Positions 1-64,000 of a DNA stretch of 64,000 bases are shown here, piece after piece (positions within the stretch are counted from its first letter, which is position 1; the number at the start of each line of letters is the position of its first letter). The position numbers and the translations under genes were made by a program. The stretch comes from Trueperaceae bacterium (GTDB lineage: Bacteria; Deinococcota; Deinococci; Deinococcales; Trueperaceae), in contig JAXHLW010000012.1 in NCBI GenBank assembly GCA_034521815.1, forward strand, positions 64,001 through 128,000, read 5' to 3'. The notes below the pieces were generated by a model. It was not told where the DNA came from. It was given only the letters and a program-made list of their open reading frames with translations, and searched no databases.

Positions 1-1358
1 GGGGTGACGAGGTCGTCGGCCCGCGTCTGCGCGGTCCGGGGCCGGTGCCGGCCGGCCACGATCCACGCCAGGTGGGCCACCAGGCTCCAGCCGCCGATCG
101 AGCCCACCGTCGCTGCGAGGCGCGCGAGTCCGAGAAGCTCCGGCGGCGGCGGCGCGGCGGCGTCGCCGTGGGCCAGCCGGACGCCGGCCAGGAGCAGCGA
201 CGCGGCCAGCAAGCAGCCGGCCGTGATCCATCCCAGCGCGGGGACCGTCATGTCGGCCAGCATCGGGATCGTGGTCGTGCGCGACGGATCGCGTCCCACG
301 AGCGGTGCGTAGCGGTGCTGCCAAGCGAGGAAGCCCACGATCTTGACCATCATTCCGCCGATGGCGAGCGCCAGACCGCCGGTCAGCAGCAACGCGATCG
401 CATCGGCCGGCCGTCCGAACGCCAGGAGCGTCCAGGCCGGCACGAACATGAGCACGCCGATCAGGAAGGTCGTCACGCCAACGTCGGTCCGCTTTCGCAT
501 CCGACGCGTCAGGATGGCGCGAACGTCGATGATCAACGCCGCCAACGCCACGCCCAGCGCGACGGTCACGCCGCGTGCGAGCCAGTCCGTCCCGCCGGCG
601 CCCGCGAACGACGTGGCCCGCCACGAGCCGGGCGTCCACGCCCCGATCGCCGCCAGCAGCACCGCCGCCCCGACCGCTCCAGAGACCCAGCGGAGCGGAC
701 GATCCGAGGCGCCGTGCGAGAGCACGAACATCGACAGCAGCTTGTGGCCCGCCCCCGCGATCGCCAGCACGAACGCGCCGATCAGCCCCAAGGTGAGGTG
801 CAGCGGGCGGACCGGACCCAGCGCCATGGCGACCCACGGAACGATCCGGCCCAGCGCGATCGCGGCGCCCAGCGCAACGGTGCCCCACAGCGCCGCTGCG
901 GAGGCGAGCACGGCTCCGGCGACCGCGTCCACGCGGCGGGCGGTCCGCACGGTCGCGACGAGATTGACCAGCAGGATCGTCGCGCCGATCAGCACCAGCG
1001 TGCCGCCGATCGCCAGCCATGCCGGCCGCGAGCCGGTCGCGAACCCGATGACGATCGCGAGCGAGCCTGCGCTGGACGTGGCCCACGTCGCGGCGCCCCA
1101 GCCCGGGGCGCACAACCGCGTGATCAGCAGCACCGGAACGAGCTGGTGCAACGCGCCGATCAGCACGCTGGCACCGAAGCCCAGCGTGAACACGTGAACG
1201 ATCGCCAGCACGCCCGGCACCGCGGGGTGGGCGAGGAGCAGTTCAGGTCGCAGCGCCAGCCCGGTCCAGAACGCCGCCAGGGACAGGGCGCCGACCGTCA
1301 TGAACCGTGCGGGAACGCTGAACGGAACGGCGTTGTCGCCACCCATCGCCCCCGTCAC
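1..1358 (-). CDS. Polytopic membrane protein of the type found with DUF2249 genes (heme-copper-oxidase-subunit-I-like/NnrS-like); 3' end runs off the window
   Basis: Not in the ORF track (no stop in window). Hand translation from GTG 1358 (GTGA overlap with the upstream stop) is open to position 1, with many TM segments and motifs HVFTLGF, LHQLVP, LHLTLGL, GHKLLSMF, KIVGFLAWQHRY. Confidence 0.75.
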   Translation of the reverse strand, partial: MTGAMGGDNAVPFSVPARFMTVGALSLAAFWTGLALRPELLLAHPAVPGVLAIVHVFTLGFGASVLIGALHQLVPVLLITRLCAPGWGAATWATSSAGSLAIVIGFATGSRPAWLAIGGTLVLIGATILLVNLVATVRTARRVDAVAGAVLASAAALWGTVALGAAIALGRIVPWVAMALGPVRPLHLTLGLIGAFVLAIAGAGHKLLSMFVLSHGASDRPLRWVSGAVGAAVLLAAIGAWTPGSWRATSFAGAGGTDWLARGVTVALGVALAALIIDVRAILTRRMRKRTDVGVTTFLIGVLMFVPAWTLLAFGRPADAIALLLTGGLALAIGGMMVKIVGFLAWQHRYAPLVGRDPSRTTTIPMLADMTVPALGWITAGCLLAASLLLAGVRLAHGDAAAPPPPELLGLARLAATVGSIGGWSLVAHLAWIVAGRHRPRTAQTRADDLVT

Positions 1359-1651
1359 GGCGCTTCGGACTCGGGGTCCCCGGCGTCCGCCTGGGCGCGC
1401 CGAATCGTCACGACGGCGTCGCCGTCCGGGCGTTCGTCGATCTCGAAGGTGGCGCCGCGAGCCTCGAGCTGGGGCAGCAGGTAGACCGGCACGCGGTCGT
1501 TGTGGATGGTCAGCCGCTGACCGGGCTCCAGCCGCTCGAACGCCTCGAGGGTGCGCACCATCGGGAGGGGCGGCTCGAGCCCGCGATTGTCGAGGAATAC
1601 CGTGGCGTCGCCGGTGTCGTCGCGAGGCCCGTGACCTGCATCGGACGTCAT
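1355..1651 (-). CDS. DUF2249 (TusA/SirA-like fold) protein
   Basis: LDNRGLEPPLPMVRTLEAFERL..G..L.IHNDRVPVYLLPQLEARG; leaderless ATG 1651 after TACCCT. Confidence 0.85.
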   Translation of the reverse strand: MTSDAGHGPRDDTGDATVFLDNRGLEPPLPMVRTLEAFERLEPGQRLTIHNDRVPVYLLPQLEARGATFEIDERPDGDAVVTIRRAQADAGDPESEAP

Positions 1652-1682
1652 GCGCCGAGGGTAGTCGCGGCGCGAATCCTGA

Positions 1683-1702
1683 GCCATGACCTCGGTCATG
1701 GC
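1683..1702. promoter_or_regulatory. CRP/FNR-type operator, copy 1, shared by divergent genes
   Basis: GCCATGAC-CTCG-GTCATGGC; centre 1692.5 is 41.5 bp from ATG 1651 (-) and 43.5 bp from ATG 1736 (+). Confidence 0.85.
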
Positions 1703-1735
1703 GCCCGCGCGGTGGCCGCCGCCATCCTCGGGCTC

Positions 1736-2037
1736 ATGACGGCTGCCGACCTCGACCGCTACGACGACGTCCGCGTCTCCGAGCTCCTCGAGGCTTCGCC
1801 CGAGGTGCTTCCGCTGCTGGTACGGCACGGCTTCGCGCCGCTTGGGAACGCGGCGATGCGCGCCGCGCTGGCGCCCACGGTGACGCTGGCGCAGGCCGTG
1901 CGCCTGCGCGGCCTGTCGGCGTCGGCGGCGCACCAGCTTCGGCGCGAGCTCGTCGAGCGTTCTGGCGCTCGACCTGCGCGGACGGCGCGTCGAACGAAAA
2001 CGCCACCGGGCATGCAGAGGTGGACGCGTGCCACTGA
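1736..2037 (+). CDS. DUF1858-like small protein (probable frameshift near the 3' end)
   Basis: VSELLEASPEVLPLLVRHGFAPLGNAAMRAALAPTVTLAQAVRLRG; the likely true end ...EVDACH* (TGA 2035-2037) is in another frame and overlaps the next start. Confidence 0.7.
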
Positions 2038-2352
2038 TCCGCACCGCCGAGCGGGCCCGGTTCCTCGACGCCGGTCCGTTCCCGCAGGCGCTGCAGGTCG
2101 GCGAGCGCCAAGCCGTGATGCTGCTCTGCCTGCAAGGCGCGCAGGAGCTCGTCGCGCCCAGCGACCGACCGGGCCGAGACGACCTTCGTCGTCCTGGACG
2201 GCGACGGCTTCGTGGTCGAGGGCGAGCGCCGGCACGCCGTCGAGGCGGGCGACGTGGTGCACGTCGCCGCCGGCATTCAGAAGGCGCTCGTCGCCGGCGC
2301 CGGGACGTTCACCGTCCTCGGCGTACGCTCCCTCTCCGCAGGCACGGACTGA
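2028..2352 (+). CDS. Cupin-domain protein, one frameshift near 2170
   Basis: MPLIRTAERARF...VMLLCLQGAQELVAP continues in the +1 frame as AETTFVVLDGDGFVVEGERRHAVEAGDVVHVAAGIQKALVA...GTD*. Confidence 0.75.
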
Positions 2353-2376
2353 AGTCCGGCCCGAAAGGACGTCCCC

Positions 2377-2613
2377 ATGTCCGACACCACCCTAGAGAGC
2401 ATCGACGTTCGTACCATCGCCCCACGCGACCGTCATCCGCTGCTGTTCCAGCGCTTCGACGCCCTCGCGTCCGGCCAGGCGTACGAGCTCGTGAACGACC
2501 ACGACCCGAAGCCGCTGTACTACCAGTTCCAGGCGGAGCGTCCCGGCGAGCTCGATTGGACCTACCTCGAGGAGGGACCCGAGGTGTGGCGCGTGCGTAT
2601 CGGCAAGCTCTGA
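2377..2613 (+). CDS. DUF2249 domain protein
   Basis: IDVRTIAPRDRHPLLFQRFDAL..G...ELVNDHDPKPLYYQF......W.YLEEGPEVWRVRIGK; AAGGA RBS. Confidence 0.92.
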   Translation: MSDTTLESIDVRTIAPRDRHPLLFQRFDALASGQAYELVNDHDPKPLYYQFQAERPGELDWTYLEEGPEVWRVRIGKL

Positions 2614-2631
2614 ACGGATGACCCGTACGAC

Positions 2632-2661
2632 GCGGCGCCGGCGAGATCTCGCCGGCGCCGC
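2632..2661. terminator. Perfect 30-bp palindrome after the DUF2249 gene, probable terminator
   Basis: GCGGCGCCGGCGAGA|TCTCGCCGGCGCCGC, 18 nt after the stop codon. Confidence 0.65.
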
Positions 2662-2728
2662 CGTCTCGAATCGGGCGTTCCTCGACGGTGCTACGATACG
2701 GACCGAGAGGACGTGGCACGCGACATTC

Positions 2729-3736
2729 ATGCCCATCCCGGCTCGATCGACCAGGACATGGCGGAAGAGGCTGAGAGGCGCGTTCGGCATCGTGGCTGCG
2801 GTCGTGGCCGTTGCCGTCGTGACGGGCTCGATCTTGCACGCGACGCTGTTCCGAGACGCATGGAAGCAGATCGAGCCGTACGGCCAGCTCGTCGACGTCG
2901 AAGACGGACGAATGCACGTCTATCGGATGGGAAACGGCGCCCGGACGATCGTCTTGTTGCCAGGTTTGGGTGTCGGGCTTCCGTCGGCCGACTTCGGGCC
3001 GCTGATGCGAAGGCTCAGCGAGACGTACACCGTCGCGACGGTCGAGTACTTCGGCGTGGGCTTCAGCAGCGAGACGTCGAGGCCGCGCACCGCCCGGAAC
3101 TATGTCGAAGAAACGAGAGTCGCGCTCCAGCGAGCGGGCCTCGGTCCCCCGTACGTGCTGATGCCTCACTCGATATCGAGCGTCTACAGCGAGTACTTCG
3201 CCGCGAGCTATCCGGAGGAGGTGGAAGCCGTCGTCTCGCTCGACGGTACGACGACCGCCCACTACGAAGAGATGCCGGCCATCGTGAAAGCCCTGCTTCC
3301 GGTCGCGAAGATTCAGCAAGCGATCGGTGCGACCTCGCTCATCGCGCCTCTGGTCATCGACAGGGCGAAGCTGCTCGCGAACGGCTATACGGAAAAGGAG
3401 ATCAGCGACATGATCGCGTTCGCGGGGTTCGCCCTGAACGACACGGTCTTGGAGCAGATTTCGAACTCGGCCGAGTTCATCGAACAGACGATGGACATGC
3501 CGTTTCCCGATTCGATCCCCTACTTCAAGGTCATCTCGAGGCAGAGCTATGAAACGTCGAACGCACAACTCGAGAACGCGAACATGACGCCGCAAGAATA
3601 CCATCAGCAGCATCTCGAGCGGATCGGCGAACACGCACAGTTCGAGGTGTTGGACGGGACGCATTTCATCTACCTCGGCAACGTCGGCCGGATTGCCGAG
3701 ATCACCGCTGAGCTCCTGCTCGAGGTGAAGCGCTAG
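2729..3736 (+). CDS. Alpha/beta-fold hydrolase with N-terminal membrane anchor
   Basis: TIVLLPGLG, PYVLMPHSISS nucleophile elbow, SLDG, C-terminal GTHFIY; visibly more AT-rich than its neighbours. Confidence 0.85.
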   Translation: MPIPARSTRTWRKRLRGAFGIVAAVVAVAVVTGSILHATLFRDAWKQIEPYGQLVDVEDGRMHVYRMGNGARTIVLLPGLGVGLPSADFGPLMRRLSETYTVATVEYFGVGFSSETSRPRTARNYVEETRVALQRAGLGPPYVLMPHSISSVYSEYFAASYPEEVEAVVSLDGTTTAHYEEMPAIVKALLPVAKIQQAIGATSLIAPLVIDRAKLLANGYTEKEISDMIAFAGFALNDTVLEQISNSAEFIEQTMDMPFPDSIPYFKVISRQSYETSNAQLENANMTPQEYHQQHLERIGEHAQFEVLDGTHFIYLGNVGRIAEITAELLLEVKR

Positions 3737-3750
3737 CAGCGTGTGCGGGC

Positions 3751-3780
3751 GCCTGACAAAATGGTGCCTGACAAAATGGT
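3751..3780. repeat. 15-bp tandem duplication
   Basis: GCCTGACAAAATGGT x2. Confidence 0.95.
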
Positions 3781-3798
3781 GCGTGGCTCGTGGAGCGC

Positions 3799-4197
3799 TT
3801 AGCTGCGCATCGGCCGCCTTGGCCGGAACAGGACCTCGACCCCGAGAGCCACGAAGCCCACGTTGGCCAGCCACGCCAGCCCACCCCAGGTCGCGAACCA
3901 GACCGGCCCCAGCCGGAATCCCCAGCCCAGCGTCATGCCGGTGACGGCGACGACGGTCGCGATCACCTGGATCAGGGCGAGCCCGGGACGACGGAACGGC
4001 ACGCCCCGGAACCGCGGGAGGGCGTGGTAGGCGACCCCTTGGATCATCAGCGTCACGAACCCCAGTGATTGCAGATGCGCGTGCGCCGGCCGCCATAGCG
4101 GCGTGAGCCAGCCGACGCCCATCGCCAGGCCCAACGTGGACCCGGTAAGGAACGCGACCAGCGCCGCGGCGATCGCGACGCGGCTGGCCGCGATCAC
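3799..4197 (-). CDS. Small 4-TM protein with a COX-subunit-I-like HAH motif
   Basis: PAHAHLQSLGFVTLMIQGVAYHALPRFRG; GTGA-coupled to the upstream cupin. Confidence 0.8.
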   Translation of the reverse strand: MIAASRVAIAAALVAFLTGSTLGLAMGVGWLTPLWRPAHAHLQSLGFVTLMIQGVAYHALPRFRGVPFRRPGLALIQVIATVVAVTGMTLGWGFRLGPVWFATWGGLAWLANVGFVALGVEVLFRPRRPMRS

Positions 4198-4517
4198 GCC
4201 GCTGCGGGTCCCGGCGTGATGATGCCGAGCACCAGGAAGCGTCCGTCGCCCGCCTGCGCGCCGTGGGGCGTGCCTGCGTCGCACGCGATCAGGGTGCCGG
4301 CCTGGGCTTGGAGCCGTCGGTCGCCGGCCCAGAGCTCGCCCTCGCCGTCCAGCGCCAGCAGGTGGACGCGCGGCTCGCCCCGCCCCGACACCTTCTGGCC
4401 CGCCTGCAGCGAGAACAGGACCAGCCGCGCCTCCGCGGTATCGCTCAGGATGCGGGTGCCGCGGCGCTCGCCGTACTCGGCCAGCGCGAGCAGGTCGACG
4501 CCTTCGAGCGGCGTCAT
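4194..4517 (-). CDS. Cupin-domain protein
   Basis: ARLVLFSLQAGQ...HLLALDGEG...AGTLIACDAGTPHG; ATGA-coupled. Confidence 0.8.
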   Translation of the reverse strand: MTPLEGVDLLALAEYGERRGTRILSDTAEARLVLFSLQAGQKVSGRGEPRVHLLALDGEGELWAGDRRLQAQAGTLIACDAGTPHGAQAGDGRFLVLGIITPGPAAA

Positions 4518-4741
4518 GCGTGCTCGCGCGGAAGCGCGCGCAGCTCGTCCAGCAGGGCGGCCACGTCCAGATCGGCGTCGTCGCACGCTTCGGCCAGCGT
4601 GGCGCTGCCGCCGCAGCAGGTGTCGATGCCGCGCTCCAGCAACAGGCCCGAGGCCTCGGGGACGAGGCGGAGAACGTCGTTCACGGTCGTGGTCGGCTCG
4701 AGGGCCGTCGAAGGCGTGGTGTCGATGCGTGGGGTGTCCAT
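4514..4741 (-). CDS. Stand-alone ScdA_N/DUF542 domain (the N-terminal domain of Ric/YtfE)
   Basis: TVNDVL...PEA...L...GIDTCCGGSATLAEAC....LD...LL.EL; no hemerythrin domain follows. Confidence 0.88.
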   Translation of the reverse strand: MDTPRIDTTPSTALEPTTTVNDVLRLVPEASGLLLERGIDTCCGGSATLAEACDDADLDVAALLDELRALPREHA

Positions 4742-4773
4742 GCGTGCAGCCTCGCCCGGATCGGGGTGGCTGG

Positions 4774-4791
4774 CCATGACCTCGGTCATGG
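4774..4791. promoter_or_regulatory. CRP/FNR-type operator, copy 2
   Basis: CCATGAC-CTCG-GTCATGG; centre 4782.5 is 41.5 bp upstream of ATG 4741 (-). Confidence 0.85.
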
Positions 4792-4855
4792 GCCGCGCCT
4801 GCCGCCCCGAGCGATCCGCTCCGCGGCACAGGTGGGAGGCGGCCGCTGGCAAACA

Positions 4856-4884
4856 TTGACAAGCATCGATGAATCGACTATCTT
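4856..4884 (+). promoter_or_regulatory. Sigma70-type promoter of the leaderless arsM-arsN gene
   Basis: TTGACA (4856)-17 bp-TATCTT (4879), ATG 6 nt later. Confidence 0.8.
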
Positions 4885-4890
4885 CGGTCT

Positions 4891-6114
4891 ATGAGCGACG
4901 AGCCACGCCCGACCCACCCCGTTCCCGACGTCGACGGCGAGCAGCTTCGCGCCGCCGTCCGTCGCCACTACGCCGCCCGCCTGAAGCAGGGCACGTGCTG
5001 CGGCACGGACACGCCGACATCGGACATGTTCGGCGTGCCGCTCGGTCTGGACGCTCCACCGGACGTCCCCACCTTCGGGTGCGGCGATCCGAACGCAGCG
5101 GCCTCGCTGCGCGAGGGCGAGACGGTGCTCGACCTGGGCAGCGGCGCGGGGTTCGACGCCTTCCGCGCGGCCGAGGCGGTCGGTCCTAGCGGCGAGGTGC
5201 TAGGTGTGGACATGACGCCGGCGATGCTGGCGCGGGCCAGGGACGGCGCCGCCCGGCTCGGCTATTCGCAGGTCCGCTTCCTGGAGGGCACGATCGAGCG
5301 GTTGCCGCTATCGGACGAAAGCGTGGACGTGGTGATCTCGAACTGCGTCGTGAACCTCTCAAGCGACGTTCCGCGCGTGCTGGACGAGGCTGCCCGGGTG
5401 CTCAGGCCCGGAGGACGGCTGCGGATCAGCGACACGTTCCGGGCGGGCTCGGTCCGGGCGATGCCCGATCATGAGACGTGGTGCACGTGCGAGGCGGGAG
5501 CGCACGATCCCGACCAGCTCGCCACCTTGGCGCGCGCCGCCGGGTTCGTCGACGTGTCGGTCGACGCGCCCCCGGCCGGAACCGAGGAGGGCGCCCTCTA
5601 CGGCGCGGTGCTCCACGGAACGAAGCCGACGATCGCGCCCTTGCGGGACGTCGACGCCGAGGTGGCGGCCCGGCTGCTGGCCGCATCCGGCCTGCCCCTC
5701 GCCGGCTGGTCCGCGCCGAACGTGGATCGCTGGGGAGCGTTCGACGGCCGCGCAGACGTCGACGACGGCGCAGAAGGTGGCCGCCTCGTCGGACTCGTCG
5801 CCCTCGAGACGCACGGCCGCCACGGGCTGCTTCGGTCGCTGACGGTCGTTCCCGAGGCGCGTGGACGGGGGCTGGCCACGTCGCTGGTCGCTCGCGCCCG
5901 TCGCGAAGCTCGGCGACGGAATCTCGAGACGTTGACGGGTCTGACGGAAACGATCCCCGACCTGCTCGTGCAGTGGGGATTTCACGAGGTGACGCGAGCG
6001 GACCTGCCGGACGCCCTGCGAGCGTCGCCTGAGCTGCAGGACGCCTGCCCCCAGAGCGCACGGGTGTTCACGGTCGACGCGCTGGCGCGGGACGAGACCC
6101 CGCTCGAGCGCTAG
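4891..6114 (+). CDS. arsM: Arsenite methyltransferase (ArsM-like) fused to an ArsN2-like GNAT acetyltransferase
   Basis: N-part: TCCG, FGCGDP, VLDLGSGAGFD, VISNCVVNL, WCTCEAGA. C-part: LAASGLP, GLLRSLTV..RGRGLA, LTET, ASPE....CPQSA. Confidence 0.8.
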   Translation: MSDEPRPTHPVPDVDGEQLRAAVRRHYAARLKQGTCCGTDTPTSDMFGVPLGLDAPPDVPTFGCGDPNAAASLREGETVLDLGSGAGFDAFRAAEAVGPSGEVLGVDMTPAMLARARDGAARLGYSQVRFLEGTIERLPLSDESVDVVISNCVVNLSSDVPRVLDEAARVLRPGGRLRISDTFRAGSVRAMPDHETWCTCEAGAHDPDQLATLARAAGFVDVSVDAPPAGTEEGALYGAVLHGTKPTIAPLRDVDAEVAARLLAASGLPLAGWSAPNVDRWGAFDGRADVDDGAEGGRLVGLVALETHGRHGLLRSLTVVPEARGRGLATSLVARARREARRRNLETLTGLTETIPDLLVQWGFHEVTRADLPDALRASPELQDACPQSARVFTVDALARDETPLER

Positions 6115-6217
6115 CTCGCGCCGGACGTGAGGCACGCCCCGCGGTCGAAGCCTACCGGGGCCCATCCGAACCGTACTGTCGGCGGCTGCGGCGTCGCGGA
6201 ACGGCTACCATGCCCCC

Positions 6218-6628
6218 ATGAACGACGAGGACCTTCGTCGCGCGGTCGGGGCCGGCGTGCGCGCGGCCTTGCCGGGCGTGCGCTGGCTCGCGTTGTTCGG
6301 CTCGCGGGCTCGCGGCGATGCGCGGCACGACAGCGATGTCGACGTCGCCGTCCTCGCCTGCGAGCCGATCGCTGAGGAGCGGTTGCGAGCCGTTAGGGGC
6401 GATCTCGAGATCGCCGTCGGACGCGACGTGCATCTGATCGACCTGCGGCGCGTGTCGACGGTGCTTCGCAGCCAGGTCGTGGCGGACGCCGACGTGCTGT
6501 TCGCGGCCGGTGACGCCGACAGCGAACAGTTCCTGGATTTCGTCCTATCGGACTACGCGCGGCTCAACGAGGAGCGCCGAGACATTCTGCGCGACGTTCA
6601 CGAACGGGGGAGCGTCCTTGGTGGATGA
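6218..6628 (+). CDS. mntA: MntA-type minimal nucleotidyltransferase antitoxin (type VII TA)
   Basis: LFGSRARGDARHDSDVDVAV (GSx10DxD); overlaps the HEPN gene. Confidence 0.88.
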   Translation: MNDEDLRRAVGAGVRAALPGVRWLALFGSRARGDARHDSDVDVAVLACEPIAEERLRAVRGDLEIAVGRDVHLIDLRRVSTVLRSQVVADADVLFAAGDADSEQFLDFVLSDYARLNEERRDILRDVHERGSVLGG

Positions 6629-7031
6629 CGTCGCCTTGAACAAGTGCGCGACGATCGAGCTCTGTCTCGCCAGGGTGCGTGAGGAGTACGGCGACGGAAC
6701 CGAGCTCGAGTCGGATCAGCGACGCCAGGACGCTCTGGTACTGAACCTGCTCAGGGCGTGCGAAACGGCGATCGACCTTGCGATGCACGCTGTTCGGAAG
6801 GCGTCGTTGGGCGTGCCGCAAAGCAGCCGGGACGCGTTCGGCTTGCTGGCGGAGGGCGGCCGCATCGCGCCGGATCTCGCCGAGGAGCTCAAGCGCATGG
6901 TGGGATTTCGGAACATCGCCGTCCATCGTTACCAGGACCTGGATCTCGACGTCTTACACGCCATCGTGCGGGAGAAGCTGCACGTGTTCGAGACGTTCGT
7001 GCGGACCCTGCTCCAGCCGCCGCGGCCGTGA
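6621..7031 (+). CDS. hepT: HepT/DUF86 HEPN ribonuclease toxin
   Basis: QDALVLNLLRACETAIDLAMH...MVGFRNIAVHRY (Rx4HxY). Confidence 0.9.
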   Translation: MDDVALNKCATIELCLARVREEYGDGTELESDQRRQDALVLNLLRACETAIDLAMHAVRKASLGVPQSSRDAFGLLAEGGRIAPDLAEELKRMVGFRNIAVHRYQDLDLDVLHAIVREKLHVFETFVRTLLQPPRP

Positions 7032-7083
7032 GGCGAATACGCGTGGAGGCTGCACGCGTCCGTCCCCGACCCCAGCGGATCGC

Positions 7084-7527
7084 TCAGCCCGCCCCGGCTC
7101 GACCGAGGCCGAGCCTCTTGTGCACCGCCAGCATGCAGGCGTCCTGGACCACGTCGATCCCGGCCTCGGCGAGCTGGCGTGCGACTTCGGCGTGACGGAT
7201 CCCCTGCTGCAGCCAGACCACCTTCGGAAGCGGCCGCATAGCCAGAATCTCCTCAGCGTGCGCGGGAAGGTTTTCGCTACGGCGGAAAACGTCGACGACG
7301 TCGATCGGCTCGTCGAGGTCGGTCACCTTGCCGCGTGGCGTCTCGCCGAACAGCTGCTGGTCGGTGTAGCGGGGGTTCACCGGCACGATCCGGTAGCCGT
7401 GCTCGCGTAGGTAGCGCGGCACGTAGTGGGCCGGTTTGCCGGGGTCGGGATGGGCGCCCAGCACGGCGACCGTGTGGGCGGTCTGGAGCACGGTCCGGAG
7501 CGCTTCGTCGCTGGTGAGCAAGGGCAT
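7084..7527 (-). CDS. CoA-binding protein (YccU-like)
   Basis: VAVLGA.....KPAHYVPRYL...GY.IVPVNP, IDVVDVFRRSE, VWLQQGI, VVQDACM. Confidence 0.9.
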   Translation of the reverse strand: MPLLTSDEALRTVLQTAHTVAVLGAHPDPGKPAHYVPRYLREHGYRIVPVNPRYTDQQLFGETPRGKVTDLDEPIDVVDVFRRSENLPAHAEEILAMRPLPKVVWLQQGIRHAEVARQLAEAGIDVVQDACMLAVHKRLGLGRAGAG

Positions 7528-7615
7528 CGCGTCTCCTTCCTTTCGCCAACGGGCCACGTCGGTCTGAACGCCGAGGTGGGCGTCCTCGGGCGGAGGCACC
7601 TGCACGATCCCTTCG

Positions 7616-7650
7616 AATTGACGCCAAATTCACGCCACGACGTTCATCCT
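7616..7650 (+). promoter_or_regulatory. 11-bp direct repeat upstream of a -10-like box
   Basis: AATTGACGCCA AATTCACGCCA (7616-7637), then CATCCT (7645-7650). Confidence 0.55.
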
Positions 7651-7726
7651 TACGTGTCCTGCCGCGCAGGTTCGCGGCGGCGGAGACGACGACCCGACCC
7701 TACCGCGTCACCGAAAGGAACCCCTC

Positions 7727-9107
7727 ATGCTCCATCCTTTCCGTTCCCTGCGTTTCGGCGCCTTCGTCCTCGCATCGTTGGCCATGCTGGTTGTGCTCGC
7801 AGCCTGTCAAGAGATAGGTGCGAGCCCCGGTGGTGACGGAGAAACCGTCTCCGTCACGATCGCGCCGCAGCTGGCGCAGTCTGGACTCACGGCCCAAGGG
7901 ATCGTGTCGGATCTGGTCATCTCCGATGTATTGGTTTTCGTGCGCGATGCGTCGACCGGTGATCCCACCAGCGACCCGGAAACGGAACCGGACTGTCTGG
8001 TGTTCGCCAGCGACGGGACCGTAGACGATACCGTCATCGATCCGACCACCGACGAGTGCGCGTTCTCGATCTGGGACGGAACCTCCGTGCTCCCCCGGAC
8101 GCTGCAGCTGCCGCCGCGAGACGGCGCAGGTGATCCGATTCCGTACGACTTCGGCCTGAACGTGCGAAGTCCTGTCGACGAAGGCCTCGGCCTCGTGATT
8201 ACCGCCGCCTTCGCGTCCGAGTCGATTTCCGAGCTCACGACGGCCACGACGCTGCCCTTCGCGAACCTGCAATCGTTCCTCGGCGCTGCGTTCTTTCGTA
8301 CCTACGCCCCGAACGACACGGCGGTGTGCCCCCCGTTCGACCTCGAGGTCGAACGGGGTGAGATCGTCCCGCTCTTCCTGTTTCCGTTCGGGTACGCAAC
8401 GGGGGGCGAGATCTGTTTCGGGGGCACGGCCTCGTCTACGCGGTCGCTCATACCTTTCGACGATTTCGGCGTCGGGCCCACCAACGTCACGCTCGACGGC
8501 GACCCTGCACCCTCGCTTCTTCTCGACGACTCGAAGCGGGGCGTACTCCTGGAGGTGCCATCCTCCGCAGCGCCGGGACAGACGATCGACGTATCGGTCC
8601 CCGTCAACGGTGTTCAAGGCCATCTTCGCTGCGGACTCGGACCAGAATCCTGACGCCGCGTTGGTGGACGGAACCCAGTTCGCTGGTGAGACCGCCTCGA
8701 TCGAGCTGCAAGTGGTCGAGCCCCCGATAGGCGCCGGCATCGCATCCGACCTGGTGGCGCCGGTGATCGAGTCGGTTTTGACGTCGGCTGCGGTCGACAC
8801 CGTGACCCTGGTGATCGGACCGACGACCGACCCGGCCGACGTGACGGACGTCGTCGCCTTTCTCGGGGTTCAGCAGGTCGCGCTCGAAGTGATCAACAAG
8901 ACTACGCAAACGGGCGCCGACGGCATGGTCTACAGCGCCCGCATCTGCAGCGACTTCGGACGCTTCACCGCTGGGACCAACCTCGAGCTGACGTTCTACG
9001 CGAGCGATCCCAGTAGCAACCAGAGCGCCGCTTTCGTACATCCGATCACCATCAACTCCGTCTATCCCGGTCCCCTCGACAGCTGCAGTTCGACCTCGGA
9101 ACTGTAG
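7727..9107 (+). CDS. Hypothetical lipoprotein, one frameshift near 8605
   Basis: AAGGA RBS, signal peptide with lipobox VLAAC; acidic beta-rich sequence; ORFs 7727-8653 and 8358-9107 join as ...VSVPV/TVFKAIFAAD... Confidence 0.7.
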
Positions 9108-9124
9108 CTCCACGGAAGAACCTG

Positions 9125-9156
9125 CGTCGCGCCCCCGGTGTGCCGGGGGCGCGGCG
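9125..9156. terminator. Hairpin between convergent genes
   Basis: CGCGCCCCCGG-tgtg-CCGGGGGCGCG. Confidence 0.7.
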
Positions 9157-9187
9157 TCGAGCATGGTGGGCGTGGACGGCCGAGGCA

Positions 9188-9876
9188 TCAGGCGGCGACG
9201 CCGAACAGGAAGCCCACCCCGGCCGTGATGGCCATGGCGAGCGCGCCCCAGAACGCCACGCGGGTCGTGGCGCGGCCGACCGGCGCGCCGCCGACGGCGC
9301 CGGCGAGCGCGCCGAGCGCCGCGAGCAACGCCAGCGAGCCGAGCGCGACCCCCACGAGACGAGACCGGCGGGGAGGAGCAGGGCGAGGAACAGCGGCAGC
9401 GCGGCGCCCACCGCGAAGGTGCCGGCCGAGGCGAACGCGGCCTGGATCGGCCGGGCGGTGTGGACCGCGGTGATCCCGAGCTCTTCGCGGGCATGGGCGC
9501 CGAGCGCGTCGTGCTCCATGAGCTTCGTCGCGACCTCGTCGGCGAGAGCCGAGTCGAGGCCGCGCTCACGGTAGAGCTCTGCCAGCTCGCGGTGCTCCGC
9601 CTCGGGCAGGCCGGCGAGCTCGCGACGCTCGCGCTCCAGGTCGGCGCTCTCGGTGTCCGCCTGGGAGCTGACCGAGACGTACTCGCCGGCGGCCATCGAC
9701 ATGGCGCCCGCGACCAGGCCGGCGACCCCGGCGACCAGAATGCCCGACCTGCCGGTCCCGGCGGCGGCCACGCCGAGCACGAGGCTGGCGGTGGACACGA
9801 TCCCGTCGTTGGCGCCGAGCACGGCGGCGCGGAGCCACCCGACGCGCTGCATGAAATGGCGTTCGGGATGTTTCAT
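9188..9876 (-). CDS. VIT1/CCC1 family Fe/Mn transporter, frameshift near 9355
   Basis: WLRAAVLGANDGIVSTASL, AGAMSMAAGEYVSVSSQAD; C-terminus ...RVAFWGALAMAITAGVGFLFGVAA* in a shifted frame. Confidence 0.92.
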
Positions 9877-10017
9877 GAGGGCACTCCTTCGAGCGAGTCG
9901 GCGCATCGCGACCGCGGAACCGTCCGCACGAGCATACGGCGCCGTGTGAGGGATGCCGATGACCGGACGCACGGGTCGCACCGGGCCGCGATGTGATCGG
10001 GACCGGGCCGTCCGGAC

Positions 10018-10347
10018 CTATCCGCGCGGTGCGTACATCATCACGACGACGCCCGCCAACGCCAGCGCGGCGCCGATCAGGTCGAACCGGTCCGGACGTA
10101 CGTCGTCCACCAGCCAGCCCCACGCCAACGCCATCGCGATGAAGATGCCGCCGTATGCCGCGTATACGCGACCGAAGTTCGCCGGCTGGAAGGTGGCTAC
10201 GACGCCGTAGAGCATCAGCAGCGCACCGCCCACGACGCCGGGCACCACGCCCGCGTCCGCTCGTAGTGCGCGCCACACCAGGTAGCCGCCCCCGATCTCG
10301 CACAGTCCGGCGACGAAGAACAGCAGTAGCGACCGCCCGATATCCAC
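10018..10347 (-). CDS. YnfA (UPF0060) small membrane protein
   Basis: AGLCEIGGGYLVW, FGRVYAAYGGIFI, PDRFDLIG. Confidence 0.92.
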   Translation of the reverse strand: MDIGRSLLLFFVAGLCEIGGGYLVWRALRADAGVVPGVVGGALLMLYGVVATFQPANFGRVYAAYGGIFIAMALAWGWLVDDVRPDRFDLIGAALALAGVVVMMYAPRG

Positions 10348-10391
10348 GGAACCGAGCCTACCGCTCGGCGCCGTGCCAGGCTGTGCCCACG

Positions 10392-10595
10392 TCAGGCATC
10401 GCGCAGCCGGGCCCTTGCCTCGTGCCACGCCAGTCCCGCGGCGAGCGACACCAGCCCGACCCCCCAGATCACCGGCTCGACGAAGAACGCCAAACCCAGG
10501 CACGACGCCGGGCCGCAGGCGGACACCCAGCGCGGCCAGCGGCGCGCCTCCGCCGGGAGACGACCGGCGCTGCGGCCGACCGCGCGACACGCCAT
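10392..10595 (-). pseudogene. Probable C-terminal remnant of an APC-family amino acid permease
   Basis: RLPAEARRWPRWVSACG.ASCLGLAFFVEPVIWGVGLVSLAAGLAWH resembles the last two TMs of APC permeases; nothing upstream. Confidence 0.45.
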
Positions 10596-11079
10596 GGCGT
10601 CGTACCACGCGTCGTACCCTGCCGGCGTGGACGAAGCTCGGATCGAAGCGTTTCTGCATCGGCACCTGCCGCTGGCCCGCGCCATGGAGGTGCGGGTGGT
10701 CCGCGTCGACGAAGATGGCGCGCGACTGACCGCGCCGCTGGCGCACAACCACAACCATCACGGCACGGCGTTCGGAGGGAGCCTGTCGGCGCTCGCCATG
10801 CTGGCGGGGTGGGCGTTCGTCCACGCCGCCCTGGAGCGCGCCGGGATCGAGGGCGCCGAGGTGGTGATCCACGAGGTGCGCTTCGCGTTCACGAAACCGG
10901 CGCGCGGCGACCTCGAGGCCTGGGTGGCCGCGCCGGAGGACGCCGCATGGGACGTCTTCGCTCGGGCGCTCGCTCGGCGTGGGCGGGCCCGTCTGGATCT
11001 CGGCTGCGAGCTTCGCAGCGAGGATGCCCAGGTCGCCCGCGCCGAGGGGCGCTACGTCGCGGTTCGTGGCGGGAGCTGA
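10594..11079 (+). CDS. YiiD C-terminal-type hot-dog thioesterase domain protein
   Basis: FLHRHLPLARAM, APLAHNHNHHGTAFGGSL, GRARL, EGRYVA. Confidence 0.85.
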   Translation: MASYHASYPAGVDEARIEAFLHRHLPLARAMEVRVVRVDEDGARLTAPLAHNHNHHGTAFGGSLSALAMLAGWAFVHAALERAGIEGAEVVIHEVRFAFTKPARGDLEAWVAAPEDAAWDVFARALARRGRARLDLGCELRSEDAQVARAEGRYVAVRGGS

Positions 11080-11291
11080 GCAAGCCGCATCGCCCGGCGG
11101 CCGCGGCTCGTGATCGGACGCGCGCTCGCTACGCGCGACCTGCGCGCGACCTGCGCGCGCCGATGACCTGGATGGCGGCGCACACCGACGTACCATGGTG
11201 GATCACGGCACCCGGACGCTAGAGGCGGACCGTGTCGCCGGCGACCAGACACTCGCGGCTCGTCACGCGAGGTCGGCGCTCGAGGAGGACG

Positions 11292-12817
11292 ATGGACGAA
11301 TACAACGGCGCCATGCTTCAGGACTTCCATTGGTACACGGAGGCGGACGGATCGCTCTGGGCGCGGCTGGCGGCCGACGCGCCGGCGCTGGCCGAGGCGG
11401 GGTTCACCTCGGTGTGGCTCCCGCCGGCGTACAAGGGCGCCGCCGGCGGCCTGGACACCGGCTACGGCGTGTACGACCTGTTCGACCTCGGCGAATTCGA
11501 TCAGAAAGGCTCGACCCGCACCAAGTACGGCACCCGCGAGGAGTATCTCGCGGCGATCCGCGCCGCGCAGGACGCCGGGATCCGGGTGTACGCCGACATC
11601 GTGTTCAACCACCGGATGGGCGGCGATCACCGCGAGCGGGTCACCGCCACCCCGTTCCACCCCGAGAACCGCCGCGAGGCGATCGGCGAGCCCCGTGATA
11701 TCGAGGCGTGGACTCACTTCGACTTTCCGGGGCGCGGGGGGCGCTACTCGACGCTCCAGTGGCACTGGTGGCACTTCAACGCCGTCGACGCCAGCACCAC
11801 CGACGCCCACGAGGACGTCGAAGGTGACGCCGTGTACCTGTTCGAGGGCAAGTCGTTCGCCGACGACGTCGACCTCGAGAAGGGCAACTACGACTACCTG
11901 ATGGGCTGCAACCTGGACGTCGCGAACCCCGACGTCCACACCGAGCTGGTCCATTGGGGCGAGTGGTACCTGGACACGACGGGTGTCGACGGCCTCCGGT
12001 TCGACGCGGTCAAGCACGTCCCGGCCGAGTTCTTCCTGGCCTGGCTGGATCACGTCCGGCGGCACGCCGGCCGCGACCTGTTCGCGGTCGGCGAGTACTG
12101 GTCGGGCCAGGGCGCAGCCCTCGATCACTTCATCGAGCGGACCGGCCGCCAGGTCCTGCTGTTCGACACCGGGCTGCAGCACGCGTTCGCCCAGGCGTCG
12201 CAGGCGGGCGGTGCGTACGACCTGCGACGGATCTTCGACGCAAGCCTCGTCGCGCGCGACCCCGCCATGGCGGTGACCCTCGTCGCCAACCACGACACGC
12301 AGCCGCTGCAGGCTCTCGAGTCGGTGGTCGAGCCGTGGTTCAAGCCTCTGGCCTACGCGGCGATCCTGCTCCGGCGGGGCGGGTACCCGTGCGTCTTCGC
12401 GGCGGACTACTTCGGCGCCTCCTACCGCGACGTGGGCCGCGACGGCCAGGAGTACGACGTGCACATGGCCAGCCACCGCTGGATGATCGACCGTTTCCTG
12501 GACGTTCGGCGCCGCAACGCCTACGGCGAGCAGTACGACTACTTCAATGAACCGAACCTGGTCGGCTGGACACGTCTGGGCGACGAGGACCATCCCGGCG
12601 GCCTGGCCGTGGTGCTCAGCAACGCTGGCGGCGGGAGCAAGTGGATGGAGACCGGCGCGCCGAACACCACCTACCACGACCACACCGACCACGTGCAGAC
12701 GCCGGTCGTCACCGACGAGCACGGCTGGGGCATGTTCTCTGCGAGCCGGGGTCGGTGTCGTTGTGGGCGCCCGAGGGTGGCGACCGGGGCGGGCACATCC
12801 GGAACGGGACCTCGTAA
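11292..12817 (+). CDS. amyA: Cytoplasmic alpha-amylase (GH13), 1-nt frameshift near 12738
   Basis: MLQDFHWY, VWLPPAYKG, GYGVYDLFDLGEFDQKG, DIVFNH, DGLRFDAVKH, VGEYW, VANHDTQP; corrected end ...FSCEPGSVSLWAPEGG...TS* (TAA 12815). Confidence 0.93.
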
Positions 12818-12848
12818 GCGTCGCCTTTCGTGTCGACCACCGTGGCCC

Positions 12849-13550
12849 TCACGCGCCGCTCGCTCGAGCCTCGAGCCCGGCGCGGTCGAGGATGGTGATG
12901 CGGTGGCGCTCGACGGCGATCAGCCCCTCGGCGGTCAGCGTGCGGAGCGTGCGCTGCAGCACGTCCTCGACCGTGCCCAGGCGCGCCGCGAGTTCGGCCT
13001 GCGTTTCCCACGTGCGCCGCGTCAGCACGGCGCCCTCAGCGTGGTGCAGCAGGTACTTGGCGGTGCGGGCCTCGAGCGGCAGGAGGGAAAGGTCCTCGAC
13101 GATCTGAACGACCTCGATCAGCCGTCGAGCGAGGTGTCGTGTGATCGGCCACAGCAAGTGGGGACGCTCGTCGACCAGCGCCTGCAGCGCGCGCAACGGG
13201 ACGCGCCAGAGGTGGGACGGTTCGAGCGCGACGAGGGTCGCGGAGTTGGGGACGTTCAGCAGCCAACCGACCTGGTTCACCACGTCGCCCGCCCCGAAGT
13301 AGTGGAGGACCTGCTCGCGTCCGGTCGGGGCCAGCTTGCTGCCCTTCAGCCAGCCGTGGTCGACGACGAAAAGGCCGTCCGGTGGGTCGCCTTCGAGAAA
13401 CACGGTGACGCCGGGTCCGACCGCGATCGCGGTCGCCTCGCGCGCTAGACGTTCCACCGCCTCGGGATCCAAGCTGGCGAGGAACGGAACGGCAGCGAGC
13501 ACTACGTGGGCGGATCGGGGTCGATGGTCATCACCGTTGGTGCCGCTCAC
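12849..13550 (-). CDS. Crp/Fnr family transcriptional regulator
   Basis: cNMP-binding fold (VFLEGDPPDGLFVV..G.LK, GREQVL, ATLVALE), LSLLPLEAR, HTH TQAELAARLGTVEDVLQRTLR; leaderless GTG after TATACT. Confidence 0.92.
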   Translation of the reverse strand: MSGTNGDDHRPRSAHVVLAAVPFLASLDPEAVERLAREATAIAVGPGVTVFLEGDPPDGLFVVDHGWLKGSKLAPTGREQVLHYFGAGDVVNQVGWLLNVPNSATLVALEPSHLWRVPLRALQALVDERPHLLWPITRHLARRLIEVVQIVEDLSLLPLEARTAKYLLHHAEGAVLTRRTWETQAELAARLGTVEDVLQRTLRTLTAEGLIAVERHRITILDRAGLEARASGA

Positions 13551-13563
13551 GCCCGCAGTATAG

Positions 13564-13610
13564 GAACTCGGCCCGCGCGCCGCCAACGCCATGGCGCGCG
13601 GGCCGAGTTC
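13564..13610. other. Perfect 18-bp inverted repeat abutting the crp -10 box
   Basis: GAACTCGGCCCGCGCGCC-11 nt-GGCGCGCGGGCCGAGTTC. Confidence 0.85.
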
Positions 13611-13728
13611 GCCCCATTATGTCGGGGAACTGGGCCGGTCCGCACTCGCGCGGGCGCTGGCGGGCGTCGTGATCAGGCGGGACGCGACGCTGGTCGACGG
13701 ACCGGCGTCGCGTCCCTCACGCCGGTCG

Positions 13729-14136
13729 TCACGGTGCCGGCAGCACCTCCGCAAGGGCGGCGAGGTGGATTTCGACCAGCCACACGGCGACGCGGTTCCC
13801 GGCTCGCAGCTCGGGCAGGGTCGCGTCGCCGTACTCGCCGGTGCAGGTCTCTCGCTCCAGCCCTTCGATCTCCGCAGGCTGCATACCGGTGGACTCCATC
13901 ACGATCGGGATCGCGGTGGCGAGGGTACCGGTGTCGGTGAGGATTTCCGCCGCGAAGCCGACGTCACGGCAGAGGCTCTCGCGCACCTCGATGATCGTCG
14001 CCCGGAGCACCTCGGGCGTGGGGTCGGCGGGCATGGGGTCGGGGAGTGGGAGGGTTTGCGCTTGCGCCGAAGCCAAGGCGAGCAGCAGGCTGGCGGTGGC
14101 CATCCAACGGAGGTGGGAGGTCAGGATTCTTCGCAT
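13729..14136 (-). CDS. Hypothetical secreted protein
   Basis: GAGGAG RBS; signal peptide ...LLLALASAQA; two Cys. Confidence 0.65.
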   Translation of the reverse strand: MRRILTSHLRWMATASLLLALASAQAQTLPLPDPMPADPTPEVLRATIIEVRESLCRDVGFAAEILTDTGTLATAIPIVMESTGMQPAEIEGLERETCTGEYGDATLPELRAGNRVAVWLVEIHLAALAEVLPAP

Positions 14137-14343
14137 CGTGGGGTCTCCTCGTGGTTCTCGTGGTTCGCGGACGGGAGCGAGCGCCGGCGCCGCGCGCGGC
14201 GCGCCTCATGACCGCGGCGGGGCGAACCGAGCTTCCGACCGGCGGCGTGTTTCGAGGGTAGGCGTCGAGGGCGGCGCGCGTCTCCGACATAGGTCGGGTC
14301 GGTCCGGCCATCGCGCGCCTCGACCTCGCACGCTCAGAAGTCC

Positions 14344-14556
14344 ATGCGCAGCGACAACCACAGGATGGGCGGCGATCACTGCGAGCGCGTCACCGCGACC
14401 CCGTTCCACCCCGAGAACCGCCGCGACGCGATCGGCGAGCCGCGCGAAATCGAGGCGCCCGTCGTCACCGATGAGCACCGCTGGGGCACGTTTTCCTGCG
14501 AACCGGGGTCGGTCTCGCTGTGGGTGCCCGAGGGCGGCGACCAGGGCGGGCGCTGA
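14344..14556 (+). pseudogene. Internally deleted, diverged mini-copy of amyA
   Basis: NHRMGGDHCERVTATPFHPENRRDAIGEPREIEA (amyA about 11607-11708) joined in frame to PVVTDEHRWGTFSCEPGSVSLWVPEGG (amyA about 12702-12790). Confidence 0.9.
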
Positions 14557-14560
14557 GACG

Positions 14561-16782
14561 CTACGCCTCGGCGACCGCGATTCCCTGGCGCTTCGCCTCG
14601 TACATGGCCTGGTCGGCCTGGCTCAGCAGCGCGTCGGCGCTCATGTCCCCGCCGGAACGGCGCACCGCCATGCCGATCGAGGCGCCGATGCGCACGCCCT
14701 GGATCTCGACCTCCTGCACGGCGCGGCTGAAGCGTCGCGCCGCTGCCAGGGCTCCGGGCGCGTCGGTGTCGGGAAGGATCATGGCGAACTCGTCCCCGCC
14801 CCAGCGGTACAGCCGGTCGCTGTCGCGCGCCACCGAGCGCAGCGCGTCCGCGACGCAGACGAGCGCTTCGTCGCCGGTAGCGTGGCCGAGGCGGTCGTTC
14901 ACCGCTTTGAAGCCGGTCAGGTCGGCGATCAACAAGGCGGTCGGCGTTTCGCTCCGATCCGCCCGTGCCAGCTCCTTCGCGAGCCCTTCGTCGAAGGCGC
15001 GGCGGTTCTCCAGCCCGGTCAGGGCGTCTCAGGGTCGAGGCGAGGTGCAGGTCGCGGCGGTGCCGCGCCTCCCTCAGCACGAAGGCGATGGCGGGCGCGA
15101 ACGCTTTGGCGACCTTGGTGTCCTCGTCCTGGAAAGCGTTCGCGTCGCTGAACGCGTCGAGGTTGACGACCGCGATCACGTCGCCGCGGTGCACGATCGG
15201 CATGCACAGATTGGCGACGATGTCGCGCAGGCTCGGCTGACCCTCGGTGCGGCCGTCGCTCGCCACGACGGAGGCGCGCTCCATCCCTTCCGGATCCCGA
15301 GCGATGCGGGCCGCGCCGACGATCCAGGCGTCGGGATCGCCGTGCCAGGCTCGCAGGTGCTCCTTGCCGAGGGTCACGTCCGCCAGGGAGACTGGGTCGA
15401 ACCCGACCACGCCGGCGTAGTGGAACCGATCGTCCTGTCCAACCAACAGGCTGCCGGCCTCGGCCCCGGGTACCAGATCGACCAGCTCGGCCAAGAGGTC
15501 CTGCGTGGCTTCGTCGAAGCCGAGCTCCAGCAGGCGGTGCTCCACCGCGAGCATGCGCTCCATCACGCGCGCCTCGCGGTCACGTTTTAGCCACAGCCGC
15601 AACGCTCGGGCGAAGTCCGCGACGAGGGCCCGGTCGTCAGCGGTCCATTGCCGGGGGGCGTCGTGGAAGAGGAGCAGATGCGTTTCGCGTAGCTCCGCAG
15701 CGGCATCGGACGGACCGCGGCCGCACGGACCCCGGCGTCGACGAAGGGCGGTGCGGCGAGGGGATCCTCGGCGTAGGCGGCGACGAAGCGTGCCACGCCC
15801 GCCCGGTAGGCCTCGTGGATCAGGCCGGTGCCCAGCGGCCACGTGCGGTGCAACAGGTCGTCGAGCTCCGGCCAGTCGTCCGTAACGACGGTTCTGGCTC
15901 TGAACACGCCACCTCCGTAGTGGACCACGGCGACGGCCCGGATGCCCAGCTCCTCGCGCAGTGTCGCCAGCGCGGCCTCGAGCGCCGCTTCCTGCGGCAG
16001 GTCGGCCACCAGGATCTCTCCGAGGCGGGAGCGCGCCAGCGCACGCCGACGGACGCGCAGGATCGCCTCGGCCCGCCCCGCCGCAGCGACGACGCCGACG
16101 ATCGCTTCGCGTTCGGCGGGCAGGAACGGGCGGGAACGGCGCACCTCGACGACGGCGGTGAGCGTGTCCTCGGAATGGATCGGCACCGCCATCGCTCGCT
16201 CGGAGGGCGCATGGGTCGCCATGCCGTGCGTCTGCGCTCGCAGCACGAACGCCTCCGGCGCGTCGCCCTCCGGCGCGTCGCCCTTCGGCGCGTCGCTTCC
16301 CGGCGCGTCCACGACGAGTCCGTCGCCGGGCACGATGCGCCACGTCGTCACGCGGTCCGGATCGAACCTTCCCAGAAGACGCGGCAGCTCGTGCAAGACG
16401 TCGAACGTGGCGCCGCTGCCCTCGACCTCTTCGAGATGGTCCAGCACCGTTTCTAGATGCGCGCTCGGCGTGGGAGGCGCGCCGAAGAACCGTCGGCGCA
16501 CACCTTTCGGCAGCGCTTGGGGAGGAACACCGCGGCGGCAGCCAGGGCCATGCCTGCGGCCCCGGCCAGAGAGACGATCGTCGCTTCGGCCACGACCGCG
16601 GCCGCCACCAGGACCAAGGAGGCGATGCGCGGCCTAGGTCCCGCGCTGCGCGCGGCGGTCCATGCGATCAGGGCGACCGCTGCTCCACGTGGCGCGGCGC
16701 CCAGCGGTGCTACCAGGGACGTGGCGTACACGAACGCGCCGAGAAGAATCGGACCGAGCGGATGCGTGCGAAGCTCAGGCAC
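14561..16782 (-). CDS. Membrane-anchored GAF-domain diguanylate cyclase, at least 3 frameshifts
   Basis: N-terminal TMs, GAF-like segments (NLCMPIVHRGDVIAVVNLD), DLTGFKAVNDRLGHATGD, YRWGGDEF, GASIG, ADQAMYEAK; start approximate. Confidence 0.8.
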
Positions 16783-17045
16783 GGGTACGCGCCCATCCTC
16801 TCGCCGGCTCGGGCCACACGTGAACGGCTCGCGGCGCGTTCGCGCCGCCACGGCGTGTCGGCCGGTCGCTCGTCGTTCGCCCCCGCATCGTACGGTCGCC
16901 CTTTCCCGCCGCGTCGCACCGTTCCGTTGGACGGTCGCGTGTCGTCGACGATTCGCGCAAAGGCTACCACCCGCCCAGCGTCGATTCGTGGGCCCACCGC
17001 GCGCCAGCGGCCGTCGCGACAGGGCGGGATCGCTCAGAACGGCGA

Positions 17046-17065
17046 GCCATGACCCGGGTCATGGC
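17046..17065. promoter_or_regulatory. CRP/FNR-type operator, copy 3
   Basis: GCCATGAC-CCGG-GTCATGGC; centre 17055.5 is 42.5 bp upstream of ATG 17098; -10 CATGCT at 17085. Confidence 0.85.
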
Positions 17066-17097
17066 GGGCGGAGGCGAGAACCGCCATGCTCGGCGTC

Positions 17098-17718
17098 ATG
17101 ACGGTCGATGCAGATCCCCTCGCGCAGAGTGTCGTCGTCGCCTACGGAAGCACCTTCGGCACGACGGAGGAGACCGCCCGGCAGATCGCCGAAGCCCTCG
17201 CGGCGCGCACCGGCCGGCGGCCGACGCTGGCCGACGTGGCCTGGACCGGCATGGCGGAGATCGTCCGGCACGACGTCCTGATCCTGGGCTCCTCCACCTG
17301 GGACGAGGGGGAGCTGCAGCCCGCCTGGAACGTCGCACTGAGCGCATTGTCCGCCAGCGACTTGCGGGGCCGCCGCGTCGCGGTGTTCGGTTGCGGCGAC
17401 CGCGCCGGCTATCCGGATACGTTCGGAGACGCGCTCGGCATCCTCCTGAGGCACGCTCGCGGCGCCGGCGCCGAGTCGATCGGCGCGTTCCCCATGGAGC
17501 GGCTCGGGTATGACCCGGGTACGTTCGAAGCGGAAGAGGTCCGCGACGGCGACGACCTCGTCGGCTTGATCCTGGACGACGAGGAGGACGACGAGGCCCG
17601 GGTCGCGCAGGTCGCGTGGTGGTGCGATCAGCTGGCGAGCGAACTGGGCCAAGGGCTCGGCGACGCCACCCAGCGGTCGGTCGTAGCGCTGCATCGCGGC
17701 GAGATCCCGGCGCGATAG
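17098..17718 (+). CDS. Long-chain flavodoxin
   Basis: YGSTFGTTE, ILGSSTWDEGELQ, VAVFGCGD...YPDTFGDALG, VGLILDDE. Confidence 0.9.
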   Translation: MTVDADPLAQSVVVAYGSTFGTTEETARQIAEALAARTGRRPTLADVAWTGMAEIVRHDVLILGSSTWDEGELQPAWNVALSALSASDLRGRRVAVFGCGDRAGYPDTFGDALGILLRHARGAGAESIGAFPMERLGYDPGTFEAEEVRDGDDLVGLILDDEEDDEARVAQVAWWCDQLASELGQGLGDATQRSVVALHRGEIPAR

Positions 17719-17737
17719 CCGGCCGACGAGCTTATCC

Positions 17738-17800
17738 ATCATCTCGACCGAGGCGTGCGCCTCGGGAATGAACAGCCCCCGAGCCGCATCATCACCGTGT
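17738..17800 (-). pseudogene. About 60-bp diverged fragment of the epimerase gene (22629-22691)
   Basis: CATCATCTCGACCGAGGCGTGCGCCTCGGGAATGAACAG...CCGCATCATCACCGTG vs CATCATCTCGACCGAGGCGCGCGCCTCGGGATGAACAG...CCGCATCATCAGCGTG. Confidence 0.8.
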
Positions 17801-18231
17801 AGACGTCAGCGCACCCTCCAAGAATCCACGTGCCCCGGCAGGAGCAGCGCCACCAGCGGCACCAGCCGGTTGCCGACCGGCGTCAGGACCAGCACCGAAC
17901 TCACCAGCGCGAAGGTGTACGCGATCGCGATCGCGATCGTGGTCGGCCTGGTCGCCGATCCCTGGCCTTGCCATGTCGAGGGTGGTCGAGCCGATCGGCC
18001 GTTTTTGCAGGCCGACCATCGGTATGGCGCAACGGCCGAGAAGTCCGCCGCGACCGTGTCGAACGCTCCGATGGTACGGCGTTGACGACCCCTGCCCCAT
18101 CATCCGGAGCAAGGCGCTCAGGCGCGGAAAGGGGGGCGGAGCCAGCAGACGCTAGCCGGTGCACGTCGCGCATTGCTGCCGCGAACCGAACGCCATCGAT
18201 CAGCCACGCAGAAGCACCAAGGAGGAGCCAC

Positions 18232-18888
18232 ATGAACCGCGTTACGACACGAATCGCCACCGCCGTGGTGACCCTGACTCTGGGAGCCCTCGCCTTCAGC
18301 CATAGCCACGGCGACGTCCGGCGCATTGCCGTGCCATTCGACCGGGTCTCGATGGACGTACCGTCGTCCGCCGGGCAGAGCGCGGCCGACGCCTGCTCGA
18401 AGGCGATCGCCATGGATCCGTACGCTCAGCCGTTCGACTGGCCCAGGCCCGGGCCACGTTGAGGCTGGACCGAAGATACGAGCTCGACCGAGGTCACGGT
18501 CCACCTCGCGTGTCCGGCCTCATACGTTTTTCGGCGTGGCTGCACCATCAAGGTGCGGCGGCCAGCGGTGGCGTTCCGCTCGCGCCGACGAGCGGCGTGG
18601 CAGCCCTGCTCGGACGTGAGCTCCGTGCCGGGAGCCCTAGCGGCGCGAGCCGGCGACGGCAACCCCGAACTCGGCAACCCCGAACTCGGCAACGACTTCT
18701 GGTCCGACGCGAACGGCGACGCGACACTCCGGACGCGCCTGGCGTTCCCCCGCGTCGACGGGATCGGCGGCGCCGACGAAGCCACACGCTTCACGGTACG
18801 GATCGCGTCCCATTGCGCGGACCTTCCTGGACGCGCGGCCGCATCCGGTTCGGAGCAACCTTCGTTCGAATGGCACTTCGCGCCATGA
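18232..18888 (+). CDS. Hypothetical secreted protein, several frameshifts
   Basis: AAGGAGG RBS; signal peptide MNRVTTRIATAVVTLTLGALAFS; C-part NDFWSDANGDATLRTRL...FTVRIASHC...FEWHFAP*. Confidence 0.55.
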
Positions 18889-18999
18889 CGGTCCAGGTCG
18901 TCGAACGAACGACCTCCGGCTCCGACCGAGTGCCGTCCTCACCCACCGACACTGACGCTCTGATGGCCGCGCCGAGGGCCCGCCAGTCCGGGCCCTCGG

Positions 19000-21900
19000 C
19001 GCAGCCAGTCCTAGGCGTCGAACGTACAGCGAAGCCGGGCTGCCGCCGGAACCTGTGGTCTCTACCGACCCTGCTTGCCGTCCAATGCGAACGAGAGCGC
19101 ATCCGCAAGCGAGCCCCTTCGCGCCCTGAACGCTCGCCAGGGCCAGCCAGCACGTCCAAGACGCGCTTCGCGTGCCTACCGAGCCACGAGGGGCTAGCCG
19201 CGTGTGCGGCCACGACGGTGAAGAGCTCGGCCGCTTCGCCCTGGTTCCTCTGACGCTTCCGCAGCTCGGCGAGCGCCGCCAGCGCCTCGAGGGCGGCAGG
19301 GATCCGCTTCCGCGCGCGGGCGCGCGACAGCGCGTCCAGCAGGTGCGTCTCGGCCCGGTCGAGCTCGCCCTCGAGCGTACGCGCCTCGCCCAAGCGAACG
19401 AGACACGCCAGGTCGATCGCGGCCGGTCGGAAGAGCATGCCGTGCACGGCGTGCCGGCGCAGCAGCGTCAGCGCTTCCTCGGCGTGTGCTCGCGCCTGTT
19501 CGGTGCGCCCCTCGGCCGAGCGCGATCCGTGCGAGCCCGTCCAAGCTCATGCCCGCCGCCCACACGGTCGTCTCGTTGCGACCTTCCTGCCGCAACAGAG
19601 CGAGGGCTTGGCGGTAGCGGGCGGTGGCACGGTCGGACGCGCCCTGCAGCCGGCCTACGTGCCGAGCAAGGTATACGCTCCGCCCCGAACCATGACCTCC
19701 GCATCGCCCTGAAACGCCGTGCACATCGCCAGCGCGCGGTCGCCCGCCCCTCGGCGGCGGCCACGTCGCCCCGTGCGAGGTGGATGTCGCCGAGCGTGAG
19801 CAGCGTGTGGGCCAAGTGGAAATCGAAGCCCGCCACCTCGTGGCAGGCGACGCCCTCCTCGGCGGCGGCGCGTGCGGCGTCGTACTCGCCCGGCAATACG
19901 CGAGGAGCTTCGGCGAGGATCGCCGAGGTTCATGGCGATGGCGATCGTCTCGCCGCTGGCGCGCGCGACTCGAGCCCCTTGCGGACCATCGAGAGCGTGA
20001 CTTCCAGATCGTCCAGCTCGTAGGCGAGATTGGCGAGCATCAACGCCTCTCCCCGGCGTCGCCCAGCTCGCGGTAGAGCGCGAGCGAACGGCGGTACGCG
20101 TCCACGACGCCCGCCTTGTCCGGCGGATCGAAGCGGAGCTGCGCATGAACCCCGCGAGCCTGAGCGCGTGGGCCAGCTCTGGCCGGGCGTCCCTCCGCTC
20201 GCCGAGGCGTATCGCCCGCTGAATGCAGTCCATCGCCTCGGGCAGGCGGCCCAGCTCCTTGAGGGACTCGCCGCGCCAGAGGAGCTGCCGGAGGGCGAGC
20301 AGCGATTTCGCATCCGCGCTCGGGGTGGCGTCGTTCCAGGCGAGCCCCTGCTGGGCCGCTCCCGCAGCAGGAAGTACCAGCCCAGCGGCTCCACGGAGTT
20401 CTCGAGCCATTCGCGTCGTCCCTGCCGGGCCGCCCACCTCCACGCGGCGAGGATGTTGGCGAGGTCCGCCTCGATCACCGCCGTCATCCGACCCCGCGTC
20501 CCGGTAGCCGGTCGCGTCCCGCCCCTGGCCGAGCGCGAGGATCGTGCCGTCGCAGCGTCTCCGGCAGTTCCAGGTAGCCCGTCCGCTCGAGCACGTCTGC
20601 CGCCCGTGCCGGATCGAGCTGCGCCTTCTCCTCCAGAAAGCGCTGCAGCAGCGGATGCAGGTGGTAACGGCCCGCACCGTCCCAGGACAGAAGCGAGCGA
20701 TCGACCAACGAGGCCAGCTGCGCCAGCGACGCGCCCGCCAGGCTCGATGCGGCCGCCCTCCCGAACCCGCCGCGAAACGCGCTCATGGCCGTCGCCACTT
20801 GTTGGTCATCCCGTGAAAGCAGCCGCCAGGACTGCTCGAACGCGCCGCGCATGCTCCTGCTGCCGCTCCGGGCGGTCGCGGTTCTGGCTCTCGAGCAGGT
20901 CGGAGCCCTGCTCCAGCTCGTCGGCGATGTCGGCGCAGCTCATCACGCGTAGCCAGGCCGACGCCATCTCCAAGGCCAACGGCACGCCGCCCACCGCCGC
21001 GCAGATTCGCACCACGGCGTCGAGGTCGTGTTCGTCGGGCGCGAAGTCCGCACGGGCCCGGCGGGCGCGTTGCACGAACAGCCGAACCGCGTCGTACGCC
21101 AGCGCCGCCTGGATCCGTTCGTCCGCCGGCTCGCTCGCGCCGGAGCCCGGAAACGGCAGGCCCTCGAGCACGACCGCGCGCTCCTCGGCGAGATTCAAGC
21201 GCGCCCTCGAGGTGACCACGAGGTGCAATCGCGGGCAGGCCCGGACAAGCTCCGAGAGGAGGGGGCCGGCAGGAAGGAGGTGCTCGAAGTTGTCGAGCAC
21301 GATGAGGCGCGGCCGATCTCCGATCGCTGTCCGAAGCTGGTGGAGCGTGGCCTCGGGGTCGCCCCCTTCGGGCAGGTCGAGCCCCAGGACGCTGCCGATG
21401 GCCGCGGCGACCTGATCCGCGTCCCGCAGCGTCTCGAGAGGGACGAAGTGCACGCCACTCCAGCCTCCCGCCCGGGCCTGCTCCGTCGCGAGATGAAGAG
21501 CGAGTCGCGTCTTCCCGGTGCCGGCGGCACCCACGATCGAGAGCAGCCGCGTGTGGCGGTGCTCACCAGACCCGCGAGTCGGACGAGCTCCTCTCGGCGG
21601 CCCACGAACGAGGTGGTACGTGACGGCAGAGCCGAGTGCGAGACCACTCCGGTGGACGCGTGCGGCGGCGCCACGAGCGAGCGACGCGCGGCGTCCCTCG
21701 ACGGCGCCAGCGTCAGGCCCAGCGCCTCTCCCTCCTCACGCATGGCACGGGACCGGTCGTTCCGCTGGCCAGGAGCAACCCGTAGGTGCGCGCGAGGTCG
21801 TCGGGGTCGGGAGACGCCGTGGCGTCGAGCGCTCTCGCACGCTCGGCCCATCTGCCGGCACGGTCGAAGTTCGCCTCTTTGGCTGCCGCCTCCGCCAGCG

Positions 21901-22320
21901 CCAGAAACGCCCGGCGGACGCTGTGCGCCAGCACCTACGCGTGCCGTAGATCCACTCCTCGAGCTCGATCCCCTGTCCAACGCCTTCGAACCCTTGCAGG
22001 AAGGGACCGCGGTAGAGCTCGATCGCTGCGAGCCAATCTCCGTTCCTCGATCGCACGCAGCAGGAGCGCGGCGTCCGACGTCACTTCGCTCCATACCCGC
22101 ACGTCGTCCGAATCGATGGCGCCCGGCACGCCCTTGCGTAGCTGCGACAGGGCCATGCTCGAGGCTGCGTAGCGCGTCGCGGCCTCCATCCAGAACAGCT
22201 CGGCTAGGTGGCGGCGTTCGGCGTGGCCTTCCAGGGCGAGGTACGCCAGCAGGAGAAGGGGCTTCGGACGACGGAAGCCGGCTCCCTGAGCGACAAGCCG
22301 CCCAGGGTGCGCAGGATCAT
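19000..22320 (-). pseudogene. AfsR/SARP-like regulator (wHTH-BTAD, P-loop ATPase, TPR), heavily frameshifted; 3' end approximate
   Basis: MILRTLGG..FRRPKPLLLLAYLALEG, LYRGPFL, SFVGRREEL, GAAGTGKTRLA, VLDNFEHL, VTSR, GGVPLALEMA, YHLHPLL; paralogue of 28091-31085. Confidence 0.75.
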
Positions 22321-22478
22321 GCACCGGTATAAGGACGCCCGGCGCCGCAACTGTCGCGTTCGCTTGGCCCGCGTCGTCGTGCCCGGTCCAAACCGGCACC
22401 GGGCCCCTCGTCGCCCGGTGGGAGCGCAGCGTCGCGTACGACACCAGGCGGAAGCGGCGGAAGCAGCGGAAAAGGCGG

Positions 22479-23432
22479 TCAGGCGGTCGAGCGGCTACGG
22501 CGGCCGTCTGGCGCGCCCGGTACCACGCTCACGGTCCGTGCCAAGCCTTCCTGCAGCGTCGTCGCTGTCAGGCCCAGCTCGCGTTCGATCCGACCCGAGT
22601 CGACCTCGAACGGCGCCATGAACTGGTACATCATCTCGACCGAGGCGCGCGCCTCGGGATGAACAGACCGCCGATCCGCATCATCAGCGTGCCCATGCCC
22701 TTCGCCTTCGGCTCGACCCCGGCCGCCTCGGCCGCCATCGCGACCATCTGGCGGGCGGTGCGGGCCGGCGCGTGCGGGGCGATCCAGACGCGACCCAGCG
22801 CCTCGTCGCGCACGGCCAGCTCGGCCGCCGCACGGCCCACGTCCTCGATGTACGCGACGGCGTGGGGAGCGTCCAGCACGCCGGTCACCTGCGCGGGCTT
22901 TCCCTCGACGAGCGGCTCGAACACGCGCGAGCCCCAGGCCGAGTCCGTCACGCCCGGCCCGTAGTAGTCGCTGGAGCGAAGCGACGTCGCGCGCACCGCG
23001 CCCCGCGCGTGGGCGGCCGTCACCTCCTCGGCCATCCGTTGCCGAAGGGCGCCCTTGCGCGATGTCGGAGCGATGCGAGCGCCTTCGTGGATCGGGGCCG
23101 ACGCGTCGTACATGTACAGGGTCTCGATCGAGACGAACCGCGCTCCCGCCGTCTCGGCGGCCGCCAACGCGCCCGCCTGGAGCGCGGGAAACAGCTCGAC
23201 CCAGCGATGGTACGGCGGATTCAGTGCCTGGATCACCACGGCGGCGTCCCGGGCGGCCTCGGTCGCCCGAGCCACGTCCGCCACGTCCGCGGACGACCTC
23301 GACCTCGGCGGGCATCAGCTCGGCCGCTGACCGCTGCGGTTCACGGCGCGTACCTTCCGCCCTGAACGATCAGCGCGCTGCCGTCCAGCACCCACCGGGC
23401 CGGTTCCGAAGATGACGTGCACGGGTTCGCAT
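22479..23432 (-). CDS. NAD-dependent epimerase/dehydratase, frameshifted
   Basis: HVIFGTGPVG, VRAVNRSG, ALNPPYHRW, ETLYMY, RSSDYYGPG, EMMYQF..PF.VDS. Confidence 0.82.
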
Positions 23433-23526
23433 GTGGAGCCTCCGCGTAGTAGAGCCGTGAGCTCGCGGTCAAGGGACGAGCGACGCGGGTCGCGTCCTGC
23501 GCAGGCGTCTGCCGTACGCTGGGCGC

Positions 23527-24486
23527 GTGCATCTCCTTACCGACGCCCCCGACGACGTTCAGGCGCTCGCTCCAGCCGGCGTGGCCCTGGAGCGCACGTC
23601 GCCTCGCGATCTTCCGCCGCCCGAGCGGCGCCTCTGGTCCGCGCTCGCAGCGAGCTCCGAGCCATGGCTCGGCGAGCTGCCGGCCGGTCTCGTCGGCCTG
23701 CCGGGACCGGTCGTCGTGGTCCATGACGCGCCGCGCTCGCAGCTGGACGTCCTGGACGAGCTGTCGGCAGCCGACGCTGGGGTGCCGGATGGCACGACGT
23801 GCGTCGCCTTGGCGGGATCACGGTTCCGCGGGCAGCGCGGTCGCAGCTGGTCGACGTCGCGCGGGAACCTGCACGCCAGCGTGCACCTCGCCTTCGACGT
23901 GGACGCCGCAGGGAGTCAGGCCGCGCTGGCCGTTCTGCCGGCCGTCGCGGCTGCCGAGGCGATCGAGGAGATCGCCGAGGGCCGCGTCCGGCCGCGCCTC
24001 AAGTGGGTGAACGACCTGCTCTTGGAGGGGCGCAAGGTCGGTGGCGTGCTGACCAGCACGCAGGTGCAGTCCGGCCGCGTGCGCGACGTGCGGGTCGGCA
24101 TCGGCATGAACCTGACGTACGCTCCCGAGATCGCCCCAGCCGGAGGCACGTTGCCGGCCGGACGTCTGGCCGACGCCGACGGCGTGTTCGCGACGCCAGA
24201 CGCGTGGGCCGTCCTGCTTCCTGCGCTCACGCGCCACCTGGCGCACGGCCGGGACGCTGTCGCCAGCGGGAACGGCGCGCTGCTGGTCGACCGGTACCGG
24301 GAGCGCGCCGCCTTCCTGGGTCGTCACGTGACGATCTGGCCGGTCGGCGACGAGAGCGATCGGCACCAGCCAGCGCAGACGCCGATCGCGCAGGGGCGTG
24401 TGCTGGAGCTCCGGTCCGATCTGTCGTTGATCCTGGAGGGCGTGGGCCAGCCGATCCGCACCGGCCGCATGACGATCGACGGGTGA
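23527..24486 (+). CDS. birA: Biotin-protein ligase (BirA-like, no HTH)
   Basis: RGQRGRSW....GNLHAS, LKWVNDLLLEGRKVGGVL, VGIGMN. Confidence 0.85.
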   Translation: MHLLTDAPDDVQALAPAGVALERTSPRDLPPPERRLWSALAASSEPWLGELPAGLVGLPGPVVVVHDAPRSQLDVLDELSAADAGVPDGTTCVALAGSRFRGQRGRSWSTSRGNLHASVHLAFDVDAAGSQAALAVLPAVAAAEAIEEIAEGRVRPRLKWVNDLLLEGRKVGGVLTSTQVQSGRVRDVRVGIGMNLTYAPEIAPAGGTLPAGRLADADGVFATPDAWAVLLPALTRHLAHGRDAVASGNGALLVDRYRERAAFLGRHVTIWPVGDESDRHQPAQTPIAQGRVLELRSDLSLILEGVGQPIRTGRMTIDG

Positions 24487-24496
24487 GGACGACGGT

Positions 24497-24530
24497 TCGA
24501 GCAACGACGTCGTATCGAGCAAGGACGTCG
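24497..24530. repeat. 16-bp direct repeat (18-bp period) upstream of the oad operon
   Basis: TCGAGCAACGACGTCG ta TCGAGCAAGGACGTCG; -10-like TACGAT at 24560. Confidence 0.75.
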
Positions 24531-24673
24531 GTCCCCTGCGCTCCGGCGCCGATCGGGCGTACGATTCCAAGGTCGGCCGTTCGCGCGAAGGCGTCCACGC
24601 GGCCACGGCCGAGCAGGAGACCCTCTGGACGCCGGCTTCGACTCCGCTTCGGCGGAGCGCGTGGAAGGCGATC

Positions 24674-24931
24674 ATGACCGAACCCGCACTCTGGACGCTG
24701 TCGCTACAGGCGTTCTCCGCCGTGATCGTCGTGCTGGCGCTTTTGGCCGGCGCCGTTCGCCTGTTGACGCTCGTGTTCCCGGCGCCCCGCGTGGTCCCCG
24801 GAGAGGATCAGGTCCCCGCGCACGCGACCGACGCGGGCGCGCCCGACGCGTTCGTTCTGGCTGCCATCCACGCCGCGGTTCAGCGTGCCCACCCCGGGGC
24901 GCGCGTCACCCGCGTCGACGAAGTGAAGTGA
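24674..24931 (+). CDS. oadG: Na+-translocating decarboxylase gamma subunit
   Basis: Single TM followed by linker and VLAAIHAAV; first gene before the alpha and beta subunits. Confidence 0.75.
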   Translation: MTEPALWTLSLQAFSAVIVVLALLAGAVRLLTLVFPAPRVVPGEDQVPAHATDAGAPDAFVLAAIHAAVQRAHPGARVTRVDEVK

Positions 24932-24958
24932 GGTCCGACGTCCGATGAGAGGCCCGCG

Positions 24959-26908
24959 ATGATCCACACCAGCAGCCCCAAGAAGATCCGCGTCATGCTC
25001 ACCGCGTTCCGTGACGGACTGCAGAGCGTGTTCGGCGGCAAGGTGCGCACCGACGACATCCTCCCCGCCATGGAGATCGCGGCGAACGCGGGCGTACGCC
25101 ACTTCGAGTTCGGTGGAGGCGCTCGTTTCCAGGCCCCCATCTTCTACGTGGGCGAGAACCCGTTCGAGTCGATGGACCGCATGCGCGCGGTCGTCGGTCC
25201 CGACGTGGACCTGCAGATCCTGACGCGGAGCGTGTCGGGCGTGACGCTCACCGGGCAGGGCATCGAGGCGCTCGCGTTGCAGGCGCGCCTGATGCACCGG
25301 CACGGCACCACCGTGGACCGCAACTTCGACTTCATGAACGACGTCGACAACCTGATCCGGACGGGCCGTCCGATCGTCGAGGCGGGCATGCACCACCAGG
25401 TCACCGTGGCGACCATGGGCCTTCCCTACGCCTCGGAGGATGTGCACACGCCGGCGTTCTACATCGACGTGGCGCGGCGGATCATGGACGGCGACGTGCG
25501 CGTCGACTCGCTCTGCATCAAGGACGCGTCCGGCACGACCGACCCGACCACCGTGTACGAGACGGCGAAGGGCATCAAGAAGCTCCTGGGGGACGAGATC
25601 CCGCTCTGGTTCCACACGCACGACACCGCCTCGATGGCGGTCGCGTGCAACATGGCGGCGATCGAGGGCGGCGTCGACGGGATCGACCTCTCGGTCCGCC
25701 CGCTGGCGTCGGGGACCTCGCAGCCGGACGTCCGCTCGATGTGGCACGCCCTCAAGAACACCGGCTACGAGCTGGATCTGGACGTGAGCCGCATCGGCGA
25801 GGTGGAAACGGCCCTGACCGAAGGGCTCGAGGCGTACGCGTTCAACCCGATCACCCTGGCCGCCGACGCCCGGGTCGTGAACTTCCCGATGCCGGGTGGC
25901 GCGATCGGACCCAACGTCCACATGATGGCGGGCGCGGGCATCCTGGACCGCTACGGCGAGGTGCTGGCGGAGTTCCCCGTCGTCGTCAAGGCGGGCGGCG
26001 CCTGGACCAGCGTCACGCCCGGCAGCCAGCAGTACTGGCTGCAGGCGTTCAACAACGTCCTCTACGGCCGCTGGGAGAAGATCGACGGCGGCTTCGGTCG
26101 GTCCGTGCTGGGCTACTTCGGTCGCCCGCCCGAGCCGCCCGACCCCGAGGTCGTCCGGATCGCCGCGGACCAGCTGGGGCTCGAGCCGTACGAGGGCGAT
26201 CCGCTGGAGCGGGCCCCCGACAGTCTCGGTCCGGCCGAGGCCGCGCTGAAGGAGCACGGCCTGCCCGTGACGGAGGAGAACGTGTTCCTGGTCGCCGCGG
26301 CGATCGTGCCCGGCAAGAGCATGGACCTGAACGAGGGGCTGCGGCTGCTCAGCGGCAAGGCGCGCGTGCGGCTGCCCCTCAAGGAGACGGCCCAGGCCGC
26401 CCCGAGCGCGGCCGCGCCGACGGCAGCCGCCCCTCCTGCCGCCGCTCCCCCGGCTGCCGCTCCGGACGGAGCGTCCGGCGCCGCACCCGCCTGGACCGCG
26501 CCGGTGCGAACCACCTGCACCGTGTCGGAGAACGGCGTGACGCGCACGTTCGACGTCACGCTGTCCCCGCCCGCCGCGGACGGGGCCTCGGCCGCGCAGC
26601 GGTCGTCCACCACCGCGGCCGGGGCACCGTCGACGCCAGCCGCACCGGCGTCGCCCGGCGCATCCGCGCCCGCGCAGGTCGCCGAGCCGACCGCGGTCCA
26701 CTCGCCGTTCGGCGGCAAGGTCGAGGTGCTCACCGTGCACGTGAAGGTCGGCGACACGGTCGAGGCCGGTCAGGTCGTCGCGACGGTCGAGGCGATGAAG
26801 GCCGAGCACGACGTGCGCTCGCCGGTCGCGGGCACCGTGGTCACGGTTCCCGTCCGCCCTGGCGACGAGGTCGGCGCCGACACGCCCATCGTCACGATCG
26901 GAGCGTGA
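24959..26908 (+). CDS. oadA: Oxaloacetate decarboxylase alpha subunit (carboxyltransferase plus biotin carrier)
   Basis: FRDGLQS, CIKDASG, HTHDT, MPGGA, VTPGSQ, Ala/Pro linker, VEAMKAE biotin motif. Confidence 0.9.
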   Translation: MIHTSSPKKIRVMLTAFRDGLQSVFGGKVRTDDILPAMEIAANAGVRHFEFGGGARFQAPIFYVGENPFESMDRMRAVVGPDVDLQILTRSVSGVTLTGQGIEALALQARLMHRHGTTVDRNFDFMNDVDNLIRTGRPIVEAGMHHQVTVATMGLPYASEDVHTPAFYIDVARRIMDGDVRVDSLCIKDASGTTDPTTVYETAKGIKKLLGDEIPLWFHTHDTASMAVACNMAAIEGGVDGIDLSVRPLASGTSQPDVRSMWHALKNTGYELDLDVSRIGEVETALTEGLEAYAFNPITLAADARVVNFPMPGGAIGPNVHMMAGAGILDRYGEVLAEFPVVVKAGGAWTSVTPGSQQYWLQAFNNVLYGRWEKIDGGFGRSVLGYFGRPPEPPDPEVVRIAADQLGLEPYEGDPLERAPDSLGPAEAALKEHGLPVTEENVFLVAAAIVPGKSMDLNEGLRLLSGKARVRLPLKETAQAAPSAAAPTAAAPPAAAPPAAAPDGASGAAPAWTAPVRTTCTVSENGVTRTFDVTLSPPAADGASAAQRSSTTAAGAPSTPAAPASPGASAPAQVAEPTAVHSPFGGKVEVLTVHVKVGDTVEAGQVVATVEAMKAEHDVRSPVAGTVVTVPVRPGDEVGADTPIVTIGA

Positions 26909-26909
26909 G

Positions 26910-28064
26910 GTGGACGGCTGGACCGCGCTGCTGCAGGGGAGCGGCTTCGCGGCCCTGACCTGGCAGAACCTGGTGATGTTCCTCATTGCGGGCGTGCTGA
27001 TCTACCTCGCCGTGACGCGAAACTACGAGCCGCTGCTGCTGATCCCGATCGGCTTCGGCGCGGCGCTGGCGAACCTGCCCGGCGCCAACCTGATGGCCTC
27101 CAGCACGTTCGTCGCGGACCCCGGCGCGCACACCCCGCTGCTGCAGCTGATCTACGACGCGGGCATCAAGACGGAGCTGCTGCCGCCGCTGATCTTCCTC
27201 GGCGTCGGCGCGCTCACCGACTTCCGGCCGCTGCTGGCGCGTCCCGTGATGCTGATCCTGGGCGCGGCGGCGCAGGTGGGGATCTTCGTCGCCGCGTTGG
27301 GCGCGCACTACCTGTTCGGCTTCGACCTGCGCGAGGCGGCGTCGATCGGCATCATCGGCGGCGCGGACGGTCCCACCTCGATCTTCCTGACCGCGATCCT
27401 CGCGCCCGAGCTGCTGGGCGCCGTGGCGGTGGCCGCGTACAGCTACATGGCGCTGGTTCCCGTGCTTCAGCCGCCCGTGCTGCGCGCCTTGACGACCCGG
27501 GCGGAACGGGAGATCCCCGTGCCCGAAGAGCGGACCGTGTCGAGGACGGCCGTGATCCTGTTCCCGATTACGATCACCGTGCTCGTGTCGCTGGCCGTCC
27601 CGCCCGCCGCGCCGCTGATCGGACTGCTCATGTTCGGCAACCTGCTGCGCGAGTCGGGCGTCACCGATCGGCTGGCCAAGACGGCGTCGGGGCCGATGAT
27701 CAACATCGTCACGATCCTGCTGGGACTGGTCGTGGGCGCCACCATGGACGGCGCCAGCTTCCTTCGGCCCGAGACGCTGTTCATCCTGCTGCTCGGCGCG
27801 GTCGCGTTCGTGGCCAGCACCGCCGGCGGGATTTTGCTGGCGAAGGGCATGAACCTGCTGCTTCCCAGCGACAAGCGGATCAACCCTTGCATCGGCGCGG
27901 CTGGCGTGTCGGCGGTCCCGATGTCGGCGCGCGTGGTGCAGAACTTCGTCGCCAAGCACACCGACGGGCGGGTCAACCCGCTGATGGCGGCGATGGGGCC
28001 CAACGTCGCCGGCGTGATCGGCTCGGCCGTGGCGGCGGGCGTGTTCCTGGCGATCCTGCGCTGA
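26910..28064 (+). CDS. oadB: Na+-translocating decarboxylase beta subunit
   Basis: YEPLLLIPIGFG, IGIIGGADGPT, VAAYSYMALVP, GVSAVPMSARV, AMGPNVAGVIGSA. Confidence 0.95.
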   Translation: MDGWTALLQGSGFAALTWQNLVMFLIAGVLIYLAVTRNYEPLLLIPIGFGAALANLPGANLMASSTFVADPGAHTPLLQLIYDAGIKTELLPPLIFLGVGALTDFRPLLARPVMLILGAAAQVGIFVAALGAHYLFGFDLREAASIGIIGGADGPTSIFLTAILAPELLGAVAVAAYSYMALVPVLQPPVLRALTTRAEREIPVPEERTVSRTAVILFPITITVLVSLAVPPAAPLIGLLMFGNLLRESGVTDRLAKTASGPMINIVTILLGLVVGATMDGASFLRPETLFILLLGAVAFVASTAGGILLAKGMNLLLPSDKRINPCIGAAGVSAVPMSARVVQNFVAKHTDGRVNPLMAAMGPNVAGVIGSAVAAGVFLAILR

Positions 28065-28090
28065 GCGCGGATGCCCCGGCGTCGCCGCGA

Positions 28091-31085
28091 CTACGGGGCC
28101 TCGTCCGCCGAGCGAGCCCCCACCGGCTCGAGCAGCGCACCGATCGATCCTCGCGCGGCCTCGGCCAAGCGCCGTTCGAGCCGGTCGGCCGGCAGAGCGT
28201 CGCGAAGTGCCGCGCGAGCGGCGCGTAGCCGCTCTGCGGTCTCGGGCTCGAACGGGCCCAGGCCGCCTGCGAGCCCGACGAGGTGCGCGGCGCGCTCCGG
28301 CTCGCCCGCCGCCAGGTGCAGCTCCGCCAGGCCCACCAAGCAGGCGGCGCAGGTGTCGACCCGCGAGCGCGGCCAGGCGATCTGGAGCGCCCGGAGGTAG
28401 TCTGCGCGGGCCGCGTCGGGCCGCCCGAGCGCAGCGGCGGCGTCCGCCAGGCCGACGCGGATCGCCGCCACGAGCCCCGGGTCGCCGTGAGGATCGAGCA
28501 CGGCGAGAGCCTGCTCGTTCAGCTCCAGCGCGCGCGCGTGCATGCCGCGTGCGTACGCCGCGTGGCCGAGGTACGAGAGGAGCGTCGGCACGAGGGCGCC
28601 GAACCCGATCGCGCGCGCCAGCTCGAGCCCCTCGCCCAGCGCCGTCTCGGCCGCCTCCGGATCGCCGCCACGGAGCGCGTTGGTGCCCAGGTTGATCAGG
28701 TTCCGCACCATCGAGCGACGATTGCCGCGATTGCGGTTGATCGCGAGCGCCTCGCGAAACAGCGCCTCGGCGCCGGCGACGTCGCCCAGGCGCGACCGGA
28801 CGCTGCCGAGGTTGTGCGACGCGATCGCGATCTGCGGCTCGTGCCCGCGCCTTCGAGCGAGCGCGAGGACCTCCTCGAACCGTGCGGCGGCCCCCTGCCG
28901 CTCGCCGCGGGCGCTCGCGACGTTCCCGAGGGTGTTCAGGGTGCTGGCCAGGGCCCGGTCGAGCGTCGGATCGGGCGGATCTGCAGCGGCGAGCGGCCCC
29001 AGCCGTGCCAGCGCCACGCCGGCCAGCGCCTCGCTCCGGTCCAGGTCCCCCAGCCGGTAGACGAACCACGCCTCCGCCGCCCGCAGCCGACCCGTCACCG
29101 CCTTCGCCGACGGGTCGGACCTCTCGAGCGCCTCGGCCGCCTCGCCGAACGCCGAGGCGGCGTCGTCCCAGCGGCCGCCGCGCTGGATGTAGAAGATCTG
29201 CAGCGCCCGGCAGGCACGCCACAGGGCGGCGCGGTCGCCCGTCCGGGCTGCCTGGCGCCAGGCAGCCCGGACGTTCTCGAGATCCTCGCCGACCGCGGCC
29301 ACCGCACGCTCCTGATCGCCGCCCGCGAGGTCGTCCTCCCAGCTCGCGAGCAGCGCCAGGTAGGCGCGAGCGTGCCTGCGCCGGGTGTCGGCCCGCTCCG
29401 ATTCGTGCCGAGAAGCCTTGAGGCGCGCCAGCTCCAGGAGGAGCGGATGCGCGCCGTAGCGGCCCAGGCCGTCAGTCCGCAGCAGCGAGCGGTCGATCAG
29501 CCCGGCCAGGTCGGTCAGGGTCGCGCCCGCGATCTCGGCCGCGGCGTCGCGCCGAAAGCCGCCACGGCAGACCGACAGGCGGCGCAACAGCTCGCGATCG
29601 CGCGGCCCGGCCAGGGCCCAGGCGTGCTCGAACGCGCCCAGCAGGCTCCGGTGTCGCTCGGGCACGTCCTGCGCTCCGGTCGCGAGCAGCTCCAGGCGCT
29701 CGTCGAGCTCCGCCGCGATCTCGCGCGGGGTGAGCGCCCGGACCCAGGCGGCGGCCAGCTCCAAAGCCAGCGGCAGGCCCTCGACGCGCCGGCAGATCGC
29801 GAGTACCGCGGGCAGATTCTCCTCGGTCGCGACGAACCCGGGGGTGGTCCGTTCTGCCCGCCGCACGAACAGGTCGACGGCGCCGAACGCCGAGGCGTCC
29901 TCCAGCGTCACGTCGTCGTCTTCCGGGTACCGAAGGCCGGTCACCCGATAGACGCGCTCCGCTTCCAGCCCGAGCCGCACCCGCGAGGTGACCAGGAAGC
30001 TCGCGTCACGGACGCCGGCGACCAAGCGGGCGAACGCTTGGCCGTCGTCCGCGAGGTGCTCGGCGTTGTCCAGCACGACGAGCGCCTCCTTGCCCGCCAG
30101 CAGCGCGGCGATGCGGTCCAGCGCGGCCGCGTCGCTCGGCGCGTCGTCGCCGAGGGACGCGGCGATCGCGCTGGCCAGCGCGTCGGGCGTGTCGATCGCG
30201 CCGAGGTCGACGAAATGGACGCCGTCGGGAAAGGCGCCGAGCGCCTGCTGCTCGCGCGCGATCTCGACGGCCAGGCGGGTCTTGCCGACCCCGGGCGGGC
30301 CCAGCAGCGTCGTCAGCGCCGGCCCGGGCCGGTGAAGCAGCGCAGCGACCTCGGCGCGCTCCGGGTCACGCCCGACGAAGGCGGTGTCGCGATGCGGCAG
30401 GTCGCTGCCGGTGGCGAGCCCGTCCGCCTCCCCGAGCCCGCCAGCCGTCGCCGCGCGGCCTCGGGATCGGCCGCCAGCTCGAGTCCGAGATCTTCCCCTC
30501 GCGCCGGACCACGTCGGCCCGTGCGCGACCGTCCGCCGCGAGCAGGGTGTGCAGTCGCACGAGGTCGTCGGGCTGCGGCACCGCCCAGCGCAGGCGCGAC
30601 GCTCGCTCGGCGAGGTCGGCAGATGCGCCGAACCGCCCGCGGGTCGCTTGGGACTCCGCCTCGTCGAGGTGCGCCCGCAGGGCCACGTCGGCGAGGTGCT
30701 CGCGCTGGGCGTGCAGCCACTCCTCGAGCTCCGTGGTCCACGACGGCAGGTGCAGACCGTCCAGGAACGGTCCGCGGTACAGGTCGCGTGCCGCTCTGCG
30801 CTCGCCCCGATCGATGTGCGCGAGGAACGCGTGAACGTCGCACCGCACCTCGGTCGCGGCGTGCCTTCGGTCCGCGGCGACGCTGCCGGGCGCCCCCTGG
30901 CGGAGCCGCGTCAGAGCGACCGAGAGGCTGCGCATCGGATCCGCCGCGTCGGGCCAGAACAGCTCCGCCAAGTGTCGCCGAGGGCGCGACCCTTCGAGCG
31001 CGAGGTACGTGAGGAGGAGAAGCGGCTTGGGACGAGTGAAGTCGATCTCGTCGATCCGCACGCTCCCCAACGTGCGCAACAGCAT
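28091..31085 (-). CDS. AfsR/SARP-like regulator (wHTH-BTAD, ATPase, TPR), frameshift near 30480
   Basis: MLLRTLG..FTRPKPLLLLTYLALEG, LYRGPFL, AFVGR, GPPGVGKTRLA, VLDNAEHL, EGLPLALELAA, C-terminal TPRs. Confidence 0.88.
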
Positions 31086-31192
31086 GATCCTCTCACCCTA
31101 GCGCGCGTCTCCGCGTCCGGTCGTACCGCGGTAACGGTCCGGTAGTGCCCCTCCCGGCAAGGTGAAGCCGAGAGAGAAGGGAGGAGTCCGTC

Positions 31193-31759
31193 ATGAACGA
31201 CACCGCTACCGAGCATCGCAACGGGGTCGACGTCGGTCGTCTGAAGGAGACGATCGCGCACGTCCAAGGCGATCCGAGCCTGGCACGGTTCCGCTTCCGG
31301 GCCGCGACCACCTGGGAGGAGGGAGCGAAGTCCCGCACCAAGATCCAGGGATTCTACGGCGCCGGCCGCGAGGACGACTCGCGTGAGAGGCCGCTGGAGC
31401 TCGTCGGCGACGAGCCGCCGGTCCTGCTGGGCGACAACGCCGGGCCGAACGCGGTGGAGGCGGTGTTGCACGCGCTGACGTCGTGCCTGACCGTCGGCTT
31501 CGTGTACAACGCCGCCGCGCAGGGGATCGAGGTCCGAGCGCTCGATTTCGACGTGGAAGGGGAGCTCGACCTGCGAGCGTTCCTCGGCGTCAGCGACGAT
31601 GCGCGACCGGGCTACCAGACGATCCGCGTCCGCTACCGGGTCGATGCCGACGCCCCTCGCGCGGCCCTCGAGGACCTGTGCGCCTACGTGCAGCGGACGT
31701 CGCCCGTCCTGGACATGCTGACCAAGCCGGTCGACGTGCACGTCGCGCTGGAGGGGTGA
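31193..31759 (+). CDS. OsmC family protein
   Basis: NGVDV, GDEPPVLLGDNAGPNAVEAVLHALTSCL, EGELDLRAFLG, RTSPVLD. Confidence 0.9.
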   Translation: MNDTATEHRNGVDVGRLKETIAHVQGDPSLARFRFRAATTWEEGAKSRTKIQGFYGAGREDDSRERPLELVGDEPPVLLGDNAGPNAVEAVLHALTSCLTVGFVYNAAAQGIEVRALDFDVEGELDLRAFLGVSDDARPGYQTIRVRYRVDADAPRAALEDLCAYVQRTSPVLDMLTKPVDVHVALEG

Positions 31760-31763
31760 CGCC

Positions 31764-32587
31764 GTGAGCAGCGACGCGGCGATCCGCAGCGGCATCGACG
31801 GTCCAGAGACGACCAGCCCGCAGGTCGACGTCGAGGAGCTTCGCGACAAGGTCCGTGACGTCTACCGTCAGGTCGCCGACGCGCCCGACGGCGAGTTCCA
31901 CTTCGAGATGGGCCGCGAGCTGGCCGAGAAGCTCGGCTACGCCCCCGAGGCCCTCGAGCTGCTGCCGGTCGAGGCGGTCGAATCGTTCGCGGGCGTCGGT
32001 CACCATCTCGACCTCGCCCGCCTGGGCGGCGGCGAGCGCGTGCTGGACGCAGGCAGCGGCTCCGGCATGGACACGTTCCTGGCGGCCGCCCTGGTCGGAC
32101 GAAGCGGCTCCGTGGTCGGTCTCGACATGACCGACGAGCAGCTCGCCAAGGCCCGAGCACTGCGCGACCGGCACGGCGTCGACGACGTGACGTTCGAGCA
32201 CGGCTTCCTCGAGGAGGCTCCGTTCCCCGACCGATCGTTCGACGTGGTGATCAGCAACGGCGTGATCAACCTGACCCCGGACAAGGGCACCGTGTTCCGC
32301 GAGCTCGCGCGGGTGCTGCGCCCCGGAGGCCGCCTGGCGATCTCCGACATCGTGTGCGAGACCGCGCTGACCGAGCAGATCAAGTGCGACACCTCGCTGT
32401 GGGCGGCCTGCATCGGTGGCGCGGCGCAGCGCGACGCCTACCGTGCCTGCATCGACGAGGCCGGCATGACCGATCGTGGAGGAGCGCGAGAACCCCGGCC
32501 TACCGCTTCCTGTCGCGCTCGGCGCAGGGCGCCAGCCGCGACTTCGGCGTCAAGAGCGTGTCGATCCTGGCGGAGCTCAGGAGCTGA
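31764..32587 (+). CDS. Class I SAM methyltransferase, ArsM-related but non-canonical; frameshift near 32480
   Basis: FHFEMGR, ESFAGVG, VLDAGSGSGMD, VISNGVINL, LWAACIGGA; corrected end ...YRFLSRSAQGASRDFGVKSVSILAELRS*. Confidence 0.85.
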
Positions 32588-32901
32588 CGGCCCCGCGACC
32601 TCGACCCCGCCTCGCCCCGACCTCCGCGCACGTCCCGAAGGCGGGAACGGCCACGCGCCGTTCCCGCCTCACGCTGATCGGAACGCCGCCCCGTGCTGCT
32701 GGTCTCGGCGATTCTGCTGACCGACGCCGTCGCCGTCCCGATGATCGTGTGGATCTGGCCGTTGTGACCGTGCCCGGCAGGGGCGCGGGCGGGAACGATC
32801 GTGTGGAAGGATCTCTTGCGCGGCACGGCCCTGCGTGTTTCTCTCGAAGCGCGCCCGGCCCCGCGTCGGCGGTGGCGCGACGCGACGAGAGGAGCCAAGC
32901 C

Positions 32902-33904
32902 ATGGACGTCGCCGTGTTCAGTACCAAGAGCTACGACCAGACCTTCCTGGAGCGTGCGAACGAGCGCCACGGGCACCGACTGACCTTCTTCGAGGCGCGC
33001 TTGCTGCCCAGCACCGCGTCGTTGGCGGAGGGTCATGCGGCGGTGTGCGCGTTCGTGAACGACCGGCTCGACCACGAGGTCCTGAAGGCGCTCGCCGGTC
33101 TTGGCATCTCGCTGATCGCGCTCCGCTCGGCCGGGTTCAACCACGTCGACGTCCGCGCCGCCAAGCGCTTGGGACTGAGCGGTCGTCCGTGTGCCGGCCT
33201 ACTCGCCGCACGCCGTCGCCGAGCACGCGCTGGCGCTGCTCCTGGCCCTGAACCGCAAGATCTACCGCGCCTACAATCGCGTGCGCGAGGGGAACTTCGC
33301 GCTGGACGGCCTGATCGGGTTCGACCTGCAGGGCAAGACCGTCGGCGTCGTCGGGACCGGCAAGATCGGCGCGACGTTCGCGCAGATCGTGAAAGGGCTC
33401 GGCTGCGAGGTGCTGGCGCTCGATCCGTACCCCAACCCGGAGCTGCAGGGCGTGGCGAGCTACGTCTCTCGCAACGAGCTTCTGGCCCGCTCGGACGTCG
33501 TCTCGCTGCACTGCCCCCTCACGCCCGAGACGCATCACATGATCGACGACGCGGCGATCGATTCCATGCGCGAGGGCGTGACGCTGATCAACACCAGCCG
33601 CGGGCAGCTGGTCGACACCCGCGCCGTGATCGAGGGGCTCAAGCGCGGACGCATCGGACGGCTGGGCCTGGACGTGTACGAGGAGGAAGGCGACCTGTTC
33701 TTCGAGGACCTCTCGAACCGGGTGATCCGCGACGACGTGTTCTCGCGGCTGCTGACCTTCCCGAACGTGCTGATCACCGGTCACCAAGGGTTCTTCACCG
33801 AGGAGGCGATGCAGAACATCGCCGAGACGACCCTCGCGAACGTGCGCGCGTTCGAGACCGGCGAGGGAGAGCTCCACGAGGTGACGTCGGACATGGTGGC
33901 GTAG
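32902..33904 (+). CDS. ldhA: D-lactate dehydrogenase (2-hydroxyacid dehydrogenase), frameshift near 33180
   Basis: [63 protein letters not shown]. Confidence 0.92.
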
Positions 33905-33907
33905 CGG

Positions 33908-35446
33908 GTGCCCACCTGGCTGCAGGCGCTGCTGGCCGGCCTGCCGATCGTCGTGATCCTGATCGCGATGCTGGGAGCCCGCTGGTCGGCGGCACGCGCG
34001 GGGGCGGCGGGCCTGGCGCTCACGTTGCCGGTCGCCTGGCTGGCGTTCGGGTACGGGCGGACGGTGCTGCCGGAGCTGGGTCCGGTCGTCGCGACCGGGG
34101 GCGCGCTGGCGGAGGCGGTGTTCATCGCCGCGACGATCCTGTGGATCATCTTTCCCGCGTTATGCATCCACGAGCTCCAGCAGCGCACCGGTGCGCTGGA
34201 GGTGCTGAGGAGCGCGATGGGCAGGCTGTCGCCCGACCCGAGGATCCTGGCTCTGCTGGTCGCCTGGTTCTTCGTGCTGTTCGTGGAGGGCGCGGCCGGC
34301 TTCGGGACCTCGGTCGCGCTGGCGGCGCCGTTCCTGGTGGCGGCCGGCTTCGGCCGCGTGGAGGCGGTCACGATCGCGCTGGTGGGCCACTCGGTCGGCG
34401 TGTCGTTCGGCGCGGTCGGAACGCCGATCCTGCCGCAGCTGGCGGTCACGCCGTTCAGCGGACCGGAGCTGGCGTCCGCCACGGCGGCGTACCACAGTTT
34501 GGTGGGCTGGGTGATGCCGCTGGTGGCGATGCTGCTGGTGACCCGCACGCTGCCGCAGGGGCAGCGATCGGGACCGGCGATCTGGGGCTGGACGCTGGCC
34601 GCCGCCGCGCTGTTCCTGATCCCGCATCAGCTGATCGCCACCTTCGTCGGACCGGAGCTGCCGACGCTGGGCGGCTCGCTGGTGGGCGGAGCGGCGTTCG
34701 TCGGCGCGCTGCGGGTGGCCAGGAGCCGCTCGCCCGAGGCGGCTTCGCTGGACGCGGGCGCGCCCGCCGGCGGCGTGCCGCGGGCGGCGGCGCCCTACCT
34801 GGCGCTGGTGGGGCTGGTGCTCGCGACCCGGTTGCTGCCGCCGGTGCGCGAGGCGCTGACCGCGCTGGAGCTGGGCTGGAGCGCCGGCCCGTTCAGCGGC
34901 GCGTTCGCCGTTCTCTACCATCCGGGCACCTTGCTGCTGGCCAGCTTCGCGGTCGGCGCGGCGATCCAACGGGCGGCTGCGCGCGACGTCACGGGCGCCA
35001 TGCGTGCCGCGCTGCGTCAGCTGATCCCGGTCACGATGGCGCTGGTCGCGATGCTGGCGATCTCGAGGCTGATGGTGTATTCGGGCATGATCGACGCCCT
35101 GGCCGCCGCTGCCGCTGCCGCGGCCGGCGGCCTGTGGCCCCTGTTCGCGCCGTTCGTCGGCGTGCTGGGCACGTTCGTGACCGGCTCGGCCACGGCGTCG
35201 AACATCCTGTTCACCGATTTCCAGCAGGCCACCGCCCAACGGCTGGGGCTGCCCGCCCTCCCCCTGATCGGCGCGCAGGGGTTCGGTGCCGCCGTCGGCA
35301 ACATCGTCTGTCCGCACAACGTGATCGCCGCGGGCGCCACGGTCCAGCTCGCGGGCCGGGAGGGCGAGGTGCTGCGGCGCACGCTGGGCGTCGCGCTGGG
35401 GTACGCCCTGCTGGGCGGGCTGGCGGCCCTGTTCGTGTACGTCTAG
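33908..35446 (+). CDS. lctP: L-lactate permease family transporter
   Basis: EGAAGFGT, SFGAVGTP, GTFVTGSATASNILF, AAVGNIVCPHN. Confidence 0.9.
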   Translation: MPTWLQALLAGLPIVVILIAMLGARWSAARAGAAGLALTLPVAWLAFGYGRTVLPELGPVVATGGALAEAVFIAATILWIIFPALCIHELQQRTGALEVLRSAMGRLSPDPRILALLVAWFFVLFVEGAAGFGTSVALAAPFLVAAGFGRVEAVTIALVGHSVGVSFGAVGTPILPQLAVTPFSGPELASATAAYHSLVGWVMPLVAMLLVTRTLPQGQRSGPAIWGWTLAAAALFLIPHQLIATFVGPELPTLGGSLVGGAAFVGALRVARSRSPEAASLDAGAPAGGVPRAAAPYLALVGLVLATRLLPPVREALTALELGWSAGPFSGAFAVLYHPGTLLLASFAVGAAIQRAAARDVTGAMRAALRQLIPVTMALVAMLAISRLMVYSGMIDALAAAAAAAAGGLWPLFAPFVGVLGTFVTGSATASNILFTDFQQATAQRLGLPALPLIGAQGFGAAVGNIVCPHNVIAAGATVQLAGREGEVLRRTLGVALGYALLGGLAALFVYV

Positions 35447-35503
35447 GCCGACCCTACGCGGTGCGCTACCGTGATAGACGCGACTACCGAAGGAGGTCCG
35501 AGC

Positions 35504-36499
35504 ATGGCAAGCAAGGTCCGCTGGGGCATATTGAGCACCGCCAAGATCGGCGTCGAGAAGGTCGTCCCCTCGATGCAGAAGGCGTCGAACCTGGAGGTCG
35601 TCGCGATCGCGTCGCGCGACGGCGAACGCGCCCGCCAGGCGGCCGATCGGCTGCACCTGCCGCAGGCGCTCGACAGCTACGAGGCGCTTCTGGCCTCGCC
35701 CGACGTCGAGGCGATCTACAACCCGCTTCCGAACCAGCTGCACGTTCCGTGGACGATCCGCGCGCTCGAGGCAGGCAAGCACGTCCTGTGCGAGAAGCCG
35801 ATCGCGCTCACGGCGGACGAGGCGCAGCAGCTCGCGGACGCCGCGGACGCGCACCCCGAGCTCAAGGTGATGGAGGCGTTCATGTACCGCTTCCATCCGC
35901 AGTGGCGCACCGCGCGCCGCTGGGTCGAGGAGGGCGAGGTGGGCGAGCTTCGCACCGTGCATTCGCACTTCGCCTACCGGAACCTCGATCCCGACAACAT
36001 CCGCAACCGGCCCGAGACCGGGGGTGGCGGGCTGATGGACATCGGCTCGTACGACGTGTCGCTGTCGCGGTTCCTGTTCGGGCGCGAGCCCGAGCGGGTG
36101 GTCGCCGCCATCGAGAACGATCCCGACTTCGGGGTGGACCGCCTGGTGAGCGCCATGATGGACTTCGGCGGCGGCGCCACGGCCACGTTCACCTGCGCGA
36201 CGCAGCTCGAGCCGTACCAGCGGGCGCACGCGTTCGGGACGCAGGGCCGCATCGAGATCGAGATCCCGTTCAACGCGCCAACGACCGGAACCACCCGAAT
36301 CTTGCGCCAGCGCGGCCTGGAAACGCGCGAGGTCGCGTTCCGCGACGCCGATCAGTACACGCTCCAGGGCGAGGCGTTCTCGCGCGCGGTGCTGGAGGAC
36401 ACGCCCGTTCCCACGCCGCTGAGCGACGCGGTCGCGAACATGCGCGTTCTGGACGCGATTCGCGAAAGCGCATCGCGAGGAGGCTGGGTCGCGGTCTGA
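35504..36499 (+). CDS. Gfo/Idh/MocA oxidoreductase
   Basis: RWGILSTAKIG, YNPLPN.LH, GKHVLCEKP, EAFMYRFHPQW, GGGLMDIGSY. Confidence 0.93.
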   Translation: MASKVRWGILSTAKIGVEKVVPSMQKASNLEVVAIASRDGERARQAADRLHLPQALDSYEALLASPDVEAIYNPLPNQLHVPWTIRALEAGKHVLCEKPIALTADEAQQLADAADAHPELKVMEAFMYRFHPQWRTARRWVEEGEVGELRTVHSHFAYRNLDPDNIRNRPETGGGGLMDIGSYDVSLSRFLFGREPERVVAAIENDPDFGVDRLVSAMMDFGGGATATFTCATQLEPYQRAHAFGTQGRIEIEIPFNAPTTGTTRILRQRGLETREVAFRDADQYTLQGEAFSRAVLEDTPVPTPLSDAVANMRVLDAIRESASRGGWVAV

Positions 36500-36550
36500 G
36501 TCGACTCGGCCCGCGCGCGGTGCCCGGCGACCCGCCCACCTTCCGATCCC

Positions 36551-37705
36551 TCACACGATGTTCGCCTCGGCGCGCGGCGCCCCGGCCGCGAACCGGTCGT
36601 GACGCAGCGGACCGAGGTCCAGCGTCGAGGCGCGGCCGTCCACGACCTCTTCGGCGATCAGCCGACCGACCATCGCCGCGTGCTGCACGCCGTGGCCGGA
36701 GAAGCCCGCGGCGTCGATCCATCCCTCGGCGTCCGGGTGGCGTCCCAGGATGGCGTCGTGGTCGGGCGTGACCTCGTAGTAGCCCCACCAGCTGGCGCGC
36801 CGGTCCAGGCCGGCGATCTCGAGGAACGGGAACCGCTCCAGGGCGGCATGCAGCGTGGGCTCGAGCCACGACCAGTCGATGCCCTCGACGAATCCGGGCG
36901 CCTCGTCGGGATTCGACCGGCCGAACAGAATGCGGGCGCCCTCGCTGCGTACGTACACCCCGCTGGCCACGTCGACGGTCAGCGGGTAGTGGTGCTCGTA
37001 CGGTAGCGGAGCGGTGACGAACACCATGCGGCGGGCCGGCTCGATCGGCAGGGTCAGGCCCGCTGCGGCCGCGACGCGGCCCGCCCAGGCGCCGGCGGCG
37101 TTGACGACGGTGGCGGCCTCGATCGGTCCTGCGGGGGTCTCGACCCGCCAGCGCCCTCGCTTCCTGCGGGCCGCCAGCAACGGAGTCTCGAGACGAAGCC
37201 GGGCCCCGCGCTCCTTGGCCATCCGCAGGTACGTCATCGTGATCGAGTGGGGGTCCACCACGCCGTCGGCAGGACCGTGGGTGGCGGCGTGGACCCCGGA
37301 AGGATCGAACGGCACGATCCCCCGCGCCGCGAGCGGGTCCAGGACGTCGACCGGCACGCCCAGGCGGCGCTGCAGCTGGACCCCTGCCAGGTGCGCCGGC
37401 CAGCGCGCTTCGGGAACCAGGAACAGGTACCCCTGGGGCCGGTACCCCGACGAGACGCCGTAGCGCTCCTCGAACTCGCGGTACTCGGCGATGCTCTCCC
37501 GCGAGAGCAGGACGTTGATCTCGCTGGTGAACTGAATCCGCACACCCGCGGCGCTGCGGCCGGTCGAGCCGGTCGCCGGCGCCTCGGCCGCTTCGAGGAT
37601 CGTCACGTCCAGCCCGCGCTCGGCCAGGCGGTACGCGATGGCGGCGCCGACGATGCCGGCGCCGACGACCAGGACGTCGGCGGCTGCGGGGACGGGGGTC
37701 GCCAT
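36551..37705 (-). CDS. FAD-dependent oxidoreductase (DAO/sarcosine oxidase beta-like)
   Basis: VVGAGIVG, GSTGRSAAG, VNAAGAWA, YEVTPDH, GFSGHG. Confidence 0.9.
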   Translation of the reverse strand: MATPVPAAADVLVVGAGIVGAAIAYRLAERGLDVTILEAAEAPATGSTGRSAAGVRIQFTSEINVLLSRESIAEYREFEERYGVSSGYRPQGYLFLVPEARWPAHLAGVQLQRRLGVPVDVLDPLAARGIVPFDPSGVHAATHGPADGVVDPHSITMTYLRMAKERGARLRLETPLLAARRKRGRWRVETPAGPIEAATVVNAAGAWAGRVAAAAGLTLPIEPARRMVFVTAPLPYEHHYPLTVDVASGVYVRSEGARILFGRSNPDEAPGFVEGIDWSWLEPTLHAALERFPFLEIAGLDRRASWWGYYEVTPDHDAILGRHPDAEGWIDAAGFSGHGVQHAAMVGRLIAEEVVDGRASTLDLGPLRHDRFAAGAPRAEANIV

Positions 37706-37738
37706 GCGGGACGCTAGCACGCGAGCGCGGACCGTCGA

Positions 37739-38518
37739 TCAGCGGTCGCGGACGGCGAACACGCCCCCGGCCGCGGCCGCCAGCGCGGCGGCCCAGAGGA
37801 CGCTGCTCGCCGCCCCCCAGAGCAGGGTCGGTCCGGGCAACGCGTCGCGCAGCAGGACCGCGATCGGGCCGACCAGCACCGGGACGCCCAGCGTCTCGAG
37901 CAGCCCGACGCGTACCGCCTCGGCGGGGTTGGCCAGCAGCGCAATGATCAGCAGCCCGCCTAGGGGCCGGTCCGGCAGCGCCGTCGCCAGCGCGACCACC
38001 GCCGGTCCGTACGCCAGCGTGCCGGCGGCCCAGGCGACCAGGCCCAGCGCCAGCCCCCGGGTCGCGTCCAGCGTCGCGGCGGCCACCAGCGCCGCCAGGG
38101 CCGTCCAGACGGCGACCAGGGTCGCGAGCGCCACCAGCAGCAGGCCCAGCTCCAGCGGACTCGACGCGAGCACGATGCCGGCCAGGCCGGCGCCCAAGGC
38201 GAGGGGAACGAACGTGCCCACGCCCACCCCGATCGCTGCACGCACGTAGGCGCGCCCCGGGGACCTCTGTAGCGCAGCCCAGAACGCCCAGGTCTCGCGC
38301 CGGGCCAGGAGCGGCGCGGCGATCACCATCACCAGCGGAGGCACGTACAGCTGCAGCGCCGCGACCAGGCTGACCAGGCCCACCGCCCCCTCGCGGCCGC
38401 GAAACGCCAGCGCCAGCAGCGCGACCGCCACGCCGGCGGGCCACACCCACGGGTTGCGCAGGACCTCGCGCGCGTGGAGGGTGGCGAGGCCCGGCAGCCA
38501 GCGGCGGCGCGACCTCAC
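37739..38518 (-). CDS. NosY-like ABC transporter permease
   Basis: Hydrophobic; AREVLRN.W, LYVPPL, LLANPAEAVR; last gene of the nosD-F-L cluster. Confidence 0.7.
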   Translation of the reverse strand: MRSRRRWLPGLATLHAREVLRNPWVWPAGVAVALLALAFRGREGAVGLVSLVAALQLYVPPLVMVIAAPLLARRETWAFWAALQRSPGRAYVRAAIGVGVGTFVPLALGAGLAGIVLASSPLELGLLLVALATLVAVWTALAALVAAATLDATRGLALGLVAWAAGTLAYGPAVVALATALPDRPLGGLLIIALLANPAEAVRVGLLETLGVPVLVGPIAVLLRDALPGPTLLWGAASSVLWAAALAAAAGGVFAVRDR

Positions 38519-39009
38519 CAGGGCGGAACCCAGGGGCGCTGGGCGGCCAGCGCGGTCGCCTCGCTCCAGTCCAGGATCGCCGCGTCGCTCAGCCGGTTCG
38601 ACGCGCCGAACGTCTGGGCCTCCGAGGCGGTCGCGAACGCGGCGAGCCCCCCGCCCATCGGCGTGCGCAAGCGCGGATGGTGCAGCAGCACGGCCGCGTC
38701 CGCCGCCAGCCAGGCGACCGAGGTGCGTCCCGACGCGACGCGGTCGGAAAGCCAGCGCTCGCGCAACGCCGGCGGGGGAGGCCCGTGGCCCGCTTCGTGG
38801 TCCAGCAGGCACTCGATCGCGTCGTACGTCAGGACGCGCCCGCCCTCGCTCACGCCCTGCGCCGCGAAGCGACCGTCGATGACCGGCATGTTGCAGTACG
38901 GGCAGGCGTCCACGCCCACGTTCAGCTCGCGCGGGTCGGCGAACGCCGCCGGAAGCGTCAGCGCGGCACAGGCCGCGAGCCCGCGCGTCAGGAAGCGGCG
39001 ACGATCCAC
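38515..39009 (-). CDS. nosL: NosL family copper-binding protein (Tat signal)
   Basis: MDRRRFL, CPYCNMPVIDGRFAAQ, YDAIECL, LRTPMGGGLAAF. Confidence 0.88.
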   Translation of the reverse strand: MDRRRFLTRGLAACAALTLPAAFADPRELNVGVDACPYCNMPVIDGRFAAQGVSEGGRVLTYDAIECLLDHEAGHGPPPPALRERWLSDRVASGRTSVAWLAADAAVLLHHPRLRTPMGGGLAAFATASEAQTFGASNRLSDAAILDWSEATALAAQRPWVPPW

Positions 39010-39010
39010 C

Positions 39011-39795
39011 TCAGCCGTCCAGCAGCCCGCTGGCGCGGGCGAGCAGCGCGATGAGGTTCATCTCCGGGAGCGGCGCCAGGTCGGCGATCGTCACCGCGTC
39101 CAGGAAACGGTGACGCCCGGGCGCGTCCAGCCGGCCCAGGGCGGCCACCGCCGCATCGTCGTTCGGGTAGGCGGCCATCTTCGCGGCCATCGAGACGCGC
39201 AGGCCCTCCGCCCAGAGGTAGGTCGCTTGCCGGGACAGCATCAGCCCGTGCCGCGGCGCCTGCGGGGCCCCCTCGTCCGCGACGTAGAACGTCGCGCCGT
39301 GCCCGTCGCGAACGCCGGTGGCGTAGGCGTAGTTGTGCAGGCAGGCGACGGACTCGAAGTGCAGCGCCTCGCTGGCCGCCGTCGCCGGCATCGTCCGCCA
39401 AGCGGAGCTGCGCGTAGGTGCGCTCGCGGAAGCCGGGGGGTAGCGCGCCGCCCTCGGGCGTCGCGATCGTCATGCCGCAGAACGCGCAGCGGCCCTCCTG
39501 CCACGGAATGTCGGCGGCCGGCAGGACGTCCGGTCCGATCGGGTGACCGGCGCCCATCGACATTGCGGCCTGGTCGGCGTCTTGCCCGTGGCTCATCTGC
39601 GCCAGCGCGGCGCCGCTCAGGAGCGGTGCGGCCAGGAACGGTGCGGCCAGGAACGGTGCGGCCAGGAACGGTGCGGCCGCTCCCGCCTTGGCGAGGGTGA
39701 GGAGGAAACGGCGGCGCTCGGGGACGTGGCTGTCGGGGCAGTGACGGTCGGAGCCGTGGCGGTCGGGTGCTGCGGGGATCGTCGGATCGGGTCAT
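39011..39795 (-). CDS. Second NosL-like protein (Tat signal), two frameshifts
   Basis: ERRRFLLT..(AAPFL)n..ALA, CAFCGMTI, HFESVACL, VSMAAKMAAY. Confidence 0.7.
39618..39677. repeat. 15-bp tandem repeat x4 within a signal peptide
   Basis: CAGGA(A/G)CGGTGCGGC x4, read as AAPFL x3 plus AAPLL on the minus strand. Confidence 0.95.
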
Positions 39796-40262
39796 GCGGG
39801 GCCTCCCGTTCGAGCAGCGGGATCAGCGACTCGGAGCGCGTGCTGCGACGGTCGGTCGGGCGAGCGAGCTCGATCGTCGGCTCGAGACGTCGCAGTCCGT
39901 CGACGCGCCGCGTCAGGCGGCGGCGTCGACGCGGACCAGCGACCGGCTGGGAGGCGCCACGCGCCCATCGCGACGACGCGGTCTTCGCCACAGGCATCGG
40001 CGCTTGCGACCGGTCGCGCGGATCGGCGCCACCAGCGATCGCTGGCTCTTCGAGACGGACCTGGGGCGCCGGAGCCACGATCTGCACCGCCCCGAGCTGG
40101 ACGATGCGGGCGTGCAGCGCAGGAACGCAGCCGTCGTCCGGGACGTCCGCCAGCACCGCGCCGTACCCCGGAGCGAGCAGCAGCGCGATCGCGAGGTGGA
40201 GTGGAAGCAGCAGGCGGAGCGCCGAGCCGCACCGCATCCGTCCGCACGGCGTCAGTCCGCAT
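39792..40262 (-). CDS. Hypothetical exported protein inside the nos-like operon, probably frameshifted
   Basis: Overlaps both neighbours; hydrophobic LLLPLHLAIALLLAPGYGAVLA then DDGCVPALHAR in an alternative frame. Confidence 0.4.
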   Translation of the reverse strand: MRTDAVRTDAVRLGAPPAASTPPRDRAAARSGVRRGAGGRPGRRLRSCAARPHRPARGGADRGSGAPGPSRRASDRWWRRSARPVASADACGEDRVVAMGAWRLPAGRWSASTPPPDAARRRTATSRADDRARSPDRPSQHALRVADPAARTGGPA

Positions 40263-41082
40263 CGTCGCCCTCCAGCACGGCCTTCAGCCTGGGACCGGGT
40301 CGCCGCCGGACGGCGCCGCCGCCGGGAACCTCGACCGGCCGACCGGTCGTCACGGACTCCAGCACGAACAGCTCGGAGACGGGCCACCGCCCCAGCACGC
40401 GTCCCCCGCGCATCAGCAGCGCCTCGTGCGCGAACGCCTCGACCTCCTCGGGCCGGTGCGCGCTGGTGACGACGGTGCCGCCGGCGGCGAGGTGATCGTC
40501 GACCCAGGCGGCCAGCCGCGCCAGGCCGCCGGCGTCCAGCGCCGACGCCGGCTCGTCCAGCAGCCATAGCGGCGGCGCGCCGATCAGGCCTGCGGCCAGC
40601 GCCAGCCGTTGTCGCATGCCGCCCGACAGGCGGGCGACGCGCAGGTCCAGCACCTCGCCGAGGCCCATCCGGTCGGCTGCGACGCGCACGGCGTCCGGAC
40701 CTTGCGTCCGTGCGCGCGCCGCGGCCGCCAGGACCTCCCAGCCGCGAAGGTGGACGGGCAGATCGATCCGTTGCGGGACGTAGGCGCGCAACGCCGCGGC
40801 GCCCGGCCGACGCGGCCCGACGCCCAGGATCCGGACGTGGCCGCGGCGGGGCCGGAGCCGTCCGGCCAGGACGTGCAGCAGGCTGGACTTGCCGGCGCCG
40901 TTGGCGCCGATCAGCGCCAGCGCGCCCGGCTCGAGGCGGAGGCTCACCTCACGTAGCCGACCCGGCACCGAGACGTCGTCGATCGCGATCACCGGATCGG
41001 CGTGCCCGCTGCCGGGTCTTGCCGCGACGCCGTGGTCCAGCCCGCCCGAGGGACGCTCGTTCCGACTCGGATGCGGCTTCAC
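40252..41082 (-). CDS. ABC transporter ATP-binding protein (NosF-like)
   Basis: GANGAGKSS, LSGGMRQR, LLDEP, SAH. Confidence 0.88.
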   Translation of the reverse strand: MKPHPSRNERPSGGLDHGVAARPGSGHADPVIAIDDVSVPGRLREVSLRLEPGALALIGANGAGKSSLLHVLAGRLRPRRGHVRILGVGPRRPGAAALRAYVPQRIDLPVHLRGWEVLAAAARARTQGPDAVRVAADRMGLGEVLDLRVARLSGGMRQRLALAAGLIGAPPLWLLDEPASALDAGGLARLAAWVDDHLAAGGTVVTSAHRPEEVEAFAHEALLMRGGRVLGRWPVSELFVLESVTTGRPVEVPGGGAVRRRPGPRLKAVLEGDDAD

Positions 41083-42620
41083 GAGCGGACTCCGCCTGCG
41101 CCCGACGTTCGTCTCGCGAGGACCGACCGGACGGAACCTGCGACGATCGAAGCGACACCGATCATCGCGGCGATCGCGACGACCAGGACGGAGGACGCGA
41201 TCCCAGGCGCCGACGCCGGTCGTTCTCCGGAACGGGCGACCGGCCGGGGGGCCGGATCGTGGAGGGTGGCCATCCGCAACGCCGGGACGCTGGCCTCGGC
41301 CGCCTCCCAGAGCGTCACGCCCGGGCTCAGTGCGAACAGCGACAGGTCCGGGGTCCGGCTGGTCAGCAGCGCGAACGAGGAGGTGGGCAGGTAGGGCACG
41401 TCCGAGATCCCGTCGCCGTCCCGGTCCAGCCGGGAGGCCGCGTCGAACGCGTTCCCCTCGAGGCGCACGGAGGCGTCGGGGTCGTCCACCGCGACGTCCG
41501 CGACGTTGCCGGTGAAGCGGTTGCCGCGCAGACGGACGGCGCTGGCCGTGGCGTCCGGCGTGCGGCGCACCAGCAGGCCGGTGCCCGAGCCCGAGATCTC
41601 GACGTTCTCGATCGACGACGCCGGACGCCGAGACCACCATCGCGCCGATCGTGTTGCCGTGCAGGGCGCCGCCGCGAACGGTCGCGCCCGGCCATCTCCT
41701 GCACCAGCAGGCCGTACGCCAGCGGGCCTTCGTGTCCCTCGAAGCGGTTGCGCTCCAGCAGCGCGTCGCGGCCGTACATCACCGCGGAGCCGACGCCGCC
41801 GTTCTGGACGACGCTGTCCCGCACCCGCAGGCCGGCGCTGAACATGACGTGGAGGCCGTACCTCCGGGCGCCGTCGACGACGGCGCCGTCGATGCGGACG
41901 TCGTCGCTGCGCTCGATGTAGAGCCCGTCGAGGAACCCGTCGATCCGCACGCCGCCGAGCGTCAGCCGGTCCGCGTGGTAGGCGGTCAGGCCGGGACCGC
42001 TCGGTGCGTGGGCGAGTCGTTCGTCGGCGCGCGCGTCGGATCGGTGCGTCGTGCCCCGGAGAGACGTGCGCCCTCGATCCGCACGTCGCTCGAGTCCTCG
42101 ATCCGGAGGCCGGCGGGCGTGCCGGCCGCGTCGAGGTCGGTCAGCCGGCAGCCGTCGCAGCCCAGGAGCCAGGCGGCGGCGTCGGGGGCGTACAGATCGG
42201 CGACCGAGCCGGCGTCGCGGACGCTCAGCCCGTGCACCTCGATGCCCGGCGCGGCCAGGATCAGCGCCGATCCGTCCGCGGGTCCGTGCAGCTCCGCGCC
42301 GGCCGCGTCGACGCGGACGTCCTGCGGCGTCGATCTCCCACGGCCCGGCGTACCGTCCCGGAGCCAGGTGGACCTGGTCGCCCGCGGCCAGCGTGGGCCA
42401 CGGGTCGCCGGGACGCAGCTCGTGCAGGGTGGGGTCGACGATCGCCGGTCGGGTACGAGGGGCGGAGCGCTCTGCGCCGAGGCGCGCGTCGCGAGTCGCA
42501 GCCGAGCGCGCAGGAGCAGCGCGAGAGGAGCAGTGCCGAGAAGCGACCGCCAGGTGCGACCTGCGGCCGACCAGTGGTCGCGAGGTGCGAAGGCGCTGAC
42601 GCTCGCATCGGCGCGTGCAT
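41079..42620 (-). CDS. nosD: NosD family right-handed beta-helix protein, multiple frameshifts
   Basis: DGLYIERS, RYGLHVMFS, GSAVMYG, YGLLVQE, GNRFTGN, DRDGDGISDVPY, D..P, C-terminal TM; start approximate. Confidence 0.82.
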
Positions 42621-42665
42621 GGGCGTCTACTCTATCCGGTGGCGCGGACGCTCGCGGCCGAGCCA

Positions 42666-43412
42666 TCAGCCGCCGATCAGCACCTGGAACGCCACCATCG
42701 CGATGCCTGCCAGGGTGAGCGCCGTCGCGACCTGCTCCTTCGGCGCCATCTTGATCGCGTCGGGCACCAGCTCGGACTGCGCCATCCAGATCATCGCGCC
42801 CGCGGCGAGCCCCAGCCCGACGGGCAGGATCGGCTCGAACACCTGCACGAACAGGAACGCGGGCACCGCCATGAGCGGCTGGGGCAGGCTGGAGAACACG
42901 CTCCACCACGCCGCTCGCCAGACCGGCACCCCGCGGGGGACCATCGACAGGCTGATGGCCAGGCCTTCCGGGACGTTGTGAACGGCGATCGCGAGGCTGA
43001 TGAACACGCCGAACGTCATGGTGCTTCCGAACGACACGCCGACGCCGATCCCTTCGGCGAACGAGTGGGCGGTCATCACGCCCAGGATCAGCAGCGCCTT
43101 GCGGGCCGAGGCCCCATCGAGCTCGGCGACGGAGATCTCGTTGTCGCGTGACAGCAGCTTCTGGCTCGCGACGATCGCGGCCAGGCCGATCAGCATCCCG
43201 ATCACGGTGCGCGGCATCGAGATGTTCAGCCCCTCGCGGACCAGCTGGAAGCTGGCGGCCAGCATCAGCCCGGCGGCGGCGCCGTTGGCGAGCCCCATCC
43301 ACTTGTCGGGCACACGGCCGAACGCCAGCAGCGGCAAGGCCCCCAGGCCGGTCGCCAGGGCGGTGAGCAAGGCGTAGAGGAACACGATGACGACGGGGGG
43401 CAGGTCGGCCAT
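42666..43412 (-). CDS. ZIP family metal transporter
   Basis: TALATGLGALP, AAGLMLAAS, MTAHSFAEG, AIAVHNVPEG, SSLPQP, ELVPDA. Confidence 0.92.
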   Translation of the reverse strand: MADLPPVVIVFLYALLTALATGLGALPLLAFGRVPDKWMGLANGAAAGLMLAASFQLVREGLNISMPRTVIGMLIGLAAIVASQKLLSRDNEISVAELDGASARKALLILGVMTAHSFAEGIGVGVSFGSTMTFGVFISLAIAVHNVPEGLAISLSMVPRGVPVWRAAWWSVFSSLPQPLMAVPAFLFVQVFEPILPVGLGLAAGAMIWMAQSELVPDAIKMAPKEQVATALTLAGIAMVAFQVLIGG

Positions 43413-43462
43413 GGACGAAGGCTAGCCCAACGGCGCGAGACGCGCCAGGGCCACGCGACAAG

Positions 43463-44296
43463 CTAGATCGCGTGCTTCGCGATGAACTCGTACAGCGGCA
43501 GGCTCGCTTCCAGCAGCGGCTTCAGCCGCTCGGGGAACGGCTCGTCGCTGGGGCGGTACGGCTCGAACCCGGTCGAGCGGTGCACGTTCGCGTACCAGTG
43601 CCGCGCCCACACGCCGTCCTCGGGCTTCGGGCCGGCGGGCCACGACAGCATCGCCGGCTCCCAGGCGATCCCCCACGCTTCGCACGCGCGCTTCAGCACG
43701 CCCTCCGGATCGCGGAGCAGTCGGGTGGCGTCCAGCACGACCGGCGTGCGGCCCTCGGAGAGCTCGCGCGAGAGCAGCGCCGCCTGCTCGCCGAGCCCGG
43801 TGTCGGCCAGCGTCGGCTCGGGCATCTTCTTCGCCAGCGAGGGCAGCATCTCGTGCGGATCGCGCGTGAGCAGGGCGTGCTCCAGGTGGCGCAGGAAGCC
43901 CGGGCTCAGCACCCGCATGTGGTGCGCCATGTTCTTGTACACCCGCAGCGTCGTGCCGGGCGGGATCTCTCCCGGCCGGCCACGCTGGGCGTAGCCGGTC
44001 GTGCCCGGTCCCGCGGGCGGCGCGTCGCCCAGCAGGGTCCGCTCGACCACCCGCTGGCCGACGGTGTCCATCGCGTCCAGGACCTCGTCTCGGCCGGGGT
44101 GATCGACCGCGGCGTGGGTCGCGAGGTAGTGGCCGTAGAGCGGCTCGTCGAAGACGACGGCGTCGCTGCGTTGCCGGAACGCGTACATCAGCGCCGTCGA
44201 GACGTTGCGCGGTCCCGACCAGATCGACAGGCGCCGGACGGCTGGGTCGGGGGGCCGCTGCGCGTCGAGGCGAAGGTCGATCGGCTCGGCGCTCAC
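43463..44296 (-). CDS. Sulfotransferase-like protein of the type associated with class IV aminotransferases
   Basis: WSGPRNVSTALMYAFRQR.D..VFDEPLY, KNMAHH, MLSWPAGPKPEDGVWA.HWY..VHRSTGF. Confidence 0.85.
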   Translation of the reverse strand: MSAEPIDLRLDAQRPPDPAVRRLSIWSGPRNVSTALMYAFRQRSDAVVFDEPLYGHYLATHAAVDHPGRDEVLDAMDTVGQRVVERTLLGDAPPAGPGTTGYAQRGRPGEIPPGTTLRVYKNMAHHMRVLSPGFLRHLEHALLTRDPHEMLPSLAKKMPEPTLADTGLGEQAALLSRELSEGRTPVVLDATRLLRDPEGVLKRACEAWGIAWEPAMLSWPAGPKPEDGVWARHWYANVHRSTGFEPYRPSDEPFPERLKPLLEASLPLYEFIAKHAI

Positions 44297-45228
44297 GCGG
44301 CGCCCTCGGCGGCCATCAGCTCGCGGTAGCGGGCGCTCAGCCGCGCCGTGACGGGTCCGGGCACGGGCCCGCCGCCGATGACGCGTCCGTCCACCTCCGT
44401 CACCGGCGTCAGCCCGCCGAACGTGCCGGTCACGAACGCCTCGTCCGCGTCGTACACCTCGGTGAGCGAGAAGTCGCGCTCCCGGGCGGGCACGCCCAGG
44501 TCCCGCGCGATCTCGAGAACCAGGGCGCGGGTGATGCCGTTCATGCAGTACTGGCCGGTCGAGGTCCACACCTCGCCGCGCCGGACGACGAAGAAGTTCG
44601 TCGCGTTGCAGGTCGCGACGAAGCCGCGCGGATCCAGCATCAGCGCCTCGTCCGCGCCGGCGTGGATCGCTTGGACCAGGGCCACGACCTCGTGCAGCTT
44701 GCTGTGACAGTTCAGCTTCGGGTCCAGCGTGTCGGGCGGTGGGCGGCGCGTCGCGGAGGTGGCCAGCCGGACGCCGGCGTTCGTGACGTCGGGATCGGCC
44801 TGCTTGTGCTCGGCGATGATCACGATCGTCGGGCCAGAGGTCACCAGTCGCGGATCCTGCGACGGCGTCTTCTTCACGCCGCGACTGACCATCAGCCGCA
44901 GGTGGCAGCCGTCCGTCATGCCGTTCGCGTCGACCGTCTCGCGCAGCGCGGCGTGCAGCTCGTCACGGCTCTTGCCGATGGTCAGACCGATCGCGGCGGC
45001 GCCCTGGAACAGCCGGTCCAGGTGACGGTCCAGGTGCGCGAGGCGACCGTTCACCAGGCGCAGCCCTTCCCAGACGCCGTCGCCGACCAGGAACGCCGAG
45101 TCGAACACGGACACCTTCGCCTGGTCGCGGGGCAGCAGCTCGCCGTCGATCCAGACGAGCACGTTCTCGTTGCGGGGGTCGGGCAGCGCCTGGTGCGTGC
45201 CGCGAGAGGAGGATGGTGTCGTGGACAT
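44293..45228 (-). CDS. Class IV (BCAT-like) aminotransferase
   Basis: AKVSVFDSAFLVGDGVWEGLR, ADEALMLD..G, ATNFF, GITR, EAFVTGT. Confidence 0.92.
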   Translation of the reverse strand: MSTTPSSSRGTHQALPDPRNENVLVWIDGELLPRDQAKVSVFDSAFLVGDGVWEGLRLVNGRLAHLDRHLDRLFQGAAAIGLTIGKSRDELHAALRETVDANGMTDGCHLRLMVSRGVKKTPSQDPRLVTSGPTIVIIAEHKQADPDVTNAGVRLATSATRRPPPDTLDPKLNCHSKLHEVVALVQAIHAGADEALMLDPRGFVATCNATNFFVVRRGEVWTSTGQYCMNGITRALVLEIARDLGVPARERDFSLTEVYDADEAFVTGTFGGLTPVTEVDGRVIGGGPVPGPVTARLSARYRELMAAEGAA

Positions 45229-45286
45229 GCGGGCAGCATGGCACGCCCTTCTGTCCCGCAGCGCCGCTCGCGCGGTCATCGGCCGC

Positions 45287-46096
45287 TCAGCGATCCGCGC
45301 GGAGCCGCGCATCGGCGTCGGCCACGTTCAGCACCAGCCGCTCGACGCGGAAGTCCGCCCAGGGACGGGCCTCGTCCATCCACTGCACCAGCGCCACGGT
45401 CGCCGTCGGCTGGTCGTCCACCTCGCCCCACGATCCGGCCCGGCTCAGCCACAGCGTCTTGTCCGTCGCGTCCGCTCCCTTGTAGCGCATCGCTTCGAGC
45501 AGCACCAGCTGTCCGCTGGCGGGGTCGAACCGGGCGACGAACGTCTCGGTGACGGCGCCGTACGGAACCCGGAGCAGCGCCGTGGCGTCGTTCACCGGCT
45601 CCCACCTGGCGCGAGGGTCGGTGAGCAGCGCGGCGGGGAACCACATCGCCTCGGCCCACAGCGCCAGGTTCGCCCCCTGGTTCACCGTCGGCCCCTCCTC
45701 GACGCCGAACGGCAGCTCCAGCCGTCCGACCCCGTCGATGTAGCGCTCGTCGACGCGGAGGAGCGGCAGACCGAACCAGCTGGTGACGATCTCGTGGCGG
45801 TACGCGTTCCCCACGTCGTGCACGAAGCGCCAGCGCGCCGGCAGCGTCACGCCCGCCACGCGCAGGGTGGCGCGGCCGGACAGCAGGACGGTCTCGATGA
45901 CGGGGACGCGGTCGCCGTACAGGCCGCGGTAGAAGCGCTCGACCGGTACCGGAAGGTTCTTCGGGAGCGGCACGTAGCTCGTCTCCGTCGTCGGCGTGCG
46001 CTCGCGCGGGAACGGGGCCGGACGGACCTGAAGCCCGCCCCAGCCCGCCAGCAGCAGCAGGCCCAGCGCGACCGTCAAGCCGAGGATCCAGTTCAC
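45287..46096 (-). CDS. Conserved membrane-anchored protein (DUF6544-like)
   Basis: N-terminal TM, LPVPVERFY, NLALWAEAMWFPAAL, WEPV.D..A, AMRY. Confidence 0.65.
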   Translation of the reverse strand: MNWILGLTVALGLLLLAGWGGLQVRPAPFPRERTPTTETSYVPLPKNLPVPVERFYRGLYGDRVPVIETVLLSGRATLRVAGVTLPARWRFVHDVGNAYRHEIVTSWFGLPLLRVDERYIDGVGRLELPFGVEEGPTVNQGANLALWAEAMWFPAALLTDPRARWEPVNDATALLRVPYGAVTETFVARFDPASGQLVLLEAMRYKGADATDKTLWLSRAGSWGEVDDQPTATVALVQWMDEARPWADFRVERLVLNVADADARLRADR

Positions 46097-46285
46097 CGTG
46101 ACTCCCTTCGCGGCACGCACCGGCCGAGCCAACACGCTCATCGTGGCGGCGATCCCCGCTGCGTTCAAGGGTCGGATGCCCTTGCTCGCACCGGGCCAGC
46201 GGCTGCGCGAACGCTACAGGCTCCAGCGAGGGCGTGCCAGCGCGAATCACGGCCAGCGGCAGGCGGTGCGCCGCCTGCGACCATG

Positions 46286-47362
46286 TCAGGGAAGCTCCTC
46301 GAACGGCACCTCGACCGAAAACGGCCCCGACGCGTAGGGCCCCACCTCGTAGGGAGCGTAGTCGAACCGCAGGCCGGTCGGACCGACCGTGAACGGCTCC
46401 AGCAGCCAGGGAGTGGCCCCGTCCACCTCGCCGTCCAGCGTCCAGGCGGCCTGGCGCGCGCGCAGCTCGGCGATGACGCGGGCTCGCAGGGCCGCCTCGT
46501 CGCACGGTCGGTCCAGCACCTCGAGCGCGCCGCATACGTCGACCCGGGTCCAGACCGAACCGTCCCACGCCACGTTCAAGGACGCGTACCGAAGGTTCGG
46601 ATGCGCCCCGCCGGCATAGGCGTGGACGTCGGTCCGAGCGCTGACCAGCTCGGGCGACAGGCTGACGATCTCGGTGCGGCGCACCTCCCACCACTGCCCG
46701 CTCACCGACCGGGGCCGCTCGGCGCGCGCCGTCAGGCCGGCGACGACCGACTCGGCCGTGACCGCCGGATCGTCGTGCAGCGGCAACGTCCGCCACGGAT
46801 CGGCGTAGAAGAACGGTGCGGACGCGCTCACCTCGAACGAGCCGTCGTCCAGCTCGGCTCGCAGCGCATAACGCGTGCCGATCGCGGAGAGGGTCGTCTC
46901 CCAGCGGGCCGCGCCCCGCAGCGGTCCGACCTCGATGCGCGCCTCGCCGAACGGGTCGGGCGGGCCCGCGGCGCTCGGCGCGCCGTCCTGGGCGCTGCGC
47001 GCGGCGTCCGCCGCGATCGCCAGCGTCACGGTGGCACCGTCGGCGTCGGTGGCGACGGCCTCCAGGCGCAGGCGGTCGGCCGTCTCGGCGTGCCTGTCGT
47101 CCGGCCTCTCGGCGCGCGCGTCGTTCGCGGCATCGATCTCCGCCTCGAACGCGAGCTCGAGCCCGCCCAGCTGGCCCGGCCGAGCGGGACCGTGCAGCAG
47201 CCGACCGCGAGCGAGGGCGGCCTCCGGCGTCCAATCGAGCTCGAGGACGACGGTCCGGCCGTCCGGATCCTGGCCGACGTACCAGACCGTTTCGGCGTGG
47301 GCCGCGCCCAGCCAAGCCAGCGCGACGAGGACGAGCGGGAAAAGGCTGCGGGTGCGGAGCAT
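46286..47362 (-). CDS. Secreted protein with a DUF4163/DUF3298 (RsiV-like) C-terminus
   Basis: Signal peptide; YAGGAHPN, GLRFDYAPYEVGPYASG...V.VPF..L. Confidence 0.78.
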   Translation of the reverse strand: MLRTRSLFPLVLVALAWLGAAHAETVWYVGQDPDGRTVVLELDWTPEAALARGRLLHGPARPGQLGGLELAFEAEIDAANDARAERPDDRHAETADRLRLEAVATDADGATVTLAIAADAARSAQDGAPSAAGPPDPFGEARIEVGPLRGAARWETTLSAIGTRYALRAELDDGSFEVSASAPFFYADPWRTLPLHDDPAVTAESVVAGLTARAERPRSVSGQWWEVRRTEIVSLSPELVSARTDVHAYAGGAHPNLRYASLNVAWDGSVWTRVDVCGALEVLDRPCDEAALRARVIAELRARQAAWTLDGEVDGATPWLLEPFTVGPTGLRFDYAPYEVGPYASGPFSVEVPFEELP

Positions 47363-47437
47363 GCCCCGTGCTACCACGGCGTGCTCCCGCTCACGACGGG
47401 CGGCTGCCAGCGTCCGTGCGTGGCGGTCGCCCGTTCC

Positions 47438-48607
47438 TCAGCCGTCGCTGCGGCCGTAGCGACGCAGCACCTCGACCAGACGGTCGTGCGGCAGCGCCGG
47501 GAACGTCGCCCCGCCGACGCCGGTCATCGGCCGGGCCGCGACCAGCGCGTTCACGATCGCCTCCTCGGTCGCCTCGACCGCCGCCTGGTACGCCGGGTCC
47601 AGCGTCTCCGTCGGGAGCGACTCGAAGCGACGCAGCGCCGGATCGCCGTAGCGCGCGCGGTTCGCGGTCGAGAACGCCAGGAACAGGTCGCCCGAGCTGG
47701 GAGCGGCGATGCTGCCGACGCGGCCCAGCCCCAAGGAGGCGCGCTTGGCCAGCGACGTCGCCTGCGAGGGGAGCAGCGGCGCGTCGGTCGCGAGGATCAC
47801 CACGATCGAGCCGTCGCCGTTCGGGTCGGCCTGGGCGGCGCCCGGCGCGGTCTCCGTCGCTCCTGGCGTCGCCTCCGCCGCCTGCGGATCGAACGGGACC
47901 GGCTCGCGCAGCTCGCGGCCCACCGGCGCGCCGGCGATCCGCAGCTGGCGGCGCGTGCCGAAGTTGGCCTGCACCAACGCGCCCAGCACGAAGCGGCCCG
48001 AGCGGTGGACGACGCGGCGCGACGCGGTGCCGATCCCCGCCTTGAACCCGAACGAGGTCGAGCCCGTCCCGCCGCCCACGTTTCCTTCCGTGACCGGCCC
48101 GGAGCCGGCGTCGTCCAAGGCGCGCCAGGCGTCCTGGGCGGTGACGTGCTGGCCGTAGACGTCGCTGAGCCGCCCGTCCCAGGTCTCGCTCACGACCGGC
48201 TTGGTGCGGCCACGCACCACCATCGCGTCGCGGCAGCGCTGGCGAGACCAGGCGATCAGGGCGTCGCGAACCACGCCGACCGACAGGGTGTTGGTGATCG
48301 CCATCGGCCCGTACAGCACGCCGTACTCGTCCAGGAAAGCGCTGCCCGTCATCTCGCCCATGCCGTTCAGGACGAAGCGGCCGGCGGTCACGCCCTCCTC
48401 GGCGTCGCGGCCCGCAGGGTGGATCGCCGTCACGCCGGTCCGGAGCACCGGGCCGCCGGACGGGTCGTCGTGTCGCCCGGCGATCAGGGTGCGGTGGCCG
48501 ACCTCGACGCCCGGTACGTCGGTGATCGCGTTCCAGCGCCCCGGCGTGCCGTCGAACGGGACGCCCAGGTCGCGGGCACGCGGGCGCCGCGTAGGCGCGT
48601 CCGTCAC
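47438..48607 (-). CDS. P1/DmpA family aminopeptidase
   Basis: RPRARDLG, NAITDVPGVEVGH, EGNVGGGTG, GIGTASR, VQANFG, DGSIVVILATDAPL, SGDLFLAFST. Confidence 0.92.
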   Translation of the reverse strand: MTDAPTRRPRARDLGVPFDGTPGRWNAITDVPGVEVGHRTLIAGRHDDPSGGPVLRTGVTAIHPAGRDAEEGVTAGRFVLNGMGEMTGSAFLDEYGVLYGPMAITNTLSVGVVRDALIAWSRQRCRDAMVVRGRTKPVVSETWDGRLSDVYGQHVTAQDAWRALDDAGSGPVTEGNVGGGTGSTSFGFKAGIGTASRRVVHRSGRFVLGALVQANFGTRRQLRIAGAPVGRELREPVPFDPQAAEATPGATETAPGAAQADPNGDGSIVVILATDAPLLPSQATSLAKRASLGLGRVGSIAAPSSGDLFLAFSTANRARYGDPALRRFESLPTETLDPAYQAAVEATEEAIVNALVAARPMTGVGGATFPALPHDRLVEVLRRYGRSDG

Positions 48608-50415
48608 GCCTTCTCGTCCAGCAGCGCCTCGAACCGGTCCACATGCGCGTCCAGGACGCGGAACGCGTCGGCGACCGGCTCGGGCGAGGCGAGGTCCACG
48701 CCGGCGCGTCGCATGGCGTCCAGCGGCGGGGTGCGACCGCCCTCCCGCAGGAACGCCAGGTAGGCGTCCGCCGCGCCGTCCGTCCCCTCCTGGATCCGGC
48801 GGGCGAAGGCGTGCGCGCCCGCGATTCCGGTGGCGTACATGAACACGTAGAAGCGCGAGTACAGGTGGGTGTGGAACTGCGCCCAGGTGATGCCGACCCG
48901 CTCGTCGTCCATCTCCATCGCCGGGCCGTACGCCTCGGCGAACAGCTCGGCCAGCAGCGCGTTCAGCGCGTCGGCCGAGAGGCCCTCGCCGCTGTCGGCG
49001 CGACGGTGCAGCTCGAGCTCGAAGCGCATCAGCGTCGGCATGATCAGGAAGTAGCGCCCGAAGTTGGACATCGTCTCGTCGATCAGCGCCAGCTCGAAGT
49101 CACGGTCCCCGGACCGCTGCCGGAACAGGTGGTCGCGCATCATCGCCTGGTTGAAGTTGCTGGCGACCTCGGCGGCGAACAGCGTGTAGCGCGCGTACGG
49201 GTACGGCTGAGCGCTCCAGGAGAGGTACGAGTGCATCGAGTGCCCCAGCTCGTGCACCAGCGTGCTGGCCGAGTCCAGATCGTCCGTCCAGCTCATCATG
49301 ATGTACGGCTTGGTCCCGCCCCACGAGGTGCTGAACGCGCCCATCCGCTTGCCGGCGTTGGGGGCGCTGTCCACCCAGCGCTCCTCGAGCGCGCCGCGCC
49401 GCATCGCCTGGACGTAGTCGTCGCCCAGCGGCGCCAAGGCGTCCGAGAGCCAGTCGACCGACTCGCCGAACGTCACGTGCGGCGGCTGCGGGCACACCGG
49501 CGCGTCGACGTCCCAGGGACGGAGGCGCTCCAGGCCGAGGTGGCGACGCTTGAGCTCGAACCAGCGGTGCCACACGCCCAGGTTGGCCTGGTACGCCTCC
49601 ATGAGCGCGTCGACGACGCCCCTGGGCACCTCGAGCGGGGTCAGCGTCATCGCCAGCGCGTCGTCGTAGCCACGGGCGCGCGCCAGCAGGTTCGTCTGGC
49701 GTGCGCCCGTGGTGAGCAGGTTCGCCATCGTGCGCTTCCGCGCCAGGTGGGCGTCGGCGTAGCTCGTCCAGGCGTTCTCGCGCAGCGTCCGGTCGGGGCT
49801 GCCCTTGAGGGCCGAGACGACCGCCTGCGTCACGGCGTGCTCCACGCCGTTGGCGTCGCGCGCCGGGGGGACGTCCAGCTCGGCGTTCGCGAGCAGGCCG
49901 TGGGTCGTCGCGGCCCCGGCGAACGGCGTGCGGAGCGCGCCCAGGAGCGCTTCGACCTCGGCGCTACGGACGTGCGGGGCGTCGCGCTCCAGCCGCTGCA
50001 GCCAGCGCTCCCGATCGTGCAGGGCCGGAGCGCGGATCCACCTCTGGAGCGTCTCCGTACCGATCGCGACCAGCTCGGGCGTGGCGAACGCCGCCGCCTC
50101 GGCCACGTGGGCGCCCAGCGCCGTCAGGCGGTCGGCCCGCTCGCGGGCCGGCTCGTCGTTCGTGTCGACGCTGGACGCCATCGACGCCCAGACGCGGAGG
50201 CGGCCCAGGTCGCGCTCGACCCCCTCGATCGTGTCCAGCCATTCCGCGAGACGCTCCGGGCCGCGGTCCAGCGTGCCCGCGAAGGCGCGGATCTCGTCCA
50301 AGCGGGCGGCGACGTCGTCGGCCGCGGCGTCGAACGCGTCAAGGTCCTCGAACAGGGCGGCGCGGTCCCAGCGCTGGTCGGCGGGCACCTCGGAGCGGGG
50401 CAGAGCGTCGGGCAT
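48604..50415 (-). CDS. pepF: Oligoendopeptidase F (M3B)
   Basis: PRSEVP...WD, ERWVD..PN.GKRMGAFS, TLVHELGHSMHS, AEVAS, FYVFMYATG. Confidence 0.93.
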   Translation of the reverse strand: MPDALPRSEVPADQRWDRAALFEDLDAFDAAADDVAARLDEIRAFAGTLDRGPERLAEWLDTIEGVERDLGRLRVWASMASSVDTNDEPARERADRLTALGAHVAEAAAFATPELVAIGTETLQRWIRAPALHDRERWLQRLERDAPHVRSAEVEALLGALRTPFAGAATTHGLLANAELDVPPARDANGVEHAVTQAVVSALKGSPDRTLRENAWTSYADAHLARKRTMANLLTTGARQTNLLARARGYDDALAMTLTPLEVPRGVVDALMEAYQANLGVWHRWFELKRRHLGLERLRPWDVDAPVCPQPPHVTFGESVDWLSDALAPLGDDYVQAMRRGALEERWVDSAPNAGKRMGAFSTSWGGTKPYIMMSWTDDLDSASTLVHELGHSMHSYLSWSAQPYPYARYTLFAAEVASNFNQAMMRDHLFRQRSGDRDFELALIDETMSNFGRYFLIMPTLMRFELELHRRADSGEGLSADALNALLAELFAEAYGPAMEMDDERVGITWAQFHTHLYSRFYVFMYATGIAGAHAFARRIQEGTDGAADAYLAFLREGGRTPPLDAMRRAGVDLASPEPVADAFRVLDAHVDRFEALLDEKA

Positions 50416-50693
50416 GAAGATCCTTTCCGGGGCGCGGCGCGCGCCCGTGCAGGGCATGGTACGCGCAGACGCGCAGGCGGTGCCACGGTGTCCCGGGTCG
50501 GGCGGGACGGCGTCGGCCGGGGTGGTCGCGGCCGGGGTGGTCGCGGCCGGGGTCCCACGTCCCATGACAGATCGGTGCTCGATGTCGTATGGTCCAGACG
50601 TTCCGAAGATGGGTTCGGAACGGCGCCGGGCCACCGCCCGGACGACGATGGATGTCGCGCCGGGTAGGTGCGGCAGGTAGGGAACAGGTAGAT

Positions 50694-50915
50694 ATGGCGA
50701 CAGGCAAGGTCAAGTGGTTCAGTCCCGAAAAAGGTTTCGGCTTCATCGAACAGGGCGACGGCTCCGCCGACGTTTTCGTTCACTTCTCGTCCATCCAAGG
50801 TGACGGCTACCGGAACCTGTACGAAGGCGACGAGGTCGAGTTCGACGTCGAGCAGGGCCAGAAGGGCCTCCAGGCCTCGAACGTGACGGTCACCCGCCAG
50901 GCCCCCGGAAACTAG
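50694..50915 (+). CDS. csp: Cold-shock protein
   Basis: [38 protein letters not shown]. Confidence 0.97.
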
Positions 50916-50952
50916 GCCCCGGCGACCGACCGAGACATTTCTCGGCCCATTC

Positions 50953-50978
50953 GGGCGCCCGGCTTCGGCCGGGCGCCC
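50953..50978 (+). terminator. Terminator hairpin with a UUCG tetraloop
   Basis: GGGCGCCCGGC-TTCG-GCCGGGCGCCC followed by GTTCT. Confidence 0.8.
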
Positions 50979-51058
50979 GTTCTCGTGATGCCCGTTCGCA
51001 GGACGCCCGTTCACGTGCCGGTCGGTTCATCGGACGCCGCCGGCGCGGGCGGCGTCGG

Positions 51059-52597
51059 TCAGTCGTCGCCGCCCCGGCCGAACCAGTCGGCGGCGGACGG
51101 CTCCAAGTTCCAGTAGAGGTGCTTCGCCTCGCGATACTCGTCCAGCCCGGCGCGCCCCAGCTCGCGGCCGATGCCGCTCTGGCCGACGCCGCCCCACGGC
51201 GCCTCGGGGTAGTACGGGTGGAAGTCGTTGATCCAGACGGTTCCGAAGCGAAGCCTGCGCGCCAGACGCACCGCGCGCGCCGCATCGGCCGAGAACACGC
51301 CGGCCGCCAAGCCGGTTCCGGTCGACGACGCCAGCCGCCACGCCTCGTCGTCGTCGGCGAACGTCTCGACCGTCAGGACCGGCCCGAAGATCTCCTCCTG
51401 GGCGACGCGACCGTCGTGCGGCAGGCCGGTCAGCACGGTGGGCTCCAGGAACGCGCCGCCCACCAGCGTCGCTGCGGTGGGGCGGCCGCCCCCCGCCCGC
51501 AGCTCGGCGCCCTCCTCCTGAGCCAGCCGGACGTAGCCCTCGACCTTGTCGCGATGATCGCTGCTGATCAGCGGACCCATCTCGGTGGCGGGGTCCCACC
51601 CCAGCCCGACACGGATCCGCCGGACCCGGTCCAGGATGCGCGCGACCAGCTCGTCCTCGAGGCTCTCGTGGACCAGCAGGCGCGAGCCGGCCGAGCACAC
51701 CTGCCCTGCGTGATAGAACACCGCGTTCAGCGCATGGTCGGTCGCCAGCGCCACGTCGGCGTCCTGGAGCACGATGTTCGGGTTCTTGCCGCCCAGCTCG
51801 AACGCCACCCGGGTCACGTTCCGCGCGGCCGCCGCAGCGATCATTCGACCGGTGGCGATCCCGCCCGTGAACGAGATCAGGTCCACCCGCGGATCCTCGA
51901 CCAGCGCCGCCCCGGCGGTGGCGCCCGCGCCGGTCACGACGTTGGCCACGCCGGCGGGAAGGCCCGCCTCGCTCAGCATCTCTGCGACCCGCAAGGTGGT
52001 GAGGGGCGTCAGCTCGCTGGGCTTGATCACGAAGGTGCAGCCGGCGGCCAGCGCCGGCGCGATCTTCCACGACGCCTGCAGCAGCGGGTAGTTCCACGGC
52101 GTGATCATCGCCGCGACCCCGACCGGGTCGTGCAGCGTCAAGCTCAGCGCGCCGCCGGGGACGGGGTTCACGTCGCCCCGGTCGGTGCGGATCTCGGCCG
52201 CGTAGTAGCGGAAGACCTGGGCGATCTGGTCCATGTCCGCGCGACTCTCGATCAGGGTCTTGCCGGTGTCGAGGGTCTCGAGCCAGGCCAGCTCCTCGTT
52301 CTCGCTCTCGATCCGGTCCGCGACCCGCTCCAGCAGGCGAGCCCGCTCCTGGACGGAGGTTCGCGGCCAGGGGCCGTCGTCGAACGCCTGCCGGGCGGCG
52401 GCGATCGCGTCCGCGACGTCGGTCGCGCCGGCTTCGGGGACGTCGGTCAACGTGCGGCCGGTGGCCGGATCGACCACGGCGCGCGTCTCGCCGCTGTGGG
52501 CGGGACGCTCGGCGTCGCCGATGCGCAGCACGGGACGGGGCAGGCGCGGAGCGTTCGGGGCGTCGCTCGTCGTTTCGGTGGGCGTGTCGCGGGTCAT
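51059..52597 (-). CDS. betB: Aldehyde dehydrogenase, betaine-aldehyde-dehydrogenase-like
   Basis: ITPWNYPLLQASWK, KPSELTP, FTGG, ELGGKNP, HAGQVCSAGSR, EEIFGPV; divergent from betA. Confidence 0.8.
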   Translation of the reverse strand: MTRDTPTETTSDAPNAPRLPRPVLRIGDAERPAHSGETRAVVDPATGRTLTDVPEAGATDVADAIAAARQAFDDGPWPRTSVQERARLLERVADRIESENEELAWLETLDTGKTLIESRADMDQIAQVFRYYAAEIRTDRGDVNPVPGGALSLTLHDPVGVAAMITPWNYPLLQASWKIAPALAAGCTFVIKPSELTPLTTLRVAEMLSEAGLPAGVANVVTGAGATAGAALVEDPRVDLISFTGGIATGRMIAAAAARNVTRVAFELGGKNPNIVLQDADVALATDHALNAVFYHAGQVCSAGSRLLVHESLEDELVARILDRVRRIRVGLGWDPATEMGPLISSDHRDKVEGYVRLAQEEGAELRAGGGRPTAATLVGGAFLEPTVLTGLPHDGRVAQEEIFGPVLTVETFADDDEAWRLASSTGTGLAAGVFSADAARAVRLARRLRFGTVWINDFHPYYPEAPWGGVGQSGIGRELGRAGLDEYREAKHLYWNLEPSAADWFGRGGDD

Positions 52598-52661
52598 GGG
52601 TCCTCCTAGCAGGGCTCGGGGCAAGGCGGACGGCTCGCCGAGCGGCGGGAGCGCGCCCCGG

Positions 52662-53561
52662 TCATCCTTCGCCGGAACGCGGATCGATGGCGTCGCGCAG
52701 CCAGTCTCCCAGCAGGTTGATGCCCAGCGTGGTCAGCGCGATCGCCAAGCCGGGGAAGATCGCCATCCACGGCTGGGTGGTCAGGAACCGCCGTCCCAGC
52801 GCCAGCATGTTGCCCCAGCTGGGCACCTGGGGCGGAACGCTCAGGCCCAGGAAGCCGAGGCCCGCCTCGTAGAAGATCATGGCCGAGGTCTCGAACGTCG
52901 CGAGCGTGGCCAGCGGCCCGATCAGGTTGGGAAGGAGATGGCGAGGGATGATGCGTCCGGCGCTCGCCCCCAGGCCGCGGGCCGCCTCGACGTACGACAG
53001 CTGGCGCAGGCGAAGCACCTCGCCCCTGGTGACGCGGATGAACACGGGGCTGCTGGTGACCCCGAACAGCAGGATCACGTTGGTCAGGCTCCGGCCCAGG
53101 ATGGTCGCGATGACGATCACCAGGACCAGGTACGGGATGGACAGCAGCAGGTTGGTGAAGGCGGTCACGACGGTGTCCAGCCAGCCGCCGAAGTAGCCGG
53201 CCAGCAGCCCCAGCGTCACGCCGATCGTGAGGGAGACCGACACGCCCAGCACGCCGACCAGCAGCGACACGCGAGCGCCGTACACGATCCGGCTGAACAG
53301 GTCCTGACCCAGCTGGTCGGTGCCCAGAAGATGCGCGGTGCTGCCCTCGGGGTGCCAGGCGGGCGGAATGCGCGCCGCCAGGAAGTCCGCGTCGGACGGC
53401 CCGTACGGCGCCACCCACGGCGCGAACAGCGCCGCGCCGGCGATGACGGTGATCAGGACCAGGCCGGCCAGACCGGCCGGGCTGCCGCGAAGGTCGCGCA
53501 GCAGCCGGCGGGGCGAGAACAGGCCCTCGCCGCTGTGCGCGTTCGTGTCCGGATCGCTCAC
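52662..53561 (-). CDS. Peptide/nickel-type ABC permease (DppC-like)
   Basis: HLLGTDQLGQD, YGARVSL, YVEAARGLGA, HLLPN, SWGNML, NLLGDWLRD. Confidence 0.93.
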   Translation of the reverse strand: MSDPDTNAHSGEGLFSPRRLLRDLRGSPAGLAGLVLITVIAGAALFAPWVAPYGPSDADFLAARIPPAWHPEGSTAHLLGTDQLGQDLFSRIVYGARVSLLVGVLGVSVSLTIGVTLGLLAGYFGGWLDTVVTAFTNLLLSIPYLVLVIVIATILGRSLTNVILLFGVTSSPVFIRVTRGEVLRLRQLSYVEAARGLGASAGRIIPRHLLPNLIGPLATLATFETSAMIFYEAGLGFLGLSVPPQVPSWGNMLALGRRFLTTQPWMAIFPGLAIALTTLGINLLGDWLRDAIDPRSGEG

Positions 53562-54475
53562 GACAGCCTCAATCGCGGGTCGATAAGGCCGTAGACCAGG
53601 TCGGTCGCCAGGTGGATCGAGATCGCGAACAGCGACAGGAAGATCGTGATCGACTGGACCAGGGGGAAGTCGGTGTCGCGGATCGCCGTCTCGAGCAGCG
53701 TCCCCAGGCCGGGCCAGGCGAACACGACCTCGATGTAGACCGAGCCGCCCAGCAGGTAGGTGAACTGGATCCCGATCACGCTGACGATCGGGATCGCGAC
53801 GTTGGGCAGCACGTGCCGGAGCGACACGACACGCTCGCGGATGCCCTTGGCCCGGGCGGTGCGGATGTAGTCGCTCTTGCGCACCTCCAGCACCGCCGAG
53901 CGCGTCAGCCGGACCAGCTGCCCCATGCCCGCGAAGCCCAGCGCCACGGCCGGGAGCACCAGCGAGGCGGGACCGTCCCTGCCGAACGACGGGAACCACC
54001 CCAGCTGGACGGAGAAGAACACGATCAGCAGCATCCCCAGCCAGAAGTTCGGGATGGTCTGACCGGCCAGGCCCACGCCGCGGGCCGCGAGGTCCAGGCC
54101 GCTGCCCGGGCGCATCCCGCCCGCCAAGCCCAGCGGCACCGCCACGATCATCGCGAACGCCAGGGCGGCCAGAGCCAGCTCCAAGGTGGCCGGCAGTCGC
54201 TCACCGATGATCTCGATGGTGGGCCGTCGCTGGCGCAGCGAGTCGCCCAGGTCGCCCCGGAACACGCCGGTCATGTACTCCGCGAACTGCACGGGCAGCG
54301 GCCGGTCCAGCCCCATCGCGGCGGCGAACGCCGCCCGCTGTTCGGGAGGCGCCTCCTTGGGCAGCATCAGCCCGACCGGATCGCCGGTGAGCCGAACCAT
54401 GAAGAACACCAGCACGAGCACGCCCAGGATCAGCAGGAGCGACTCGCCGGTGCGACGAACGAGAAATCTCAGCAT
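53558..54475 (-). CDS. Peptide/nickel-type ABC permease (DppB-like)
   Basis: GLDRPL..Q, GDLGDS, PNFWLG, DYIRTARAKG, IEVVFAWPGLG, IDPR. Confidence 0.93.
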   Translation of the reverse strand: MLRFLVRRTGESLLLILGVLVLVFFMVRLTGDPVGLMLPKEAPPEQRAAFAAAMGLDRPLPVQFAEYMTGVFRGDLGDSLRQRRPTIEIIGERLPATLELALAALAFAMIVAVPLGLAGGMRPGSGLDLAARGVGLAGQTIPNFWLGMLLIVFFSVQLGWFPSFGRDGPASLVLPAVALGFAGMGQLVRLTRSAVLEVRKSDYIRTARAKGIRERVVSLRHVLPNVAIPIVSVIGIQFTYLLGGSVYIEVVFAWPGLGTLLETAIRDTDFPLVQSITIFLSLFAISIHLATDLVYGLIDPRLRLS

Positions 54476-54487
54476 CGCAAGATAGGG

Positions 54488-54512
54488 CCGGTCCGGACGA
54501 GCGCCGGACCGG
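54488..54512 (-). other. Intergenic stem-loop after the binding-protein gene (likely mRNA stabiliser or attenuator)
   Basis: CCGGTCCGG-acgagcg-CCGGACCGG. Confidence 0.55.
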
Positions 54513-54520
54513 CGGAACGA

Positions 54521-56053
54521 TCAGTCGGCGAAGCCGACGGACCGGAGGAAGTACTCTTCGGCGGCACGAGGCTGGTAGCCGACCAGGTCGGCGTCGACCG
54601 CCTCGAAGATCACCGGCTGGTAGAGGTAGATGAACGGCGGATCCTCGCGCATGAGCTCGTGCATCTCGACGTACAGCGCGGCGCGCGCCTCGCGGTCGAC
54701 CTCGGACTCGATCTCCTCGATCAGGCTCGCGAACTTCTCGTCCTCCCAGGTGGTGTAGTAGTTCCCGGGGGTGAGGGCGCCGTCCAGGCGGGGCAGCGCC
54801 TCGCCGAACTCGGACGACCAGCTGTCGACGTACATCGGGCCGGTCACGGCGTACTGAGCCTCGCTCCAGTAGGCGTTCGTCGTCTGGAAGTCCACCTCGA
54901 CGTCGACGCCGATGCCGCCAAGGCTGCTGGCGATCGCCTGGCAGACCTCGTTGATGTTGATGTAGCCGTCCGCGGGGCAGCCCATGCTGATCTCGAAGCC
55001 GTCAGGGTAGCCGGCTTCGGCCAGCAGCTCGCGGGCGCGCTCGGGATCGTAGGGGAACGGCTCCATCAGGTCGGCGTCGTAGCCCAGGTTGCCCTCGACG
55101 ATGAAGCCGGGAGCGGCGTTGGCCTGACCGCTGAAGATCGCCTGGTTGATGCCGAACCGGTCCAGGCCGTAGTTGAGCGCCTGGCGGACGCGCGCGTCCT
55201 CGAGCGGGGTGCCCACGCCGGCGCCGATGTTCTTGAACGCCACGTAGTAGACGCGATCGTTCAGGTACGAGATGACCTCGACGTCCTCTTCGCCTTCCAG
55301 CACGCTGACCTGATCGGCCGTCAGGCGGTTGGCGATGTCGATGTCGCCGGTCCGGATGGCGGCCAGGCGGGTCGAGGCGTCGGGGATCACGCGGTAGACG
55401 AGGCGGTCGACCTTCGGCAGGCCTTCATCCCAGTAGTCGGGGTTCGCCTCCATCACGATCCGGTCACCCGCGGTGCGGGAGACGAAGCGGAACGGGCCGG
55501 TGCCGACGGGATCCTGGGCGAACGCGTCCAGGCCCACCTCGGCGATGTACTCCGGAGGCACCATCGCCCAGTCGTTCGCCATCAGCGTGAGGAAGGTGGC
55601 GTTGGGCTCGGGGGTGGTGATCCGGACGGTGTGGTCGTCGATCGCTTCGACCAGGTCCGCGGCGGCGTACGAGTCGGCGTAGTCGTTCGAGTCGTCCTTG
55701 CCGGTCTCCCACGTGGCGATGACCGACGCGGCGTCGAACGGCTCGCCGTTATGGAACACGACGTCCTGGCGAAGCTCGAACACGTACTCCGTGCCGTCGT
55801 CGGAGACGGTCCAGTCGGTCGCGAGCGCCGGCACGATCTCACCGGCGTCGTCGATCCAGACCAGAGAGTCGAACAGCGACCAGGCGGCGTTCGAGGCGGT
55901 GCGATCCGAGGTGCGCGGCATGAACAGCGAGGTCGGGTCGCTGGACAGCGCGACGACGAGCTCGTCCTCGCTCTCCTGGGCGAAGGCGGCGGGGAGGGCG
56001 ATCAGGGCGGCCAGGACGGCAGCGAGCAACGTTCGTAAGGTCCGGTGAGTCAA
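54521..56053 (-). CDS. ABC substrate-binding protein, family 5
   Basis: AAGGAG RBS, TTG start, signal peptide; PALATDW, FHNG, PVGTGPF, YDPERARELLAEAGY. Confidence 0.92.
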   Translation of the reverse strand: MTHRTLRTLLAAVLAALIALPAAFAQESEDELVVALSSDPTSLFMPRTSDRTASNAAWSLFDSLVWIDDAGEIVPALATDWTVSDDGTEYVFELRQDVVFHNGEPFDAASVIATWETGKDDSNDYADSYAAADLVEAIDDHTVRITTPEPNATFLTLMANDWAMVPPEYIAEVGLDAFAQDPVGTGPFRFVSRTAGDRIVMEANPDYWDEGLPKVDRLVYRVIPDASTRLAAIRTGDIDIANRLTADQVSVLEGEEDVEVISYLNDRVYYVAFKNIGAGVGTPLEDARVRQALNYGLDRFGINQAIFSGQANAAPGFIVEGNLGYDADLMEPFPYDPERARELLAEAGYPDGFEISMGCPADGYININEVCQAIASSLGGIGVDVEVDFQTTNAYWSEAQYAVTGPMYVDSWSSEFGEALPRLDGALTPGNYYTTWEDEKFASLIEEIESEVDREARAALYVEMHELMREDPPFIYLYQPVIFEAVDADLVGYQPRAAEEYFLRSVGFAD

Positions 56054-56312
56054 CGGAGTCTCCTTCGAAATCGAGCGTGATGGACGGGCGTGTGGTCTTC
56101 TGTCGGACGAGCCGAGCCGGCCCGGCCGTCGCGACGAGCGGCGGCGCGAAGAGCGCGGGCCGCAAGGCGCCGTGCCGGGAGGGTCGACCAGGCACCTTAG
56201 CATGCGTCCGTGAGAGCGCCGAAGATAGCGTGTGGGACGCGATGACCGAAACGAGACCGCACCGAGCGGTACGGGCGGCCGCGGCTGGGGCCGCCGCTGG
56301 AAGGAGCGAACG

Positions 56313-58007
56313 ATGAGCGAAGAACGCTACGACGTGGTGGTGGTGGGCGGAGGATCGGCGGGGTCGGCGATCGCGGCGCGGCTGAGCGAGGACGCGTCCA
56401 CCCGCGTCCTGGTCCTCGAGGCCGGCCGCGCCGACTGGCCGTGGGACGTGTTCATCCACATGCCGGCCGCCCTGCCGTTCCCGATCGGAAACCCCCGCTA
56501 CGACTGGGGCTACGCCTCCGACCCCGAGCCGCACATGGGCGGCCGCACCGTCTACCACGCCCGCGGCAAGGTGCTGGGCGGCTCGTCGAGCATCAACGGC
56601 ATGATCTTCCAGCGCGGCAACCCGATGGACTACGACCGCTGGGCGCAGGCGCCGGGGATGGAGGCGTGGGACTACGCCCACTGCCTGCCGTACTTCAAGA
56701 GGATGGAGACCAGCCCGACAGGGCCGGACGCCTGGCGCGGCGGCGACGGGCCGTTGATCCTGGAGCGCGGCCCGGCGACCAACCCGCTGTTCGGCGCGTT
56801 CTTCGAAGCCGCCCAGCAAGCGGGGTACCAGCGAACCGACGACGTGAACGGCTACCGTCAGGAGGGGTTCGCGCCGTTCGACCGGAACATCCACCGCGGT
56901 CGCCGCTGGTCGGCGTCCAAGGCGTACCTGGGCCCGGCCCGGCATCGGGAGAACCTCGAGGTCCGGACCCGCGCGACCACGACCCGGATCCTCTTCGACG
57001 GAACGCGCGCCATCGGCGTCGAGTACCTGCACCGGGGACGCGCCAAGCGGGTCCTGGCGGACGAGGTGATCCTCACCGCCGGCGCGATCGCCACGCCCCA
57101 GCTGCTGCAGCTCTCGGGCGTGGGGCCGGTCGACCACCTGCGCTCGCTGGGCATCGAGCCGGTCGCCGACCTGCCCGGGGTCGGACGCAACCTGCAGGAC
57201 CACCTCGAGGTGTACATCCAGCACGCCTCGAAACAGCCCGTCTCGATGGCGCCCTACCTGGCGTGGTGGAGGCGGCCGTGGGTCGGGTTCCAGTGGCTGT
57301 TCTTCCGGCGCGGCGCGGGCGCGACGAACCACTTCGAGGGCGGAGGGTTCGTTAGGTCCAACGACGAGGTCGACTGGCCCAACCTGATGTTCCACTTCCT
57401 GCCGCTCGCGATTCGCTACGACGGCACCTCGCCCGCCTCGGGCCACGGCTACCAGGTGCACGTGGGACCGATGTTCTCGGACGTCCGCGGCGAGCTGAAG
57501 ATCGTGTCGTCCGACCCGAGCGTGAAGCCGTCGATGCGGTTCAACTACCTCTCGACCGAGAACGATCGCCGCGAGTGGCTCGAGGCGGTCCGGACCGCGC
57601 GGCAGATCCTGAGCCAGCCGGCGTTCGAGCCGTACGACGCCGGCGAGCTCTCGCCCGGCCCCGCGGTCCAGAGCGACGAGGAGATCCTGGACTGGGTCGC
57701 CCGCGACGCCGAGACGGCGCTGCACCCGTGCGGTACCGCCAAGATGGGCACCGACGCGGCGTCCGTCGTCGACCCGTCGTCGATGAAGGTGCACGGGCTC
57801 GAGGGGCTGCGGATCGCCGACGCGTCGGTGATGCCGGTGATCACGAACGGCAACATCTACGCGCCGGTGATGATGATCGCCGAGAAGGCGGCCGACCTGA
57901 TCCGCGGCCGCGAGCCGCTGCCGCCCTCCGACGCTCCGGTCCATCGCCACGGCGATACGTCGGGCGCCCCGTCCGCTCCGGGACACACCGTTCCACCTCG
58001 CCCCTGA
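56313..58007 (+). CDS. betA: Choline dehydrogenase (GMC oxidoreductase)
   Basis: [59 protein letters not shown]. Confidence 0.9.
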
Positions 58008-58024
58008 GCATCGTAGGGTGCCCC

Positions 58025-59368
58025 ATGACCGGCCGAAACCCGCTCTTCTACCAGACCCGCGCCACGCTCCCGACCGTCGAACGCGGCGAGGGCGTGTGGC
58101 TGATCGACTCCGAAGGACGGCGCGTGCTGGACGGCTGTTCCGGCGCGGTCGTGGCCAACGTCGGGCACGCCCACCCGTACGTCCTGGAGGCGATGCGGCG
58201 GCAGGCCGAGAAGGTGACGTTCGCGTACCGGACCCAGTTCGAGAACGAGCCGGCGCTGGCGTTCGCGCGGCGCCTCACCGAGCACCTCACGCAGGGTCTC
58301 GAGCGGATCTTCTTCGTCTCCGGCGGCTCGGAAGCGGTCGAGACGGCGATCAAGCTGGCGCGTAGCTACCACTCGGCGCGCGGCGACGATCGCCGCTACC
58401 GCATCGTCAGCCGCTTTCCGAGCTACCACGGCTCGACCCTCGGCGCGCTGGCGGCGACCGGCTACCGGCCGCTCACCGACGGCTACGCGCCGATGATGGT
58501 CGAGCCCAACCACGTCACCGCGCCCACCTGCTACCACTGTCCGTTCGGTCTGAGCTACCCGACCTGCGGGCTGGCGTGCGCCCAGGACCTGGAGCGCGTG
58601 CTGCAGTCGCTGGATCCCTCCACCGTGGCGGCGTTCGTGCTGGAGCCGATCGGCGGCGCCTCGACCGGCGCGATCGTCCCGCCCGACGGCTACTTCGACC
58701 GGATCACCGAGATCGCGCGGGCGCACGGCATCCTGCTGATCTTCGACGAGGTCATGACCGGCGCGGGCCGGACCGGCGCCTACTGCGCCTACCAGCACTG
58801 GGATCCCGGCGCGCAGGTCGACATCCTGGCGCTGTCCAAAGGCCTGGGCGCGGGCTACACCCCGCTCGGCGCGGTCGCGGCACGCGACGAGATCGCCGAG
58901 ACGGTGCTGGACGCGGGCGCGTTTCCCCACGGCTTCTCGTACGCCGGCAACCCGCTGTCGTGCGCGGTGGGGCTGGCGGTGCTCGAGGTGATCGAGAACG
59001 AGGGACTGATCGAGCGCGCCGCGATCAAGGGCGAGACCTTGGGCGAGGGGCTGCGCGAGCTGGCCGTGCGGCACCCGATGATCGGCGACGTCCGCGGCAA
59101 GGGGATGCTGTGGGGCCTCGAGTTCGTCGCCGACCGCGACGCCCGCACGCCGTTCGAGTTCGACATGAACGTGGCCCAGCGTCTGACGGTGTTCGCGGCG
59201 GCCGAGAAGCTGCTCATCTACCCGCGGCGCGGTGGGGGCGGCCTGTTCGGCGATCACGCGCTGATCGCGCCGCCGCTCACGATCGACGACGGCGAGATCG
59301 GCGAGCTGCTCGCGCGGCTGGACCGCGCCCTGACCCGCTGCGAGCGGGACCTGGCGGAGGCGGCGTGA
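58025..59368 (+). CDS. Class III PLP aminotransferase
   Basis: LDGCSGAVV, VSGGSEAVE, SYHGST, LEPIGG, FDEVMTG.GRTG, LSKGLGAGY; leaderless after TAGGGT. Confidence 0.92.
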   Translation: MTGRNPLFYQTRATLPTVERGEGVWLIDSEGRRVLDGCSGAVVANVGHAHPYVLEAMRRQAEKVTFAYRTQFENEPALAFARRLTEHLTQGLERIFFVSGGSEAVETAIKLARSYHSARGDDRRYRIVSRFPSYHGSTLGALAATGYRPLTDGYAPMMVEPNHVTAPTCYHCPFGLSYPTCGLACAQDLERVLQSLDPSTVAAFVLEPIGGASTGAIVPPDGYFDRITEIARAHGILLIFDEVMTGAGRTGAYCAYQHWDPGAQVDILALSKGLGAGYTPLGAVAARDEIAETVLDAGAFPHGFSYAGNPLSCAVGLAVLEVIENEGLIERAAIKGETLGEGLRELAVRHPMIGDVRGKGMLWGLEFVADRDARTPFEFDMNVAQRLTVFAAAEKLLIYPRRGGGGLFGDHALIAPPLTIDDGEIGELLARLDRALTRCERDLAEAA

Positions 59369-60090
59369 TCGTGGCGCGCGGCGACGAGGCGGCGGCGCGC
59401 GCCGAGGCGCTGGCCGCCGAGGTCCAGGACGGCGCGACCGTGATGGTCTCCGGCTTCGGCGAGCCGGGCACCCCGTTCCTGCTGCTCGACGCGCTGGCTC
59501 GCTGCGGCGGACGCGAGCTGACCGTCGTCAAGAACGACGCGAACGAGGCCGGCATCGGTGTCGGCCGGCTGCTGGACGAAGACCGCGTGAAGCGCCTGAT
59601 CGCCTCGCACATCGGGCTGAACCGCGACGCCATGGCCGCCTGGAACGACGGCCGGATCGAGGTCGAGATCCACCCGCAAGGCCTCCTGGCCGAGCGGATC
59701 CGCTGCGGTGGCGCGGGCCTGCCCGCGTTCCTGGCCGACCTGGACGCGGACCTCCTGCCCGCCACGCCCGACGCGCGCGAGACGATGACCTGGCGCGGAC
59801 GCACCGTCACGATCGAGCCCGCGTTGCGCGCCGACGTGGCGCTGATCCACGCCGCGGCGGCGGACCGCTGGGGGAACCTGCGCTACCACGCCACCGCGCG
59901 CAACTTCGCGCCGGCGATGGCCATGGCCGCGGACCGCGTCTGGGTCACGGTGGACGTGCTGAGCGACACGCCGCTGGATCCCGACACGGTCGTCACGCCC
60001 GGCGCCTTCGTCGACGCGGTGCTCGAGCTTCCGCCCCACTACGATCCCGGCAGCAAGGCCGCCCGCATCCGGCGTGGAGAGCGGCCGTGA
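59365..60090 (+). CDS. 3-oxoacid CoA-transferase subunit A
   Basis: DGATVMVSGFG, LIASHIG, PQGLLAERIRCGGAG, GNLRY..TARNF, TPGAFVD. Confidence 0.9.
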   Translation: MIVARGDEAAARAEALAAEVQDGATVMVSGFGEPGTPFLLLDALARCGGRELTVVKNDANEAGIGVGRLLDEDRVKRLIASHIGLNRDAMAAWNDGRIEVEIHPQGLLAERIRCGGAGLPAFLADLDADLLPATPDARETMTWRGRTVTIEPALRADVALIHAAAADRWGNLRYHATARNFAPAMAMAADRVWVTVDVLSDTPLDPDTVVTPGAFVDAVLELPPHYDPGSKAARIRRGERP

Positions 60091-60887
60091 GCCCCTCGCA
60101 GGACCGCTCCGCCGACCGCTCCGCCAACCGCGCCCCGAGCCGAGCCGAGGCGCGCGAGCGGATCGCGGCGCGCGCCGCGCTGGAGGTCCGCGCCGGCGAG
60201 ATCGTCAACCTCGGGATCGGCCTGCCGACCGAGGTGGCCCGCCACCTCCCGAGCGACGGGTCGGTCCGTGTGCACGCCGAGAACGGCATCGTCGGGATGG
60301 GCCCGGCAGCGGGGCCGGGCAGCGAGGATCCCGACCTGATCGACGCCGGCGGCCGCTACGTCACGGTGCTGCCCGGCGCGGCGTACCTGGACAGCGTCAC
60401 CTCGTTCGCGCTGGTGCGGGGCGGCCGCGTCGGGGTGTGCGTGCTGGGCGCGTTCGAGACCGACGTGCGCGGCGACCTGGCGAACTGGCGGGTGCCGGGT
60501 CGCGCGGCGCCCGGGGTGGGCGGCGCGATGGAGCTGGCCCAGCGCGTGCCGCGCGTGATCGTCACGACGCTCCATACCGACCGCAGCGGCGCACCCAAGC
60601 TGGTCCAGCGCTGCGCCTTGCCGTTGACCGCGCGCGGCTGCGTGACGCGGATCGTGACGGAGCTGGCGGTGCTGGAGCCGGCCGGCGATCGTTTCCGCCT
60701 GCTGGAGCTGGCCCCCGGAGCGACGCTGGACGAGGTTCGCACCGCGACGGGCGCCGAGCTGGACGACGCGGCCGTGCAGGCGTGGGGCGGCTCGGTCGGC
60801 GCTGCCGATACCCGCCGAGCTGGCGACGCCCGCCGCGGAGCCGACGCGGGCGATCCGACCTCGGCCGACGACGAGAAAGGAGCTTGA
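60087..60887 (+). CDS. 3-oxoacid CoA-transferase subunit B
   Basis: VNLGIGLPT, HAENG (catalytic Glu), GDLANW, GVGGAMEL, C.LPLT. Confidence 0.92.
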   Translation: MSPSQDRSADRSANRAPSRAEARERIAARAALEVRAGEIVNLGIGLPTEVARHLPSDGSVRVHAENGIVGMGPAAGPGSEDPDLIDAGGRYVTVLPGAAYLDSVTSFALVRGGRVGVCVLGAFETDVRGDLANWRVPGRAAPGVGGAMELAQRVPRVIVTTLHTDRSGAPKLVQRCALPLTARGCVTRIVTELAVLEPAGDRFRLLELAPGATLDEVRTATGAELDDAAVQAWGGSVGAADTRRAGDARRGADAGDPTSADDEKGA

Positions 60888-60888
60888 C

Positions 60889-62217
60889 GTGACCGACCTT
60901 CCCCCGGAGTCCAGCGTCGCCCTCGACGCGGAGGTGCTCAACGCGATCGACGCGGCCGTCGACGAGCTGCGCGACGAGCGCACCGAGTTCCTGGCCGACC
61001 TGGTCCGCTTCCGGAGCGTGCTGGGACGCGAGGCGGGCGTGCAGCGGCGCATGGCGGACGCGTTCGAGGACGCCGGCCTGGCGGTCGACGCCTGGAACGT
61101 CCGCTACGACGACCTGAAGGACCTGCCCGGCTTCTCGCCGGTCGACTGGGACGACGGCGAGCGACCGAACGTCGTGGGCGTGCACCGCGTCGCCCGGCCG
61201 GCCGGACGCTCGCTGATCCTGAACGGTCACGTGGACGTCGTGCCCGCCGGACCCGAGGGGCTCTGGACCTCGCCGCCGTACGAGCCCGAGATACGCGGCG
61301 GCAGGATGTACGGCCGCGGCGCGGGCGACATGAAGTCGGGGCTCGCGGCGTACCTCTACGCCTACAAGGCGCTGCTCCTGGCGGGGTTCGAGCCCGCCTC
61401 GGAGCTGATCCTGCAGAGCGTGATCGAGGAGGAGTGCACCGGCAACGGCGCGCTGGCCACCGTTCAGCGCGGCTACCGCGCCGACGCGGCGATCATTCCC
61501 GAGCCGTTCGACCACACCATCCTCACCGAGCAGCTGGGCGTCCTGTGGGTCCGGGTGGCGGTCCACGGGCGACCGACCCACGTGCTCGAGGCCACCGCCG
61601 GCTCGGACGCGATCCGGCTGGCGTGGCAGCTGACCGAGGAGCTGCGCCGGCTCGAGGCCGAGATGAACCGCGACGAGGCGCGCCCGGCGGCGTACCGCGA
61701 CGCGGTGCACCCGATCAACGTGAACGTCGGCCGGATCGCGGGGGGCGAGTGGACCTCGTCCGTGCCGGCCGCGTGCACGTTCGACGCCCGCATCGGGTTC
61801 TTCCCCGGCACCTCGGCCGCCGAGGCCAAGCGCATCGTCGAGCGCCGCATCGCCGACTTCGCCGCAGCGCACCCCGTGCTGCGCGACGACCCGCCCACGC
61901 TGACGTGGGTCGGGTTCCAGGCCGAGCCGTACACGATCCGGGCCGACGCCGCGCCGCTGCGAGAGCTCGCCGAGGTGCACCGCGGCGTGTTCGGCACCCG
62001 CCCCCGCACGCTGGCCAGCACCGCCACGACCGACGCGCGCATCCTGGGCCAGATCGGCGGCGTGCCGACCACCTGCTACGGGCCGCAGGCCAGCGCCATC
62101 CACGGCGTCGACGAGTCGGTCGACCTGGAGAGCGTGCACCAGGTCACCCGGGTGCTGGCGCGCTTCGTGGCGTCGTGGTGCGGGCTGCGGCCGGTGGGCC
62201 GCCCGGGCGCCGCGTGA
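60889..62217 (+). CDS. ArgE/DapE family (M20) deacylase
   Basis: GRSLILNGHVDVVP, YGRGAGDMK, EEECTGNG, ATTDAR, YGP....IH..DE. Confidence 0.92.
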   Translation: MTDLPPESSVALDAEVLNAIDAAVDELRDERTEFLADLVRFRSVLGREAGVQRRMADAFEDAGLAVDAWNVRYDDLKDLPGFSPVDWDDGERPNVVGVHRVARPAGRSLILNGHVDVVPAGPEGLWTSPPYEPEIRGGRMYGRGAGDMKSGLAAYLYAYKALLLAGFEPASELILQSVIEEECTGNGALATVQRGYRADAAIIPEPFDHTILTEQLGVLWVRVAVHGRPTHVLEATAGSDAIRLAWQLTEELRRLEAEMNRDEARPAAYRDAVHPINVNVGRIAGGEWTSSVPAACTFDARIGFFPGTSAAEAKRIVERRIADFAAAHPVLRDDPPTLTWVGFQAEPYTIRADAAPLRELAEVHRGVFGTRPRTLASTATTDARILGQIGGVPTTCYGPQASAIHGVDESVDLESVHQVTRVLARFVASWCGLRPVGRPGAA

Positions 62218-63458
62218 CGCGGGCCGGACCGCGCGACGCGGTCGTCGTCTCCGCCGTCCGCACGCCCACCGGCAAGGGTCGCCCGGCGCGGCCCGGCAAG
62301 CCGGGCGGCGCGCTGCACGGCTGGCACCCGGTCGATCTGGCCGCCGCCGTGTTGCGCGCCGCGGTCGAGCGTGCCGGCCTGGACCCGGACCGGCTCGAGC
62401 CGGACGCGATCGACGACGTGCTGATCGGCTGCGTGGGCCAGGCCGCCGAGCAGTCGTTCAACGTCGCCCGCAACGCCGTGCTGGCGGCGGGACTGCCGGA
62501 GTCGGTGCCGGCCGCGACGATCGACCGGCAGTGCGGCTCGTCGCAGCAGGCGCTGACGTTCGCCGCGCAGGCGATCCGCGCCGGCGACCAGGACGCCGTG
62601 CTGGTGGGCGGCGTCGAGTCGATGTCGCGCGTGCCGATGGGCTCGGCCGCGGCGGGCGCCGACCCGTACGGTCCCGGCGTCGCCGCTCGCTACGACGGCG
62701 GGCTGGTGCCGCAGGGCATCTCGGCCGAGCTGATCGCCGCCCGCTGGGGCCTGTCACGCGCCGAGCTCGACGCGTTCGCGGCCCGCTCGCACCGGCTGGT
62801 GGACGATGCGGGCGCACGCGGCGCGGTGGACGCCGAGCTGCTGCCGCTGCCGGTGGACCGGGGCGACGGTCGAACCGGCGAGACCTTGGGTCGGGACGAA
62901 GGCGTGCGGCCCGGCACCACCGCGGAGACGCTCGCCTCGCTAGAGCCGGCGTTCCGCGACGCGGCGTGGGAGCGCCGCTTCCCCGAGCTGGCGTGGGTGG
63001 TGCACGCCGGCAACGCCTCCCAGCTCGCAGACGGCGCGGCGGCGCTGCTGGTGATGGCGCGCGAGCGGGCCGAGGCGGACGGCCTGGTGCCGCGCGCCCG
63101 GGTCCGGACCTCCGTCGTGGTGGGCAGTGATCCGATCCTGAACCTGACGGGGGTCATCCCCGCCACGCGCAAGGCGCTGCGCCGGGCGGGCCTCGCCGTC
63201 GGCGACGTCGGCGCGTTCGAGGTGAACGAGGCGTTCGCGCCGGTCGTGCTGGCGTGGCTGGCCGAGATCGGCGCCGACCCCGCGCGCGTGAACGTGCGCG
63301 GCGGGGCGATCGCCAACGGTCACCCGCTGGGCGCGTCGGGCGCGAAGCTGACGACGACGCTGCTGCACGTGATGGAGGAACGCGGCGTCGAGCTGGGTCT
63401 GCAGGTGATGTGCGAGGGGGGCGGGATGGCGAACGCGACGGTGTTCGAGCGGGGGTGA
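62214..63458 (+). CDS. Acetyl-CoA C-acyltransferase (thiolase)
   Basis: VRTPTGK, IDRQCGSSQQ, GGVESMS, VNEAFA, GHPLGASG, MCEGGG. Confidence 0.95.
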   Translation: MTRAGPRDAVVVSAVRTPTGKGRPARPGKPGGALHGWHPVDLAAAVLRAAVERAGLDPDRLEPDAIDDVLIGCVGQAAEQSFNVARNAVLAAGLPESVPAATIDRQCGSSQQALTFAAQAIRAGDQDAVLVGGVESMSRVPMGSAAAGADPYGPGVAARYDGGLVPQGISAELIAARWGLSRAELDAFAARSHRLVDDAGARGAVDAELLPLPVDRGDGRTGETLGRDEGVRPGTTAETLASLEPAFRDAAWERRFPELAWVVHAGNASQLADGAAALLVMARERAEADGLVPRARVRTSVVVGSDPILNLTGVIPATRKALRRAGLAVGDVGAFEVNEAFAPVVLAWLAEIGADPARVNVRGGAIANGHPLGASGAKLTTTLLHVMEERGVELGLQVMCEGGGMANATVFERG

Positions 63459-63480
63459 GGGCCGGGCGTCGGGGGCCCCG

Positions 63481-63507
63481 CCAGGCGTGGGTGTCCAGGA
63501 GAATCAC
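63481..63507 (-). pseudogene. vapC: N-terminal stump of a VapC/PIN toxin
   Basis: GTG overlapping the antitoxin stop reads MILLDTHAW, then PIN similarity stops and the thiolase 3' end begins about 20 bp later. Confidence 0.7.
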
Positions 63508-63734
63508 GTCGACGCTTCCCACTCCGTGTCGCCGACCGGTTCCGTGGGATCGTCGTAGCGCAGGACGCAGCCCCGGAGGCTCGCCAAGAGGTCGTCGGCA
63601 GGCGCGTGGGGCTCGATGCGGACGACGGGACGCCCACGGTCGGTGATGATCAGCGGTTCACCGGTCCGTTCGACCTCCCGCAGGTAGGCCAGCGCCTTCG
63701 GTGCGAACTGGGACTTCGAGACCTGCCTCGTCAC
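63504..63734 (-). CDS. Phd/YefM family antitoxin
   Basis: GAGGAG RBS; VSKSQFAPKALAYLREVERTGEPLIITDRGRPV; C-terminal LRG.VLRYDDPTEPV...W. Confidence 0.88.
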   Translation of the reverse strand: MTRQVSKSQFAPKALAYLREVERTGEPLIITDRGRPVVRIEPHAPADDLLASLRGCVLRYDDPTEPVGDTEWEAST

Positions 63735-63757
63735 GGGAGCCTCCTCGTCGACGTCGA

Positions 63758-63784
63758 TATGGACCATAGTCACGGCCCATGGTC
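63758..63784. promoter_or_regulatory. Probable antitoxin operator overlapping the -10 box
   Basis: TATGG-A-CCATA palindrome (63758-63768) and GACCAT...ATGGTC inverted repeat; -10 TATGGT on the minus strand. Confidence 0.55.
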
Positions 63785-63825
63785 GTTTTCCAGGCGCCCC
63801 TCGTTGCGCCGGCCCGCTCCGGGGC

Positions 63826-64000
63826 CTACCCCTTCCTCACCTTCCACACCAGCTCGCTCGGCCACCGACGCGCCCACGCGGACGTCACGAAGAACGCCGT
63901 CTCCGGCGCGCCCTCGCCCGGCCGCGGCTCGCGCAGGTCCTCGATCACGAAGCCGGTGGCGCGAAACAGGGCCGCCCACTCGGAGAGCGGCAGGGTGAAC
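63826..64000 (-). CDS. 3' end of a probable class I SAM methyltransferase (start outside the window)
   Basis: Hand translation FTLPLSEWAALFRATGFVIEDLREPRP...WARRWPSELVWKVRKG*. Confidence 0.55.
   Translation of the reverse strand, partial: FTLPLSEWAALFRATGFVIEDLREPRPGEGAPETAFFVTSAWARRWPSELVWKVRKG

Follow-up and report, generated by a model that had tools for sequence, protein, structure and literature searches.

A probable rearranged copy of Thermus-type denitrification accessory and regulatory genes in a Trueperaceae bacterium

Identity and gene content of the locus

In this study, a 5-kb locus in a 64,000-nucleotide stretch of Trueperaceae DNA (the window) was analysed, and sequence comparison supports well that it reproduces, in rearranged form, the accessory and regulatory gene sets of Thermus-type denitrification islands. 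The locus contains a drpA orthologue, a DUF1858 gene, a gene for a TusA-like DUF2249 protein, genes for a 12-helix and a four-helix membrane protein, the nsrS-nsrT pair, and an extra cupin gene. Judged by these sequences, the cluster is a relative of the named Thermus helper genes for nitrate and nitric-oxide respiration and therefore not an undescribed system, as the original prediction had called it: DrpA, nsrS, nsrT and the ORF after nsrT have Thermus counterparts (73, 49, 64, and 56% identity, respectively), and the box upstream is published. The match to a characterised pathway is partial, consisting of the nsrS-nsrT pair, the DrpA orthologue and the published box; the predicted link to N-oxide respiration was supported, as was the statement that the set has no defined biochemistry.

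The predicted eight-gene module proved real in its ORFs, domains and palindrome, but the frames of DUF1858 and cupin A are broken and a ninth gene, encoding an alpha/beta-hydrolase, lies inside it. Both DUF2249 domains, DUF1858 and ScdA_N were confirmed by Pfam, and the two cupins match Cupin_2 only below threshold (26.0 and 25.4 bits; gathering score, 27.2 bits). Three of the gene junctions are 4-nt overlaps; in contrast to the prediction, there is a gap of 24 nt between cupin A and DUF2249b.

The nsrS-nsrT side of the locus

The stand-alone ScdA_N protein (75 aa; 4514..4741, minus strand; Pfam ScdA_N, E 2.5e-12) is an NsrS orthologue with 49% identity to the DUF542 gene of Thermus pTHTHE1601 (nsrS). 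Like RIC/YtfE/ScdA, it has a Cys-Cys-Gly-Gly motif, which aligns with those of S. aureus ScdA and Thermus NsrS. Unlike RIC/YtfE/ScdA, it has no di-iron hemerythrin domain, the NCBIfam match being to positions 2-52 only of the 216-position RIC model; Pfam, NCBIfam and alignments bore out this part of the prediction, and no hemerythrin domain was found in the window or in the Deinococcota loci. The gene overlaps by 4 nt (ATGA) that of cupin B (107 aa; 4194..4517, minus strand; Cupin_2, 1e-5, below cut-off), an NsrT orthologue with 64% identity to the nsrT-position gene of Thermus and tblastn matches in 21 Thermus plasmids (63-67%). Cupin B overlaps by 4 nt (GTGA) the gene of the small four-helix membrane protein (132 aa; 3799..4197, minus strand), which is 56% identical to the ORF after nsrT in T. 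thermophilus pTHTHE1601. The order of the three genes and their stop/start overlaps are the same as in that plasmid.

The small membrane protein corresponds to a single heme-copper-oxidase unit. Its family profile matches cbb3 CcoN in three stretches (E 1.6e-17), its HxH aligns with the helix-10 HVH of CcoN and is invariant in 28/28 sequences, and the family (264 representatives at E <= 1e-3) includes proteins of 400-600 aa that are matched three times.

The T. thermophilus nic cluster (Alvarez et al. 2017, PMC5748679) likewise has an ScdA_N gene and an overlapping cupin gene behind the same palindrome; nsrS is described there as having an ScdA domain, nsrT a cupin, and the nsrS stop as overlapping the nsrT start. 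The four-helix ORF that follows is conserved too, and the available text of that paper makes no mention of it. Unlike the nic cluster, the window has no Rrf2 gene (nsrR), norCBH or nirS beside the ScdA_N/cupin pair; no nar, nir or nor gene was found among 59 ORF stretches scanned in the window, and no Rrf2 gene was found in the window.

DUF1858, cupin A, the DrpA orthologue and an intervening hydrolase

The DUF1858 gene (1736..2035, plus strand) has its domain at 1736-1978 (Pfam E 1e-10; also PDB 2fi0, E 7e-6) and is broken in its 3' part: the frame stays open until 2395, and comparison with loci L002-L004 placed the orthologous C-terminus and stop (2033-2035) in another frame. That stop overlaps the start of cupin A, as in L003 and L004. 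Cupin A (2028..2352, plus strand; Cupin_2, 7.7e-6, below the Pfam cut-off) is broken near 2150-2160 by one extra base relative to its orthologues, two frames being matched in tblastn by the intact L003 orthologue; the orthologues from Trueperaceae are unbroken proteins of 105 aa. The canonical cupin His ligands are absent, as judged by eye from the translation.

DUF2249b (78 aa; 2377..2613, plus strand; Pfam DUF2249, E 6e-31) is a DrpA orthologue with 73% identity to the 72-aa drpA-position ORF of a Thermus locus (L027). An alignment of the window sequence with 23 others from 2 phyla showed 21 invariant columns. The AF2 model (pLDDT 91.1) has the order beta-alpha-beta-alpha-beta-beta, and its best full-length fold matches are TusA/SirA-like (TM 0.62-0.65 to 2lxr, 3hz7, and 3lvj_C), all with weak Foldseek E-values of 0.046 or worse. 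No signal peptide was seen by eye. Thermus DrpA is reported to be periplasmic (PMC6282519), which does not fit a purely cytoplasmic relay.

As with the Thermus drp genes (Chahlafi et al. 2018, PMC6282519), the same box lies upstream, and the first and last domains of DrpB have their counterparts in the DUF1858 and TusA-like DUF2249 proteins of the window. Unlike in DrpB, these domains are not in one protein, the middle DUF2249 domain has no separate counterpart, and no nar operon precedes the genes. No BLAST similarity was detected between the window DUF1858 protein and the DrpB-like protein.

The alpha/beta-hydrolase (2618..3736, plus strand; Abhydrolase_1, E 1e-6), which has an N-terminal anchor, was missing from the earlier gene list. 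Its GC content is 62-66% against approximately 72%, phmmer found no homologue of it in any of 80 related loci, and in L003 the small membrane gene comes directly after the DUF2249-cupin gene with no hydrolase between. It is an intervening gene outside the conserved module.

The two frame breaks within 200 nt, the foreign-looking hydrolase in mid-locus, the absence of nar, nir, nor and nsrR genes nearby, and an IS interrupting the same operon in L002 would all suit a transferred denitrification island of which only a non-functional, decaying remnant is left. We regard this as improbable: six of the eight ORFs have remained intact, keeping a high third-position GC, their conserved motifs and the 4-nt overlaps, and each of the three palindromes is perfect. 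Short homopolymer runs occur near both breaks (judged by eye), and the breaks may be assembly errors or real decay. Since two of the eight genes are frame-broken, this copy of the locus may be partly inactive.

The large membrane protein and DUF2249a

The large membrane protein (1..1358, minus strand) is visible for 452 of its 464 aa, the last 12 lying beyond the window start (full-length identical protein, P0001), and has 35% identity to the large membrane ORF that comes after drpB in Thermus. Its AF2 model (pLDDT 92.3) shows a 12-helix fold made from three four-helix units, the best Foldseek matches being cbb3 CcoN and cNOR NorB (TM 0.59-0.65, E approximately 1e-5); the profile also matches CcoN (E 1.6e-6). 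Fold and profile matches thus support the predicted resemblance to heme-copper oxidase subunit I, and both membrane proteins are divergent heme-copper-oxidase homologues.

H55 and H187 are invariant in 29/29 aligned homologues, and together with the HxH of the small protein and the CCGG aligned with NsrS they show that the predicted His and Cys motifs are conserved. Among polar ligand candidates of the large protein only H55, Q72, and H187 are invariant; homologue alignment and profile comparison showed just these two invariant His and no helix-10 HxH, so the six ligands of the heme-copper or heme-iron centre are not present. Unlike CcoN and NorB, neither window protein has the six canonical His ligands, and Pfam and NCBIfam searches gave no match for either, including none to Pfam COX1.

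These features bear on the possibility that the oxidase-like proteins form a new NO- or O2-reducing enzyme with a flavodoxin or quinol donor, the small proteins being assembly factors. Such an enzyme would agree with the oxidase/NOR fold, with a flavodoxin gene in the regulon (see below) and with the HxH kept in the small protein; in oxidases the HxH of helix 10 carries both hemes. NO use by other oxidase-annotated genes beside nsrRST has been raised as speculation (PMC7694296). We nevertheless consider it very unlikely, because the large protein retains only H55 and H187, COX1 is not matched, and no subunit II or cytochrome c partner is in the locus.

Among structural neighbours of the large protein in the Atlas are clusters of NnrS, a 12-helix membrane protein of NO regulons (TM 0.74-0.77), one of which has DUF1858 on 19% of its members. 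Unlike NnrS, the large protein has no PF05940 match and its conserved residues differ. Pei, Li, Kinch and Grishin (2014) reportedly described 'HCO homology' families from denitrification or NO contexts, some with a single four-helix unit and others with 12 helices and two conserved His. PMC11218638 cites Pei et al. 2014 for a link between DUF2249 and homologues of heme-copper oxidases.

DUF2249a (98 aa; 1355..1651, minus strand; Pfam DUF2249, E 7e-19; weak TusA match) overlaps with its stop the start of the large membrane gene by 4 nt (GTGA). In alignments it has 62-75% identity to orthologues in loci L001-L004 and 29-41% to DrpB-like C-terminal domains, and is of the type forming that domain of DrpB. 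The TusA persulfide motif, Cys-Pro, is not kept, DUF2249a having Pro-Pro instead, and sulfur transfer is therefore unlikely.

Predicted complex of DUF2249a and the large membrane protein

Complex prediction for DUF2249a and the large membrane protein gave a score of 0.62, the best control reaching 0.06, which supports docking of the two. Of 157 solved complexes, 116 reached the mark used, as did 2 of 215 mismatched pairs; these counts hold only roughly here because the analysis used its own alignments. Runs agreed in at least 56% of contacts, with a partner pLDDT of at least 72. On the membrane side, 6 of the 15 invariant residues fall among the 22 interface residues (hypergeometric p 2e-5, a predictor-dependent and not independent value); on the DUF2249 side they are not enriched (3/8, p 0.2). 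The models support a new feature: the TusA-like DUF2249 protein would dock on the large protein from the cytoplasmic side.

To our knowledge, no complex of this DUF2249-oxidase-like kind has been solved. The TusA-like YeeD sits on the cytoplasmic face of the transporter YeeE. The DUF2249b model matches chain A of PDB 8j4c (TM 0.64, with an E-value in the weak range given above), an entry whose title names a complex of the TusA-like YeeD(TsuB) with the membrane transporter YeeE(TsuA). In the Atlas, a cluster of 83 proteins of 613 aa, all with PF10006, has a model matching the large protein (TM 0.81), which suggests a fused form of DUF2249 and the large protein. DrpB is reported to be membrane-attached without any membrane segment (PMC6282519), and docking on an oxidase-like protein would explain this.

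Palindrome and candidate regulators

The 19-mer GCCATGACCTCGGTCATGG was found at 1683-1701, between the divergent DUF2249a and DUF1858 operons, and at 4773-4791, confirming the palindrome that the mini-operons were predicted to share. The centre of the first copy is 41.5 nt away from the ATG of DUF2249a and 43.5 nt from that of DUF1858; the centre of the second is 41.5 nt upstream of the ScdA_N ATG. A third copy (17046-17064), with CG in its centre, precedes a flavodoxin-domain gene (17046..17718 with the palindrome, plus strand; Flavodoxin_1, E 3e-18), its centre being 42.5 nt upstream of the second ATG at 17098. All three centres are thus 41.5-43.5 nt from an ATG. Inside the L002 module there is a gene with 41% identity to this flavodoxin-domain gene and with a box of its own. 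With up to 2 mismatches, ATGACCNNGGTCAT had 6 matches in the window, 3 of them exact, against 1.36 expected, and none of 100 shuffles reached 6.

By sequence, the palindrome GCCATGACC-N2-GGTCATGG is the published Thermus box, and the operator shared by the gene sets can be written TTGACC/ATGACC-N2-GGTCAT. In L001-L004 the same box occupies the corresponding position, and in three Thermus loci it precedes the large membrane gene and drpA. In Thermus, the CTTGACCNNGGTCATGG box is a conserved element of PnirJ, PnorC, Pnrc, PnsrR, and PnsrS, and NsrR requires it to shift PnorC (PMC5748679). This operator is bound by NsrR (Rrf2 family), and part of it falls within the footprint of DnrT, an activator of the CRP family (PMC5748679, PMC7694296), which binds at about -43 (PMC7694296) and is required by Pdrp (PMC6282519). 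NsrR binding was unchanged by NsrS and NsrT in EMSA (PMC5748679).

A CRP/FNR-family regulator in the window (12849..13499, minus strand; cNMP_binding, 2e-18; HTH_Crp_2, 6e-11) is a candidate binder of the palindrome. CRP-family genes also lie beside the module in L003 and L004, and the one in L003 has 34% identity to it. The 41.5-nt spacing would correspond to the position of a class II activator only with leaderless transcripts; in Thermus PnsrS, where the box centre is 44.5 nt upstream of nsrS, a Shine-Dalgarno-like run lies ahead of the ATG.

Gene neighbourhood of the large membrane protein in relatives

Of 307 relatives of the large membrane protein found, 80 loci were kept, and their counts are not independent events because 73 of them are from related Bacteroidota. 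The genes do co-occur across phyla. New findings are a DUF59 gene directly downstream of the large membrane gene in 73/73 loci with enough sequence (66 Bacteroidota, 6 Deinococcota, and 1 Myxococcota-labelled MAG) and a DUF2249 domain directly upstream in relatives from three phyla. The DUF2249 domain lies within 900 nt on the same strand in 74/76 loci, the other two being Thermus, where drpB precedes the small membrane gene. ScdA_N is upstream in 53/53 Bacteroidota loci, Rrf2 is downstream in 59/65 Bacteroidota loci, qNOR-like NorB occurs anywhere in the locus in 8/73, and a protoglobin-domain ORF lies between both membrane genes in 3/3 Thermus loci. The Bacteroidota module carries a full ScdA_N-hemerythrin protein, as in RIC, fused to DUF2249 (4/4 loci checked with Pfam).

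Several of these neighbours point to membrane-tethered repair of NO-damaged metal centres, with signalling not the main job: the RIC-DUF2249 fusion, the Fe-S assembly domain DUF59 after the membrane gene, the frequent Rrf2 gene, and the proposal that NsrS and NsrT restore the NsrR cluster (PMC5748679). That repair is the main job is doubtful, since the hemerythrin domain is absent from the window and Deinococcota loci and the known mutant phenotypes of DUF2249 proteins are all regulatory (PMC6282519). In this less favoured reading, ScdA_N, DUF1858, DUF2249, and DUF59, with hemerythrin in Bacteroidota, would rebuild nitrosylated Fe-S or heme centres, and the oxidase-like proteins would be heme/iron donors or NO sinks.

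Proposed role

On balance, and with modest confidence, we favour the locus being a branch of a denitrification/NO regulon that is anchored in the membrane and serves N-oxide sensing, feedback and repair. The repair reading overlaps with this one, and both may be halves of one system. Regulators responding to N-oxides or anoxia would switch the genes on at the palindrome. The two oxidase-like membrane proteins would bind heme via their few conserved His and receive a signal in the membrane, be it NO, another N-oxide or a redox signal, with the TusA-like DUF2249 protein docked on the cytoplasmic face of the large one. DUF2249, the helical DUF1858/ScdA_N domains, the cupins, and the DUF59 protein (beyond the window edge) would then jointly relay the signal to Fe-S or CRP-type regulators or, alternatively, the same protein set would re-set those regulators. 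In Thermus lacking DrpA or DrpB, Pnar and Pdnr are derepressed (PMC6282519). The outcome of the proposed branch would be feedback on the denitrification genes.

Gene content and frame breaks of the module

Genes were called by third-position GC and homology in a region with a G+C content of about 72%. The 12-helix membrane protein is encoded on the minus strand at 1–1358; the full-length protein, P0001, has 464 aa, 12 of which lie outside the window. Its gene shares a GTGA overlap with that of DUF2249a (98 aa, 1355–1651, minus strand). The plus strand carries the genes for DUF1858 (from 1736), cupin A (from 2028), DUF2249b (2377–2613) and an alpha/beta-hydrolase (2618–3736), the last of which was absent from the original prediction, leaving its gene list for 1–4741 incomplete. 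On the minus strand, ScdA_N (PF04405; 75 aa, 4514–4741), cupin B (4194–4517) and the small four-helix membrane protein (132 aa, 3799–4197) are joined by ATGA and then GTGA overlaps. Pfam upheld the predicted DUF2249, DUF1858 and ScdA_N (2.5e-12) domains. The likeness of both cupins to Cupin_2 also stood, but at scores slightly below the Pfam gathering cut-off. No family match was found for the two membrane proteins in Pfam or NCBIfam.

In the related Trueperaceae loci L003 and L004, the gene for the small membrane protein lies directly after a DUF2249-cupin fusion, and by this comparison of gene order the hydrolase in the window looks like an insertion. In L002, from a Trueperaceae MAG, the DUF1858-cupin-DUF2249 operon is interrupted by an IS element (rve integrase, HTH_21; 7501–8541, minus strand). 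A DsbA-like gene follows DUF2249b in L002, and one also occurs near the module in L041.

Two frame breaks were observed. The coding sequence of cupin A is split over two frames, with the switch near 2150–2160, whereas its Trueperaceae orthologues are 105 aa long and in a single frame. The frame of the DUF1858 domain stays open until 2395; the orthologous C-terminus and stop (2033–2035) stand in another frame, and this stop overlaps the cupin A start, as in L003 and L004. The breaks represent either assembly error or decay. Bearing on their reading, several minus-strand ORFs at 20809–23817 and 28094–31097 are seemingly truncated or split, including NACHT/NB-ARC fragments, an epimerase without the first ~100 profile positions, and a BTAD piece adjoining an NB-ARC-TPR protein, which hints at assembly frame errors or gene decay there too.

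The membrane proteins are homologues of heme-copper oxidases

The large protein had few close relatives (40 at E ≤ 1e-3 in a word-indexed search), and two distant ones carry PF00115. Its AlphaFold model, built with 29 homologues, was confident (pLDDT 92.3) and displayed the 12-helix fold with three-fold pseudosymmetry of heme-copper oxidase and NO reductase (NOR) subunits. The best PDB matches were cbb3 CcoN and cNOR NorB (TM 0.59–0.65), and all 50 listed matches were oxidase or NOR subunits. For the small protein, 264 representative relatives were obtained at E ≤ 1e-3, including single units of 130–150 aa and proteins of 400–600 aa that were matched three times. The profile of this family matched CcoN in three stretches (E 1.6e-17), and the large proteins likewise. 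Were the small protein to rebuild the oxidase fold, it would be expected to do so as a trimer.

Catalytic subunits of heme-copper oxidases and NORs have six conserved His for two hemes and CuB/FeB, and the two His of the helix-10 HVH carry the hemes. In the small protein, an invariant HxH falls on the helix-10 HVH of CcoN. The large protein lacks the helix-10 HxH and the six-His set; only H55 and H187 are invariant, with H71 and H203 common, and H55 was aligned in the profile to the second His of the CcoN HVH. The incomplete ligand set makes a catalytic NO reductase unlikely. Likeness to NnrS was structural only, with no PF05940 match.

Proteins termed 'HCO homology' (HCOH) by Pei et al. 2014 reportedly include four-helix single units most similar to helices 9–12 and 12-helix proteins with two conserved His, and the two membrane proteins, whose features fit this description, are possible members of these families. 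Atlas neighbours of the P0001 model included an 848-aa actinobacterial cluster with multicopper-oxidase and cupredoxin domains, possibly an oxidase-like membrane domain fused to a NirK-like enzyme.

Thermus counterparts of the module

In Thermus, the gene order was a narK/T-like transporter, a 72–90-aa DUF2249 protein, a 273–275-aa DUF1858-2xDUF2249 protein, a small oxidase-like ORF, a protoglobin-domain ORF, a large oxidase-like ORF and DUF59. PMC6282519 describes drpA and drpB as encoding 72 and 273 aa, mutually overlapping and lying just after narT; the two DUF2249-containing ORFs fit this description. DUF2249b was 73% identical to the DrpA-position ORF and is, like DrpA, a single DUF2249 of ~72 aa with the conserved NDHDPKPLYYQ core; the large membrane protein was 35% identical to the large oxidase-like ORF. 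However, drpA is the first gene of the bicistronic drpAB operon downstream of narT, whereas DUF2249b is third in a DUF1858-cupin-DUF2249 operon, and no nar genes were seen by Pfam among the scanned ORFs of the window. DrpB is one protein with DUF1858 and two DUF2249 domains, whereas in the window DUF1858 and the TusA-like DUF2249 are separate and on opposite strands; BLAST of the window's DUF1858 against the DrpB-like protein gave no match.

The ORF between the small and large oxidase-like genes in the three Thermus loci (L007, 9097–9933; L027, 9094–9930; L042, 5284–5772) combines a protoglobin domain (E 7.5e-10) with a weak ThiS-like end, and is possibly a second heme sensor of the same operon.

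A search of plasmids with cupin B hit 21 Thermus plasmids at 63–67% identity. T. thermophilus SG0.5JP17-16 is annotated there with nirS, norB and norC and, diverging from them, genes in the order Rrf2, DUF542 protein, small cupin, 125-aa hypothetical protein and YwiC-like protein. The arrangement is that of the nsrRST cluster of PMC5748679, in which NsrS (65 aa) has an ScdA domain, NsrT is a cupin of 98 aa, and the nsrS stop overlaps the start of nsrT. The DUF542, cupin and 125-aa ORFs of pTHTHE1601 share 49%, 64% and 56% identity with ScdA_N, cupin B and the small membrane protein, respectively. The DUF542 orthologue of ScdA_N was reached via the neighbouring cupin, tblastn of ScdA_N against the plasmids giving no match at 1e-3. 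As in nsrS-nsrT, the 75-aa protein of the window consists of ScdA_N alone, the small Cupin_2 protein follows with a start/stop overlap (ATGA), and the pair has its own promoter with the CTTGACCNNGGTCATGG palindrome (box at 4773–4791). RIC/YtfE differs in combining ScdA_N with a hemerythrin-like di-iron domain, the window's protein covering only positions 2–52 of the 216 of RIC. In Thermus nsrS-nsrT adjoins nsrR (Rrf2) and norCBH, which is not so within the window; neither COX1 nor NorB was found among the 59 ORF stretches scanned there.

On pTHTHE1601 (L081), a YwiC-like membrane protein gene (6721–7818, plus strand) follows the small oxidase-like ORF behind nsrT, and arsenite-oxidase-type genes, which carry the annotation arsenate reductase (azurin), lie 3 kb beyond it.

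The module had been put forward as the best candidate for an undescribed system. The comparisons indicate instead another, partly broken, copy of the Thermus-type accessory gene set, with a split DrpB, an extra cupin and the two frame breaks.

Palindromes and regulators

The sequence GCCATGACCTCGGTCATGG was found at 1683–1701, between the divergent DUF2249a and DUF1858 genes, and at 4773–4791, upstream of ScdA_N, confirming that the palindrome precedes the module operons. A third copy, with a central CG, lies at 17046–17064. Matches with at most two mismatches numbered 6 versus 1.36 expected, and none of 100 shuffles gave 6; the copies are far above chance. From the box centre to the ATG, the distance is 41.5 nt for DUF2249a and ScdA_N and 43.5 nt for DUF1858, and for a flavodoxin-domain gene, counting to its second ATG, it is 42.5 nt. 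In CRP/FNR-type (DnrT-like) class II promoters, a 5-4-5 palindrome is centred near −41.5 from the transcription start, whereas the 41.5–43.5 nt in the window are counted to the ATG.

According to PMC5748679, CTTGACCNNGGTCATGG is present in PnirJ, PnorC, Pnrc, PnsrR and PnsrS, is required for the band-shift of PnorC by NsrR, and overlaps in part the DnrT footprint; DnrT sites are placed at about −43 in PMC7694296. The box in L081 is at 5762–5775, its left half-site having T where the window has A. In all three other Thermus loci, one box is centred 41.5 nt upstream of the large membrane gene and another precedes the drpA position. Boxes also lie 41.5–42.5 nt upstream of the DUF2249a orthologues in L001–L004, which include the Trueperaceae relatives, and in the L002 module a box precedes a flavodoxin-like gene 41% identical to the box-bearing one of the window.

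The window contains a CRP-family gene at 12849–13499. An Rrf2 regulator was considered, but neither tblastn nor Pfam found one in the window. Divergent from the box-bearing flavodoxin gene is a gene for a protein with two weak GAF domains (15590–17033, minus strand); a GAF domain is also reported for Thermus DnrS in PMC6282519.

Other genes of the window

The sigma-70-type promoter scan found none at the box sites, where no −35 hexamer was found, and only one in all, TTGACA-17-TATCTT at the ArsM-like gene at 4891. Its end is 6 nt from the ATG, suggestive of a leaderless transcript. This gene (4891–6114, plus strand) encodes an arsenite-methyltransferase-like domain (PRK11873, E 9e-65, below the cut-off) fused to an ArsN2-like GNAT domain; it was rejected as part of the module, having its own sigma-70-like promoter and no counterpart in the related loci. 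A second ArsM-like methyltransferase gene (31764–32720) adjoins an OsmC gene. A nucleotidyltransferase (Polbeta) and HepT-like pair at 6218–7031 (plus strand) looks like an MNT-HEPN toxin-antitoxin module, and a long ORF (9052–11196, minus strand) encodes a VIT1-family iron/manganese transporter with a YnfA-family domain at its end. At 38518–41640 (minus strand), a NosL-like ORF (E 4e-5) lies near an ABC ATPase gene; these may be N2O reductase accessory genes, and no nosZ was seen among the window ORFs scanned.

Conservation of the neighbourhood

In a scan of one genome per species the large protein had 307 relatives, of which the best 80 loci were kept (73 Bacteroidota, 3 Thermus, 3 Trueperaceae and 1 MAG labelled Deltaproteobacteria/MYXO). 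Neighbours were profiled with phmmer and jackhmmer, with a Pfam check on 70 ORFs from ten loci. Since the 73 Bacteroidota loci are mutually related, locus counts are not independent. Among these best 80 of 307, DUF59 (FeS_assembly_P) followed the membrane gene in all 73 loci of sufficient reach, and 74 of 76 had a same-strand DUF2249 domain no more than 900 nt upstream of it. The other two were Thermus loci, in which drpB precedes the extra small oxidase-like gene. L003 and L004 are laid out like the window, a CRP-family gene coming after DUF59. To the left of position 1 of the window, a DUF59 gene is predicted, possibly along with one of the CRP or Rrf2 family.

In Bacteroidota the order was constant: first a DUF2249-ScdA_N-hemerythrin fusion and a DUF1858-DUF2249-DUF2249 protein, next the membrane protein, and lastly DUF59 and Rrf2. 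ScdA_N was in 53/53 loci and Rrf2 in 59/65, and a qNOR-like gene lay somewhere in 8 of 73. The hemerythrin profile of jackhmmer was insensitive, flagging 22 of 53 loci, and Pfam found the domain in 4 of 4 checked. The RIC fusions, DUF59 and Rrf2 of Bacteroidota would suit a repair function; this reading overlaps with that of sensing, and the two functions may be halves of one device.

Predicted complex of DUF2249 and the large membrane protein

The DUF2249b model was confident (pLDDT 91.1), and its best full-length fold matches, with weak E-values, were TusA/SirA-like; one was an entry titled as a complex of TusA-like YeeD with the membrane transporter YeeE. Searched by sequence, DUF2249 had no significant match among solved structures, and DUF2249a scored 28.5 for Pfam TusA (cut-off 28.6). 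The sulfur carrier TusA has a conserved Cys in a Cys-Pro loop; here the loop lacks the Cys, being Glu-Pro-Pro-Leu-Pro in DUF2249a and, in relatives, Glu-Met-Pro-x-Pro.

Complex prediction of the large protein with DUF2249a gave a score of 0.62, the best of three controls reaching 0.06. Of 157 solved complexes, 116 attained the mark for such scores, as did 2 of 215 mismatched pairs; these counts are only rough because our own alignments were used. Runs shared at least 56% of contacts, with a partner pLDDT of at least 72. The predicted contact is on the positively charged ends of helices 6, 8 and 10, presumably cytoplasmic, and the interface holds 6 of the 15 invariant residues of the large protein (p 2e-5, a value not independent of the predictor); enrichment in invariant residues was not significant for the DUF2249 side. 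Predicted contact residues include F343, W346, G355 and R288 of the membrane protein, together with the Pro-x-Pro-Met loop of DUF2249. The proposed pairing of the membrane protein with DUF2249 is supported by the model, which does not show binding.

In the Atlas, DUF2249 was present on all 83 members of a set of 613-aa proteins whose model matches the large protein, making this apparent fusion a lead. By sequence search, no fused or longer version turned up among proteins 819–2335 aa long, a range that does not include 613 aa.

Possible role in N-oxide sensing

According to PMC6282519 and PMC7694296, loss of DrpA or DrpB in Thermus derepresses Pnar and Pdnr, and DrpB is membrane-attached while having no membrane segment. 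Docking of the TusA-like C-terminal domain of DrpB on the oxidase-like protein would explain this attachment and would supply the transmembrane element absent from the authors' DrpA/DrpB model. From the Drp genetics, the attachment of DrpB and the predicted docking, the best reading of the module is a branch of an N-oxide regulon that serves sensing, feedback and maintenance, with the putative heme-binding oxidase-like proteins as membrane receivers.

Relatives were found in Deinococcota, Bacteroidota and one Myxococcota-labelled MAG. It is conceivable, if rather doubtful, that oxidase-fold heme membrane proteins, paired with adaptors of the TusA-like DUF2249 type, make up a widespread transmembrane sensor of N-oxides. 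In Thermus, such a device would give DrpA/DrpB nitrate sensing its missing link to the membrane, and it would be an undescribed signalling use of the respiratory oxidase fold. Bacteria without NarXL-type systems need other means of sensing nitrate and NO. To our knowledge, neither the mechanism nor the membrane partner of Thermus DrpA, DrpB, NsrS and NsrT is known. Among the papers searched, we found none linking DrpB or DUF2249 physically to oxidase-like proteins, or mentioning the ORF after nsrT.

Taken alone, the window is an ordinary result, another partly broken copy of the gene set, and the open biology is the function of the family rather than this copy. The analysis ties DrpA, DrpB, NsrS and NsrT, across three phyla, to two oxidase-like membrane protein families, and offers one concrete candidate contact, in which the TusA-like DUF2249 domain would sit on the 12-helix protein at its cytoplasmic face. 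If true, this contact would give a role to DUF2249, DUF1858 and the non-catalytic oxidase homologues, and would aid in reading the denitrification and N2O-related gene content of metagenomes.

Follow-up and report, generated by a model that had tools for sequence, protein, structure and literature searches.

Three short, nearly identical palindromes stand ahead of four genes in a 64-kb stretch of a Trueperaceae contig (the whole of the DNA analyzed here, hereafter the window), raising the question of whether they are operators of one regulon and, if so, which protein would act at them and in response to what. Sites at which CRP/FNR-family proteins such as FNR, DNR and NnrR activate class II promoters are inverted repeats of the form TGA-N6-TCA, centered near -41.5 and accompanied by a weak -10 element and no -35 element. 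A sequence-only reading of this DNA had proposed that an activator of this kind serves the palindromes, and we followed up that proposal.

Palindromes and promoter geometry

The sequence CCATGACC-NN-GGTCATGG is present exactly three times in the window (Table 1), and each copy contains the TGA-N6-TCA core. The 18-mer CCATGACCTCGGTCATGG at 1684-1701 is identical to that at 4774-4791, and the third box is a perfect 20-mer palindrome. Across the window, ATGAC-N4-GTCAT with at most one mismatch gives 5 matches (3 of them exact) against a shuffle mean of 0.83, with 5 reached in 0/100 shuffles; exact TGAC-N4-GTCA occurs 5 times where the shuffles average 0.67 (at least 5 in 0/100 shuffles); and the 18-mer pattern with up to three mismatches gives 8 against 2.36, a count reached by 1/100 shuffles, the three boxes being its only exact matches. 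The TGAC-N4-GTCA matches at 59519 and 63145 are without CC/GG flanks, hexamer or a start codon at a box-like distance. Inspection of the sequence and the shuffles both bear out the near-identical palindromes first described at 1683-1702, 4774-4791 and 17046-17065.

Recomputing the distances from box center to start codon returned the values originally given, namely 41.5 bp to the minus-strand ATG 1651 and 43.5 bp to the plus-strand ATG 1736 for box A1, 41.5 bp to the minus-strand ATG 4741 for box A2 and 42.5 bp to ATG 17098 for box A3, although several apparent frameshifts in the window mean that single-base distances may contain assembly error. Each of the four promoters has an nAnnCT hexamer that begins 30-31 nt from the box center, 20-21 nt past the box and 6-7 nt ahead of the ATG, so that the earlier placing of TACCCT, CATCCT, GAGGCT and CATGCT holds, as does the claim that box A1 serves two back-to-back promoters. 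The box-to-hexamer (+30/+31) and box-to-ATG (41.5-43.5 bp) distances fit a class II reading with predicted starts, and this geometry suggests that the four start codons lie at or beside the transcription start, making the transcripts leaderless. Ribosome-binding sites are present at internal operon genes and absent at the usual distance from three of the four box-proximal ATGs; at the gene at 4891, TTGACA-17-TATCTT ends 6 nt before the ATG, which we take as leaderless use in this genome. Two details count the other way: 8 nt upstream of ATG 4741 the -10-like hexamer supplies a GAGG, and GAGGCT could there double as a ribosome-binding site, and the flavodoxin has an alternative in-frame start, ATG 17086, with GGAGG 11 nt upstream.

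Table 1. Boxes, -10-like hexamers and genes in the window
Feature	Coordinates	Strand	Description
Box A1	1683..1702	.	GCCATGACC-TC-GGTCATGGC, center 1692.5; arms reach 1683-1702; common to two divergent promoters
Box A2	4774..4791	.	CCATGACC-TC-GGTCATGG, center 4782.5
Box A3	17046..17065	.	GCCATGACCCGGGTCATGGC, center 17055.5
Type B box	14281..14298	-	CCCGAC-CTAT-GTCGGAGA, center 14290.5; ahead of the regulator's own operon
-10-like TACCCT	1658..1663	-	6 nt before ATG 1651
-10-like CATCCT	1723..1728	+	7 nt before ATG 1736
-10-like GAGGCT	4748..4753	-	6 nt before ATG 4741; same hexamer at same offset in Thermus PnsrS
-10-like CATGCT	17085..17090	+	7 nt before ATG 17098
Polytopic membrane protein P0121	3..1358	-	464 aa in full; extends beyond window edge
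DUF2249 protein, 98 aa	1355..1651	-	Pfam; tblastn, 42% identical to C-terminal DUF2249 domain of Thermus DrpB
DUF1858 gene (start 1736), then cupin split over two frames	1736..2352	+	Pfam
DUF2249 protein	2377..2613	+	matches Thermus DrpA at 75% identity; operon-internal, preceded by AAAGGA ribosome-binding site
Alpha/beta hydrolase	2618..3736	+	placed last in plus-strand operon on spacing alone
Small membrane protein	3799..4197	-	56% identical to Thermus gene after nsrT (L083 37955-38332)
Cupin, 107 aa	4194..4517	-	65% identical to Thermus NsrT; start overlaps stop of nsrS-like gene
ScdA_N protein, 75 aa	4514..4741	-	49% identical to Thermus NsrS
Crp/Fnr-family regulator	12849..13502	-	37% identical to Thermus DnrT
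Small secreted protein	13729..14136	-	directly upstream of regulator
Long-chain flavodoxin	17098..17718	+	alternative start ATG 17086

Correspondence with a Thermus operator

By sequence comparison, the window boxes correspond to the published Thermus thermophilus palindrome CTTGACCNNGGTCATGG; the motif is therefore already in print and much less novel than the sequence-only reading supposed. In the Thermus papers, CTTGACCNNGGTCATGG is placed in Pnrc, PnirJ, PnorC, PnsrR and PnsrS (Alvarez et al., 2017, PMC5748679; PMC7694296), the operator is described for genes turned on when oxygen is absent and nitrogen oxides are present (PMC5748679; PMC7694296), and the operators of the nitrate and nitrite respiration clusters have the form CTTGACC-NN-GGTCATGG (PMC5748679). 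One published arm is the window arm and the other is one base off; Thermus JL-18 also has a perfect CCATGACC-NN-GGTCATGG, with both arms identical to ours. Three JL-18 loci (L081-L083, 76,230 bases in total) contain TGAC-N4-GTCA seven times: five boxes precede nrcD, drpA, nsrS, nsrR/norC and nirJ, one lies inside a hypothetical gene, and the seventh, a perfect CCATGACCCAGGTCATGG, stands 41.5 bp before the start of a gene (L082 4117-5268) whose product shares 32% identity with the P0121 membrane protein across 376-383 aa. Among the promoter directions listed for these boxes, 7/8 have nAnnnT at +30/+31, PnsrR being the exception.

The likeness to Thermus extends from the hexamer offset and the use of one box by divergent genes to the genes themselves, with counterparts of nsrS, nsrT, the gene after nsrT, drpA, the C-terminus of DrpB and the membrane protein all downstream of window boxes. 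Distant relatives of P0121 bear COX1. The DUF1858 reading frame has no in-frame stop before 2395, which makes frameshifts apparent there. The original description of three DUF2249-cluster operons needs revision, as one of the three sets, the operon at 4741, has no DUF2249 gene and contains ScdA_N, cupin and membrane protein genes; of the low O2, NO or iron stress first suggested as the signal, the low-O2/NO part fits the Thermus homologues nsrST and drpAB (PMC5748679; PMC6282519).

The window nevertheless differs from the Thermus system in several respects. Its boxes have CCATGAC-type sequence in both arms of all three copies, and their centers lie 41.5-43.5 bp from all four starts, as against 41.5 to 74.5 bp in Thermus. 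Its targets include a flavodoxin, for which the Thermus loci read hold no counterpart; nar, nir, nor, nsrR and dnrS genes are absent from the window (DnrS, no match at E <= 0.01); and the host belongs to the Trueperaceae, not the Thermaceae.

Candidate binding proteins

The window boxes share the core, the weak -10 and the missing -35 with CRP/FNR class II sites, as well as a predicted center near -41.5, but their arms read CCATGACC and not TTGAT or TTGCG. Other boxes of CRP/FNR form accompany DUF2249 clusters in related loci, TTGCG-ATAT-CGCAA and TTGCA-TTTT-TGCAA in one (L052) and TTGAT-CCAG-ATCAA, beside a second Crp-family gene, in another (L011). A precedent is DnrT, a CRP-family activator that is reported to act from about -43 and whose footprint in Pnrc, at about -43, is overlapped by CTTGACCNNGGTCATGG, the quoted site containing CCTTGACCCCGGTCAT (PMC7694296). 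The same literature reports that DnrT alone recruits RNA polymerase at Pnrc in vitro (PMC5748679; PMC7694296) and that drpAB expression depends on it (PMC6282519).

An NsrR-type Fe-S protein of the Rrf2 family, encoded outside the window and acting as an NO-responsive activator here and a repressor elsewhere, could instead occupy the boxes with no CRP-family protein involved, an explanation that we regard as unlikely. In the Thermus study, NsrR shifts PnirS, PnirJ and PnorC in gels and purified DnrT gave no shift, and PnorC fragments without the palindrome gave no NsrR shift, and on this ground the palindrome is attributed there to NsrR, with a dual activator/repressor role previously undescribed for the Rrf2/NsrR family (PMC5748679). 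The gene content of the window regulon likewise points to NO and Fe-S damage (ScdA/RIC-type domain), and one box precedes homologues of nsrS-nsrT, which in Thermus directly follow nsrR. However, the 64-kb window has no Rrf2 homologue (Thermus NsrR query, tblastn best E-value 0.77; 0 Pfam Rrf2 matches in 116 ORFs), the dyad has the CRP/FNR form, the -10 spacing equals that of boxes linked to Crp genes (71/80 loci, below), and polymerase recruitment by DnrT alone argues against a purely Rrf2-based mechanism.

A single Crp-family gene was found in the window, the regulator at 12849-13502, which has the boxes 3.5-12 kb to either side and might itself activate at the three CCATGAC boxes as well as at the box of its own operon. 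Its start is probably GTG 13502, because homologues run to about 223 aa, the alignment with DnrT begins at 13505 and a promoter, TTGGCG-18-TATACT, lies at 13586..13557. Within the plasmid collection it matches Thermus DnrT best, with 37% identity across 86% of the protein, but it groups in a different clade, and the window yielded no DnrT orthologue. Rather, it is orthologous to Trueperaceae and Chloroflexota regulators with a type B box, which has CGAC halves: the tree places it within an 8-row clade of CGAC-box regulators (support 100/99), with DnrT outside on a long branch. It also lacks an FNR-type Cys cluster.

This DnrT-like subfamily is defined in the present analysis, and its box strings were not found in the literature. 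Its box, YCGAC-AAAA-GTCGAAGA, was found at 71/80 related loci; among 96 oriented matches in L001-L080, TAnnnT begins at +30 in 51 cases and at +31 in another 7. The window regulator's operon has such a box, identical apart from the spacer to the one beside the regulator in L057, with TACCCT (14260..14255, minus strand) beginning +31 from its center, and the small secreted protein is 43-52% identical to the product of the gene following regulator and box in five loci (L002-L005 and L016). The arrangement of a regulator flanked by YCGAC-N4-GTCGR with the hexamer at +30/+31 holds for the regulator operon and not for the CCATGAC boxes. Both box types share the GAC-N4-GTC core, the +30/+31 hexamer and cupin genes among their targets, but the subfamily has C rather than T before GAC (139/158 half-sites), conserves its A/T spacer and otherwise targets ferredoxin-cupin, ferritin-like/Dps, peroxiredoxin and small secreted protein genes.

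Hybrid boxes link the two types: 17/79 boxes beside subfamily regulators have one TGAC half, 7 of these reading CCTTGAC as in Thermus, so that one such half is tolerated, but 0/79 have two. The recognition-helix stretch reads TVEDVLQR in the window regulator, TVPEAVSR in DnrT and TVPDVL[H/N/S]R in the subfamily; the window regulator and its 82% identical relative P0001 depart from the other 28 aligned members at two of these positions, with E replacing P and Q replacing H/N/S, which counts in favor of its action at the three boxes. Set against this are the tree, the CGAC-type box retained by its own operon, the preference for C before GAC and the extent of our view, which covered 64 kb on a contig that measures 190,952 bp or more; we consider direct action of this regulator at the CCATGAC boxes doubtful, slightly more so than action by NsrR alone. 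The CRP/FNR class II activator of the sequence-only reading is partly supported, through the dyad, the spacing and the analogy with DnrT.

That the palindromes are merely REP-like repeats or RNA hairpins (attenuators or terminators) is very improbable, since, although transcribed sites would fold into 8-13 bp hairpins (-15.5 to -21.2 kcal/mol, z about -2.9), the 64 kb hold three copies only, with unrelated flanks and all upstream of genes, at fixed distances from start codons and before homologues of box-bearing Thermus genes, no box is followed by a T-run, 0/3 terminator-like sites listed for 1-18000 fall at a box, and 1-20000 has no Rfam family match. The evidence instead supports a regulon-type operator.

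Discussion

We propose, with a probability of roughly 0.6, that the window boxes are Thermus-type operators from which a DnrT-type CRP-family protein activates in class II fashion under low oxygen and nitrogen oxides. Its gene more likely lies outside the window than at 12849-13502. Among the observations that count against this proposal are these: DnrT gave no gel shift in Thermus, the window Crp gene belongs to the CGAC-box clade, and its recognition helix differs.

Under our proposal, the three palindromes would drive four promoters in which the -10 is weak, the -35 is missing and translation begins at, or directly beside, the transcription start. A DnrT-type dimer would bind the TGAC-N4-GTCA dyad, whose center lies about 41.5-43.5 bp upstream of the start, and would most likely recruit RNA polymerase in the class II manner. 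As has been reported for Thermus, binding of an NsrR-type Rrf2 protein to this palindrome may add a second layer that depends on NO. In this Trueperaceae bacterium, low oxygen together with nitrogen oxides would thus turn on the nsrS-nsrT homologues, the drp-type DUF2249/DUF1858 genes, a membrane protein distantly resembling haem-copper oxidases and a flavodoxin.

Results

The three palindromes lie where the sequence-only reading had placed them: CCATGACCTCGGTCATGG is the same at 1684-1701 and 4774-4791 (boxes 1 and 2), and box 3 is a perfect 20-mer palindrome, GCCATGACCCGGGTCATGGC, at 17046-17065. The 18-mer box pattern (CCATGACC-NN-GGTCATGG, the CCATGAC type) has these three perfect matches in the window and no more. 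The observation stands, and chance does not come close to explaining it: ATGAC-N4-GTCAT with at most one mismatch has five matches in the window against a mean of 0.83, TGAC-N4-GTCA has five against 0.67, and for each pattern five was reached in 0 of 100 shuffles. We took the TGAC-N4-GTCA copies at 59519 and 63145 as chance matches, since they come without the flanks, the hexamer or a start codon at box distance.

The centre-to-ATG distances (41.5, 43.5, 41.5 and 42.5 bp) were also confirmed, and the four promoters, aligned on the centre, are built alike: 20-21 nt after the box comes an nAnnCT hexamer (TACCCT, CATCCT, GAGGCT and CATGCT), and 6-7 nt after the hexamer comes the ATG. Ribosome-binding sites are present at internal genes, such as AAAGGA before 2377. 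Of the four ATGs next to a box, three lack such a site at the usual distance; upstream of ATG 4741, at 8 nt, is a GAGG that belongs to the -10-like hexamer. The flavodoxin gene has an alternative in-frame start 12 nt upstream, ATG 17086, itself preceded at 11 nt by GGAGG. About 100 bp from box 2, an unrelated methyltransferase-GNAT gene (window 4856-4893, start 4891) is leaderless with a full sigma-70-type promoter; its canonical TTGACA-17-TATCTT ends 6 nt before the ATG, which indicates that the leaderless layout is in use in this genome.

Because the DNA is 72% G+C, genes were called from third-position G+C content together with Pfam and NCBIfam, and identities between window and Thermus proteins come from tblastn run both ways (see table). 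The earlier description of three DUF2249-cluster operons needs correction, as Pfam and NCBIfam calls place DUF2249 genes in two of the three gene sets.

Genes behind the boxes and their Thermus counterparts
Gene product	Coordinates	Strand	Position	Thermus counterpart
DUF2249 protein	1355-1651	minus	left of box 1	DrpB C-terminal domain, 42% identity
Polytopic membrane protein, 464 aa in full (P0121)	3-1358, off window end	minus	after DUF2249 gene	gene behind perfect Thermus box, 32% over 376-383 aa
DUF1858 protein, then cupin split over two frames			right of box 1	
DUF2249 protein	2377-2613		right of box 1	DrpA, 75% identity
Alpha/beta hydrolase			right of box 1, after DUF2249 gene	
ScdA_N protein, 75 aa		minus	behind box 2	NsrS, 49% identity
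Cupin, 107 aa	4194-4517	minus	behind box 2	NsrT, 65% identity
Small membrane protein	3799-4197	minus	behind box 2	gene after nsrT, 56% identity
Long-chain flavodoxin			behind box 3	

By tblastn, the window holds no NsrR homologue (best E-value 0.77) and no DnrS homologue at E <= 0.01. The ScdA_N protein had no tblastn match at E <= 0.001 in the plasmid collection, and the Thermus nsr cluster was located through its annotation. The polytopic membrane protein belongs to a rare family that follows DUF2249 genes, with 40 relatives at E <= 0.001 among 8000 candidates scored, some at 84-90% and a few distant ones with COX1. Its Thermus homologue (L082 4117-5268) has a perfect box before it and a gene for a metal-sulfur cluster assembly factor after it, and the protein could be an NO- or O2-handling enzyme.

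The window motif is already published for Thermus. In the excerpted text of the T. thermophilus papers, DrpA is a DUF2249 protein, DrpB combines DUF1858 with two DUF2249 domains, and expression of both requires DnrT, a CRP-like activator (PMC6282519), which binds ~43 bp before the start of regulated promoters; the Pnrc site quoted there contains CCTTGACCCCGGTCAT (PMC7694296). A further excerpt describes a conserved palindrome, CTTGACCNNGGTCATGG, in Pnrc, PnirJ, PnorC, PnsrR and PnsrS, conserved less well in PnirS, together with NsrR, a 141-aa Rrf2-family Fe-S protein, behind whose gene lie nsrS (ScdA domain, 65 aa) and nsrT (cupin, 98 aa) (PMC5748679). In three loci of Thermus JL-18 (76,230 bases) we found seven copies of TGAC-N4-GTCA, of which five precede nrcD, drpA (CCTTGAC-CCAG-GTCATGG), nsrS, nsrR/norC and nirJ, one lies inside a hypothetical gene, and the seventh, a perfect CCATGACCCAGGTCATGG, sits 41.5 bp before the membrane-protein gene. 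The hexamer offset in these promoters is that of the window: CAGGAT at +30 followed by GTG at +42, GAGGAT at +31 followed by ATG at +43 for nirJ, and GAGGCT at +30 for nsrS, the identical hexamer to that before the window nsrS-like gene. Homology to a system already studied by experiment largely upholds the proposal of a class II, low-oxygen or NO regulon; its binder is contested in Thermus between DnrT and NsrR.

One Crp/Fnr-family gene lies within the span of the boxes (ORF 12849-13592, minus strand). Its start is likely GTG 13502, because homologues are ~223 aa long, DnrT aligns from 13505, and a TTGGCG-18-TATACT promoter lies at 13586..13557. The nearest named relatives of this regulator and of its neighbour gene are from Trueperaceae, and a branched-chain aminotransferase encoded in the window has as its best named relative a Trueperaceae MAG protein (84% identity), so that the DNA probably stems from an uncultured member of this family. 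Against NCBIfam it exceeded no subfamily cut-off (FtrB, CRP, Fnr and LdrP were all far below), and among PDB sequences the best matches, none of them close, were chains labelled in their deposits simply as Crp/Fnr-family regulators (E ~4e-17) and DNR (6e-14). In the plasmid collection the regulator is most similar to a Thermus Crp/Fnr gene (37% identity, 86% coverage), which in JL-18 follows a GAF-domain gene and diverges from narC-narGHJI, and which from this position we take to be dnrT. A maximum-likelihood tree of 22 proteins places the regulator inside an 8-row clade (support 100/99) of Trueperaceae and related metagenome relatives, and those loci read that match this clade carry CGAC-type boxes. 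Thermus DnrT falls outside the clade on a long branch, its order not resolved relative to a second Crp paralogue that adjoins a cupin, ferredoxin, COX1-like and DUF2249 operon (locus L022). The recognition-helix stretch reads TVEDVLQR in the local regulator, TVPEAVSR in DnrT and TVPDVL[H/N/S]R in the remaining 28 members of the alignment; its two substitutions recur, among the 30 relatives aligned, only in an 82% relative (P0001), and would leave room for an altered specificity.

A scan of genome contigs based on the alignment of these 30 relatives gave 589 pattern matches, 278 of them confirmed relatives, and the best 80 define loci L001-L080 (1.17 Mb, mostly Anaerolineae with a few Trueperaceae). 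In these loci the five copies of ATGAC-N4-GTCAT (0-1 for other spacings) precede unrelated genes, among them cation efflux and F420-dependent reductase family genes, and we treat them as near chance. Of the 1024 possible five-base palindromes around a 4-nt spacer, TCGAC-N4-GTCGA is the commonest (32 copies), and NGAC-N4-GTCN with an A/T-rich spacer adjoins the regulator gene in 71 of these best 80 loci (79 boxes). C precedes GAC in 139 of the 158 half-sites, T in 17 and A in 2; one half is TGAC in 17 of the 79 boxes (CCTTGAC in 7 of these), and no box has two TGAC halves. The strongly conserved asymmetric form of this box is YCGAC-AAAA-GTCGAAGA (L010 3942, L005 10679 and L057 10650, for example), and in 96 pattern matches oriented on the GTCGAAGA side, which include some intragenic chance matches, a TAnnnT hexamer has its first base at +30 from the centre (51 matches) or at +31 (7 matches). 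Among 61 ORFs adjoining these sites, Pfam finds 4Fe-4S ferredoxin domains in 21, cupin domains in 15 (6 with ferredoxin too) and ferritin-like domains in 4; in Trueperaceae-type loci the box precedes peroxiredoxin-like and Dps-like genes, so named from reading their translations, and a gene for a small secreted protein. The strings CGACAAAAGTCG and CGACTTTTGTCG were found in no paper of the searchable literature. The Thermus narC-dnrS intergenic region contains GGGAC-ATCT-GTCCT (L081 7150-7163), which has the GAC-N4-GTC core and A/T spacer of this subfamily box, unlike the TGAC box.

Directly upstream of the window regulator, 13729-14136 encodes a product 43-52% identical to the secreted protein of the Trueperaceae-type loci (all scores below 0.9 in an Atlas search). 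Before this gene lies CCCGAC-CTAT-GTCGGAGA (14281-14298, minus strand), the L057 box except in the spacer, with TACCCT starting at +31; the regulator's own operon thus has the subfamily box, not the CCATGAC box. The pattern has this single exact match in the window, and CGAC-type dyads are not enriched in such GC-rich DNA (TCGAC-N4-GTCGA 12 against 7.96, CGAC-N4-GTCG 13 against 9.37), so the site rests on its position and on homology to the other loci.

DUF2249 clusters in Anaerolineae loci adjoin a second Crp-family gene with other dyads of CRP/FNR form. TTGCG-ATAT-CGCAA and TTGCA-TTTT-TGCAA lie by an NnrS-like gene and a DUF1858 plus hemerythrin-DUF2249 operon (L052, 1785-1800 and 2584-2599), and TTGAT-CCAG-ATCAA precedes genes for ferredoxin, a multicopper oxidase, an Fe-S assembly protein and DUF2249 (L011, 20204-20219); we take these dyads to resemble NnrR and FNR/DNR boxes. 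Haloarchaeal DUF2249 genes are induced in denitrifying conditions, according to the excerpted text of PMC11218638.

Several apparent frameshifts (1736-2395, 12700-13448 and 14376-16501) reflect either decaying genes or assembly indel errors. No stop interrupts the DUF1858 ORF before 2395, the cupin after it is split over two frames, GAF and GGDEF pieces are spread over three frames, and an alpha-amylase ORF runs ~600 nt antisense into the regulator gene, beyond the end that we presume from the usual length of alpha-amylases. Third-position G+C of predicted genes is ~0.75-0.89 in 1-21000 and mostly 0.90-0.96 in 21000-64000, a difference suggesting that the segment with the boxes was acquired or has degraded. 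A nucleotidyltransferase/HepT-like toxin-antitoxin pair lies at 6218-7031, and a similar annotated pair, a nucleotidyltransferase domain protein with a DUF86 protein, is found on a Thermus plasmid (L083 20124-20916). Minus-strand genes at 9052-9981, 20806-21735, 28091-30910 and 38515-39057 comprise a VIT1-family iron transporter between the boxes and, elsewhere, two NTPase genes of the STAND/NB-ARC type (TPR repeats in one) and a weak NosL-like gene.

Discussion

The palindromes are most probably bound by a DnrT-type CRP activator (probability roughly 0.6), whose gene would probably lie outside the window. The dyad has the TGA-N6-TCA form, some hybrid subfamily boxes contain a CCTTGAC half, and DnrT data have been published for Pnrc (PMC7694296 and PMC5748679, as excerpted). 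The fixed spacing to the -10 also speaks for a CRP-type activator, as it equals that of the boxes found with Crp-family genes in 71 of 80 loci. That NsrR is the sole binder appears rather unlikely, even with the published gel shifts in its favor: in the excerpted text of PMC5748679, PnirS, PnirJ and PnorC were shifted by NsrR and not by DnrT, and PnorC fragments without the palindrome gave no shift. On Pnrc, according to the same paper, the palindrome and the DnrT footprint overlap in part. Our comparative data bear on this question from the Thermus literature, which of DnrT and NsrR the palindrome serves.

Binding by the local regulator, a reading that overlaps with that of a DnrT-type activator, seems unlikely. 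The two helix substitutions would allow for a changed specificity; against this, the regulator sits in a well-supported clade of relatives with CGAC-type boxes that excludes DnrT, differs from DnrT in the helix stretch, and retains a CGAC-type box in its own operon. Footprinting around orthologous regulators likewise gave another box in the 80 loci and so did not support assigning the palindromes to this gene. A combined scheme is likewise doubtful: the palindrome would be a landing site common to two unrelated regulator families, DnrT-type CRP and NsrR-type Rrf2 proteins, and kept throughout Deinococcota. Here it would have become uncoupled from nar/nir/nor and would control leaderless genes (nsrST-like, drp-like, oxidase-like membrane protein and flavodoxin) as an independent regulon for low-oxygen/NO stress, with the E and Q helix changes of the local regulator retargeting it from CGAC-type to TGAC-type sites. 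A hairpin, terminator or repeat element as the main reading is ruled out for the three sites, which if transcribed would form strong hairpins (-15.5 to -21.2 kcal/mol), because no T-run follows any of them, an Rfam search matched no family, and the palindromes occur in only three copies in the window, with unrelated flanks, all upstream of genes at one fixed distance.

The conserved operator of a widespread Crp subfamily is a more novel piece than the CCATGAC boxes, and YCGAC-AAAA-GTCGAAGA offers a testable operator for an uncharacterized subfamily common in Chloroflexota and Trueperaceae. Through the CCATGAC boxes, the Thermus denitrification regulatory code extends to a second Deinococcota lineage, in which the box travels with small nsrS/nsrT and DUF2249/DUF1858 genes even without a nearby nitrate, nitrite or NO reductase gene, and the candidate regulon gains a flavodoxin and an oxidase-like membrane protein.
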